Positions 1-64,000 are shown, counted from the stretch's first letter. The stretch is 64,000 nt of DNA from Macrostomum lignano (GCA_002269645.1 NIVC01000527.1:124001-188000); one strand, 5' to 3'. Numbers and translations are program-made. The notes: generated by a model not told the origin, from the letters alone.

Positions 1-944
1 GTAGATGACCCCGTAGAAGAGAAACACGAGCAGTACGGCTAGAATACCGCGCTTAGTATTGAACTCCGTGTTGGCGCTGGGCTCCTCGAATCCGGTCACG
101 TAGATCAGGGTGCCACACAGAACCACCAGACAGGTTATCGTGTGCGTCCGCCTGCGGTTGCGAGTTGACAATTTCTCTGATTGCTACTTACAGTAGGAAT
201 GCTTGCGTGTCGTGTATGGCACTGCTAATGATACTAGAGTGGATTACTAATCTAGCCAATATCATGGATGAATGCATAGAACGGATTGCTAATCTAGCCA
301 ATATCATGGATGAATGAATAGAATGGATTGCTAATCTAGCCAATATCATGGATGAAGGAATATGATGATTGCTAATCTAGCCAATATCATGGATGAAGGA
401 ATATGATGACAGCTAATCTAGCCAATATCATGGATGAAGGAATATGATGACAGCTAATCTAGCCAATATCATGGATGAAGGAATATGATGATTGCTAATC
501 TAGCCAATATCATGGATGAAGGAATAGAATGGATTGCTAATCTAGCCAATATCATAGATGAATGAATAGAATGGATTGCTAATCTAGCCAATATCATGGA
601 TGAAGGAATATGATGATTGCTAATCTAGCCAATATCATGGATGAAGGAATAGAATGGATTGCTAATCTAGCCAACATTATGGATGAATGAATACAATGAT
701 TGCTAATCTAGCATCATAGCCCTAGAAAACAACCAAGTGTTTTCATACAGCATTCACAGCTTGTTTCTTACCAGAAGAAATTATTAATTGTGAAGTCTTC
801 ATGAAACTGCTTATTCTTGTTCTTTTCGACCTCCCAGTCAGAGTAGGTGCTGTTTTGTCTCATTGGTTTGCTAGATTTAGCAGCTATGCCATTGCCATTA
901 CTGACATGTTCATCCAAACTAATTGCAGAGTTATTGCCATTCAT
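1..944 (-). CDS. PTDSS2: Phosphatidylserine synthase 2-like, first two coding exons (gene continues left of the window)
   Basis: Exons are 944-772 (MNGNNS...DWEVEKNKNKQFHEDFTINNFF-W) and 151-1 (RTHTITCLVVLCGTLIYVTGFEEPSANTEFNTKRGILAVLLVFLFYGVIY). A phase-2 GT-AG intron joins them to give FFWRTHT. This matches the remembered PTDSS2 segment FFWRAHTLTVL...NTKRGIVA. Confidence 0.88.
244..712. repeat. Intronic minisatellite, 41-42 bp unit (GCTAATCTAGCCAATATCATGGATGAAGGAATATGATGATT), about 11 copies
   Basis: Direct tandem repeats inside the PTDSS2 intron. Confidence 0.95.
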
Positions 945-3054
945 CTTGTCATAAAGTATTAAGTATTGAATTTAAATTTTAATAGCAATAGCAATAATCC
1001 CTGATAAAAGTTTTTTAACTTAACACAATTACATCTAGCATAAATATGTAAATCTATGCTATTAATATAGAAAATCCTAAGAAATTATAACTAGATATCT
1101 TAGCAATACAAATTAAATGTCACTATATAACCATATATAGAATGTTATAGCCTTGTGGTATTTAATATTCAACAGCAAATATTATAGGTCTATATATAAC
1201 TTTTGGTCTTATTGGCATTACAATAAGTGCTAGAACAATAAATTTATTATAAACTCATAAATTATTAATACAAAGTTATCAATCTATAAATACAAAATTC
1301 TTAATATTAGTCAATTAATTTTAATAAAAATTTTATACCTAATAATCTTTTTTATTAGACTTGTGTCTAATACTAGTATAGCTATTCAGTCCAAGAACTA
1401 GGTTGCTATACACCTTCAGTTTCTAGCTAATGTTGGTACCCATTTTATAATAACTAGGTAAACTAAAGCAATACAAGTTAAACGCTAATATAGTATAGCA
1501 TATTCAATATATCAAATTTCTTCTATTGCAGAAGGGTTTATTTTAAATTTGTTAATAGACCTAAAATGTAAGAATATAGATGAAATAAAATTTTTCAATA
1601 GTCAAAACAAGCTAAGCAAGTTTGTCAATAGGCAGTGACTATTTGTCCAGTATTGGATGAATAACGTAACTATTATTTGTCCAGTACCAGATAAATAACA
1701 GTAAAGTTATTTGTCCGGCACAGTATAGATGTAGATATACAATAAAAACTTGTAAAATATAGGGAATACTAAAAAAGTAGCAGTTTACTTTTAGGCTAGA
1801 AAGCAGAAAAAATTTGTTATGATTAAATAGTGCTGTTTCTCAGAAATTCTAGAAGTTTTGGCAAAAAATACTTGGGCATAGGCCTAGTCTATATGTCATT
1901 GCCCAATCTAGCAGTTTTGTATAAGTTTTACCTTTATTATATTTCATTTTATACATATTGGTATGTTTTAATTTCATAGTAAATAGTAGTCATAGTATAG
2001 GCCCTAGTCAAAATTAATAACAAGATTTGCTGCTATATAACACAAATGCCAAAGTAAGGACTTATAGTTATTACAATAACAATTGGAATTGTTACAATAA
2101 AAAGTGGAGTCATCACTACAGATTTGAACTCAGTACTGACTAATCATCAGGAAGACACTCTAACATTACGCTAGTTGCTAGTATACCTTGCTAGAAAAGA
2201 TGTGCAGAGTGGCATATAAATTCACGCAGCTCAGCTGTACTGGACAAATAATCACTGCCTTGTCAATAAAACAAAGTCATCTAAAGACTAAAGTTGTTCT
2301 TTTAGCATAGTAAAAATGTTTATAACTTAATAAGTAAAATATTTTCAAAGACTTCAACAAGACTTTATGGGTATAAATGCATAGAAATTAAAATAGGATC
2401 AAGAAATTAGAATAGAATATAGGTCTTACTAATAATACTGTACTTAGTTAATAGTAATAGGCCTACTATACCAGGGCCAAGAAAAATCTTGATTCCAAAT
2501 GCAACTACAAGCAAGATGTTTAACCCGATTTTTTATTGCAACTGAATTGTCATGCATCTAATTTTTTTGAGTTATAATAATTATTAATAATAAAAATTAC
2601 TCTTAATCTCTCACTAAAATGAAATTCTAAGAAAGTGTGATATTCAGATTTGCATCTGACGGAATGAAATATTATTCAAATGGGTAATATGCATTGCATG
2701 ACAAAAAGTTAATGAACTGCACTTTCTAGCAGTCTGGTAATCTCAATCAAATAAATAAAAAATTTTGTGCCCCTTGACGGCCTCGAGTAATGACTGGCAC
2801 TGACACTAAACTGACTTCCAAGAATATCAACAGTTAAATCATAGCCACTTAGTGATGCACACTTAGAAAAACAAATCGTTTTGTGCGCAGAAACTTTTCT
2901 AGATTTAAAACTCGAATTTTTAAAGTTACGATTTTTTTGTTTCTATTTCAATTTAAAATTAAAATAAACATGTTTCCCTGTTTACTGATTACTTGTTGCC
3001 AGTGAAAATGCAACTCGAAAGCGAAAAAATCGATGCCAAGTAAATAGACCAAGA

Positions 3055-3235
3055 ATATTTCCATTGTTCATTTGCTTGCACTGTATACATAGCATTTTAT
3101 TTATGTATGCTAGGTATATAAGACATGTATGCTAATATATATGCTATATATATGCTAAAAAGTGCTACTATATATCTAGCATACATGAATAAAAGTGCAA
3201 TATATACAGTGCAAGCAAATGAACAATGGAAATAT
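3055..3235. repeat. Perfect 33-bp inverted repeat around an AT-rich spacer (MITE-like or foldback)
   Basis: 3055-3087 ATATTTCCATTGTTCATTTGCTTGCACTGTATA is the reverse complement of 3203-3235. Confidence 0.8.
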
Positions 3236-4693
3236 GCATGTGCATGTCATGTATCAGCTACAATTGCAGCATATTGTTTTAGATCATAAGGAATTTGTTT
3301 CAGGTCAATAAAACCCAAAAAATAAACGTGGTAAAAAGTAAAGATAGACGGTGCTCTATATCGAAGGATAAAACTAGATAGCTTAGAACCGAGTACGAGT
3401 ACGACATATCACGTGCATTTCTGAAGCGAACTGCCGATCGGTCACTTGGTGAACAGAAAATAGCAGCCTATAGTGCAATCTACGCGTACCTTTTAATTGT
3501 CATATTTTTAATTGCTTCGTTTTTTGAGGAACGAGCAACATGTACGTGTGAACAGTAATATCTCAAAGAAGGAGATAGCTAGCCTAAAAATAAAGGGTGT
3601 TTAAATCAGCTAAAGCTGGTTGTAAGTTATACGTTCAATACAATTTAATTTTTCTAATTAACATCATGGCTAGGACTCGCTACTAGGAGACATGCATGCA
3701 TATATGCATAGCTCGAATACGCTCGTAATATAGTACGACATCTTTTAGAATCGTAAAAAGAGGGACGAACAAAATATAGCGAAATGAAGTTTCCGATTTC
3801 AAATATTATTTTGTTTACATCTAGTGAATTTCTGCTTTGCAGTGTAACTGCAGTGCCTGTACAAACTGTGCATGTACACAAAATTAAATCGAAAATCAAG
3901 ATTTCAGGTAAAACAATCGAAGACTCTATACTTTATACACTTTATACATGGCTTAGCATGGCATATTATTTAACATTACACTCGCGCTAGAGCAGAGCAT
4001 GCTATGCTGTGCAGAAGATCTAAATGCCTAACTATATGTATGTACTGCCCATGCAGTGAAGTCCATGGGGAGGCCGCGGCAATTCCATGGCACCACCTCT
4101 CGGCTTGTTTACTGCATTCACACCAGAGATTTCACCGTTCAGATGCAGTTTGAGAAATTAATTTTAGCCATTGCAGCACAAGAATTATCCCATTTGTAGG
4201 AACCTAAAGCTTAGAGCAGTCTGCAAATACCACAAAAAATTAGCGAGAGCTTCAAAAACAGCAAATCCGCAACAATGCAGATGGCAGCGGCGGATACCAA
4301 AGAGAAATTCATCAGCACCGCAGGTGTCCAATCTGGACAGCGAGAGAGTTTACGCCTGCTCTCGCCATACGGCTGCATAATGAAAAGGCTGCATAATTTT
4401 ATCGCTTTGGCCTAGCGACAGGCAACTGCTGGCTGAGTCGGAGCTGCAGATGCTGCGCAAGTCAGCTGCAGAAATATCAGACGTTCACGACTTTACTAAG
4501 CTGCTATGGTTGAACCTGAATGTGAAGACTTATTATGAGTATGTGAACCGTCACAAATCCCAAGTGAAGCAATGCTATCAGCTATTCAACGGTGTAATGG
4601 TGGGCCAAGTGAAGAAGATTCTCAGGTAAAGTGGCTCGCTTGATGAAGAGTAGATAAATAAAGGTAAATATCAACATGAAGTATTATTTGAGT

Positions 4694-4738
4694 TGCCGAT
4701 GCATTTCGTCCATTTGCATTAGGACATCGTCAGGGTCT
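4694..4738 (-). ncRNA. Second, inverted copy of the hammerhead-like motif
   Basis: Exact reverse complement of the 5941-5985 motif within the inverted pLTR. Confidence 0.55.
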
Positions 4739-4762
4739 TTTTATTGAGAAACAATTTGAACG

Positions 4763-5757
4763 GATTGATTCGTTGCTTTCTTCACCGGGCTTTTTCCACT
4801 TGCAGCTCTTGGAGACTTTTCCACAACGAAGTTGAAATCCTCACCAATCTGCTCAGCTACAATGGCTATCCTAAGAACTTTGTGATGAAAATTGTCAACT
4901 CTTTTCTCAATGACAAACTGACTGAACCTAATCGGATGAAAGTTCGTGATTCCACCTCTGAATGTCCCTTGATCACTTTGCCTTACTTTGGTGTTTGTTC
5001 TATAGAGTTTAAAAAGAAGTTAGAAAAGCTGCTCCGTAAAGACTTAAACACTCAAATCCGTGTTGTGTTTCGCACCGAAAAGATTGCTAAGTTTGTCTGC
5101 AAGTTGAAATCCAGTGTTCCACGTCCTCTCGCGGCTGGTGTCGTGTATAAATTTGTTTGCTCTGAGGACCAGAGCATCTCCTACATAGCCCTATTGCAGC
5201 CAATGGCCATTTTCGTGGACGGCGTCCGGCGCGGATTTTGGCCTGGCGGCGGCGCGGCGCGCGGCGGCGGCGCGGCGCATGGCGGTGGCGCGCGGTGGCG
5301 TGGCGTGTGGCGGCGGCGCGCGGCGGCGTGGCACGAGGGCATGGGAGAGGGGTGTGGGGGCACACGTGAGGAGGGGCACAGAGGGTTATATTGAAGCAAA
5401 TCACTGATCCTGGGGACTGGCCCTGGCGCGGTACGAGTAGATGTCTAGCGCGGGAAAGGGGGGCGTCTGGCGCGGTTCAGACCTTGGCTGCAATAGGGCT
5501 ACATAGGAAAAACTAAACGACACTTATACACGAGGGTCAGAGAGCACTGGCTAAAAAACTCTGCTATTAACGAACACCTGCTAACCTGCAATTCTTGTTG
5601 TGAGGCTGAACCACACGAAATGATTAAGGCTATTGATTTTTGTAATAGAGATCACATGCTCTGCCTATTAGAAGCCCTGTACATTAAGACCAAACAGCCC
5701 ACGTTAAATAACCAACTTGCGATGGGTGGGGCTAGCCGTCAACTCAGAATTTTTTAG
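4763..5757 (+). pseudogene. PLE ORF C-terminal fragment: RT thumb/linker plus GIY-YIG endonuclease, interrupted by a MITE
   Basis: GLIRCFLHRAFSTCS...NGYP...LPY...GVVYKFVCSEDQSISYI is followed by the insert. It resumes as GKTKRHLYTRVREH...LLEALYIKTKQPTLNNQ...RIF*, with the stop at 5755-5757. Confidence 0.9.
5188..5499. mobile_element. 312-bp GC-rich MITE with 16-bp TIRs
   Basis: The element starts GCCCTATTGCAGCCAA and ends TTGGCTGCAATAGGGC. Both flanks are TACATA (5182-5187, 5500-5505). Confidence 0.9.
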
Positions 5758-5940
5758 CTGATTTGTCAATGACCGGACTGGCTTGAAACTGATATGCACT
5801 TTACCCAACCAATACTGTATCAAAAATTGATTACTATGTACAAGTTTTAAACCATCAATTAAAAACTCAATTCAACTACTCTTGTTACTCTCAACTATCT
5901 ATATATACTGAATATTCGTTCAAATTGTTTCTCAATAAAA

Positions 5941-5985
5941 AGACCCTGACGATGTCCTAATGCAAATGGACGAAATGCATCGGCA
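5941..5985 (+). ncRNA. Minimal type-I hammerhead ribozyme-like motif in the PLE pLTR
   Basis: CTGACGA at 5946-5952, an extra T, stem II GTCC/GGAC, GAAA at 5972-5975, then palindromic TGCA and an ATC cleavage triplet. Stem I is only 2-3 bp. Confidence 0.6.
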
Positions 5986-6639
5986 ACTCAAATAATACTT
6001 CATGAAGAAGATTCTGCTAACAAAAGGCTGCCTAACACCGGAGCTTCAGCCGGAGCTGGATCCCACGGATGAACAGATCGATCGACACGATGACAGCAAG
6101 TTCGAGTTTGTTGAGACAGTAACCTACGCGCAGCGCTGGTACCCCAGCAACCAACTGGGCCAACCAGATGAAGAGGCCTGGCAGAGAGGCCTGCAGCTGC
6201 ACTACAGCCGCAACGAGCATCATCCGCAGTACTGGCAGGGCCGACCCATGACCTGGCGCTACCTGTTGGAATCTGTGTACGACATGTCCGCCATGGAGCT
6301 GGAGCGGCGATTCTTTGGCACAGTGCCGAAAGATTGTGCTATTCAACTGCTGCAATTCCAGCCCGTGCATTTGGACAGATATTGCTGCACTGGACAGCGA
6401 GGCTTGATCTGCCGGCTGCTGGCAGTGGCTATTGAACAGGTGCAAAGTTTGCAAGAACAGTTGGATTGAAATAATTATTCTTTAATGGGTTTCTGGGAAA
6501 GCGCGTCTCTGAAGCTCTAGCGATGGATTGGCAAACTTATTTGTGGTTTGAAGCAGGGGCGGCGCCATGGATTTTATGGTGGGGGGACAAAGCCAAGAAT
6601 TCTACATGTACAAAACTATAAATTTTTAGAATCAGTGCT

Positions 6640-6990
6640 CATTTTGGCGCCGCATGCACTCATATAGGCGCCGCAGGCACTCATTTTAGCGCCGCAGGCA
6701 CTCATTTTAGCGCCCCATGCACTCATTTTAGCGCCACAGCACTCATTTTAGCGCCGCAGGCACTCATTTTAGCGCCGCAGGCACTCATTTTAGCGACGCA
6801 TGCACTCACTTTAGCGCCGCATGCACTCATTTTAGCGCCGCATGCACTCATTTTAGCGCCGCATGCACTCATTTTAGCGCCGCAGGCACTCATTTTAGCG
6901 CCGCAGGCACTCATTTTAGCGACGCATGCACTCACTTTAGCGCCGCATGCACTCATTTAGCGCCGCATGCACTTTTTTGGCGCCGCAGGC
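6640..6990. repeat. 21-bp minisatellite (GCACTCATTTTAGCGCCGCAT), downstream of a CAGGGGCGGCGCC MITE-like end at 6554
   Basis: Tandem units are visible. They produce the spurious ORF 6723-6956. Confidence 0.92.
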
Positions 6991-8073
6991 GCTATTAAGT
7001 ACAGGATAAGAATGTGTACTATGTAAAAATTCGAAGCTTCAAAATATTATTTTTTTAAAGTTAACGAGAATTTTGTTAAACCTTTGAACGGGTAAACTTA
7101 GAATAATTGATTGGAAATTTTTACTACAGCAAATTGGTTTTCTGTTGGGATCGGTGGAGCCAGAGCCAGAGTACAAATTTTCAGTTCAGAGAAAGTTGAG
7201 TTAAACCGAGGACTTGTCCTCGTTTTGGATAGGCTGCGCGTCTGATTTTAATTCTGAATTTATAGTCTATGGCCAAGTTTGTCTGTCTTGGTGTCCTCCT
7301 GGCATCATTTTTAACGAGTTCTTTACTTTGACATGTCTAAACTATCGTATATCTAAATTACATTATCCAGTTCATGAAAATACGATCTTATTTATTTGCT
7401 TTACTAATTTTACTAATCTCTATATTGCGCTGGAAAAATGTAACCCCAGTCATATAACATTTTGTGTACACAGCATTAACACGTGACTTTATGGACATCT
7501 GCACACTATTCAGTCACTACTTGCAGTAATATATATTACTAAACTAATCGCTATTCTCATTCAGCAAGTGAAAAATCTTCAGAAGCGATAAGAAGCAAAA
7601 ATAGAAAATTAGACTGATAATAAAAGAAACCAGATCTGTCGGGCTCATAAAATTTTTTTTCATACAACTTTGAAAACAATTTTTTTAAATCAGTAGACTT
7701 TATTTTAATGAAAAGAAAGTCTGGGATTCATTCTTAGAAATTCTGGTCAGCAAACTATAACAAATAAATTAGAACTAAAATAAAGTGAGTGAACATTTCT
7801 AAACAAATCTCTTTATTGTCCACAAAGCATATATTGAATGTAGCGAGAATAAGCCTGTCTATGAATTATTAAAATTACGGTTTTATTACGGTAACAATTT
7901 TATTAACTACGCGGAATTTGTCCTGTCAAAACAAGCGGAGATTGGCTACAATTGCTAGAATGGAAAAAAATCGTTATTGCGGAAGCGAAGGAATAACCGG
8001 AATCTGCGCTAACGCAAACTTTTAGTCTCTTATATAACGGTTAATGGGAACACCAGCACACCATTCGGTTAAA

Positions 8074-10019
8074 TCAGCACTTCTTCATCAGGCTGGCCGC
8101 TTCCTTTTTGGCCTGAAAATTTCCATGCAAAGCGAGGGCTGCAAGCTATGTAACACTGCAAAATGGCCTTGCTGTCGCGGCATCACAGTGATCTAGGCCC
8201 CCAGCATCTGTGAGGCTGGCACAGCAACTGAGGATCTGGGAGGCAGTGGCCCAGCAACTGAGGATCTGGGAGGCTGGCCCAGCAACTGACACTCTGGGAG
8301 GCTGGCACAGCAACTGAGGATCTGGGAGGCAGTGGCCCAGCAACTGAGGATCTGGGAGGCAGTGGCCCAGCAACTGAGGATCTGGGAGGCTGGCCCAGCA
8401 ACTGAGGATCTGGGAGGCAGTGGCCCAGCAACTGAGGATCTGGGAGGCTGGCCCAGCAACTGACACTCTGGGAGGCTGGCACAGCAACTGATGATCTGGG
8501 AGGCTGGCCCAGCAACTGAGAATTTGGGAAGCTGGCCCAGCAACTGAGGATCTGGGAGGCTGACCCAGCAACTGACACTCTAGGAGGCTGGCCTAGCAAC
8601 TGAGGAACTGGGAGGCTGGCCCAGCAACTGAGGATCTGGGAGGCTGGCCCAGCAACTGACACTCTGGGAGGCTGGCCCAGCAACTGAGAATTTGGAAAGC
8701 TGGCCCAGCAACTGAGGAACTGGCAAGGTGACGGTAGAAGCTGATGACCTAGAGGCTCTCAGGTTAATGCATAAATATGGACAGCTGAAAGTCAACCAAC
8801 CTGAAAAATATAATACAACAGCTCACCTCTCGATCATCGTGTCCGTCAGCCTCGTGGTTGATGGTCTTCTGAAAAAACTCCTTCGCCTCCGGCAGCTTTT
8901 TAAGCTGATAATAGGCCTTGCCGATGTAGTTCAGGTTAGAGGCATAGAAATTCGGACTGGCTGCAATGTGAAAAAGGCTTTCAGTCCGTACGCAAAAATT
9001 ACGTCGAGAATTAAGAAGGCTGCGAACACAGATCCCGAAGCTTAATTTCTGAGGCTAAATTCGGGATTAAAGTAATTTGAGTCCGAATGACGAAATTCGA
9101 CCTGATCCTGACAGCTAGATCTCAGGTACTGACAGCAGACTAGACAGCTAGATCCCTGATCCTGACAGCTAGATCCCTGATCCTGACAGTCAGATCCTTG
9201 ATCCTGACAGCTAGATCCCTGATCCTGACAGCTAGAGCCCTGATCCTGACAGCTAGATCCCTGATCCTGACAGCTAGATCCCTGATCCTGACAGTCAGAT
9301 CCTTGATCCTGACAGCTAGAACACATCTTGGCAGCTAGATCCCTGATCCTGACAGCTAGAAACCAGACAACTAGAATCCAGAATATCGGATCTCAACAAA
9401 TTCGAGTCCAGATTCCGACTATTTATAATAGCCAAATGCCAACACAGTACATCAGGATCCAATTACATAAAAGGCCTCGCTAACCTTTCTCAGCGCGCAG
9501 CAGATACTCGAGCGCCTCCTCGTAGGTTGAAGTGGGCGGCTTAGCAAAGAATGCGGCAGCCATGTTCCGCTGCAGCCAGGACAGATTGGCCACCTCGTAG
9601 CACCAGACTCCGAGGCAGTGCAGCACAACTGCATCGTCCGGCTTCTTATCCAAGGCCTTAGTGAAATGCTCTTTAACAAGGAAAGAGTTCTCAATGCGCT
9701 TCTTAGTGCCCTCAAATCGGCCAGTCAGGTCAAGCAGGATGCCCATCCATTTGTGGCAGGACCAGTTGTCCGGCTCGGCTGCCAGGCCCTTTTTAGCCGA
9801 TTCGAAGGCCTCGTAGATGAGCGCCTTGCGCTGCTCCTCGCTGTCTGGGCAGCGGTTGGCCAGGCCGCGGCATTCGCGCGCCAGGCGCCAATAGATTTCG
9901 GCGCTCTCCCGGCCGGCGGCTAGCTCAGCTTTGAGCTGGTCACGCGCCTCCTTCTCCTTGCCAGCCGAGTGCAACTCGTCTACAGCGGTTAGGATATCTG
10001 AGCTGGTGCTCTCTGCCAT
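8074..10019 (-). CDS. RMDN1: Regulator of microtubule dynamics (RMDN/FAM82, TPR-like) protein, 3 coding exons
   Basis: Exons are 10019-9485 (WRLARECR...CHKW...[16 protein letters not shown]...[15 protein letters not shown]...[10 protein letters not shown]), 8960-8827 ([16 protein letters not shown]...) and 8112-8074 ([12 protein letters not shown]). GT-AG junctions keep the frame. Confidence 0.9.
8205..8725 (-). repeat. 28-bp minisatellite family (CCTCCCAGATCCTCAGTTGCTGGGCCAG), array 1, in RMDN1 intron 2
   Basis: Reverse complement of the unit seen at 18.3, 19.4 and 44.6 kb. Confidence 0.95.
9100..9360. repeat. 21-bp minisatellite (CAGCTAGATCCCTGATCCTGA) in RMDN1 intron 1
   Basis: Tandem repeats. 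Confidence 0.92.
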
Positions 10020-11424
10020 TGTTGCTGTGCAGGGGAAAGGCGCTGTGCATGCATTGAAGGGCCAAGGTAAAGGTAATCTAATTTTGCATCAAAGAGTGTT
10101 ACTTGATCTTGAACTTTTTACCTAATGACAGCTAAAATATCCTAGTTTTCTATTTAATTAGTATCCAAAAATTTCACCTAAATTACCAAAGGTCACTTTG
10201 ATTCTAATATTTTAAAAAGCCAGCTCAACAAAATAATTATACAGAATTAGCCAAAAAAATCCTTTTTTCCTAATAGTAAGCAAGGTTACTTACTTAGGCT
10301 AATCAGTGCAAAGACAACATAGTCATATAGTACTTTAGAACTTGGACCATAATAGGCATGCATTATAGACTTTTATACAAGGGGAGCTCTAAGTACATGG
10401 TGTTAAAGACTTAAGCAGTAGAGATTTTCAATACTATGTGCATATTGTAGTTATGAAAAAAGGGGTCAAATGTAAGACAAGTGTTTTTTATTTGCATTGC
10501 AAAAGGCTTTAGGGGCCTAGGGAAGTTCTTAAGTCCCTAAGGTTAGGGTTTTAAATTGCAGATTTTCAAAATATGCACATGGTATTGTTGGGATAGTAGA
10601 GGCTAAAGATAAGATAAATGCAATCCCTAGCATTTTTTTGCATAGAAAATGAGATCTATTAATGACTAATAGGCAAAACTACATGATATTACTTTAATGC
10701 CAAAGTTATAAGAAATTCATTAGTTATATAGATAGGCTAAAAGAAAAAATTAGACATGGCTAGGCCTATAGATATAGATATAGAAAAAATTGGTTATAGT
10801 GGAACCCAAGTTATTATAATAGGCTCTATCTATACTATGATGGTTTCTAATAGCATTCCTACAAAAATTTGCTAGACAATAGGTATATCAACAAAACAAT
10901 ATATCAACAAACATCATTTTTAAATAATCAATTACATGGCCTAATAAACTAAGATAGGCCTAGGCCTATATTAGTTAAGCACAAAAAACTGAAACTATAT
11001 ATAATAAAAATAAATAACAATGAGAAAATAGGGATAAGGATAGAAATAGAATGGAATAGACAAACTTATATTTTATATTGATTAGGCCTATATATATCAA
11101 ATTTGTTGATTTTTAGCCTACTTTTTAGCATGTTTTACCATTTCCATTTGGCTAGTTTTTAGTTTAGCTATTATTATTATTTAAGACTTTATTATAAAAT
11201 AGTTTCATAAAATGATAGAAGACCCAGTGTTTTAAAAAAACAAAGATTGTTAAGCAGCTCCTTATTCCACTTCCAATCCCTATACCCATTTCTTAGCAGA
11301 CAAACAGTTTTAGAAAAAGGTCTTTTTTGACTACTCAATAGACAAATTATTAGCAAATAAATGAACTGGAAACTGGCTAACCTATAGATCCTTATACTCG
11401 TAGGCCTACTATGTATTAGGCTTA

Positions 11425-12756
11425 CAAGGGGCACTTAAAAAGTTCTAAGCCTGACTAAGATTCCATGGTCACAAAGTGCTAAAAACCTATGCTCTAAAAC
11501 AATATATTAATAGTCTTTGACAAAATTTTCAGCTCTCTAGGCATTGCTTAAGTTCCATAGCACCTTAATACTTCTAGCTACTTATGGCAAATTCTCAAGA
11601 ACTGAAGACTAAGTATAGGGAAATAATCAAATTCCTGATCTTAGAAAGCTCAAAACCTATTGAAATCCAAAGTTGTATGGCTGGTGTGTATGCTGGGGCT
11701 GCCCCCTCATATGTCACTATCAAGTGTTAAGAATCCGAGTTCAAGTGTGGCCACAACTCTAGAAGATGACCCTCAATGTGGATGCACTTAGACTAGGCCT
11801 ATTATCATTGCTGACAATATCCTATGTATCCAGACCCTAGTTGATAGATAGCAACTAATAGGTAAAGGTCAGGGAACTTGCAGTAGACACTAGGCTCTTT
11901 GACCACAGGTTATTAAGATCCTATACTAGCATCTTTATTTGTCAAAGGTCTTAGCCTAATAGATCCCACAAATCTTGACAAGTGACCAGAAATCTACACA
12001 GTTACAATATACAAAACTTGTCTTGCAAACTTACGATCTAGATCCTGCTAGCTTTCTATCTTGCTATATGACTGGTGATGAGACATGGATCCACCACACC
12101 ACCATGTCCATGATCCCAAGTCAAAGGAAGAGTTGAAGCAATGGTTGCCACTTGGTTCATCTGTAGGCCTATCATTAAAGACATAGTCACATAGATTGTA
12201 TCTGTATGCAGTGCAGGCAAGATAATGCTCACTATCTTTTGAGATGCCAAAGGCCCACTGCTGCTGGACTTTCTGCCACATAAGCAAACAGTCGCAGGTG
12301 CCTACAACGCCAATCTGATCACCTATCTATGCACAGCAATCAAGGAAAATCAATAAAGAATGCTAACCATGGTATAGTACTACTGCACAACACTGCATCT
12401 GCCCATACCAATGGGCTGGCAAAGGCAGCTGTCAGCATTGCAGGATTCTGAGAGCTGCCCTACCCTGCCCATTCACCAGACCTTGCCCCTAGCAACTTTC
12501 ACTTGTTTTTGCATTTTAAGCACTTGGCCTAGGCACTTATAGGCAGCAATTCAACACTGATGATGCACTGAAAGATGATGCAACCTCCTGGTTAGAGGAG
12601 TGCTCAATTTAGTTCATTCAGAGTGGCATCAAAGCACTGCAATCAAGATGTCACAAGTGCATCTTGGTCAAGGGAGACTATGTAGAAAATAGCTGAATGC
12701 ATTTGCCCAAATTCTCTCTCCTTCACACCAAGGCTCAGAACTTTTTAGTGCCCCTC
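11425..12756 (+). mobile_element. Degenerate full-length mariner (Tc1/mariner) transposon
   Basis: TIRs lie at about 11425-11452 (TA-CAAGGGGCACTTAAAAAGTTCTAAGCCT) and 12731-12756, about 1.33 kb apart. Transposase remnants include TGDETWIHH, SAGKIMLTIF*DAKG, HSPDLAPSNFHLF and CILVKGDYVEK*, with several stops. Confidence 0.9.
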
Positions 12757-13428
12757 AGGGCCTCATATATTTTATAAGTCTAATATCTCTAATAAAAATG
12801 AAATATAAGAATAAATATAAATGTCTAGGTTAAGGTTAATAGTGTCCTAGGTTTTTTTCTGGTGCTAGGATGTGAAATCGCATCTAAGCCGGACTAGGTC
12901 TAAATTCGATTTGGAAAGTCAGGATGTATATAAGGCCTAGCACTATAGCAGCACTCCCCATTGGCCTAAACATGCAAACTTTTACTCTGCAATTTATTAT
13001 GCCCATTTAGCTTTAGTTTTTGTAGCATTTCTGACAACTGGAACCCTGGAAACCAGTCATTTCGGAGAAAACAAAAGTCATATTGACAAACTTTTTGGTC
13101 GAAAATAAAAAACGAAAATAAAAAAGGCGAATAGAGTAAGTCCATCTAAAAAAATTATTACTGAAAAATGTTTGTGCCCTTTAATATTTGTTTTCTCTAA
13201 AATTAGCAAAAAAATGAAGCTTGATTTTAAACCAGCATCATATGCGACAAAAATTCAAAATTATGCTTTTCCTAGAAAAGAGGAAAATGTTATAATTGAC
13301 CGTAATCACTATACAAACAATAATTAGAATTTTTGTGAAAGTCGTTACATTACTTTTTTTAATCTGTTGGTGTAAGATTGACTGTCTACAGCTTTTGTTA
13401 TCAAGACAACCTTTTTCATTCAGTACTA

Positions 13429-16400
13429 ATGATGGATGATTCATATATTCTGAATATTCTGATTGTTGGATTTCATCACAAGCGGGGAGTTCAAGTAAGT
13501 GTGTGGGCCTAGCCCCCAAGGCCTAAATCTAAGTGTAAAAATACTTTTTTAGAGAATGGATTTGTTATTGTGTATGTAGTGAATTAAAATTCCTCTTTAT
13601 AATGGACAAGCTAAATGATAAAAACACTTTTATTCCTAGTCTACTATATAAATTATAACATGATTAAAAATATAGTATGGCTTAAAACACCGTTAGCTGT
13701 AGGGCTTTTTTAAATATATTAGAAAATACTTTAGATTTTATTACAAGGAAAGCAGTACAAGGAGTAGGCCTTTTTGCAGTTAAGGGTAACTTTAGTTGCA
13801 TTTAAAGGTCTTTTAACAATATTTCCATTTAGGGCTAGGGCCTATTTTGCAGAAGCATTCGTTAAATTATTTTTTCAATGGGAATAACTTGCATCTTAAC
13901 TTTTGAGTTTAGAACAATGTAAGAAAGTAACATTGAAATGACAAAATGTATACTAGATGCTGAGTTAGTTTGTTATATTTATAGTCACATCTTTACGAAT
14001 TCCAGCACTGGGACAAACATCTTGAGGTGGCACAATCCATGTTGGGATAGAAGGTTATCCAGCCATTTTGAAGTGAAGAGCACTTGAATCCCAGTATTCT
14101 CAGCTTGGCAGCTAAAATTTCTAACCCCAAGCCTATCTCCCTTTAAATGCACAGAGTTGATGTAGTGATTTTGGCCATAGACATTTTCTCAAACTGTAGT
14201 TCATGCCATACATGCCCAACCTCCAAAATTTGGTCAGCCGTGCAACTTAGTTTTAACAAAAATGCAATATAGTTTTTGGCCAAAAATGCGACTTACATGT
14301 AAAAAAAACCTGAAAGCAAAATTAATGCAACTTTGGGTAAACGGCAGGAGTAACTATGACTGTCTTAAAAAGCCTTGTCAGCTATTTAGTACTACTTCTT
14401 TGTGTTTTTTTGGGTGGGCATTTTTGCAACTTCCTTGGGTGGCTGCCAAATTGGTCGGCCAGATCGGCCAACTTGGCCGACTGTTGCGCATGTATGGTTC
14501 ATGCCATGCCACATCACTTTATTATTAAGGGCATGCCAACAGACATCATTTTTTTGGAATTATGGACATGTTACCATGCGAATTCAGATGCATGTTTGCA
14601 TTAATTTTGCCCAATATTCACCTAGTACTACTAGGTTGTCCACTATTACCTACTTGGCCACTCACTCTGAATATGTCAAGTATGTGAAGACATGACTATA
14701 GCAAACTAACTTGGCATCTAGTTTACATTTGTCATTTCAATGTTACTTTCTTACATTGTTCTAAACTTTAGAGTTAAGACACAAGTTATTCCCATTGAAA
14801 AAATAATTTAATGAATGATTCTGCAGGATAGCCCTATTTAGTAGGCCTATAAACTTTTAAAAATTAATTGGGCTAGATTTGAATTTATCTTCTTTATAAT
14901 TAGATGCATATTATCTAGTTAACAATGTAAGTATAATATGTATTGGTTTTTGAATTAATAATCTAGCCTATATATAAATAATAAGATAGGTCTATAGGCC
15001 TACTAATTATTCAATAATTAAGTTATATATGTATAAAGATGCAGAATTTAGAATCATCATTATTTTAACAAACTATGAATCTCTATCAAATAAAAAAGTT
15101 ACAATAGGAATTATAGCTATTTTTGCCTAATAACAACTTATGTTTTTTTTCAATAGAAATGGCCAGGTGAAGTCTAAAATTGTATAGTTATATGAAGGTC
15201 ATATATGAAATAACAACCTGTTCTAATATATTAGAAAAATTATTTTTTTGGTATAAATACTTATTGGGAAGCCATATAAGTATATAGTCATATATATTTT
15301 AATGCCTAAAAGCTTATGTCATAAGCATTATTAGGAAAAATCTTTCAAGTCTTCTAAAACTTTTAAGTCTATCCCAATTACTAGACTTTTTGAAAGGTAT
15401 ATGAATTGTATAGATGACAATAGATTAGCCTATTTATATAAATCATGCATGCATAACCCTCTTGATTTATACTGGTTATGCAACTCACTTTTTGACTGAA
15501 AATGCAACTTACCTGTAAAAGAAACTGTAAAGCAAAAATTAACCAAATTTTGGGTAAATGACAGCAGTAGCTATCATTGTATTTCTAAGGCTAAATGCCT
15601 CATTATCTAATTAGTACTGTCTATATTTTGGGTAGACATTTTTTACACTTACCTTGGCTGGGCCCCTTGCTAGCTGACAGGGTTGGCCAGGTGTTGTGCA
15701 TGGATGATATAAACACAATAATGTATTTATTTGTAATTTTGTTATTTGTAATCTGTATGAGAGAAAAGATGACAATAAATAGCAAAAAGAAGAGTGAGAG
15801 GAAAATGAGAGGAAAAGAGTTAAGGTATGAAAGGACTAAGAGGAAGATTAAACAAAAAAATTTTTTGGCTAGCATTTATGTTTGGAAATGTATATTGCAT
15901 TTGCTTAAGTATGTCATATCTAATATACTAAAAATTGCAACTCTATAGTTGCTATTTGCTAAGGTTTAAGAGCTGAATATGATATGAAGAACTTATGGGG
16001 CAGGGTACAGGTTGTCTACCCTTGTCTAGTACCTTAACTAAATTTAGCAAAACTATATATATACTTATATTTTAGTTGGAGTACTGCTATCCGCCACTAT
16101 TTCCTGGTCAAGGCCACGATGCCAGCGAGCTGCCAGAGGAGTGGCAAAATCTGCCATATTTGGCCCTGCCAGATGGAGCCCATAATTATGAGCAGGGTGC
16201 TTTTCTTTGATTATTATTGAATATGATCATTGTGTATCAGTTGAATAGCTTAATCTGTGTTACTAATGTGTTATGTATGTTATTATTTATTCCAGATCAT
16301 GTCTATTTTGTGCTGCCATCTCTGACAGATCGTGAACGATCTGTGTTTTGTGTGGCTTGCTACAGGCAGATCGACTCCGATGTGAGATTGCTGCGGTACA

Positions 16401-19400
16401 TCATATCATGGGGGGTAGATGTGGCCTGTTGGAGGATCATTGGGATAAATGTGGTCTGCTAGGGGATCATAGGGATAGGTGTGTGTGGTCTGCTAGGGGA
16501 TCATGGGGATAGGTGTGTGTGGTCTGCTAAGGGATCATGGGGATAGGTGTGTGTGGTCTGCTAAGGGATCATGGGGATAGGTGTGTGTGGTCTGCTAAGG
16601 GATCATGGGGATAGGTGTGGTCTGCTAGGGGATCATGGGATAGGTGTGGTCTGCTAGGGGATCATGGGGATAGGTGTGGTCTGCTAAGGGATCATGGGGA
16701 TAGGTGTGTGTGGTCTGCTAGGGGATCATGGGGATAGGTGTGTGTGGTCTGCTAAGGGATCAAGGGGATAGGTGTGGTCTGCTAGGGGATCATGGGGATA
16801 GGTGTGGTCTGCTAGAGGATCATGGGGATAGGTGTGGTCTGCTAGGGGATCATGGGGATAGGTGTGGTCTGCTAGGGGATCATGGGGATAGCCGATAGGT
16901 GTGGTCTGCTAGGGGATCATGGGTCTTCCACAATAGCTTAGTAGATGCGGTTAATTGAGTCTCCTGCGCAACAGGTGAATAGAAATCCAGGTCCTCTCTG
17001 TTCCCGCAGAAGCTGGTATCCAAGTCCGAGGACGTGACGCGCAGCTCGGTGCAGAAGTCTGTTGTCGTAGTCAGCCGGGCTCCGCTATTTGGCGCCATCA
17101 GGCAGCGGCTGAGTCACGTGGCCGAGTCCTACTTTGAGCTGCGCGATTTCAGTCGAGTAGAAATTATGGAGGAAACTTTTATGGATTTTAAACGAGCTGT
17201 CACTAAGAATTCTGTGTCTACTCAGGTGTTTTCAGGTATAGTTGCTTGCTTTCATCGCCAATTCTAGATAAAAACTTGGCCTAATGGAGCGTCCTGACAT
17301 CCCAGATTCCCACTTCTATGTCGGGGTTATTATGTACGAGCGTAAGATAACGTCGGAATCTGTACCTTAACCACTGAGATTCATACCCTAACCACTGAGA
17401 GTCATGTCCTAATCACTGAGATTCATGCCCTGATCACTGAGATTCATGCCCTAATCACTGAGATTCATGCCCTAACCACTGAGATTCATACCCTAACCAC
17501 TGAGAGTCATTTCCTAATCACTGAGATTCATGCCCTAACCACTGAGATTCATGCTCTAATCACTGAGATTCATGCTCTAATCACTGAGATTCATGCTCTA
17601 ATCACTGAGATTCATGCCCTAATCACTGAGATTCATGCCCTAACCACTGAGATTCATGCCCTAACCACTGAGATTCATGCCCTAATCACTGAGATTCATG
17701 CCCTAACCACTGAGATTCATGCCCTAACCACTGAGATTCATGCCCTAATCACTGAGATTCATGCCCCAACCACTGAGATTCATGCCCTAATCACTGAGAT
17801 TCATGCTCTAATCACTGAGATTCATGCTCTAATCACTGAGATTCATGCCCTAATCACTGAGATTCATGCTCTAATCACTGAGATTCATGCCCTAATCACT
17901 GAGATTCATGCCCTAACCACTGAGATTTATGCCCTGACCGCTAAAAGTCGTCTTTAATAAGCCTATAATAATATTATAATCCTGGAAATTTTACTCATTG
18001 CAAATAGGCTTATCAGTCAAGGAACTGCTGCTGCGCTACCGTCAAAAGCTGCTAGTGCTGTTTAAACTGATCCTGTTGGAGCGTCGTGTTCTGGTGCACA
18101 TGAACCCGGCCTCGCAGCTTGGCAACACTCTGCTGACTCTGGCTTCTCTGTATCCGAGCCTCATTGAATGCGGCCTCAGCCGCTGCGGCGCTGTCTTCAA
18201 GAGTCGCTATAATTTTCGGTGCGTTTCATTTTTGAAGATGACACTTCTACACGCGAAGTTGATGTGCCAGCCTCCCAGATCCTCAGTTGCTGTGCCAGCC
18301 TCCCAGATCCTCAGTTGCTGGGCCAGCCTCCCAGATCCAAAGTTGCTAAGCCAGCCTCCCAGAGTGTCAGTTGCTGGGCCAGCCTCCCAGATCCTCAGTT
18401 GCTGTGCCAGCCTCCCAGATCCAAAGTTGCTAAGCCAGCCTCCCAGAGTGTCAGTTGCTGGGCCAGCCTCCCAGATCCTCAGTTGCTGGGCCAGCCTCCC
18501 AGAGTTTCAGTTGCTGGGCCAGCCTCCCAGAGTTTCAGTTGCTGGGCCAGCCTCCCAGATCCTCAGTTGCTGGGCCAGCCTCCCAGATCCTCAGTTGCTG
18601 GGCAATATAAGTAATAGTTAGGTGACAAAACCTTTTTCTCATTCCAGAAATCTCTCCGACTCCGACTTTGTGAGCATCGAGCGTGACACCGACGCTTTGC
18701 CGTCGACGGCGGCTTCGCCAACTACGCCGACTCCACCGCCGCCGCCGTCAACACCGGCATCGAAGGAGTCGCAGCCGCACGGCCGCCTTCAGGACGCGCT
18801 GGGCGGCGCCGCCACCGGCCTCATCTCCAGCGTCCGTGCCGGTATCGCCCGCGTCTCCAGCGCCGGAATTCCAGGCGCGGCTGCAGCGACAGCGGAGCAT
18901 CCGGCTGCTGAACCGCAGCAGCAGCAGCAGCCTCGATCGCCGTCTCCACCCCCTCCGCGAAGCCCCTTTGACATTGACGACTGCGGCTTCCCGCTGGCCC
19001 TGTTCGCCGAGTCGGCCATCTTCCTGCCCTACGTGTCACTGCAGCAGATCGGCCTGCTAGAGGACGCCAACGTGCGCGCCTGCCTGCTCGGCGCCAACAA
19101 TGTACTTTTCAGGCAGCCGCAGACTCGGCGCCGAATCGACGCTCTGCTTGGCGCCGACGCCGCCGATTTCGCCATCTACGACCGCGGCCTGGCCCGCCTG
19201 CTGCGGCTGACCGGCCCCGACGAGGCGTTCATTCAGCGCCTGCTGGATAAGGCGACGTCGGCGGGCGCGGCAACGGCTGATAATGCCGACGGAGAGCTGA
19301 CGCTGGAGGATGAAGATCTGTTTGCTGGATCCGGTAGGGGCTTTTAAGACACATACCTCCCAGATCCTCAGTTGCTGGGCCAGCCTCCCAGATCCTCAGT

Positions 19401-22400
19401 TGCTGGGCCAGCCTCCCAGATCCTCAGTTGCTGGACCAGCCTCCCAGATCCTCAGTTGCTGGGCCAGCCTCCCAGATCCTCAGTTGCTGGACCAGCCTCC
19501 CAGATCCTCAGTTGCTGTGCCAGCCTCCCAGATCCTCAGTTGCTGTGCCAGCCTCCCAGATCCTCAGTTGCTGGGCCAGCCTCCCAGATCCTCAGTTGCT
19601 GCGCCAGCCTCCCAGATCCTCAGTTGCTGGACCAGCCTCCCAGATCCTTAGTTGCTGGACCAGCCTCCCAGATCCTCAGTTGCTGTGCCAGCCTCCCAGA
19701 TCCTCAGTTGCTGGACCAGCCTCCCAGATCCTCAGTTGCTGGACCAGCCTCCCAGATCCTCAGTTGCTGGGCCAGCCTCCCAGATCCTCAGTTGCTGGGC
19801 CAGCCTCCCAGATCCTCAGTTGCTGGACCAGCCTCCCAGATCCTCAGTTGCTGGGCCAGCCTCCCAGATCCTCAGTTGCTGGGCCAGCCTCCCAGATCCT
19901 CAGTTGCTGGGCCAGCCTCCCAGATCCTCAGTTGCTGGGCCAGCCTCCCAGATCCTCAGTTGCTGGGCCAGCCTCCCAGATCCTCAGTTGCTGGGCCAGC
20001 CTCCCAGATCCTCAGTTGCTGGGCCAGCCTCCCAGATCCTCAGCTGCTGGGGCATCGCCGCCCTCCTTGGGATTTTAAAATTCCCCGAAAAACTCCCTAT
20101 ATACTACTTGTTTTGGCGCATGTGTTATTAGTCAGCCTAGCGCCGCTATTTTAGTCTTATATTTCTATTTCGCTACTCTGCAGAATGGGAAGGCTCAGAC
20201 GACTGGCTGCGGGCCCAGTTTCGCGCCTACCTCACCGCTTTGCTACTGACGGCCGACTCCAGCAGCGGCGCCGCTGGGGCCGAGCCCGCCGCCTCCAACT
20301 CGTCTCTCGACGAATCCGGAGGAGGAGGCGGCGGCGGCAGCGGCTCGTCCAGCGAGGAAGGCGACTTCAACGCCAGCTACGTGCGAGCCCTGCGGGCCAC
20401 CTTTCACTATCGGGCCTGGCTAGCCGGTCCGCGCCACGGCCTTGCTGGCGCGTCCAGGCGGCATCCCTGTCACGGTCAGAGCGCGCTGGGCGTCAGGCTG
20501 AACCAGTGAGCGGTGACTTGGCTTTGTGTTTCTGTATCGGGCGAGGCATGCGAAATTGAAGTTAAAGACAGGATTGGCGGCCTGAATTGGCCCAACTTAG
20601 CTGCAGGGAGATCCAATGGGAAGTAGAGAGAACAATGAGAACTTAAAAAGTAGATAGAATCGGGAGAAGTAGAGAGAATGGTGAGAAGTTTAAGCTTTCT
20701 ACATGATTTTGGACTTTCGTTTGATTTGGGACTTGTGCTTAAAGATTTGACAGATGTAAGTCTAAATTTTGTGCTTATTTGTGTTATAATTTTTTCTTCT
20801 CCAGGTTTTTAACGGGCACAGACCAAGGCAGAAAGGTGTCTAGCGCTGTGCAGTCGACTGGCAGAGCTCTAGAAGACACCGGTAAAGTGGTTGGTAAGTG
20901 AGACGCGCCGCTTTATGAGTGCATATAGAGTTCGGCAAATGCCAGAGATCGGGAGAGGGATTGAAAGGTAGAGGGGAGACAGGTGAGGAAATGGGTGGGA
21001 GAGGGGAGACAGGTGAGGAAATGGGTGGGAGAGGGGAGACAGGTGAGGAAATGGGTGGGAGAGGGGAGACAGGTGAGGAATGGGTGGGGTGAAGTGATAC
21101 ATTTTGGCTCTAGAAAGTTCCCATCCAGATTGAATGTATTTTAACCAATGAATGCGCTCCAAATAGCAAAAGCTGAGGACACGACCCCAACCTCAACCAA
21201 TGAAAAACAGTTATGTACCATCCAATGCGATCAAGATTGAAAAGTACTATAAAAGCTCATGTTAACCAAGCAAGAAGCTCGCCTTTTCCTCGCCTTTTGC
21301 TCGCTCCGCCTCTCCTCGCCCTTTTCTCTCCTTCGCCCTTCTCCCAGCCGACCTCCTTTTGACTAATTTTGATTAACACAGTTAGGGTCTCAACCCAAAC
21401 GCCAAAACTTATAAGTCGACTTACTAAAGCCAAACCAACACCCAATCCACGTTTCACAATAGACTGAACCTTCGGTTCACCCGAACAACTAGAAACACCT
21501 TGTGACTTAAATCGAACGAGCTTCTTATTTGGAATTCCACCTTAGACATTATATTTTGTAAGATAACATCTCGAGATTGTGACCATCAAATACAACGGTC
21601 TGTAAGTTAACATCAAGTGTTTGCATCATCAGGAAAAGTCAGTTGAATCCGCCGCCTCAGTTATTTGGCTCTCACATTGATATTTGAAGTAGAACAAGAG
21701 CCATAGAAGTGAGAGACCAGAAGAAGAACAATAACATATATTTTAAAATATTTCAGGGGGGAGACATGTAAGGAAATGAGTGGGGGAGGGGAGACAGGTG
21801 AGGAAATGGGTGGGAGAGGGGAGACAGGTGAGGAAATGGGTGGGGGAGGGGAGACAGGTGAGGAAATGGGTGGGAGAGGGGAGACAGGTGAGGAAATGGG
21901 TGGGGGAGGGGAGACAGGTGAGGAAATGGGTGGGGGAGGGGAGACAGGTGAGGAAATGGGTGGGAGAGGGGAGACAGGTGAGGAAATGGGTGGGGGAGGG
22001 GAGACAGGTGAGGAAATGGGTGGGAGAGGGGAGACAGGTGAGGAATGGGTGGGAGAGGGGAGACAGGTGAGGAAATGGGTGGGAGAGGGGAGACAGGTGA
22101 GGAAATGGGTGGGAGAGGGGAGACAGGTGAGGAATGGGTGGGGGGAGACATGTAAGGAAATGAGTGGGGGAGGGGAGACAGGTGAGGAATGGGTGGGAGA
22201 GGGGAGACAGGTGAGGAATGGGTGGGAGAGGGGAGACAGGTGAGGAAATGGGTGGGAGAGGGGAGACAGGTGAGGAAATGGGTGGGAGAGGGGAGACAGG
22301 TGAGGAATGGGTGGGGGGAGACATGTAAGGAAATGAGTGGGGGAGGGGAGACAGGTGAGGAAATGGGTGGGAGAGGGGAGACAGGTGAGGAAATGAGTGG

Positions 22401-23024
22401 GGGCGGGGAGACAGGTGAGGATATGGGTGGGAGAGGGGAGACAGGTGAGGAATGGGTGGGGGAGACATGTAAGGAAATAAGTGGGGAGGGGAGACAGGTG
22501 AGGAAATGGGTGGGAGAGGGGAGACAGGTGAGGAATGGGTGGGAGAGGGGAGACAGGTGAGGAAATGAGTGGGGGAGGGGAGACAGGTGAGGAAATGGGT
22601 GGGAGAGGGGAGACAGGTGAGGAATGGGTGGGAGAGGGGAGACAGGTGAGGAAATGGGTGGGAGAGGGGAGACAGGTGAGGAATGGGTGGGAGAGGGGAG
22701 ACAGGTGAGGAAATGAGTGGGGTAGGGGAGACAGGTGAGGAAATGGGTGGGGGAGGGGAGACAGGTGAGGAAATGGGTGGGAGAGGGGAGACAGGTGAGG
22801 AATGGGTGGGAGAGGGGAGACTGATCTGATCCCCATTTTCACAAACAGGCGGCGCCATCTACAACGCCGGAAGCGCCATGTCCGGCTTTCTGTCCGGCCT
22901 GTCGTCCAAGGCGGCTTCCAGACTGTCCGGCAGTCAGTCGCAGCAGCAGCTTCAGCAGCAGCAGCAGCAGCAGCCGCCGCAACATCAGGAGATTCCACGC
23001 GAGTCTTCAATAAATTCCGGATAG
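13429..23024 (+). CDS. AVL9: Late secretory pathway protein AVL9 homolog (DENN-related), 9 coding exons
   Basis: Exons are 13429-13494, 16076-16196, 16296-16381, 17010-17235, 18008-18218, 18648-19333, 20184-20505, 20805-20893 and 22849-23024. Motifs include IVGFHHKRG, LPEEWQNLPYLALPDGAHNY, CYRQID, VQKSVVV, KLLVLFKLILLER and WEGSDDWLRAQF. All junctions are GT-AG and in frame. Confidence 0.95.
13830..14836. mobile_element. Foldback/MITE-like element with inverted arms of about 150-160 bp in AVL9 intron 1
   Basis: About 13830-13993 is the diverged reverse complement of about 14686-14836. Confidence 0.75.
16450..16925. repeat. 30/34-bp G-rich minisatellite in AVL9 intron 3
   Basis: Unit GGGGATAGGTGTG(TGTG)GTCTGCTAGGGGATCAT. 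Confidence 0.93.
17370..17935. repeat. 21-bp minisatellite (CACTGAGATTCATGCCCTAAT) in AVL9 intron 4
   Basis: Tandem repeats. Confidence 0.95.
18262..18602 (+). repeat. 28-bp minisatellite family, array 2, in AVL9 intron 5
   Basis: Same unit as the array at 8205-8725. Confidence 0.95.
19357..20050 (+). repeat. 28-bp minisatellite family, array 3, in AVL9 intron 6
   Basis: Highly homogeneous tandem copies. Confidence 0.95.
20950..22821. repeat. 29-30-bp G-rich minisatellite in AVL9 intron 8, split in two (about 20950-21088 and 21756-22821)
   Basis: Unit GGGAGAGGGGAGACAGGTGAGGAAATGGGT. About 670 bp of unrelated sequence separates the two blocks. Confidence 0.93.
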
Positions 23025-26000
23025 ACAATGCGATAATTAAACGCTAAATTTTAATTGGTAATCTTATGCATATGTCTGTTATTTTCTATCCATGATCAGC
23101 TGTTTCCAGCTCATAGTATCGCCTCGGTGTATTATTATAATTTTTGATACGATAAAAATAAATATACATATATAATCTTACTTGGATTACGGCTCGTCAG
23201 TAGGTATTTTTGTTTAACTCGACTGTCTAATTAATTCCCTTTATTGATGTTTTATTCTTGGATTATCATTATTATCAAATATAGCTACAAATTGTTATTT
23301 GATAGCATTGACATTTAGCTAGTACTGCGCATTTTTTTAATCTGCTTGATTTAATTGCAATGAGTCACAGTTTCCTAGTAATATTAGTTATTATAGTCTG
23401 AGCCCTGTAAGTGACAGCTCGAATGCTGAGTGGATGCACTTTGAAAATTCATTTTAATCTATAGTGTATTCCCTATGAAATCCATTGTGCGCGCACTGTT
23501 TCACGGAGATTAAAAAAAATTCAGTTATTTTATCTTTCCTATGTTTTTATTTTCTATTCACGTCAGTTCCTGCTTAGCAGTCAGGCGCATTCCTTATCTA
23601 ATGTTGTGAACATTTTCATAGATAGATTTGGCTAGCGTGTGCATGCGCATATTTTTGAGCAATTTCCTACACCTGAGGCTATAGTTTAATATAATGTAAT
23701 ATCCGGTTATTCGGAAAGTTCTTGCGCGAATTTTCTACGAATTAAAATTAGTCAGAGCGAAAAAGCATGATCATATGCTTGAAATTCCGAAGGATAAAGT
23801 GAAACAGCGGATGTTATGAACAATCACCCAAAAAATAAGCGCAAAAGCTTTCGGGATGACTTGATTTATTTTTGCACTGTGTTAATGAAGCATATACTAC
23901 TACACTTGAATAAATTTTAAAGTGCCTTCGTGAATTTAAGGAGTTTACAATGGTACATGCATGTAGAGATGGTCCAAACTCCACATTTCTCATAACTAAA
24001 CCGTTAAAGTTAGTGTTATTCTATGGCGCTAGTGTAGTATTTAAAACACCCTTGTGTGCTAACAGCACTGCGCCTCAGTGCGGCCTAGCTTGCTAAGCCT
24101 TTAAATTTTATCAGCACATCGGCCACATGTGTCTAGTCAGCTCTGGCTTTGTTTGTCACTGGCCTTCACCCAGGCGGAGCTTCTATATCTTCAAAATGTG
24201 CATAGAGGACTATATATGGACAATTTATTTGGAATTTCTCCGTTGTCTCTAACCAAGCTTCGATAGTGGACAAGTCTAAACTACTCTAGTAGCTCTTGAA
24301 AACTGCTTAGGCCAGCTTTCGATTGATTAAAAAACTCTGCATCGTAAGGGCGGAAGCTCGAGATGTGCAGTTGGCTTGAATAAAGCCGTAAGTGTTTCAG
24401 TCAAATATTAACAAATTGTAAGGCTTAAGCCTATTTTTCTAGTGTTTATTGCGTTAGATGCCAGTCATTTACCTTTTTATGTGCCAAATAACTAGAAAAT
24501 TTGTAGATTGAAATAAAAATCAGTAGCTGCTTGTTTTTAAAAACCGAATACGAAAATTACAACGCAGGTCTGACCCGGGGGTCTGACGTCTCACTACTAA
24601 CTACCGAATTCACCCACCAAAAAGACACCCCCTTAATGTTTTAAAAAATATCGATTGAAAAAATACTTAAACTGTCGAGCAGAAGAGCGCAATTCTTGCG
24701 CGTCTAATTATACTTTTTAATTAGCTCTATTTTTTATCATAGTCGTCTCACTCTCACTATGCATTTAGTTCCTCATGGTCAGCCTGCTGTAACCTCCAAG
24801 TATCATCTAGGACCTTATCACCATTTTATTGTTATTAGCGAGCCCACGATGGGTCAAGTAAATAACATTGAGATTAGGGAATTCAGTGAGGGTCCTTTGA
24901 CTTGCCAAAAATACAAATTGCATGCAAAGGTCAAATTTAAATGCAAAGTAGGTTCTTTGCCTTCGCAATGCAAATACATTGACGAAAAACAATAACAAAT
25001 AAATTAAAAAAAGAAGAAGAGAGATACTTTTCTCATGGGGAAATATTTTTATAAATGTACGTTACATTGTTTTTATTTAGATAATAACACTATCATTTTC
25101 TTAAAAAGATTTAGGCCCAGCCTAATAAAAATATAAAGCTGACATTAAATAGGGCCTATTAATGAAAAACTAAGGGCTTACATAGTTTTAAAATTGAAAT
25201 AACTTATTGTAAATAATGCATTGTAAAAAATCCTTATCTTATTAAAGGAAGAGCCAACCAATGTAATATAATAGTTTTTTATTCTTAACTAACTTAACTA
25301 ATACTAATGTTTTTTTAGATAACATTGAAATTTTGAAAAAAACGTCTTTTTATCAGCAGGCTTTGTTGCCCTAAGTTAGAAAGCAACCTTTATTATTCCA
25401 AATTATATATATTCTCAAAAGCAAATAAAAAATTAACCTAAGGATAGACCTATCAATATTAGCTATAGAAAAAAAATATATTTCATAGTCCCTTTATATA
25501 TTTTAAGTTTTTTGTAGGTAGGGCCTATTGTTTCAAGGGTTTTGGCTATTTTGATTGTATAGGTCTAGGGCACAATTGTTTAAGGTACAATATAGCTTTT
25601 ATATATCTTTTTGAAAATGTGTTATTTGATATGATTAAAACAAAATTACCTTAATTTGAATGGCAAAGACTAGTGGCAATATGTTAAATTTCAACTAGTG
25701 TCAAAGCTTTCTTCAACTTTATAGCATTTGCCAAATTGGCTAGGCCTATTGCCAAAATAGATTGTTGCCAAATCCATTGGAAGCCAGCTTGTTATGAGGT
25801 AGTAGACTTCTCATAGATCTTAAAATAGCTTGTTTTGGGTAAGAATTAGGAAAGAATAAATCAAATATTAATATATATATTTAAATTAATTTTTAATTGA
25901 TTTTAATATTTTTCTTTAACTTTTCAGATATTTGACAAGTTCTTTTTATTAGTGTAAAGGATCTATAGGTCATTGAATCCTTGTTGGTATTCAAATTCTC

Positions 26001-26921
26001 ATGGATCATAAAAAAAATTGTAAAAAAAACTTACTTTTAGAAGATTTAAAGCAGCTTAATGATAGAAATGTTAAAGCTCAACAAATAAAGTCTTCTTATT
26101 TTAGTTTGTTGCCTAGCCTAGAGTAGCTGCTAGATTGTGAATAGCTATAATATAAATTTTCATTGATTCTTGATTGCAATTCTTATTGACACTAATTAGA
26201 ATTCACTTAGACATTGTAATTGTAATTGATACAAATTAGGTTTAGCTATTTAATTAGAATCTATAACTGTTTAGAGTTGTTTATAGTGGTATAATACAAA
26301 AAAAAGTAAATACAATTATCTGTAGGAAGTAACTATGACTACATCATGCTATATTTTATATTTGATACATTATTAATTTCTACTATGCTTTAATTGGCTT
26401 TTTACTAATAACTATAAGCTTATACTTTGGACTCAAATATTTTAGCTTAGATGTTAGAAAAGGCAAAAAATGCCTTTAAGTCCTACATTTAGTATATTTA
26501 TTAAAATATTTATGATTTATGACTTGTCAGCTCATTTGAATTTTTTCGAAGTTGCATTGCTTGTATATTGCATTTTTAGAAAGTAGGATGATGCTTAGTC
26601 ATTTTTTTCTTTGTTCATATGATTAGTTTCCACTTCACTCTTTTGCCTAGGAGTTTTTAGTTTGCAACACAGCAGCCCGGGCTTTCTCCTTGGTTTACAT
26701 GTACATGTGCATTACATGTCTTACCCAAATGGCACAGCAAGCCCCAGACTAGCATGTATGAGAAACAGATAATTGAGCATGTGAGCATATGGCATCAATT
26801 TCCTGGCATATTGCTCAGCCTCAGCCCCTAAAATCAAAGAATGAATTTTTATTAAATCTAGTGTGTTTAATAATCGCAGAGCTTTTAAACTTCAGCACTT
26901 GTAGTTAGTTCACTCGTTTGA

Positions 26922-29900
26922 ATGTCTGCGCGGGACTTCATTGATTGGCTACTAGTGGCCGCGGAGAGACAGCGAGCCAGTATTAGTCTGCAGCTGGATG
27001 ATTGGCATCAAGCTAGAGAACAATTGCGAATGCTGATTGACGCAGAGCCAGCTTCGCTGCAGGAGTTTTGCGATACGGAGTCTGCGCTGGATGAGGCACT
27101 AGTGGCGACAGGAGGCTGGGCAGTAAGTTGTTTATGGGATGAAGCTGAGGCAGAGTCGGCAACACGAGACCTGCTCCGTATCTTAAATCAAGCAATGGGC
27201 TCCAACTTGTCTGAACAGACTGAGTCAGCCACAGCCTCACTTCACCAGGCTGAGTCAGCCACAGCCTCACTTCACCAGATACAGTCAACCATAGACACGC
27301 TTCATCAGATTGAGTCAGCCACCGACTCGCTTCATCAGATTGAGTCAGGCTCCCACTCGCTTCACCAAGCTGAGTCAGCCACAGACACGTTTCATCAGGT
27401 TGAATCAGTTGCTTGTTTGTCTGACCAGTTAGTCTATCTCCATCAGCCATCGGGTGTTATTCAATTTACCGACTGCCTCGGTGGCAGTCTCCGAAACTTC
27501 AAAATAACGGATGCTGAATCGAATGCAGTGGTTGTGAAGCCTTACCGCATTCGGAAGTACAGCGCTAAAAGGCTTGTAGTGATTGATAAATCAGCCGGTG
27601 TTGTTATTGTTTGTCAGGCTGGCGGCGAATTGCAGTTCAGCGTTGGGCCGAAATTCAGCAAGAAAAAGTAAATTCCGATCTTTATTCATACTCTGAACTT
27701 GCCTCACCGCTCCACTAATCTCTGAATTTTCCTCACCGCTCTCTTTTCCATAAGTTTCTTATACGTAGATTATTTTCCTTCCCGCATTTTATTTTTCGTA
27801 GGCATTTAAAGCAGCCTGAAGACGCAGTGGGTGCACGCTCATTCGTGATAATATGTTGCCCTACCACCGGCCTCTTCATGGCCTGCCTCTACCGGCCATC
27901 CGTGCGCACAGCTTTTATAAACTCAACTACCAATTTGACGCATCCTGTACGCTTAGCGTGGAACTCTACGATCAAACAACTGGTCGTGCTTGATGAAGTT
28001 GACAGCTGTCAGTACTTGTTAAACCTGTTTTCCATTACCGAGGAGAAGAAATATGTATTTGAACTGAAATCAGAGTCCCAGTCCAGTGAGCCAGTGAAGT
28101 CCCTGGCCACTCCGTGCGTGCTGTGCAGCAGCAGCGGCACTCTGCTGTCTGTGCTGAGCTCCGAGGGACCGCAGATTGTCTGCATGGATGACGCCTGCAC
28201 TTCAGTGCTGAGAACTGTTCGCCTATCGGTCAGGAAACCAGTGACTGACATGTGCTGGAGTGACCAGACACTGCTTGTCTGCTCCGGTGGAGAAGTCTGT
28301 GCGATGCAGGAGGTTATTGATGATGCTGATGACAGGTGAGAGCTATTTAAATGTATGATTTTGCTCAGCTTAATCTGTATCATTGATTGTCATTTCCGTT
28401 CATTTTTATTGTAGAGAATTTATCGCTGAGTCTGCAATTGTGACTAAAAAAGTTGGTAAGAAAAGAGCTGCTTCGCGTGCTGAAGCGCTCACTCAGCCTG
28501 TCTCACCCACAGCTTCAGTAGTTAACTTAGCAGATGTGGTAGAGACAGTTGCCTGCTATCAGCCTATCTTAGCTACAGACTCTGTCTCCATAGCCAGTCT
28601 GTCAGATCAGTGCTTCGTTGTCTCGCGATCAACGCATTCTATATTCGTGTACAACTCACATTGGAACTGTGTTGGTAGCCTTAACGTGACCAATCACGAT
28701 GGATCTGCAATAGTTATTCGTCCCCATTGCATCCGAGCATGCAGCGAAGGTCAGCTGATTGTTATCCTAGACCAGGCCGGTCAAACTGTGACCGTCTGCC
28801 AGCCAGATGGCCAACTGCGCTTTCAAGTTGGACCGAGATTCAGCAGCTGGTGGGTTGGTTGGAATTGGTATCGATGGTTTTTATCGAACCAGGATAGAGT
28901 TGGGGGTAGCAGCTCCGAGCTGCGGTTGCAGGATAAGAGTTGCATTGTACAAGTTTAATCAGTCTTTGTAGGTGCGCTCTGCTATTGCGGCACATTTGTT
29001 TGTTTTTTGATTTTTTAGTCGAAATTTTGTTTGAGTTGAATCTGAGCTTCAATTGCTGCCACAAATGTGTGCGCTATGTTTGCCTGGAGGGGTTGTAGCC
29101 TGGTGGTTAGAGCGTCGGACTCTCGACTAAAAGGTCAGGGGTTCGATTCTCGGCCTACTCAGACCAATTTGTGTCCTTAAATTGCTTCAGTTCACCCAGC
29201 TTTAAAATGAGTGCCAGCTAGATTAAACAGCCGTGCGCAACCTTTAGATGCGCTGCGCAATAGCTGCGGCTGAGCTGTCGGTTGCACATCTGCCCATTGG
29301 TAGAATCAAAAAATTATTGATTAATAATAATATTGATTAATAAATCAATATTATTATTATTTGGGCAGTCAGGCCCATTCCGCTGAACCTTGAGCACCCA
29401 CACGCTCACACAGGGTGTACAGCGGCCCTGACTTTCTCATCATGTTCGGCATGTACACTCTCCGAGAGTGCCAGGACGTAACACTCGCAAATATAGCAAA
29501 ATTGTTTGAAGGCCCGCTTGTTTGCATTGCAGCTAAAATTTAAATGCTCATAACTCCGAATCAGTTGCACTTACAATAATAATTCTAAAACAGTACAACA
29601 TAGCATATATACAGCGTAGGGTTAGTGAGATAACTTTATGACAGCTAAAGCATATTTATAAGAAATTAGCTAAAAACCCGTCTGATAATTTATTGCAAGC
29701 TAATTGTTGAATTAGTAACGCTAACAGTTTATCTGCATAAAAAGCATAGCAAGTTTTAAACGAGTTGCAAGATTCAATGTAATGACACAAACAGCTCGTA
29801 ATCGTAGATTAAGCAGATTAAAGCCTTGACAAATTATAACTACACCTATTCTGGAGCTTCTGTGGTTCGAATAGGATGCTTTTTTGTAGAAAATCGATTA

Positions 29901-32900
29901 TAAATACACGCACGGACTCGTGAACAAGCGGGCCTTCATAATTATTTTGCACTATTTACGAGTGTTACGTCCTGGTACAACGGTAAGTTCTAGTGGTCCT
30001 CTTGAATTCAACCAGGTTACTTTTGTACGAGAGCCTTCTCAGCCCCTTGATATGGTGTAGTAACTGGCATGCACCGTACTGTACTTGGCGTACATAGTGC
30101 TACTCATCTTCAATTTGTTAGCAGTCATTAAGGACGATATTTATATTTTCCGTATTTCAGTTACAGCCTAGCGAACAGCGAGGACGCCGTCAGTACAGGC
30201 GACGTGTTGATAATTTGCAATCCGAATCGCGGCCTGTTTCTTGTGTCTTTAAACGGGCCGACTGTTGGGAAAATGACAGTTAAAAAGAACCAAATTCGGT
30301 TGAAACGCCCGGTTCGTCTGGCTTGGAGCTGCGAGCGTCGAATAGTATTTGTAGTGGATCAGGCTGGCAAAAATCGCTACGGACTGGCCGCCTTCTCTGT
30401 GCAGCAGCAATTTGTACCGAATATGCTGCAACAGTGTGCTGTCTTGCCAGATCAGCTTCTATCTTTGAGCACGCCTTGCGTTCTAGCCAGCGCTGAGAGC
30501 ATCTTGATCTCTTTGCTCACCAGTGAAGGGCCCAAGATTCTGTGCCTGAGCAGCGACTGCTTAAGTATTGTTCGAGTGGTCAGACTGAGCTTGGCCGGTG
30601 CCGTCAGAGACATGTGCTGGCTGCCGGACAACCGGCTAGGAATCTGCAGCGATGGTGCCTTATGGACGGTGGATTCTGGAAGCTGCAGTTTGCATCCGGA
30701 AAAGTTGGTTGTTTTCATATTTTTACAATCTATTTTATCGTCATTTACCGCACATTAAATGACGTTTATCTTTCCTGGTTCTGGAGTGAGCCGTTTTTTT
30801 AATTCCCAAAATATTCAGTCCGGAAGGAAACCAACCAATCAGCTTCGACGAGATAGCTACCAGAAAATCAATAACCATCGTTACTTTGTTCGAAAAATTC
30901 GTTGCCTATTATCGATTCCGTGTCTCCAAACTTGCCTTGTACAAGTGACTAAAATTAAAAGCCTAAAAGCTACGTTAAAACTTTGTTGCAGAAAGCTAAG
31001 GGACTCGAACGACCCAAGATTCGCTAAAAGCACAGCGAATGCCTCTGCTGTATCAGCTGCTTACCTGTCTGGCCAGTGCTATATGCTGGAGCAGCCTACT
31101 CAAGCTGTTCGAGTATACGATTCGTTTGGCAATCAGCTTGGCGAATTGGCAGTCACCGACCCGACTAGTGGAGAGACAATTTCCAATTTGCGGCCGCACT
31201 GTGTCCGGGCAAGCCAGAAGCTTCAACTGGTGATAGTGCTGGACAGGGCGGCCTGCTCTGTGCATGTGTGCCGGCCAGATGGTGGGCTCTATTTCAGCGT
31301 TGGGCCCCAGTTCAACGATGCGTAAGATGGGATTCTATATGAAATGATTGCAATAATTACCAGTAGACAATAGTTTATGGTTTACAGGTATCTTCAAATA
31401 ATCCATTGCAGTTTCTTTCCCAGCTTCTCTAACTGTAAAATTGTGTGTTCTGTACATGTACTGTTATCCTCGGGTCCTTTGAAACTTCAAAATAGCAATC
31501 CCGACCGCTCAGGATTTTGTGTCTCGTCTCAGCTCTCTTTGCTTTTCTCTCCTTTCCTCCTCACTTCTATTTTTTGATTTAAAGTTCTAAAATTAGACAG
31601 CTGCTGCAATTCTGAGCTGGTACCTTTCTTGCTGCAAATTTTCTCGGCTAGTTTTAATTCTGCCTGTGCCTCTAAATAACTACTTGCAGCTTCAGTCTGC
31701 TGACCCCCGAGGATGCAGTCGCTGCCGACAGCATTCTAGTAATCTGCAGTCCGGAGTTCGCGCTCTACCTGGTGTCGCTAAAACGCCCAGCCACTTGGCG
31801 AGCTGTCGTCACGAAACGGCGCTGTGGACTCGCCTGTCCTGTGCGCCTGACCTGGCTGGCCTCCCGTCAGTGGCTAGTCGTAGCCGACCAATTGCCTGAT
31901 AGGGTTTTCTACAGAATCCAGCCGTTCTCTATCAGCTCAAACGAGAAAGCGGCTACGCTATTTAAGCAGAGCTCGCCGGTTGTTATTGAGTCGCTGACTA
32001 GGCCGAGCCTGCTGTGCGGTCGGGACTGCATCCTGGCAGCTTGCAGCAGGCCGAACAACTCAAATATTATAGTGCTCATCGCCGCTGGAGCCCACCAGCT
32101 TGTGCAGCAATTCTTCGATGGAGAGGCAACTGTTGACAGTCTGGCGGTAACCGACCTGTTCTGGTGGGACCAGCGCCTGGCTGGTTGCCATGGCAACAGG
32201 CTGTTGCTATGGCCCGATGTTCACTACGAAAGGTTAGTATCATAATTATAATGATTTCATCAAGAACAGAGAATATATTAGTAACAGCTGACTTCAACTC
32301 ACTACTGCACTACTGCTAGTGCTACATGTATGTTCCCATCAATATGGCTAGCAGTAGTATAAGGCGGGCATTCTCTATGCCTTTTTCAAATTTAATATCG
32401 TGTATTTCTTATTTATCGAGTTAATAGAGAACTTGTTTGATTTCTTCCAGCTACAGCGATGCCTCGTGCCAGCCGTACGTCGAGTCTGCGGCCTTCTTAT
32501 CGCCTGACCGAGGCTTCGTCCTTGAACTGCCATCCGGTTCTGTCCAGCTGTCCAAGTCGCTTGGCCATTTGTCGGCCGACAAGTTAAGGCTGACCCAGTC
32601 GGGACAGGCCGAGTTCGTGCCGCAGCCAGCGCGAGTTCGAGTCTGCTCGGAGCGCGGCCTCCTCATCTTGGTTGACCCGTCAGCTGAAGCTGTTCACGTT
32701 TGCGACTCGGAGGGCGGACTGTGGTTCTCAGTTGGACCGCGATTCGGCACTGAGTGAGTTTGAAGCTTCATCATTTAGTTTTTTGCTTGTCCTTATCAGC
32801 CAGCTCAAGGGATTGCTAGTTAAGCAGAGTTGGCAGCGGTTAGTACGCATTGGCTGTTTGCGTCACCCCTGGAGGCAGCAACAGTGAGCCTGCTTTGACT

Positions 32901-33849
32901 GGGAAAGCAGCTATGTACAAGCTGGGAGTTGCCAGCACTGTATAACCCGTAACAAGAGGCAACTGGAATCTTTTAATTATCTTGAGAATGCGTATTCAAC
33001 TGGGTTGGTGCAACAATGGTTTACATTGTATCTTTCAGTATTTGCATTAGGAGATATTTCCATAGTACATTATTGCTTTCTATTGGCTGTGACTGGGGTC
33101 GTATCCTCAGCTTTTGTTTGTTAAGATAAAAGGGACTTTAAAAAACAGCTGCCAAAAGTATCATAGATACAGCACCAATCTGTCATGGATATTAAACCAA
33201 AAGCTAGCTCCATCTTTCAAACTGATGATTTACTTCACCTTTACGCATCTTCAGCTTGTCGCTGTCAAAGCCATCAGACGCCATCAGCACTGGCGAGCTG
33301 CTTGCGATCTGCTCGCCTGACAGGGGCCTCTTCCTGGTGTCCCTGGAGCAGCCCAGCCAGTGGAGAACCACAATAAAAAAAGAGCGCAACAAGCTGCGCC
33401 GGCCGATCCGCCTGGCCTGGAGCGGCTCTCGCCAGCTGCTCATCGTGCTTGACGAAGTCTCCACCGACAGATTCTCCGTGAGCATCTTCCAGATCGTGAA
33501 GAGCCCTACTGCTGCCACGCTGCATCTCCAGGCCGCTCTTCGCGACCCCGTTCGCTCCCTGGCCGTCCCCAGCGTGCTGAGCAGCAGCGGCGGCTTCCTG
33601 CTGTCTGCGCTCACCGAGGAGGGGCCTCGGCTGCTGAGCGTGGCCGACGACTGCTCGGCTGTCAGCACCGTCGCCGACTGCCAGCTGCCTGCGGATGGCG
33701 GCGCCGTCACCGACATGAGCTGGGCGGGGCGGCAGCTCTGGCTGTGCTGCGGTGGCAAGTTGATTAAGCCTGACTTGGCCCCGTCTTTGTCTTCCATCAC
33801 TTCAAAGTCATCAGTCCAGCCTGATGGACCAGTGATTTCCAGTGTTTAA
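26922..33849 (+). CDS. Multi-propeller gene 1: helical N-terminus, about 6 x 10-aa linker, four NHL-like beta-propellers (8 exons)
   Basis: Exons are 26922-27667, 27802-28335, 28415-28849, 30161-30703, 30992-31321, 31690-32232, 32451-32753 and 33255-33849 (stop). All seven introns are GT-AG and phase 2. Recurrent motifs are P(H/R)xIRVC..LVIxD..V.VC.PDG.L.FSVGP.F and PEDAVSTG..L.IC...RPVRLAW...V.DMCW. Confidence 0.8.
29088..29290 (+). mobile_element. tRNA-derived SINE in an intron of gene 1
   Basis: The head has an A box (TAGCCTGGTGGTTAGAGC) and a B box (GGTTCGATTC). The body GTGTCCTT...CTTCAGTTCACCCAGCTTTAAAATGAGT is SINE2-like. There is no proper acceptor stem. Confidence 0.7.
29468..29978. 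mobile_element. MITE of about 510 bp with TIRs of about 55 bp
   Basis: The left end is GTGCCAGGACGTAACACTCGC...GAAGGCCCGCTTGTT and the right end is AACAAGCGGGCCTTC...CGAGTGTTACGTCCTGGTAC. No TSD was identified. Confidence 0.8.
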
Positions 33850-34766
33850 TTCGTCTAGATGTTCAATAGATAATCTCGGGAAGTCTGAGTATTCTGACTA
33901 TCAAGTATTAAACTATTCTGCCTGACTTTCTATAGTTTAGCTAGGAGTAGTTAAAACATTACAATACAATTGCAAAATTTTAAAAGCTTTACTTAGAGTT
34001 TTTACCCTTTTTGAAAAGAGAACAGTTGATTCTTTATTCACTGGCTTTCATTCGATGTTAGTTTTAGTTTGCTAAGAAGTGTCTGTTTAATAAAGTGTCT
34101 GATTAGATGATGCATACTTTTTTCACCTCGATAATAATTTACCATGACTAGAAGGAAATTTTTCCAGTAGTAGTATTTTATGCCTGTTTTGCTGTTAGAC
34201 TCTTCATATTAATTTATTTATCTAACAAAAATTATATTTGTTCTACTGTTCGTTATCCAATAAAATTAATTTTCAATTTTCACGAAACCAACTGATGCTA
34301 AAATCAGTTGCTACAGCTCGGGCCCGGGACGGGACGCATTTTCTTTTTCTTTAAAACTTTGAAATTGACCCGCGTCTTTCTAGTAAATGTAGCTGTGTAC
34401 TAGGGGGCACCCGTGGCGCAGATTGAGCGACATTGTCGCACAACCGGCGAGATGCATTACTGCCCATTCCGCCGACTCCCCTGAGCAGGCACGCAAGCGC
34501 GCGGATACGTACGCAGGCACACACACAGGAGTGTACAGCGGCCCTAACTTTATTTTTCGTTAGGCCTGTACACTTCACTGTGTCTTTGGGGGTTGGCCAT
34601 CAAGAGCGTTAATCGCACGAGAAGAGCCAAGCCGAGATTCCAATTTAGCCCCAAATTAATGTGACTGCACTAGAAATCGAGCCTGGGCCGCAGCTGGAGC
34701 GCCGCGCTTGACCTCTAGGCTACTCTTCGAAAGCTACTTACGTTACAATATTATGCTTTCCAATAA

Positions 34767-34779
34767 GTTCCATGGCAAC
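34767..34779. promoter_or_regulatory. Imperfect RFX X-box upstream of multi-propeller gene 2
   Basis: GTTCCATGGCAAC is one base short of GTTNCCATGGNAAC and ends 15 bp before the ATG at 34795. Confidence 0.35.
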
Positions 34780-34794
34780 GAATAATATTTCAGC

Positions 34795-37700
34795 ATGGAT
34801 TCGCCGGCCGTTGACGCCATGCCGCAGTCCAGCAGCTTCGTTGAGCAGCTTCAACTGGCTGTGCAGAGGCGCCGGACTGCTGTGGCTGCGGAGATGGCCA
34901 GCCGAAGCCGGGCTCGAGACCGCCTGCGGGCCATCGTCGATATGGAGCTGCCAGCCTCTCTAGAGGAGCTGCTGGATGCTGAGGCTGTCTTGGATGAGGC
35001 TCTCAGTGATGAGTCCAGCTGGGCAATCAGCTGCTCTTGGGATGAGGCTGCGGCGGAGTCTGCGACTATCGAACTGCTCAGAGTGATGAAGAAACTTCTT
35101 GATGCCTCAGGAGCTGAGTCAGCCACTGATTCGTCAAGTCAGGCTGTGTCAGCTACTGGTGCATCAAAACAGGCTGTGTCAGCTACTGGTGCATCAAAAC
35201 AGGCTGTGTCAGCTACTGGTGCATCAAAACAGGCTGTGTCAGCTACTGGTGCATCAAAACAGGCTGTGTCAGCTACTGATTCGTCAAATCAGGCTGTGTC
35301 AGCTACTGGTGCATCAAAACAGGCTGTGTCAGCTACTGATTCGTCAAAACAGGCTGTGTCAGCTACTGGTGCATCAAAACAGGCTGCGTCAGCTACTGGT
35401 GCATCAAAACAGGCTGTGTCAGCTACTGATTCGTCAAGTCAGGCTGTGTCAACTACTGGTGCATCAAAACAGTCTGCTGCGTCCGTCGCCAGCCTGTCAG
35501 GCCAGCTCCTTGTGCTGGAGCAGCCATCAAATGTCATTCGGAATTTCGGCTCTCCTGGCGCTGCAGCCTCGGTCAGTCACCTGACTGTGACGAACCCTGG
35601 TGGGTCTGCGGTGGCTCTGCAACCCCATCGCATTCGGGTCTGCAGCAAACGGAAGCTGGTGATTGTAGTTGACAAAAGTGCCGGTGTTGTGGCCGTGTGT
35701 CGGCCTGACGGTCAGCTTGAGTTCAGCGTTGGGCCAAAGTTCAGCTGCCACAAGTTAGTGAACCCGATTTAATAAAGTATACTTTTGCACGATTTCATTT
35801 AAAGCTTGAATTCCACTTTAGAAAGCTCGTGCAACACCCAGAGGACGCAGTGAGTACAGGTGACCAGCTCGTATTCTGCTGTCCAGACTCTGCGATCTTG
35901 ATGGTGTCCATCGCACGTCCTAAGAGTTGGCGTACGACACTCGTGAAGGAGCTGCTCAAGCTCAAAAGGCCTGTGCGTCTAGAGTGGCTGTTGAAGCCGA
36001 AGCTGCTAATCGTTCTTGACGAAGTTGGAAAGTGTCACTATAAACTGTACGCATTTTCCATCTCCCTGACAAAGACGTCTGCTAATTTAAAAGTAAAGTC
36101 CCAGTCCAGTGCTCCAGTGAAGTCCCTGGCCACTCCGTGCGTGCTGTGCAGCAGCAGCGGCACTCTGCTGTCTGTGCTGAGCTCTGATGGACCGCAGATT
36201 GTCTGCATGGATGACGCCTGCACTTCAGTGCTGAGAACAGTTCGCCTATCGGTCAGGGAACCAGTGACTGACATGTGCTGGAGTGACCAGACACTGCTTG
36301 TTTGCTCCGGTGGACAGGTTACTGATTGTGGCAGGTGAGAGAGCCTGAACTGTCACATTTTGATTGCGGAACAACCTGAGCTGTGTGCTGCTTTATTTCC
36401 ATTGCAGAGAATACCAGTATTTTCCAAAGCTGACCAACAGTCAAGCTTCAGAGCTCAGCAAAGCTACTCAGCCTGGAGCCTCAGCTGTTCCACCCCAGAC
36501 TCTGCTTACAATGGGCTCGTCGGTACAAATTTACTCGGCTGCATTTCTGTCGGGCCAGTGCTTTTTTCTTCAGCTGAAGTCTCCAGCTGTTCGAGTCTGC
36601 GACTCGCAGTCAAGCCAAATTAGCAGCTTGTCAGTAACCAGCTCAGCTGCTGCGTCAGTTGCGTCAGTTGCATCGCAGCAGCCGCGCGCTGTTCGAGTTT
36701 GCCGTAGCCGTCGCTTGGTGTTCATCGTATACCCGAGTGCGGTGCTCGTCTGCCAGCCAGATGGCCAGCTCAGCTTCCAGGTTGGGCCAAAGTTTAGCGA
36801 CGCGTGAGTTTACTGAGCTCAATAGTTCATAAGCTGCCGTGTATCGAAGATAATTCGCAGTTGCAGAGTTTCATACATAATGAAACTGACAAAGTCCATA
36901 AAGAGAAAAGACACTTTCTGCAACACAAATTTTCGAGGTTTACAAAGTTTCGTTCGGGTTGGGCAGCTCAGTGTCGCTTCGTTGGAATCCCTTCTTACTG
37001 TTCCTACCAGCCACAGGGAGTCAGTAGAATTTCGATCCGTTGCAGTCTTTGCTTTAAGCTTGACTGCAGGGTTTCGTAGTCCGGTGTCAGGGTTACGCGG
37101 TAAAATAGTGGTCGCCAGATTCCGGTCCATGGGAGACATGCAGCCCGAGAAGCCTCTCAGTCCGGCCCTCCGGTCATTTGAAACTTCACCATAGCAATCC
37201 GGCCCGCTCAAGATTGGTGTCTCTTTTTTGAGCTCTCTTTCCCCTCTCTTCTCACTCTCCTGTACCCTCTCTTCCCTATCCTCTCTCCTCTCTCCTCTTC
37301 TCCCTCTCCCTCTCGTCTCTTCCCTCTTATTTCTCTCTCCGTTCTTCTCTCTTATCTTCTATCTTTTCTTTCATCCAATCTCTCGCCTGTCCGAGTCTCG
37401 CTATGGGATTCTTTATCTGGTCCTTCAGTTAAAATTTTACTAGATAAAGCACTCATTCTGCACTGCTAACTGACTTTTTCCAATGCAGCTACAGCCTGGA
37501 AGCCCCTGAAGACGCTGTCAGCACCGGTCAGTTGCTCGCCATCTGCAGTCCCGAGTTCGCACTCTACCTGGTGTCGCTAACCAAACCGAACGCCTGGCGG
37601 ACCACCGTGCGGAAAGGCCGCTGCGACCTCGCCTGTCCGGTGCGTCTCGGCTGGATGGCCTCGCGCAAGTGGCTGGTGGTGGCCGACGAGACCGCGGCTG

Positions 37701-39393
37701 CGTCCACCGGGCGCAGAGTGCGACCCGGTGCGTACAGAATCCTGGCCTTTACCATCACTGTCATCAAGACATCGGCCGCGCTGTCTCCGCAAGGATCTCC
37801 AGCGGGTGGAGTTCCGGTTGAGTCGCTGACTAGGCCGAGTCTGCTGTGCGGCCGGGATTGCATCTTGGTGTCTGTCAGCGGTACCAGCGGATCCAAAGTT
37901 CTTCTGCTGTCTGGCAGTCAGTGCGATTCAGTGCAACAGTTTACCGTTGAAGATGCGGGTTCTTCATTGGCTACTAACTTGTTTTGGTGGCAGCGAGAGC
38001 TGGCTTGTTGCCATGGAAACAAGCTACTACTCTGGCCGGAAATTAGCCATGAGAGGTTTGTCATTCTAAATGTTTTTTCAGCTGTTGTATTTTGCTATAT
38101 CCATCCGGTCGCTTCCATTTTCACTCGATTGCTTCAATTGTCACTCGGTCGCTTCAATTGTCACTCGGTCGCTTCAATTGTCACTCGGTCGCTTCAATTG
38201 TCACTCGGTTGCTTCAATTGTCACTCGGTTGCTTCAATTGTCACTCGGTCGCTTCAATTGTCACTCGGTCACTTCAATTGTCACTCGGTCGCTTCAATTG
38301 TCACTCGGTCGCTTCAATTTTTGTTCGGCTGCTCTTGCTGGCTTATTATTACTGATAAGAACCGAGCCAACACAGAGCCAAAAGTGTCACTAGAAGCTGT
38401 TAATGTCCGCCATGCCAATTCCGCCACAGCTGCAGCAGTTGGACCCCATCAGCGGAGACAGCTGCGCCAAAACAGCAGAGTCCAGCTGATGTCACCTCTG
38501 ACATCCTGGTATCCTCAGCAGCCTGCCTGTCTGATCAGCTGTACATTCTGGAGCCGACTTCCAGATCCGTCCTTGTGACGTCAATGGACTGTCGGGACCG
38601 CCCGGCCAGCAGGCAGCTGCTGACGCTGACCAAATCTGACGGCTCAAAGCTCAGCCCGCAGACAGCGCGAATCCGAGTCTGCGAGGAGCGCGGGCTTCTC
38701 ATTCTCATTGATGAGCTGAGTCAAATTGTCTATGTCTGCAGCTCGGAGGGTAGACTGCAGTTTTCTGTTGGTCCTCGATTCAGCACTAAGTAAGGCGAAT
38801 TGAAATTGTAATCATCTTTGCTCAATTGCCTGTAAAAATTAATTTCATTGTTCACCTTCCGGATCTGCAGCTTTCTGCTTTCTAAGCCATCAGATGCCAT
38901 CAGCACTGGCGAGCTGCTGGCGATCTGCTCACCTGACAGGGGCCTCTACCTGGTGTCCCTGGAGCAGCCCAGCCAGTGGAGAACCACAATAAAAAAAGAG
39001 CGCAACAAGCTGCGCCGGCCGATCCGCCTGGCCTGGAGCGGCTCCCGCCAGTTGCTCATCGTGCTTGACGAAGTCTCCACCGACAGATTCTCCGTGAGCA
39101 CCTTCCAGATCGTGAAGAGCCCTACTGCTGCCACGCTGCATCTCCAGGCCACCCTGGGCGACCCTGTGTGCTCCCTGGCCGTCCCCAGCGTGCTGAGCAG
39201 CAGCGGCGGCTTCCTGCTGTCCGCGCTCACCGAGGAGGGGCCTCGGCTGCTGACCGTGGCCGCCGACTGCTCGGCTGTCAGCACCGTCGCCGAATGCCAG
39301 CTGCCTGCGGATGGCGGCGCCGTCACCGACATGAGCTGGGCGGGGCGGCAGCTCTTGCTGTGCTGCGGTGGAAAGCTGATTCTTGACACCTGA
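34795..39393 (+). CDS. Multi-propeller gene 2: helical N-terminus, 12 x 10-aa linker, three NHL-like propellers (6 exons)
   Basis: Exons are 34795-35753, 35822-36334, 36408-36803, 37489-38055, 38430-38789 and 38871-39393 (stop). All introns are phase 2. The gene is paralogous to gene 1. Confidence 0.8.
38115..38320. repeat. 20-bp minisatellite (GCTTCAATTGTCACTCGGTC) in a gene 2 intron
   Basis: Tandem repeats. Confidence 0.93.
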
Positions 39394-40303
39394 AGTTAGT
39401 TGAGTTGGCATGCATTTACTTGTAGATTGGCTAAGTTGCTTACTAGCAGATAGTGCGAGTTACCAGTGAGCGTGTGCATGAGTGCGTGCCAGCGTGCGGT
39501 ACTGGCGCGCTTGTATGTGCTTAGTAGTCAGCGGAATGGGGCATGATTCCTACAGCTCTTCGATTTTGTATCTTTACTTATTCAAGCGTCTACTACTACT
39601 ATCAAAAAAGAGATTTAGGCTAGCAATAAGGCTCGCAGATGTTATGCTCTCAGATAAGCCTGAAGCAAACGGAAGGATCAGGAATAACCGGAACCAGACC
39701 AAACTGTCAAACTACTTGTCAATCGGAGCTTGATAATTAAAGACTATTATGTAAACTTTAGCTCAAAAGATGGAGTCTCTTCTTATCCTTTTGCTTGTTC
39801 TCTCCTATCCTAGGTCCAATTTTTGTCACTTTTGCCAAATTCAGCTTACTGGTGTCACTGTGAGCAGAATGACGTATTATTTGTGTACATACATGTAGGT
39901 TACTCGGGCTCCACTTTATGAGCTTAAGTTGACAGGCCCTTTACTTCGTTTATTTTCGGTGTTAATCGATGGTGGCCAACCACGTGGCGAATTATTAATC
40001 TAAGCTGTGCTGTAATTTAACGCTTTTGTGTTGCCTCGGCATCGTTATTTGTGACTTTTCTGGCTGTACAGTGCATGCGGTGATTGCGATAGAGTTTTGT
40101 TTATGATTACTGCCTATTACTGTGTTATTTATTCAACACTTATTGCAGAGCAACTATTTGTTCAATACTGTGCCATATTCAATGCTCTATGCAAATAACA
40201 TAGGCTGCCTTGTCAGCTCGTGTTGACATTTTATGACCATTGTTTTCTTCATTTTATTTAACTTCAAGGTAGGACTCAGAGCCTAGAAATTCGGTTTCTT
40301 ATA

Positions 40304-40317
40304 GTTTCCATGGCAAC
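40304..40317. promoter_or_regulatory. RFX X-box upstream of multi-propeller gene 3
   Basis: GTTTCCATGGCAAC is a full match to GTTNCCATGGNAAC and is homologous to the gene 2 site. Confidence 0.45.
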
Positions 40318-40330
40318 GAACAGTTTCAGC

Positions 40331-43300
40331 ATGAATTGCCAGGCTTTTGACGCCCTGCCGCAGCCCAGCAGCTTCGTTGAGCAGCTCCAACTGGCTGTGC
40401 AGAGGCGCCGGACTGCTGTGGCCGGGGAGATGGCCAGCCGAAGCCGGGCTCGAGACCGCCTGCGGGCCATCGTCAGTGTCGAGCCGCCAGCCTCGCTGCA
40501 GGAACTGCTGGATGCTGAGGCTGTCTTGGATGAGGCTCTCAGTGATGAGTCCAGCTGGGCAGTCAGCTGCTCTTGGGATGAGGCTGCGGCGGAGTCTGCG
40601 GCTAGCGAACTGCTCAGAGTGATGAAGAGACTTCTTGAAGCCTCAGGAGCCGAGTCAGCCACTGATTCGTCAAGTCAGTCTGTGTCAGCTACTGGTGCAT
40701 CAAAGAAGGCTGTGTCAGCTACTGGTGCATCAAAGCAGGCTGTGTCAGATACTGGTTCATCAAAGCAGGCTCTGACTGATTCGTCAAGTCAGGCTGAGTC
40801 AGCTACTGATTCGTCAAGTCAGGCTGAGTCAGCTACTGATTCGTCAAGTCAGGCTGAGTCAGCTACTGATTCGTCAAGTCAGGCTGAGTCAGCCACTGGT
40901 TCGTCAATTCAGGCTGTGTCAGCTACTGGTGCATCAAAACTGGCTGAGTCAGCTACTGGTGCATCAAAACAGGCTGTGTCAGCTACTGGTGCAGTAAAAC
41001 AGGCTGTGTCAGCTACTGGTGCATCAAAACTGGCTGAGTCAGCTACTGGTGCATCAAAACAGGCTGTGTCAGCTACTGGTGCAGTAAAACAGGCTGTGTC
41101 AGCTACTGGTGCAGTAAAACAGGCTGTGTCAGCTACTGGTGCAGTAAAACAGGCTGTGTCAGCTACTGGTGCATCAAAACAGGCCGTGTCTCTCGCCAGC
41201 CTGTCAGGCCAGCTCCTTGTCCTGGAGCAGCCATCAAATGTTATTCGGTTTTGCAATTCTTCTAGCCCAGCAATATGGATCCGGAACCCGATTGTGACGA
41301 GCCCTGAAGGGTCTGCGGTGGCTCTGCAGCCCCATCGCATTCGGGTCTGCAGCAAACGGAAGCTGGTGATTGTAGTTGACAAAAGTGCCGGAGTTGTGGC
41401 CGTCTATCGGCCTGACGGTCAGCTTGAGTTCAGCGTTGGGCCAAAGTTCAGCAGGAAACGGTAGATTTATTGCAATAATTTGTTTATCCAGAATTTATCC
41501 AGAAAACCTGGATGCTAGTGAATAACCACAAATTATTTTTATACAGAATCTTTCTTCACTCTTCAGTCATTAAGTGTACCTCTCCACTCCCTCAACAGTC
41601 CTTTAAAGTACCTCTCCACTCCCTCAAAAGTCCTTGAATGTGCCTCTCCACTCCCTCAAAAGTCCTTGAATGTGCCTCTCCACTCCCTCAAAAGTCCTTG
41701 AATGTGCCTCTCCACTCCCTCAACAGTCCTTGAATGTACCTCTCCACTCCCTCAACAGTCCTTGAATGTGCCTCTCCACTCCCTCAACAGTCCTTGAATG
41801 TACCTCTTTCCCCTTCCTTAAATCTTCCGCTCCACAATCTCCGTCACCGAGTCTCATTAATAACCAATGATATCTGGTGTCGCATATCCATTACCCAGGC
41901 TGCTGGAGCTGCCAAAGGACGCAGTGAGCACGGAGAGCCATCTGGCAATCTGCTGTCCGAGCAGCACCATCTTCGCGGTGTCCCTTGCCGATCCGGCAGT
42001 TCGAACGGCTGTCCCAAACAAAATAATCAATCTGACGCGTCCTGTGCAACTGGCGTGGCACTCAGAGCTACAAAAGCTGGTCGTTCTCGATGAAGTTTAC
42101 TTCCGTCAGTACACGGTGAACCTGTTCGCCCTTGTAAATGAACAGACATTTACTGTAGCGCTGAAGTCTCAGACGCAGTCCAGTGCTCCAGTGAAGTCCC
42201 TGGCCACTCCGTGCGTGCTGTGCAGCAGCAGCGGCACTCTGCTGTCTGTGCTGAGCTCTGAGGGACCGCAGATTGTCTGCATGAACGATTCTTGCACTTC
42301 AATGCTGAGAACAGTTCGTCTATCGGTCAAGAAACCGGTGACTGACATGTGCTGGAGTGACCAGACACTGCTTGTCTGCTCCGGTGGAGAAGTCTGTGCG
42401 ATGCACGAGGTTATTGATGATGCTGATGACAGGTGAGAAGACTTAATACTAATACTGTTTACGTCCCGAAGAAAGATTTTTTTGTAATAAATTTACAATT
42501 GCAGTAAAACGCAAGCAGATTTAGGCAAGGCTGGCTGCGGGACTCAGCAATCAACAGCAATGGCAAGCGCTCTGTCTGTACCTGTTTCGCATATCGAAGC
42601 AGCTCAGCCCGTTGCTGGGATCCACACGACCAATAGAACAATCATCCCAGCTTCCAACTCCCTATCTGAGTTTGTCGTGTCAGCGGCCTGCTTGTCAAAC
42701 CGGATTTTCGTTTCCAACCTGCAGTTCTCTCAGATCAGGATGCTCAGCGCCAATGGAGATGAGCTGGGGTGCCTCAACGGATCCCACCTGCCGCAGCATC
42801 CCAGCCGCATCCGAGTTTGCGACAAGCGCCAGCTGCTTATCATCCTGGATCAGGCGGGTCAAACTGTGACCGTCTGCCAGCCAGATGGCCAACTGCGCTT
42901 TCAAGTTGGACCGAGATTTAGCTGCAGGTTGGTTGTTTTATTGCGATTTAGTAGTCTGGTAGATTTGTTTTGTTTTAAATAAAGAATCTAGACTAGAAAC
43001 TAGTCTAGTGTGTCTAGATTCTTTAATTAGTTGTTCTCTTAAATTGCTAATCTTGCTACTTATTAGCTCACGGGGTAATAACTGAAATGCCAAGGCTAGA
43101 AGCTACATATAGTTTAATTGAAAAAAATTTGCTCCATTCTTTGTTGGCTCCTCAACGGGAGGGGGGCTGATTGCTAGTTTCCTAGCCATAAAATTGGCAC
43201 GGTTCGGCTCATTGGCTTTATGAATCTATTTTATCATTGTTAGCCACAGATTCTAAAATATCTAAGATAGGAATAACAGCTTTCTACTTTCAGTTCAGTA

Positions 43301-46300
43301 GCAAATAAGAACACAAAAGCTATTTTATAAGAATAAAGGCAGCCGAAATGACTTTGATAAGTTTATAAGCCAACAAGCTTGCAGGCGTAAACAACTTGCT
43401 AATTGGTTCAGCAATGATGTACATTAGCCAGTCCACTGAAATGTACATGGCAGCTATAGGCTGAAATTCCCAGAAAGGCCTTAAAAATTGGGGCGGGGGG
43501 GGTAGTGTGGAAAGGCGCGGTTGGCGGGTTTAAGCTGGGGGTCAGGGCCAATAAATGAGCCTTGGCTTTAAAAATACATTAACATGCTTCTGCTTAACTA
43601 ACTACTGAACTGAAAGTATCTTACACGCAAATGTGCTGAGTGGCCCATCTAGTTATTCTAGTATCTGTGTTCTTAGCTGACGGTGTAACAGTATGTGTAA
43701 CAGAGATGATAAAATTGATTGATAAAACTGAGTCAAGCTGTGGCATCCATTTTTATGATGTTTAGGTACATGGACTGTACGTGGATTATAAAACTATCAT
43801 AGAATCCTAATTTTCAAAACGAAAAGCTCTATGAATATCAATCAATCGAACTATAAGTAAGGCAAAATATGAAAAAAGGTGAACATTGGTTCTGTAATGT
43901 TTTCTTCGGTAAAACCTGTCCTAAAATGTTCCAAGAAACGTGGTTTCCCGTCCTTATACTGAATTATTCTGAAACTGTTTTTTTCTTCCCAGCTACAGCA
44001 TCGAAAACCTAGAAGACGCGGTCAGCACTGGCAGCCTGCTGGCCATCTGCTGCTCCGACAAGGGCATTCTGTTTGTGTCGCTCCAGCATCCCAGCGCTTG
44101 GAAGACTCTCGTTAATAATAGTGAAACATTAAACGGATTGATGCATCCGATTAGTCTGGCCTGGAGTAGCAAGCTGCAAAATCTGCTCGTTGTTGATCAG
44201 GTTGCCAGGCAACCAGATGGCTACAGATTCCACGCTTTCAAGGTGACGGCAAAGTCAATGGCTGCTTTGCTGACTCTGCAGGCTGCTCATCCGGATGAAC
44301 TTGTGTCACTGAGCAGACCTTGCGTTCTGGCCAGCGATGAAGGCATCCTCGTCTCCGTGCTCACCGATGAGGGGCCCAGGATTCTGTGTCTGAGCAGCGA
44401 CTGCTCAAGCATTGTTCGAATGGTCAGACTGAGCTTGGCTGGCGCTGTCGGTGACATGTGCTGGCTGCCGGACAACCAGCTGGGCGTCTGCTGCGATGGC
44501 GGCTTGTGCGCGCCCCGCACTGCTGGCGGCCTGCACCCTGAGAAGATGTTAGTAGCGACTAATTGTTGATCCAGAGTTACCTTCCCAGTTCGCTTTTCTC
44601 ACTCCCAATTTAAATCTATAGTAGGTCCGCCGCCCTCCCAGATGCTGGGCCGGCCTCCCAGATGCTGGGCCGGCCTCCAAGATCCTCAGTTGCTGGGCCA
44701 GCCTCCCAGATCCTCAGTTGCTGGGCCAGCCTCCCAGATCCTCAGTTGCTGGGCCAGCCTCCCAGATTTCAGTTGCTGGACCAGCCTCCCAGATCCTCAG
44801 TTGCTGTGCCAGCTTCCCAGATCCCTAGTTGCTGGGCCGGCCTCCAAGATCCTCAGTTGCTGTGCCAGCCTCCCAGATCCTCAGTTGCTGGGCCAGCCTC
44901 CCAGATTTCAGTTGCTGGACCAGCCTCCCAGATCCTCAGTTGCTGTGCCAGCCTCCCAGACCCTCAGTTGCTGGGCCAGCCTCCCAGATCCTCAGTTGCT
45001 GTGCCAACCTCCCAGATCCTCAGTTGCTGGGCCAGCCTCCCAGATCCTCAGTTGCTGTGCCAACCTCCCAGATCCTCAGTTGCTGTGCCAGCCTCCCAGA
45101 TCCTCAGTTGCTGTGCCAGCCTCCCAGATCCTCAGTTGCTGTGCCAGCCTCCCAGATCCTCAGTTGCTGGGCCAGCCTCCCAGAGTGTCAGTTTCTGGGC
45201 CAGCCTCCAAGATCCTCAGTTGCTGTGCCAGCCTCCAAGATCCTCAGTTGCTGTGCCACCCTCCCAGACCCTCAGTTGCTGGGCCAGCCTCCCAGATCCT
45301 CAGTTGCTGTGCCAACCTCCCAGATCCTCAGTTGCTGTGCCAGCCTCCCAGATCCTCAGTTGCTGTGCCAGCCTCCCAGATCATCAGTTGCTGGGCCAGC
45401 CTCCCAGATCCTCAGTTGCTGGGCCAGCCTCCCAGATCCTCAGTTGCTGGGCCAGCCTCCCAGATCATCAGTTGCTGGGCCAGCCTCCCAGATCCTCAGT
45501 TGCTGGGCCAGCCTCCCAGATCCTCAGTTGCTGGGCCAGCCTCCCAGATCAACAGTTGCTGGGCCAGCCTCCCAGATCCTCAGTCCCCAGTGGCTACACA
45601 CCGGCACACTAATCTGCTGTTAATAATGCAAGCGGCGCAGCAAACTGAATTGCAGTGAGGACACCGACGCAATCCACTCCGACAGTCCGTCTGCCGCCAT
45701 CGCTAGTCTGGTGCTGCTGACGCTCGCCACATCGGAGCTGGCCGTCTCTGCCGGCGGGCTGGCCGACCGCTGCTTCATCCTGGATCAGCCATCGGGAGCC
45801 ATTCGGGCGTATGACTCCAGGGGCAGCCAGATCGGCCGGCTCACTGTGACAGGCCCCGCCGATGAGGCTATTCGGAATCTGCGACCCCACCGAGTTCGAA
45901 TCTGCAAACAGCGTCGGGTGGTCATTGTGGACAGGATAAACTGCTCGGTGCTGGTCTGCGAGTCTGACGGCTCTCTGAGCTTCCGCGTTGGGCCGAACTT
46001 TGCCAATGACGGGTCAGACTTTGAGTAGAATATTTTACTGTTTGCTTGCTGCTCTAATCGCTGCGAGGCAAGGCAGGCGGGTTATTTTAGGCGTAGCTTA
46101 ATTTGAGAGCTCGTCTTGCAATAGTTAAGGGTGTAGTCAGAGCAAACCTTCTCGCCCACCGCCAACTTATTTGTGCGTATATTTCATTCTCGCACCCTAA
46201 ATCTCTAGGGTCACAGATTAGGACTATCAATTGACTTCTGAAAGCCCATTGGCCGACATAACAGTGCACAAAATCATAATAACATAATAGCAAACTTGAG

Positions 46301-49105
46301 CACAGAGGCTAGAGGTAATTTGGGGTGGGGTGGGTCGCCCAGCCAATCAGAACTGGGTACGCGACAAACTGGGGCAGACGGGATGGGGGAGTGGGAATTA
46401 CGGAGGGTTTAGAGGGCAATGTCCGGCCCATCTGGCCAGAGATTGGTCATTGGTGCGGGTGCACCCGAGCGCAAAACTAACTCCACTTCCACTGTCTGCC
46501 TCTTTACGCTCCTCTGTTCCTTCTCCCTGCCCACTTTATCTGGTTTTTTAATCCTTTGATCAACCACTTTAATTCCTATTTCAGTCAACCAATGACCGCT
46601 CCGGAAGACGCAGTCAGCACGGGCCTGTTACTCGCCATCTGCAGCCCAGAGTTCGGGCTCTACCTGGTGTCGCTATCCGAGCCGGACGCCTGGCGGACCA
46701 CCGTGCGGAAAGGCCGCTGCGGTCTTGTTTGTCCGGTGCGCCTGGGCTGGCTGGCCTCGCGCAAGTGGCTGGTGGTGGCCGACGAGACGCCGAACTCCAA
46801 CCAGTACAGGCTGCTGGAATTCGTCATCAAAATTGGCAACAAGTCTGGCGGCGAGCAGCTGGCACCGCAGGGCTCGCCATTCGCTGTGCAGTCGCTGAGC
46901 AGGCCGAGCCTGCTGTGCGGAGACGACTTTGTCGTGCTGGCCATCGCCGAGTCGGTCGCGTCGCGCCTGCTCCTGCTGACGGGCAGCGGACTCCGGCTTA
47001 TTAGCCAATTCCACGTCAGCGGAGAAGATCCCATTGCCGATCTGTTTTGGTTAAAGCAGCCGCGTCAGCTAGTTGGTTGCCATGGCAACAAGCTGCGTCT
47101 CTGGCCGACGATCTGTTACGACAGTTGCGGCAGCTTTGAGGGGCCCTCGGAGGCGACGCCGCCGTTACCAGACGCGCCCGCCTCCATCGCCTGCCTGTCA
47201 GACCGCTGCTTTATTCTAAACCTGCCGTCCGGAACTGTCCGAGTGTCCGAATTGTTAATTAATGCCGTATCGAACGGGGACAAGCTTGCGCTGACCAAAC
47301 CGACCGGTGCCCAATTTGACGCGAGGCCAACGCGCGTCCGAGTCTGCGCCGAGCGCAACCGCCTCATCCTGGTTGACCAGACGGCTAACATGGTTCACCT
47401 GTGCAGCTCCGAGGGTCGCCTGTTGTTTTCAGTTGGTCCGCAGTTCACTAGCAGGTGAGCGGTAACTGTGATTTAGTTAGCTGTGCTCATTCCACTGATT
47501 AATGTCAGGAGGCAGACAGGTTGAACTCGTAAGACGAAGCAGTCCAAGGCCCGTATATTTCAAGCAGCTGTGTATTCAAATTAGCGAATAATAATTACTA
47601 GCTATTAGCAAAAGCAAATTAAAACAAAAGGTACAGAGAACACAATCTCTTGTGTACCTTGGATGCGTACGCAGGCGCACACACTCACAGGGTGCACTGT
47701 GCACTCTGGCAAGATTTGTCTCATCGTCCTCAAAGAGGGTGCAGTTGGGAATCTCGGGCAGCGTTCTAGCATGCCTTTGCCCCGCCATGACAACGCAGCG
47801 CATTCGTTCGATGAGGCGTTTTGCCACCATGCAATACCGTCTCCAGAATGGTCCGCGCAGATGTTACTAATTGTAAAAGTGTAAACTTTCCCATAACACA
47901 AGGCTTCAAAATTTCGCCCTGTTCTGTCAATTGGCAATCAAATCGTCGGTGTAGGCGTTGTTATCGGCGTCGACACCATCCTACGCGTCGTATTGGACTG
48001 CGAGACGCTGCTTCAATGGAGTTGAGGATCCACTTTCGTTAGTTGAGTACGACAGCTGTGACTGTCCCTGCCGGTGCAGCAAAATACACAAATCAATGTC
48101 AGGCTCATCCTCGTCTTCTGATTTAGTGCTTCGTTTAACATCCTTCGAAAACTGACCCTAGGATGAGGATTGAAAAGCAGCGCCTTATTTAGGGTTGTCC
48201 CCAAACTGATCATAAAACTGATCAAAACGCTATATTGCCTGGGCCAATACTGAATAAGATTTGACACTGCAAAGGTTGTATCAAGGCACACCTGCTTACC
48301 TACTCTAGAGCCTATCATAGATAATAGAGTTACTTTAAAAACAAACAGTATATAAAACAGTCTATCACGCGATCGGAACTACTGTTTAGTTGATATGGAT
48401 TCTTGTGAAGATTCATGCACTACTACTGCTCAGTAGTCAGTCATTCACTAGTAAATGTGGGCTTTTGAAAAGGCGTGGTAGAATTCCGCTGTTTGCTTGC
48501 CCAGGTCGGCAATCAATTTCAGGTCAAATAATTATTCATATATTGCTTCAGTTTCGCAAGTGGACCCGGCCCTCTGCTTTTTCAGCTTGTCGCTGTCAAA
48601 GCCATCAGACGCCATCAGCACTGGCGAGCTGCTGGCGATCTGCTCGCCTGACAGGGGCCTCTTCCTGGTGTCCCTGGCGCAGCCCAGTCAGTGGAGAACC
48701 AGCCTCAAGAAGGAGAACCACAATCTGAGCCGGCCGGTCCGCCTGGCCTGGAGCGGCTCCCGCCAGCTGCTCATCGTGCTTGACGAAGTCTTCATCGACA
48801 GATTCTGCGTGAGCACCTTCGAGATCGTCACCATGCAGAGCGGCGCGTTTCTGTTTCGCCAGGCCACCCTGGGCGACCCCGTTCGCTCCCTGGCCGTCCC
48901 CAGCGTGCTGAGCAGCAGCGGCGGCTTCCTGCTGTCTGCGCTCACCGAGGAGGGGCCTCGGCTGCTGAGCGTGGCCGACGACTGCTCGGCTGTCAGCACC
49001 GTCGCCGACTGCCAGCTGCCTGCGGATGGCGGCGCCGTCACCGACATGAGCTGGGCGGGGCGGCAGCTCTGGCTGTGCTGCGGTGGCAAGTTGATTGCGG
49101 CCTAA
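40331..49105 (+). CDS. Multi-propeller gene 3: helical N-terminus, about 18 x 10-aa linker, four NHL-like propellers (7 exons)
   Basis: Exons are 40331 (or 40310)-41460, 41899-42432, 42505-42927, 43993-44547, 45656-46012 or 46024 (donor ambiguous), 46585-47454 and 48586-49105 (stop). All introns are phase 2. Confidence 0.78.
41575..41805. repeat. 32-bp minisatellite in gene 3 intron 1
   Basis: Unit CCTCTCCACTCCCTCAAAAGTCCTTGAATGTG. Confidence 0.92.
43270..43655. mobile_element. MITE family copy 1 (inner IR CTACTTTCAGTTCAGTAG)
   Basis: Homologous to 49201-49622 (opposite orientation) and 62250-62620. Confidence 0.75.
44635..45585 (+). repeat. 28-bp minisatellite family, array 4, in gene 3 intron 4
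   Basis: Same unit as the arrays in RMDN1 and AVL9. Confidence 0.95.
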
Positions 49106-49200
49106 GGCGCGTTCGGTTAGCTAAGCTCTGCTGCTCTAACATCCTTGGTTAACCAATCAATCAGAGCGTCCGTATTTGGTTTGTGACTCAGATACCAGAG

Positions 49201-49622
49201 TAACTAGATAAGCCACTTAGCACATTTGCGTGTAAGCTACTTTCAGTTCAGTAGTAAATTTAACAGAAGAATTTTATTGTATTTTTAAAGCCAAGGCTCA
49301 TTTATTGGGTCTTAACAAACCACCCTAGCTGAAAGCACCCAACCGCGTCTTTCCACACTGCCTCCGCCCCGCCCCGCTTCGCCCCGCCCCAAATTTTATT
49401 GCCTTTCTCAGAATTCCAGCCTAAAGCTGCCATGCACATTTCAGTAGACTGGCTAATGTACATTATTGCTAACCAAGCCTGCACGCTTGGGCTTCTAAAC
49501 TTACTAAGTCATTTCAGCTGCCTTTATTCTTATAAAATAGCTTATGTGTTCTTATTTGCTACTGAACTGAAAGTAGAAAGCTGTTTCCTAAGTATATACG
49601 CCTGAGTGGCCTATCTAGTTAT
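49201..49622. mobile_element. MITE family copy 2, with outer and inner inverted repeats
   Basis: Outer TIR TAACTAGATAAGCCACTTAG / CTGAGTGGCCTATCTAGTTA. Inner IR CTACTTTCAGTTCAGTAG / CTACTGAACTGAAAGTAG. Confidence 0.8.
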
Positions 49623-50719
49623 CTTATTATCTGTGGTTTGGGAGAATTAAATAGTGATACAAAAGATAATGAAACATTTAAAATATGTCTTGCAATCTGA
49701 GACTATGATTTCTGTTACTAGTATTAAAGCCTGATGTTTTCAATCACAGTAGTACTGTCTTACAGAATAAAGTGTAATATATGGGGAGAACTCTACTATA
49801 TTTAGCTATTTAATTTAGCTACTTTCTGTTCAGTAGTTTAAGCGTAAAAAGCAACATTTATTAAACTAGCTCCACTACTAGTAAATTTTGATCCTCTTTT
49901 TAAGCTTGGTCATAGAAAAAACTTTTTTCAGTCTCTTGCACTGGGAGATGCTTTCATAGTACACACAAAATGCTTCCTATTGACTGAAACTGGGATCGTA
50001 GCCTCCGCTTTTGATTGTTTGAGCATTTTCATTGGTTGGTAATTCAAGTCTGGATAGAAAATACCGTTTTACTTCAATGATGCAGCTAAAAGCGCAGAAG
50101 TGCAGTAAAAAAGGATCAATAAATATTTCCTACTAATGACTAGGGAGCACTGACATGCGTTTTGTAGTCTTCTTTCTTACTGCTTTTTCAATTTTGGACG
50201 CACTACCGTAATAGTTTGCAATTTTTTATTTTTAATTGCCAAATTATCTTAAAAATAATATAGATAATTTCTTTACTACCCTACTGCCAGTAGAAATGCA
50301 GGAGTAATAAACGCGCAATTCAATAAAACAAATATTTTTTTATATCTACAAGCTACATGTATTTAATATTGAGTCGTTCAATACCTCCCACTGCTTTAAG
50401 AAGTTTAATATTTATTTTTCAATTTATAGTAAAGTGCCTATGCGGACTATTAATATCGATTTCTTCTATTGAACTTTATCCTGTTATTTGTTTAGCGTTT
50501 TGGACAAGTAAAATTGCATTTTCTTAAGTTGGTGCTTTTCTAAAGTCTGTAAGCAATCTCGCAATTCGCGTTTGTTTGTTTGTGTTTTTGAGCTGCCTCC
50601 ATAAGATATTGATCAATAAATTCCGAAACGTCCTCGCGGTTTAAATATTGAATATTTATCATGTCAGTTAATTTTTGGGGTTTTGCTTTCGTTAATAATT
50701 ATTTATCTTTTACATAAAT

Positions 50720-51620
50720 ACATGCATCTATGCCCCATTCCCCACCCTATCTATGCCCCATTCCCCACCTTATCTATGCCCCATTCCCCACCTTATCTAT
50801 GCCCCATTCCCCACCTTATCTATGCCCCATTCCCCACCTTATCTATGCCCCATTCCCCACCTTATCTATGCCCCATTCCCCACCCTATCTATTCCCCATT
50901 CGCCACCCAATCTATGCCCCATTCCCCATCCCCACCCTATCTATGCCCCATTCGTCACCTTATCTATGCCCCATTCCCCACCCAATCTATGCCCCATTCC
51001 CCATCCCCACCCTATCTATGCCCCATTCCCCACCCTATCTATGCCCCATTCCCCATCCCCACCCTATCCATGCCCCATTCGTCACCTTATCTATGCCCCA
51101 TTCCCCACCTTATCTATGCCCCATTCCCCATCACCACCCTATCTATGCCCCATTCGTCACCTTATCTATGCCCCATTCCCCACCCAATCTATGCCCCATT
51201 CCCCATCCCCACCCTATCTATGCCCCATTCCCCACCCTATCTATGGCCCATTCGCCACCCAATCTATGCCCCATTCCCCACCCTATCTATGCCCCATCCC
51301 CCACCCTATCTATGCCCCATTCCCCACCGTATCTATGCCCCATTCCCCACCCTATCTGTGCCCCATTCCCCACCCTATCTATGCCCATTCCCCACCCTAT
51401 CTATGCCCTACCCCACCCTATCTATGCCCATTCCCCACCCTATCTATGCCTCATTCCCCACCCTATCTATGCCCATTCCCCACCCTATCTATGCCCCACC
51501 CCCACCCTATCTATGCCCCACCCCCACCCTATCTATGCCCCACCCCCACCCTATCTATGCCTCATTCCCCACCCTATCTATGCTCATTCCCCACCCTATC
51601 TATGGCCCATTCCCCAGGAT
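50720..51620. repeat. 23-bp C-rich minisatellite (CCCCATTCCCCACCTTATCTATG)
   Basis: Tandem repeats. They explain the ORFs at 50683-51657. Confidence 0.95.
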
Positions 51621-53126
51621 ATGCCCATTGAATACTAATTTTTCATTCAGTTTTTAATAGCTTACATTTGCATGTAATGACGGCATATTTCAATAAGAAA
51701 GAGTTTAAACACTAAACCTTCGTGGTTTCATGACCGTTAGTTACCAATTTTTACATATTTTAATTAATGAGCATACTACTTATAAAATAGTAGCCACTTA
51801 ATGTCGAGTGAAATTGAGCTTATAATTTTTACTCCTTAACTATTGCAGTGTCAGTTAATTGATTATAATTCCGAAGCTGGCATTTAGAAATGGGTCTGTC
51901 TCGTATTTACGAGCGCATAAAGCCCCAGTCTTGTCCCCCAGGGCTATTAGTGTGCGCTGCGTGAGAATGAGTTGAGAAGCAGACACTGAAAATCTGCTGG
52001 TTGCGACCTGAGAGAGAATACGGCTGAATATTTATATATATCTTCATGCCCCTCAACTGCCTGAATCTTTCTTTTATTTCTCTCGCATTCCTTTACAGCC
52101 ACGCCCTAGCTCGGTGACAGTAGCAGACTGAACTGCAGCATTAATATGGAGAAATATAACTTGCTTCTACAATACATGCAATATGCATTGGCTGGTGTCA
52201 TTGCTCTATGAATTTTGTGCAAACTTTGTGCGCTTTTCAACGCTGTATACGAGTACTGGACTGTAGGTGAAGGGGGATGGTGCTGTGACAGTACGCCTGC
52301 ACTGCTCACCTATGCTCATGAGGGGAAGAGAGTCCGGGGAGAGGGGGGGAAGAAGCTCAAAGAGAACTTGAAGACGAAGTCCTCTCTTCTGTTGTAGCCC
52401 TAGTTTTCCCAACCTCCCACCCACTGTAACTTTTCCTCCCCTTCCCTACCTCAGCTCAGATCTCTTCCTAACAAGCCAGATTGCGGCCTCATCATCAAAG
52501 ACTCCCTTTTGATTTTCCTTATCAGCTCGTCGCCCCAGCTCTGCAACACACCGCTACATCGAAGTGAAACAACCTGGCTTCTGTTTGCCGGCCTTTGGCT
52601 TCTATTGACAAGGCAATACAAAAACTCAATGAACCAGAGTTTGTGTGTTATGCCTTGTCTGTGTTAGTTTTCCTTACTCTCCTCTCCGTAAGCCTGCAGC
52701 ACTGCAGCCGTTGCCCATTGTCCCTTGAGCACAAGCAACAGTACTAGAAAAGTGGGCATTATTCCTCTCCTTTTACTCTCTAGCTGTTCAGTAGGTGCGC
52801 GCGCGCACACACACACAAGCGTGCTGGCGCACACAAAGTCTGCTTGAGTCCACTCAGCAACGTCAGCCGACCCTGCAGCGAAAGAAACTCACGCCCAACA
52901 CCCCTGCGCCCTCCTCAATTCTTGGAGTAGAAAAAATACCTTTTTTACAAGCTTCTCTGGGTGGACTCAATCTTTCACCGCAGACCCGAGTAAGAACGAG
53001 GCCAGGCTTAAGAAGAGCTCATGCGAGCATCTTTGCACTCAGCGAACCTTGCCCTGTCTCAACTGAGCACTTCAGCCCTTCAAACTTCATCGGATTTCCA
53101 GCAGAGGCGGTTTCCCGGATCCCATC

Positions 53127-56100
53127 ATGTCCCAGTCGAATTCCTATAGAAATCCGAGCTACAGTTCGCTGGTCCGAGTTGATGGAGCCCAGAAGCCGAT
53201 GGACGGCCTGTTCCATCCGGAGGACATGGTCGTCAAGCAGCCGATGCTGAGCCGCGAGGAGGTGCTGAACGGAGTTGGCCAGATTCTGGACTGGGTGCAC
53301 GGGCCCGGCACCAAGTTGTTGGACTCGCAGCGCGAGTTGCCGAGGAACTTCGAGGAGGCCGAGAGAATCAGAAAGAATCACGAGCAGTTCGAGTTCAAGT
53401 GCATGGTGAGGCGGGGTCGAGGTGCTCAACAATAGTTTCAGACACCCAATCAGACACCAACCAATCACCTCAGACGCCACCCAATCACCCCAGACACCAC
53501 CTAATAACCTCGGACACTACCCAATCACCTCAGACGCCACCCAATCACCTCAGACGCCACCCAATCACCTCAGACACTACCCAATCACCTCAGACGCCAC
53601 CCAATCAACTCAGACGCCACCCAATCACCTCAGACACTACCCAATCACCTCAGACGCCACCCAATCACCTCAGACGCCATCCAATCACCTCAGACACCAC
53701 CTAATAACCTCAGACACCACCTAATAACCTCAGACACCACCCAATCACCTCAGGCACGACTCAATCACCCCAGACACCAACCAATCACCCAAGACACCAA
53801 CCAATCACCCAAGACACCAACCAATCACCCAAGACACCAACCAATTACCCCAGACACCAACAAATCACCCCAGACACCAACCAATCACCCAAGACACCAA
53901 CCAATCACCCAAGACACCAACCAATCACCCAAGACACCAACCAATCACCCAAGACACCAACCAATCACCCAAGACACCAACCAATTACCCCAGACACCAA
54001 CCAATCACCCCAGACACCAACCAATCACCCAAGACACCAACCAATCACCCAAGACACCAACCAATTACCCCAGACACCATCCAATTACCCCAGACACCAA
54101 CCAATCACCCAAGACACCAACCAATCACCCCAGACACCAACCAATCACCCAAGACACCAACCAATCACCCAAGACACCAACCAATCACCCAAGACACCAA
54201 CCAATTACCCCAGACACCAACCAATCACCCAAGACACCAACCAATCACCCAAGACACCAACCAATCACCCAAGACACCAACCAATTACCCCAGACACCAA
54301 CCAATCACCCCAGACACCAACCAATCACCCAAGACACCAACCAATCACCCAAGACACCAACCAATCACCTAAGACACCAACCAATTACCTCAGGCACTAC
54401 CCAATCACCCCAGACACCAGCCAATCACCTCAGGCACCACTCAATCACCCCAGACACCAACCAATCACCCCAGACACCAACCAATCACCCAAGACACCAA
54501 CCAATCACCCAAGACACCAACCAATTACCCCAGACACCAACCAATCACCCAAGACACCAACCAATCACCCAAGACACCAACCAATCACCCAAGACACCAA
54601 CCAATTACCCCAGACACCAACCAATCACCCCAGACACCAACCAATCACCCAAGACACCAACCAATCACCCAAGACACCAACCAATCACCCAAGACACCAA
54701 CCAATTACCTCAGGCACTACCCAATCACCCCAGACACCAGCCAATCACCTCAGGCACCACTCAATCACCCCAGACACCAACCAATCACCCCAGACACCAA
54801 CCAATCACCTCAGACACCACAGAATCACCCCAGACACCAACTAATCACCTCAGGCACCACTCAATCACCCCAGACACCAACCAATCACCTCAGGCACCAC
54901 AGAATCACCCCAGACACCAACTAATCACCTCAGGCACTACCCAATCACCCCAGACACCAACCAACCACCTTAGACGCTAACAAGTCACCTTAGACATTTA
55001 CAACTCCTTAGAAACGAACCAACTACTTCGCAAATCATCTAACCATCCCATGCACAATATCTAGTCGCTCCAGACACCATCTAATCACACAGACACAATT
55101 TAACTAAATCAAACACCATATAGCTACCTACGATCAGACACCATCTAACCACCCAGACACCATCTAACCACCCAGACACCATCTAACCACCCAGACACCA
55201 TCTAACCACCCAGACACCATCTAACCACCCAGCCACCATCTAACCACCCAGACACCATCTAACCACCCAGCCACCATCTAACCACCCAGACACCATCTAA
55301 CCACCCAAACACCATCTAACCACCCAGACACCATCTAACCACCCAGACACCATCTAACCACCCAGACACCTTCTAACCCCATCACAAGTCAGTCACCACC
55401 AGGACAGCAGCTCAGCGGTTAACGCGTCTGACACTCGCAGCACCAAGCCCAGGCAGGGCCCCTGCAAACTAGCTAACCCCCAGACCCTAGCAAACGCAGA
55501 AGCCTCTCAAACCCCGTCCGCAGCAAGCTCTGGCCAACTACGCCAGTCTCCGTGACGTGCGCACCAACGACAACGAGCTGGCGGAGCGTTTGGAGAAGCT
55601 GGAGATCACCATTCAGGACTTCCTTCGCCGGCTGCAGTCGCGCCGACAAGCTGTCGTGTCGCTTTACACCTTCTTCCGGCTGCGCCGCGATCTAGACAGC
55701 TACTTCAAGGAGATCGCGGACATGCTGGTCTGGACAGACAACCAGCAGCAGCACCAGCAGCAGCGCATTGAGGAGACGGAGCACTACCTTCGCCAGGTGG
55801 AAAAGCTGCTCCGGTTCGGCGAAAGCCTCTACCAGCAGTTTTGCTCCGAAGCCGAGCGAATTCGCATCGTCATCACGTTCAAGGAGATTCTGGACATCGT
55901 GGCTGCCCAACTGGCAGAGGCAAAGCCGCTGCTGGCCAAGCAATTGGAGATGCTGAAAATCCGACTGTTGGAGACCCGGCGCCGGCTGCAGCTGCTTGTG
56001 TACGAGAGGGACGCCAGCCAGACAGTGGCCTGGCTTGAGGACATCATCAACGCTGTGCTGGACACCTACCTAGGCTACTGCATCGGCAAGACGCCCGTGG

Positions 56101-59100
56101 AGACTCAACAGATTCTGCAACAGCATCGAACCTTGCAGGCTAAGTCTCAGGTGGGTTTGAGGGTAGGAATCACATACGGGGAGTAAAGGTACCTGGCTAA
56201 CAGGGCGATGGTCGAGGCAAAGAATGAGGTGAAGTGGTTGGCTAACAGGGCGATGGTCTGGGCAAAGAATGAGGTGAAGTGGTTGGCTAACAGAGCGATG
56301 GTCTGGGCAGAGAGTGAGGTGGATAGCTAGCAGAGCGATGGTCTGGGCAGGGAGCGAGGTGGTTGGCTAACAGAGCGATGGTCAGGGCAGGGAGTGAGGT
56401 GGTTGGCTAACAGAGCGATGGTCAGGGCAGGGAGTGAGGTGGTTGGCTAACAGAGCGATAGTCTGGGCAGGGAGCGAGGTGGTTGGCTAACAGAGCGATG
56501 GTCAGGGCAGGGAGTGAGGTGGCTGACTAACAGAACTATGGTGTGGGCAGGGAATGAGGTGGTTGGCTAACAGAGCGATGGTCAGGGCAGGGAGTGAGGT
56601 GGCTGACTAACAGAACTATGGTGTGGGCAGGGAATGAGGTGGTTGGCTAACAGAGCGATGGTCAGGGCAGGGAGTGAGGTGGCTGACTAACAGAACTATG
56701 GTGTGGGCAGGGAATGAGGTGGTTGGTTAACAGAGCGATGGTCAGGGCAGGGAGTGAGGTGGCTGACTAACAGAACTATGGTGTGGGCAGGGAATGAGGT
56801 GGTTGGCTAACAGAGCGATGGTCAGGGCAGGGAGTGAGGTGGCTGACTAACAGAACTATGGTGTGGGCAGGGAATGAGGTGGTTGGCTAACAGAACGATG
56901 GTCGGGGCAGGGAGTGAGGTGAAGTGGTTTGTTAACAGAGCGATGGTGTGGGCAGAGAGGGAGGTGGATAGCTAACAGAGCGATGGTCGGGGCAGGGAGT
57001 GAGGTGGTTGGTTAACAGAGCGATGGTCGGGGCAGGGAGTGAGGTGGTTAGCTAACAGAGCGATGGTCGGGTAGGGAGTGAGGTGGCTGGATAACAGAAC
57101 GATGGTCGGGGCAGGGAGTGAGGTGTAAAGAGTTTAATAATGAAGAGAATCAAGGAAGTTAGTAAGTGAAAATTGTAAAAGTAGGTGGGAGTTGCTGCCT
57201 ATTTCAGGAAACCTACGACTGCGGCCTGGAGATAATCGCGGCACTGACGAAGATCTACCGGGCCCAGGGCGCCGACACGGAGGGCTGCGTCGCGATGCGC
57301 TCGAATCTGGAGTCCAACTGGCGTCGGCTGAACGAGATTCTGATTGAGATGAGCGACAGATACGCCACCGCCGATGCCTTCTATGAGAATGTGGACTTGG
57401 TGAGCTCACTTTACCCCACAAACTCTACTCCATTCGCACTACTCCTTGCACTCTACTCCAAACACCCTACTCCACACACTCCACTCAAAGCAACTTCACA
57501 CTCTCAACTCCATATGCCCTACTCCTCTCACTCTACTCCACTCACTCTACTCCACGCACTTTTGAAGTCCATGCACTCTACCCCTCGCTGCACAAATCTA
57601 CCACTCAACCCAACTCACAATGCACGCATTTAAATCTCACCCTCCCTGCTCGCAGAACCTAGAGCGCATCGAGCGCTTGATCCTTCTAATCTGTCGCGAC
57701 CTTGACAACGGCATGTCACTCGAAGACGTGCGCGAAACCTACGCAAATGAACGAGACGAAATTGTGAAGGCCTACGAGAACACCAAGCGAATTGGCGTCG
57801 GCCTGATGGAGCGAATTCAGTTCCCAGTGGCCAGTCTGTGAGTAGTTCTATTGTTTTACTATTAGTAGTATAGCGCCAGCAGACAAATTCTATCCAGTAC
57901 ACAGATGCTAAAATAAGTATTTAGTAAAACAGAGTAAAACCGCTTTCTACTTTCAGTTGTCACGTTATTGGCGTAGCGGCCAGCTATGCGGTGACCCTTA
58001 AAAGGGCCGTTTTAGTCCCAAAATAAGTTGAAGTCAATTCTTGTAAAGCGGATTTTGTAGCGGAGCACTTGGCGATAAAGGCAGGAACTGCCGTAGTTGT
58101 CTTTATTGTTAATATCAGTATTAAGTTTGGTTGTTACTGGCAATAAACAGACTATAGCTTTCTGGGCACTGGCGGCTGCAGCAATGGGTTGAATATAATT
58201 TGGATATGAAGTCAAGTGGCAGGCGAATGACACAATGGCGACGTGACGTGAGCAGTGGCTATGAGCACAGTGAAGGCAGGGAAAGTTGGCGTCGGTCGTG
58301 GCGTGAAACAGTCAAGTAAGTGTGTGAGCAGGCTGGCCCCGACAGAAGGGCCGTGGTGAGAAATAAGGAGGCTCGAGGCAGCCAGACAAACAGATAAGAC
58401 AGCTAAGAGGCCGCAGGGAAGGAAACAAGGAGCAAGCGGAGAGAGAGGAGCGAGAGAGAGCGAGGGGAGGGTGGAGTGCCCGCCGCCAGGCGGGGGGGTT
58501 TAATAAAAGAGCGCAGAGGGGGGGGGCGCGAACACGAGTGATTTCATTGGCTGGCGAGAGAACTTAAAATTATCGATCGTGCCAATTTTATACGGTGGCG
58601 AGAGAGGATAGCAAAATATACAATGAATTATAAATTGCCACAAAATCGTTGGGCACTACTACAAGTAAACGTCGCAATAAACGAATGGAAAAGTTTAGTT
58701 GAAGCGGTGAAACTGAAGGGTTGAATGACTATGGAAAACCAGCAGTCCAACGGCCCTTTTCGGGACCACCTTAAACTGACAACGTCACACTCGCCTCCCT
58801 TCCGAAAAAGGATAGGGTCGCGCAAAAAGAAAACCAACACGCGGGGTGACGGCAAGAAAAACACAGCATGACCGCAGCAAATGAAATTACAGTAGAATGA
58901 ATTACAGTGGGGTTGAGTCAGTTTGTATGAGCATATGATTACTGGAGGCTTTAGGGATTACTAACCCACAGGCTTATGAGTGGCTGAATAATCGAAGTCA
59001 AATTACAGAACAGGTGGTAGGATTACAGAAAGTTACAGAACATTACAAAGAAGAGCTAGCACGCGAGGGAAGCAGTGGAGTGAAGGTGTGTAAACGATGC

Positions 59101-62100
59101 AGAATGCATCCGCTGCAGGGTGCAGCCAGCCGACAAACGGCTCAACAGCTGGGCCGGTCCCGGTGGACCGCATGGGCTCGCCCCCAATGGGACGCAGGCG
59201 CCGCCCAGACACGCGCACAGAGGCGCAAAGAAAAAAAAACAGGCACAGAGAAAAGAAAGAGCGTTGAAAAACGCCTATGGCGCCCGGCTTTCGAGGTCCG
59301 GCACCGCAACAAAATGGGATGTTTCACACGCTCGCAAAAAGAAGTGAAGAGGCTGAAGGGGAATACGAAAACAAAGGAACAGACTGCAGTAAATAATGAA
59401 TACAGGTAGATGAATGGTGAAAATCTAAGTCAACGTAGGTATGGCAGTGAGAATAACATTGGTTACAAAAGTAGCGCAGAGCGGAGCGCGCGGGGCACGC
59501 AAACGCACAAAAAAAACGACAGGACGAACAGAGGTGACAAGACAGATGAGGCAAGGAGCACAGAACAAAGGTGACAAGACGGATGAGGCAAAAGATGCAG
59601 AGCAGAGGCACGAAACAGAGACACAGTCCGGACAACTGCGGGCAAACGACGACAAGCGCCAAGGGCGGCGGGACACGGCGCGGCGCGCCAAGGCGGAAGG
59701 GAGAAACCGGCGCAAGAGCGCCCAAGGCGGAGACACGGCGCAGCGCGCCAAGGCAAAGAACGGCGCAACGCGCCAAGGCAGGAAACGGCGCAGCGCGCCA
59801 AGGCAGGAGAACGGCGCGGCGCGCCAGGCGGAGAACGGCGCAGCGCGCCAAGGCGGGAAACGGCGCCACGCGCCAAGGCAGGAAACGGCGACAGGGCGCC
59901 ACGGCAGGGAACGGCGCCACGCGCCAAGGCAGAGAACGGCGCCACGCGCCAGGCAGAGGATGGCGCTACGCGCCAAAGGCAGAGGACGGCGCTACGCGCC
60001 AAGGCAGAGGACGGCGCAGCGCGCCAGGCAAAGGAACGGCGCAGCGCGCCAGGCGGAGACGCGCAGGGGCGCCAAGGCAGGAAACGGCGCAGCGCGCCAG
60101 GCGGAGAACGGCGCAGCGCGCCAAACAGGCAGAAGGGAGGGAACCGGCGCGGAAGCGCCCAACAGACAGGGGGGAGAGGACCAGCGCGGAAGCGCCCAAC
60201 AGGCAGGAAGGAGAGAACCGGCGCGGAAGGCGGAGAACAGCGGGGCCACAGGGACCCGTGGCCAACAGGGGCCACAGGAGGTAGTTTAACGCCTTGCCCA
60301 GGGCGTGAGCAAACTAATGCTTGCCACCCTACAGCTGGAGCAGGCCGGACACCTGGCACGCCCGGTACCTAACGGGTGGGCAGATGGGGCGCCCATAGCT
60401 GGGTCTGGGTTCAGTGGCTGGGGCTGGTGGATTAACTGCCTGTGCGGCGACTGGGTCCGCCACAGGCTCGGGAGGCGCCATGCCGAAGTCTTCCCCGTTG
60501 CCGGACATTGTGCGAGATGAAGCTCAGGCAGGAGCCCGAGTGAGGCGAACGGAGCAACCACGAGTGAGAGTAAGGTTCCAGAGAGAACGAATTGAGGTTG
60601 ACGACGCGAGAGAGACGAGAGAGATTGCGTCCTACTAACAAAAAACGTGCCTGACAGGGGCAAACCGCAAAAAGCCTATAATAGGGGAGAGTCCTATCAC
60701 GCAAACCACCCAGACTAACTGTCAGGCAATAGTCCCTACAAACAATCAGCGCACAGCGTAACCTGGCGTGGCTTGGCACACGCAGCGGAGCTATCTTGGC
60801 AGAGCGTAAGCTCGAGCTCAACGCAGTTGACAGCGCGCGTTGCTCAGGGCGACGACCAGCGACGACTCGCGGCGACGAGCGGAGACCAGCCGGGCAGTCA
60901 GGACCCCTGGGCCTGACGTGGCACAGGCTCTTGCAGCCTTGCGGACCGTCAGGCAGAAACGTGGCAGGCCGGCACTCAGTCACGAGCCGGCAGAGCTGAG
61001 CAGAATCTCGCTGACGCTTGGTTGCGAGCTGGCAGGGCTGAGCAGAATCTCGCTGACGCTTGGTTGCGAGCTGGCAGGGCTGAGCAGAATCTCGCTGACG
61101 CTTGGTTGCGAGCTGGCAAGGCTGAGCAGAAGTCTTGATGGCGCTTGCTTGTGTGCTGGCAGCGCTGAGCAGGAGTCTCGGTGGCACTGATTACGAGTTG
61201 GCAGCGCTGAGTAGAAGTCTTGATGGCACTGATTTAGTTGTGAGCCGGCAGTGCTGAGTAGGCGTCTCGGTGGTGCTTAGTTTCGAACGTGTTGATGTTG
61301 AGCAGAATCTCAGTGGCGCTTAGTTGCGAACCGGCAGTGCTGAGCTTGGTCTCGGTGGTGCTGACTTAGTTGCGAGCCGGCAGTGCTGAGTAGGAGTCTC
61401 GGTGGGACCTCCAAAATTATGTCACGTTATTGGCGTAGCGGCCAGCTATGCGGTGACCCTTAAAAGGGCCGTTTTAGTCCCAAAATAAGTTGAAGTCAAT
61501 TCTTGTAAAGCGGATTTTGTAGCGGAGCACTTGGCGATAAAGGCAGGAACTGCCGTAGTTGTCTTTATTGTTAATATCAGTATTAAGTTTGGTTGTTACT
61601 GGCAATAAACAGACTATAGCTTTCTGGGCACTGGCGGCTGCAGCAATGGGTTGAATATAATTTGGATATGAAGTCAAGTGGCAGGCGAATGACACAATGG
61701 CGACGTGACGTGAGCAGTGGCTATGAGCACAGTGAAGGCAGGGAAAGTTGGCGTCGGTCGTGGCGTGAAACAGTCAAGTAAGTGTGTGAGCAGGCTGGCC
61801 CCGACAGAAGGGCCGTGGTGAGAAATAAGGAGGCTCGAGGCAGCCAGACAAACAGATAAGACAGCTAAGAGGCCGCAGGGAAGGAAACAAGGAGCAAGCG
61901 GAGAGAGAGGAGCGAGAGAGAGCGAGGGGAGGGTGGAGTGCCCGCCGCCAGGCGGGGGGGTTTAATAAAAGAGCGCAGAGGGGGGGCGCGAACACGAGTG
62001 ATTTCATTGGCTGGCGAGAGAACTTAAAATTATCGATCGTGCCAATTTTATACGGTGGCGAGAGAGGATAGCAAAATATACAATGAATTATAAATTGCCA

Positions 62101-63915
62101 CAAAATCGTTGGGCACTACTACAAGTAAACGTCGCAATAAACGAATGGAAAAGTTTAGTTGAAGCGGTGAAACTGAAGGGTTGAATGACTATGGAAAACC
62201 AGCAGTCCAACGGCCCTTTTCGGGACCACCTTAAACTGACAACGTCACACAGTTCACTAGCAAAGAAGAATACATCAGCTATTTTATAAAGACAGTTGAA
62301 ATGACTTTGATAAGTTAAGAAGCCAAGCTTGCAGGCGCAAACAACTTGCTAATTGGTTCAGCTATAATGTACATTAGCCAGTCCACTGAAATGTACATGG
62401 CAGCTTTAGGTTGGAATTCCGAGAAAGGCAATAAAAAATGGGGCAGGGCGGGGGGCAGTGTGGAAAGGCGCGGTTGGGGGGTTTCAGCTAGGGCGGTTTG
62501 TTAAGACCCATTAAATGAGCCTTGGCTTTAAAAATGCATTAAAAAGCTTCTATTTAACTTACTACTGAACTGAAAGTAGCTTACACGCAAATGTGCTGAG
62601 TGGCCCACCTAGTTATTCTAGTAATCTGTGATCCGGTATTAATAATAAATACCGATAAAAGTTTTGTATTTCTACTCTAAGTAGGCTGTTCAGATGCGAC
62701 ACTATAATATAAAAACTCTTTAATATAAAAACCAATGACAATCAGACCGCAGACAGTGGATCAGACGATGATTGACCAGGTTCAAGACGTCATCAAAGTG
62801 AAATTATTCACGCTTTGGCTGAAGATTCGCGAGCTCTATTATTACCTGGGTCAGATGATTGAGATCACCGAGGTCACCGAACGGTGGCAGATCATACGGG
62901 TTACTATTGATAAGGTTAGTTTTCTTATTTTTTATAATCACCAAGTTATTATAACTTTCAATAAGCTGCAATTAATTTTCAGTTTTTTGAACGCCTGCTG
63001 CACTGGGAGGCCCGCTGGCAGGAGGCAACGAGCCTGCCCTTCACCATCCCCGAGGCCGAATCGCTCATTGAGGAGCACCGTCTGGCTAACGATGAGATTG
63101 GCGGTCTCTGGAGCCAGCTGTTGAAAGACCTGGCCGAGCTGTCACGTGATCCGCAAGTTGGCTCGCTTGCCGAGCAGGTGCGGCTCTCGGGCTGGGGTGT
63201 GGGCGAGTCTTTAGGAGAGATAGGACTCAGGTGCTTTTTCTGAGGGATTTTTGAGAGATCTGAGAGATTTTTCTGAGGGATGCGGGATTCAAGGGAGATT
63301 CTTCTGAGGGGTGCGGGATTCAAGGGAGATTTTTCTGAGGGGTGCGGGATTCAAGGGAAATTCTTCTGAGGGGTGCGGGATTCAAGGGAGATTTTTCTGA
63401 GGGGTGCGGGATTCAAGGGAAATTCTTCTGAGGGGTGCGGGATTCAAGGGAGATTTTTCTGAGGGGTGCGGGATTCAAGGGAAATTCTTCTGAGGGGTGC
63501 GGGATTCAAGGGAGATTCTTCTGAGGGTCGCGGGATTCAAGGGAGATTCTTCTGAGGGTTTGGGACTCAAGGGAGACCGGCGAAGTTCACGGATTTTTAA
63601 GTCAGGAATAAAGACGAAAGTAAATGTTTAGCGACTGTAAATTTTGGGCAACTCTGAACGAAAAAGACGACTCCGCATTTGAAGGCTCAAGCAGACGCCC
63701 AGCGCCGCATGGAAGAATGGCAGCGCCGCTGGGAGCGCCGAATGGCCGAGCTGGACCTCCGCCTGCGCCTGCTGCTCCGCCTGCGGGACCTCGGCAACGA
63801 GGTGGACGACAAGCGGACTCGGCTGGCCGAGCTCAAGACAGAGCGGACCGTGACCAGGGCCGGACCGGTGGCCGACACTGTCCGGGATGTGGCCGGCCTG
63901 CAGCGGGGCGTCTCG
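53127..63915 (+). CDS. Spectrin-repeat protein (SESTD1/CCDC141/Trio-like repeats), 3' end beyond the window
   Basis: Exons are 53127-53405, 55524-56150, 57208-57399, 57656-57837, 62746-62914, 62983-63177 and 63685-63915, with in-frame GT-AG joins. Spectrin-like segments are QILDWVHGPGTKLL...AERIRKNHEQFE, ASQTVAWLE...QILQQHRTLQ and AESLIEEH. The N-terminus and the acceptor at 62746 are less certain. Confidence 0.75.
53440..54990. repeat. 20-bp minisatellite (CCAATCACCCAAGACACCAA)
   Basis: Tandem repeats in intron 1 of the spectrin-repeat gene. Confidence 0.95.
55135..55375. repeat. 19-bp minisatellite (CCATCTAACCACCCAGACA)
   Basis: Tandem repeats in the same intron, related in sequence to the 20-bp array. 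Confidence 0.92.
56195..57125. repeat. 40-bp G-rich minisatellite
   Basis: Unit GAGGTGGTTGGCTAACAGAGCGATGGTCAGGGCAGGGAGT, in intron 2. Confidence 0.95.
57958..62249 (-). mobile_element. Non-autonomous LTR retroelement (Gypsy-like TSD), antisense to the host gene
   Basis: Near-identical LTRs lie at 57958-58789 and 61420-62249 with TG...CA ends. A 4-bp TSD CAGT lies at 57954-57957 and 62250-62253. The PBS is next to the right LTR and a PPT-like tract (58790-58802) is next to the left LTR. No recognisable pol is present in the 2.63-kb interior. Confidence 0.93.
61394..61413 (-). other. Primer-binding site complementary to the tRNA-Gln 3' end
   Basis: The plus strand reads GAGTCTCGGTGGGACCTCCA, the typical eukaryotic tRNA-Gln 3' end including CCA, 6 bp from the LTR. 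Confidence 0.8.
62250..62620. mobile_element. MITE family copy 3, with its left inner IR split by the LTR element (remainder near 57940-57957)
   Basis: The empty site reconstitutes CTACTTTCAGTTCACTAG. The body is homologous to 43290-43655. Confidence 0.8.
63240..63575. repeat. 31-bp minisatellite
   Basis: Unit GATTCAAGGGAGATTTTTCTGAGGGGTGCGG. Confidence 0.93.
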
Positions 63916-63925
63916 GTGAGTCACC

Positions 63926-63926
63926 C

Positions 63927-63999
<73 letters not shown>

Positions 64000-64000
64000 G
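63926..64000. repeat. (TCTG)n microsatellite
   Basis: Pure tetranucleotide run that starts just after the donor at 63916 and reaches the window end. Confidence 0.97.

Follow-up and report, generated by a model that had tools for sequence, protein, structure and literature searches.

Three tandem paralogous genes of Macrostomum lignano, lying at 26922-49105 (+) of the window (the whole stretch of 64,000 nucleotides that was analysed), encode proteins of 1342, 1105 and 1462 aa in which a small helical head and a repeat linker are followed by three or four modules predicted to be NHL-type beta-propellers. This tandem-duplicated family of head-linker-propeller proteins probably acts as a non-enzymatic intracellular multivalent binding scaffold. 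Joining the ORFs of the interval gives three complete reading frames, which open at the ATG or a few codons upstream, and all 18 introns are of the GT-AG type and in phase 2. The gene 3 protein would be 7 aa longer if it began at an in-frame ATG at 40310; the ATG at 40331 is preferred because its acceptor context (TTTCAG/C-ATG) is conserved and common to gene 2. The gene models are as follows.

26922-33849 (+): gene 1, 1342 aa, eight exons, four propeller modules; hand-built model
26922-27667, 27802-28335, 28415-28849, 30161-30703 (+): gene 1 exons 1-4; GT-AG, phase-2 introns
30992-31321, 31690-32232, 32451-32753, 33255-33849 (+): gene 1 exons 5-8; GT-AG, phase-2 introns
34795-39393 (+): gene 2, 1105 aa, six exons, three propeller modules, without the type-2 module
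34795-35753, 35822-36334, 36408-36803, 37489-38055, 38430-38789, 38871-39393 (+): gene 2 exons; GT-AG, phase 2
40331 (or 40310)-49105 (+): gene 3, 1462 aa from ATG 40331, seven exons, four propeller modules
40331-41460, 41899-42432, 42505-42927, 43993-44547 (+): gene 3 exons 1-4; GT-AG, phase 2
45656-46012, 46585-47454, 48586-49105 (+): gene 3 exons 5-7; GT-AG, phase 2

The original prediction that the ORFs splice into three parallel genes is borne out by GenBank models of near-identical copies of the cluster elsewhere in the M. lignano genome. These models belong to an annotation that was guided by RNA-seq (Wudarski et al., 2017; PMC5730564), and they agree at 17 of the 18 junctions. All five junctions of gene 2 are identical to those of PAA60523 (Mlig023818g1, 1202 aa) from near-identical copy L001, and gene 3 is matched at six of six once the exon 5 acceptor is shifted to 45655, the position given by PAA60524 (Mlig023818g2, 1415 aa, partial). 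Gene 1 is matched at six of seven (junctions 2-7), and its residues 275-1342 align without gaps to PAA60530 at 97.5% identity. Exon 1 of gene 1, which encodes the head, the linker and the first half-module, and the junction between exons 1 and 2 occur in none of the retrieved GenBank models; they are based on an intact ORF, splice signals and a head dN/dS of 0.21-0.25 against the other heads. As judged from the RNA-seq-guided models of near-identical copies, the propeller family is expressed.

These comparisons also bear on whether the genes could be functionless duplicates undergoing decay, or an artefact of annotating a polyploid genome rich in repeats. Many redundant copies are present in the M. 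lignano genome (PMC5730564), the public gene models are fragmentary and fused, and the exons of the window are no better conserved against L001 than the introns (about 4% and 3% mismatches), but this comparison, at 1-2% divergence in gene 1, is too shallow to reveal constraint. Moreover, the three reading frames remain open throughout (1105-1462 codons, 18 introns), RNA-seq-guided models exist, and dN/dS between paralogues is 0.2-0.6. This is the least credible of the explanations weighed here. Taken by region, dN/dS is 0.3-0.6 for modules and 0.2-0.8 for heads, which marks the sequence as constrained yet fast-evolving.

The predicted module counts of 4, 3 and 4 (11 in total) were upheld by both module alignment and tblastn. 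Successive FxVGP motifs lie 282-324 aa apart, the module core is about 265 aa long, and the 11 modules can be aligned over their full length with few gaps. With the modules as queries, tblastn placed 22 of 22 half-modules within 27378-49099 (+) and none elsewhere in the window, and an off-diagonal self-match with E = 1.8e-124 puts the repetition far beyond chance. Modules inside one gene are 30-42% identical to each other, whereas those that occupy corresponding positions in the three genes share 50-78% identity, and four types (m1-m4) can be followed along the cluster.

27381-28335 (+): gene 1 module 1, type m1; blades 1-2 at the end of exon 1, blades 3-6 in exon 2; alignment and tblastn
28415-30703 (+): gene 1 module 2, type m2; exons 3 and 4; alignment and tblastn
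30992-32232 (+): gene 1 module 3, type m3; exons 5 and 6; alignment and tblastn
32451-33849 (+): gene 1 module 4, type m4, terminal; exons 7 and 8; alignment and tblastn
35464-36334 (+): gene 2 module 1, type m1; the structure-predicted module; AlphaFold2 and Foldseek
36408-38055 (+): gene 2 module 2, type m3; exons 3 and 4; alignment and tblastn
38430-39393 (+): gene 2 module 3, type m4, terminal; exons 5 and 6; alignment and tblastn
41174-42432 (+): gene 3 module 1, type m1; alignment and tblastn
42505-44547 (+): gene 3 module 2, type m2; exons 3 and 4; alignment and tblastn
45656-47101 (+): gene 3 module 3, type m3; exon 5 and the start of exon 6; alignment, PAA60524 and tblastn
47102-49105 (+): gene 3 module 4, type m4, terminal; remainder of exon 6 and exon 7; alignment and tblastn

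Unlike in genes 1 and 2, no intron separates modules 3 and 4 of gene 3, which share a continuous ORF (46556-47458). Four distinct propellers, m1-m4, were already present in the ancestor; duplication of the whole gene followed, and m2 was lost from gene 2.

The module is, according to structure prediction, a six-bladed NHL-type beta-propeller, as had been proposed for it. AlphaFold2 was applied to one of the 11 modules (gene 2 module 1) and gave a model of high quality (pLDDT 92.5, pTM 0.90) with 23 strands arranged as 4+4+4+4+4+3 in six blades. Foldseek against the PDB placed TRIM71 (8j72, E = 4.6e-9) and Brat (1q7f, TM 0.71) first, followed by Thin, TRIM2, TRIM3, Mei-P26 and Lin41, with TM scores of 0.65-0.71 for NHL domains; WD40 and strictosidine synthase propellers were interleaved among these matches at similar E-values. 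Sequence identity to the best-matching PDB NHL domains is 12-17%. A profile of the module searched against 1.84 billion representative proteins found M. lignano proteins first; canonical NHL-repeat proteins came after them as weak matches (E = 1.5e-7 to 9e-4), and PF01436 was present in 10 of the 10 remote matches tested (E = 1e-20 to 1e-76). Similarly, hhalign paired the module with a RING-NHL protein (P0030) at 76.7% probability and E = 2e-5, in blade-on-blade register. Pfam scans of the window exons and of full-length gene 2 gave no NHL match at the gathering threshold of PF01436 (20 bits); near-identical copies score 15.1-16.6 bits, and a single paralogue (P0014, 21.0 bits) reaches the threshold.

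The remote PF01436 proteins, among them bacterial and archaeal ones with many repeats, have canonical NHL sequences, in contrast to the flatworm modules, which diverge too far for Pfam to recognise them. The helical head and the decapeptide linker of the flatworm family are missing from these proteins. Several carry domains associated with the cell surface or secretion (in P0020, matches to HYR, secretion-tail and CHU_C). Several span 1000-3900 aa and contain five to seven matched stretches, at least two of them from archaeal metagenome-assembled genomes; proteins with multiple NHL propellers therefore already exist.

One alternative is that the propellers are enzymes of the six-bladed lactonase, strictosidine-synthase or PAL type. 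Strictosidine synthase structures appear in the Foldseek list at TM 0.65-0.68, and the remote NHL matches also fit the SGL and arylesterase families. However, the window proteins have no Str_synth, SGL or arylesterase match in Pfam, TRIM-type NHL domains head the ranking, and the invariant residues of the module are mostly core positions (hydrophobic or Gly/Pro), so that an enzymatic role appears very improbable. Pfam scans found no other domain in these proteins and no recognisable catalytic domain.

A second possibility is that the proteins act, as Brat and LIN-41 do, as regulators that bind RNA sequence-specifically; each propeller would contact RNA through an electropositive top face, and several together would recognise composite sites or more than one site in mRNAs. 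RNA-binding NHL domains provide the best structural matches (TRIM71 with lncRNA, Brat with hunchback RNA, and Mei-P26), eight of the 11 modules are basic (pI 7.6-9.3), and conserved Arg residues lie within, or immediately ahead of, the inner A strands of blades 2 and 4 (PxRIRV, RPVRLAW). Fold likeness sets no ligand, however, as TRIM2/3, Thin and many propellers that do not bind RNA score equally, and the other three modules are neutral or acidic (pI 5.8-7.0). Dedicated RNA recognition is thus rather unlikely, though it is the strongest of the alternatives. No binding face can be named, because the top-face loops are not clearly more conserved than those of the bottom face (identity 0.35 vs 0.33).

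In front of the propellers, each protein carries a head and a linker.

26922-27206 (+): gene 1 head, about 95 aa, helical; aligns with the heads of genes 2 and 3 and of M. lignano paralogues
27216-27408 (+): gene 1 linker, in-frame 30-bp tandem array, about six decapeptide repeats of the ESATDSLHQI type; TRF and translation
34795-35109 (+): gene 2 head, about 105 aa; three helices in AlphaFold2 (residues 11-49, 56-71 and 84-107)
35113-35476 (+): gene 2 linker, in-frame 30-bp tandem array, 12 decapeptide repeats of the SATGASKQAV type; TRF
40331-40653 (+): gene 3 head, 85% identical to the gene 2 head
40654-41190 (+): gene 3 linker, in-frame 30-bp tandem array, about 18 decapeptide repeats; TRF and translation

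The gene 2 head was modelled with moderate confidence from a 10-sequence alignment (pLDDT 75, pTM 0.42). A dS of only 0.10 between the gene 2 and gene 3 heads points to recent gene conversion between them. The linker is rich in Ser, Thr, Ala and Gln and presumably disordered, and its repeat number varies between genome copies; the near-identical copy of gene 2 encodes a protein 97 aa longer, essentially by extra repeats.

The head had been likened to a TRIM-type coiled coil, and this part of the original prediction was not supported. It is predicted to be helical, but it has no Pfam match, its profile matched neither solved structures nor the coiled-coil region of a RING-NHL protein, and its model gave no significant fold match and no TRIM entry in the top 50. 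Among 5.8 billion proteins, the head profile matched M. lignano proteins only. The coiled coil of TRIM proteins is also far longer than the flatworm head. The expected lack of RING and B-box domains did hold, as Pfam scans of the window proteins, near-identical copies and paralogues detected neither RING (including in UniProt entries named 'RING-type domain-containing') nor zf-B_box, and no Cys/His-rich ORF lies upstream of gene 1.

The TRIM-NHL proteins (Brat, LIN-41/TRIM71, TRIM2, TRIM3, Thin/TRIM32 and Mei-P26), as the top structural matches, likewise have a six-bladed NHL-type propeller, are intracellular, and follow the same general order of helical region, spacer and propeller. They differ in having RING and B-box domains, a coiled coil to which the flatworm head has no detectable similarity, and one C-terminal propeller instead of three or four, and their NHL domains are only 12-17% identical to a module that misses the Pfam NHL threshold. 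One reading of these likenesses, which we regard as improbable, is that a Macrostomum-specific family arose from a TRIM-NHL-like ancestor by loss of the ubiquitin-ligase module and multiplication of the propeller. Through multivalent RNA binding, its self-associating members, with four different NHL surfaces, would organise assemblies of RNA and protein, for example germline or stem-cell granules, and propeller number and linker length would tune valency and reach.

The suggestion of a lineage-restricted family expanding by duplication agrees with the searches: all close relatives are M. lignano proteins, including a second tandem cluster, and the family is so far apparently restricted to this species. 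The description of the genes as unrecognised was correct in part; they are already deposited in GenBank and UniProt, but only as hypothetical proteins or under inconsistent names. Paralogues with one or two propellers (the PAA61801-PAA61810 cluster on NIVC01001995.1, Mlig001862, Mlig025850 and Mlig019517/Mlig024364; module-profile E-values 1e-43 to 1e-22) share with the window proteins the head motifs (F..L...LE.RR..L; E..LD..L; ..LL..L..W), a presumably disordered spacer and the propeller signature motifs, and they too form tandem clusters. Their head is longer (about 150 aa, ending ADNPFA) and their spacer non-repetitive.

Lineage restriction, tandem expansion, fast evolution and a length-variable linker form a pattern common in reproduction-related or structural lineage-specific genes. 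As such, the proteins could be structural parts of a flatworm-specific cell structure (e.g., in sperm, cytoskeleton or gland cells), with the propellers as packing or bridging units and not as specific receptors. However, the window proteins (Cys content 3.3-3.8%) have no hydrophobic or membrane segment and no signal peptide, as secreted structures would need, and the four propeller types stay distinct and position-matched across genes, which suggests distinct partners over bulk packing. A structural role is accordingly somewhat less likely than RNA recognition, although less doubtful than descent from a TRIM-NHL-like ancestor into an organiser of RNA granules.

The multivalent scaffold that we infer for these proteins could work as follows. 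Each propeller type, m1 to m4, would offer its own surface to protein or RNA ligands, reach would be set by the flexible linker, and the head would most plausibly self-associate, thereby multiplying valency. The immune, RNA-binding or ciliary role suggested originally for the family is a conjecture.

At present the result is one of annotation and concerns a single lineage. A fold and a domain plan can now be given for M. lignano genes that have been listed as hypothetical or named contradictorily by automatic annotation, and their architecture, in which tandem divergent NHL propellers stand behind a small helical head and the ubiquitin-ligase module is absent, was not found described for animals. 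Should the propellers bind RNA or protein in the manner of those of TRIM-NHL proteins, the family would be a natural experiment on the roles of valency and spacer length in binding, a question that could be tested because M. lignano permits RNAi and transgenesis.

The open reading frames between 26000 and 50000 fall into two types that alternate regularly on the forward strand: type A ends C-terminally in FSVGPxF, and type B starts near PEDAVSTG and stops near CxGG. Exon chains were built by scoring frame-preserving GT/AG pairs, with ambiguous junctions checked by eye, and this yielded three genes with complete reading frames:

26922-33849, forward strand: gene 1, 8 exons, 1342 aa
34795-39393, forward strand: gene 2, 6 exons, 1105 aa
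40331-49105, forward strand: gene 3, 7 exons, 1462 aa

Each of the 18 introns has GT-AG ends and splits a codon after its second base (phase 2), and several are very short, at 68-81 nt. Successive FxVGP motifs are 282-324 aa apart, and tblastn with the modules recovered all 22 expected half-modules on the forward strand (27378-49099) and none in the rest of the window; both results agree with the 4, 3 and 4 modules counted in the original prediction. Each module is encoded by an exon pair, with blades 1-2 in the first exon and blades 3-6 in the second, and the uniform phase-2 boundaries would allow such pairs to be duplicated without a frameshift.

Near-identical copies of the cluster occur on at least four contigs, and those with GenBank models lie on other contigs of GCA_002269645.1:

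PAA60523: Mlig023818g1, 1202 aa
PAA60524: Mlig023818g2, 1415 aa, partial
PAA60522: Mlig024027g2, 733 aa
PAA60530: Mlig001956g4, 1068 aa

The GenBank annotation (PMC5730564) used RNA-seq with StringTie/TACO and a de novo transcriptome, and took its gene limits from trans-splice and poly(A) sites that had been mapped by experiment. Our models share with the GenBank proteins all five junction peptides of gene 2 and six of seven in gene 1, whose residues 275-1342 align to a GenBank protein without gaps. Five junction peptides of gene 3 are identical to the GenBank protein; comparison with PAA60524 placed the acceptor of exon 5 at 45655, upstream of an alternative at 45706. The second junction of gene 3 lies in diverged sequence, apparently at the same position as in the GenBank protein. 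Together with the intact frames and phase-2 GT-AG introns, this agreement upholds the three proposed exon chains. Exon 1 of gene 1, which encodes the head, the linker and blades 1-2 of the first module, is absent from all retrieved models, as is its splice to exon 2. The exon as a database query had no matches, probably because the database's cluster representatives are fragments, and this absence is uninformative. It was kept in the model, and flagged, because its frame is intact in both the window and a near-identical copy (2 mismatches in 746 nt, no gaps) and the dN/dS of its head against the other heads is 0.21-0.25.

Two UniProt models, A0A1I8J625 and A0A1I8FRI7, cut the last exon of a cluster gene after ...GRQLWL and join it to the Met of the next head. 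An acceptor, TTTCAG|C, stands 1 nt before both ATG 34795 and ATG 40331 (34786-34797; 40325-40333), and the joins fit a cryptic GT within the last exon (39340-39393) spliced to this acceptor. GenBank lists the gene 2 and gene 3 copies as Mlig023818g1 and Mlig023818g2. These paired names and the fused models suggest that the tandem genes are co-transcribed and then separated by spliced-leader trans-splicing.

The modules are divergent NHL-type six-bladed propellers, with the structure predicted for one of them, a reading based on the fold model, structure matches, profile matches and sub-threshold Pfam scores. Given gene 2 module 1 with the alignment of all 11 modules, AlphaFold2 predicted an all-beta fold of 23 strands in six blades (pLDDT 92.5, pTM 0.90). 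In Foldseek against the PDB, NHL domains ranked at the top, first those from TRIM71 and Brat (E = 5e-9 to 8e-9, TM up to 0.71) and then those from Thin, TRIM2, TRIM3, Mei-P26 and Lin41; WD40 and strictosidine-synthase propellers were interspersed at similar E-values but with poorer target coverage. Searching the PDB sequences with a single module returned no matches, and Pfam found no significant domain in any exon ORF or full protein. The 11-module profile gave 40 matches among 1.84 billion representative proteins (HMMER), of which the top 15 are exclusively from M. lignano (E = 1e-255 to 3e-22) and the remainder canonical NHL-repeat proteins (E = 1.5e-7 to 9e-4). All ten remote matches that were scanned contain PF01436 (E = 1e-20 to 1e-76), one along with a RING finger. 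Against this RING-NHL protein, hhalign aligned the module profile with 76.7% probability (E = 2e-5), placing one flatworm blade on each NHL repeat, for example QPHRIRVCSKRKLVIVVDKSAGVVAVCRPDGQLEFSVG opposite QPTGIDVTHDGQRMVVSDFGNHRIHVFSSDGDLLVTLG. PF01436 itself scores 15-16.6 bits in the near-identical copies and 21 bits in one paralogue, the cut-off being 20 bits. Fold and profile evidence place the modules in the NHL-propeller class; the Pfam threshold does not. The NHL-like reading of the original prediction is accordingly borne out by the model, the Foldseek and hhalign results and the remote matches.

The same prediction held that the N-terminus looks like a TRIM-type coiled coil and that neither RING nor B-box is present. 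The head has three motifs common to the three genes and their M. lignano paralogues, in the order F..L...LE.RR..L, E..LD..L and ..LL..L..W, and a moderately confident AlphaFold2 model (pLDDT 75, pTM 0.42) has three helices, at residues 11-49, 56-71 and 84-107. Four sequence and fold tests linked it to no TRIM coiled coil or known domain, and the TRIM-type assignment was dropped as unsupported: the best match of the head profile among PDB sequences was an unrelated NudE fragment (E 0.06), hhalign with the RING-NHL protein's coiled-coil region gave 0.1% probability, the profile matched only M. lignano among 5.8 billion proteins, and the Foldseek matches of the head model started at E = 1.3, the top 50 including no TRIM entry. 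The absence of RING and B-box held, as Pfam found neither in any family member, including Met-initiated ones, and 23000-26921 has no candidate ORF for an upstream RING/B-box exon.

The genes had been called unrecognised; they are in fact already deposited in GenBank, although as hypothetical proteins. A spliced query from the region matched proteins of M. lignano alone, at 95-97% identity, and the module profile found no relatives outside M. lignano above the generic NHL level in libraries that may hold few other macrostomids. A second M. lignano tandem cluster, on NIVC01001995.1, has at least six genes (586-892 aa), whose products differ from those of genes 1-3 in their longer head, non-repetitive spacer and single propeller; another paralogue has two propellers. 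Automatic UniProt names conflict across fragments (the related proteins P0001, P0005, P0006, P0009, P0014 and P0016, and cluster members) and include RING-type, MMS1_N, CNH, STXB5, WDR73, PHTB1_N, ANAPC4_WD40, nuclear pore complex protein and Ig-like, most of which are beta-propeller families. Pfam matched none of the families behind these names, gave no support to the name 'RING-type domain-containing protein' that two related entries bear, and the Ig label suits only the fused model P0004.

The 11 modules match by position across the genes, in four types (m1-m4):

m1: first modules of all three genes, 59-67% identity
m2: second modules of genes 1 and 3, 53% identity
m3: third modules of genes 1 and 3 and second of gene 2, 50-54% identity
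m4: last modules of all three genes, 69-78% identity

Because of this correspondence, and as unlike types are only 30-42% identical, a four-propeller gene came first, with whole-gene duplication later and loss of m2 from gene 2. Gene 3 has no m3/m4 intron (46585-47454 is continuous), the homologous introns lying at 32233-32450 in gene 1 and 38056-38429 in gene 2, which looks like precise loss in one paralogue. Paralogue dN/dS of 0.31-0.58 indicates module coding sequence that is constrained yet evolving fast. Synonymous divergence is 0.32-0.38 between the m4 modules and 0.10 between the gene 2 and gene 3 heads, far below the 0.76-1.4 of the remaining parts, and thus points to gene conversion in these segments. 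Against L001, a near-identical copy of the cluster elsewhere in the genome, gene 1 is 97-99.7% identical and exons 2-3 of gene 3 (41899-42927 vs L001 22245-23297) only 79-81%, so that the copies diverge to very different degrees in different parts of the cluster. Comparing exon with intron conservation between window and L001 gave no signal of constraint, gene 1 being too similar (98-99% alike).

The linkers are coding 30-bp tandem repeats, whose decapeptides are high in Ser, Thr, Ala and Gln:

27216-27408, forward strand: gene 1 linker, 6 decapeptides
35113-35476, forward strand: gene 2 linker, 12 decapeptides
40654-41190, forward strand: gene 3 linker, 18 decapeptides

Repeat number varies between near-identical copies of the cluster (35113-35476 and 40654-41190; L001 15072-16035): the GenBank protein of gene 2's copy is 97 aa longer, essentially through extra repeats, so that the linker is a coding variable-number tandem repeat.

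In the window, GC-rich coding sequence alternates with AT-rich or minisatellite-rich spacers, consistent with a genome reported (PMC5730564) to consist to 15% of simple and tandem repeats and to be rich in duplicated blocks that are nearly identical. Rfam found no RNA families in the window. Long minisatellite arrays are numerous around the cluster; their periods are 19-40 bp, and the composition of their strands is strongly skewed. These arrays and the neighbouring ORFs are:

6002-6469, forward strand: DUF5662 ORF (E = 8e-18), upstream of the cluster
9480-10019, reverse strand: RMD1-3 (regulator of microtubule dynamics) ORF (E = 1e-22), upstream
18622-19347, forward strand: Avl9 (transport protein) ORF (E = 5e-19), upstream
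16405-16923, 17368-17935, 21758-22821, 50726-51616, 53451-55378, 56229-57125: long minisatellite arrays

Avl9 is also upstream of the cluster in L001, and the neighbourhood is therefore conserved between the copies. Downstream, 55557-57633 holds unrelated coding sequence; a fused UniProt model starts with the cluster's last exon and continues into spectrin and immunoglobulin domains. One 28-bp minisatellite, read as CAGTTGCTGGGCCAGCCTCCCAGATCCT or as the reverse complement, occupies four sites (8206-8723, 18257-18603, 19356-20051 and 44659-45584), one in intron 4 of gene 3 and others in and around the Avl9 gene, and produces long spurious ORFs in every frame.

No expression, function or phenotype data were found in the literature on Macrostomum NHL/beta-propeller proteins or Mlig identifiers, or in M. 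lignano supplements. In function, TRIM-NHL proteins offer the nearest analogues in their NHL domains, but the products of genes 1-3 depart from that family in having no RING, no B-box and more than one propeller. Prokaryotes already have proteins with several NHL propellers, and some of the remote matches of 1000-3900 aa come from archaeal metagenome-assembled genomes; we did not find an animal description of tandem NHL propellers with a small helical head and no ligase module. NHL domains bind RNA in Brat and LIN-41 and protein in other cases. Of the 11 modules, eight have a basic pI (7.6-9.3), and loop conservation shows no clear difference between top and bottom faces, neither of which stands out. 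The three proteins lack a signal peptide, a membrane segment and any enzymatic or ligase domain, their Cys content is 3.3-3.8%, and the four propeller types stayed distinct through the gene duplications. The proteins are most likely intracellular, non-enzymatic scaffolds with multivalent binding, in which each propeller type would offer its own surface for an RNA or protein ligand, while reach would come from the linker and self-association from the head.
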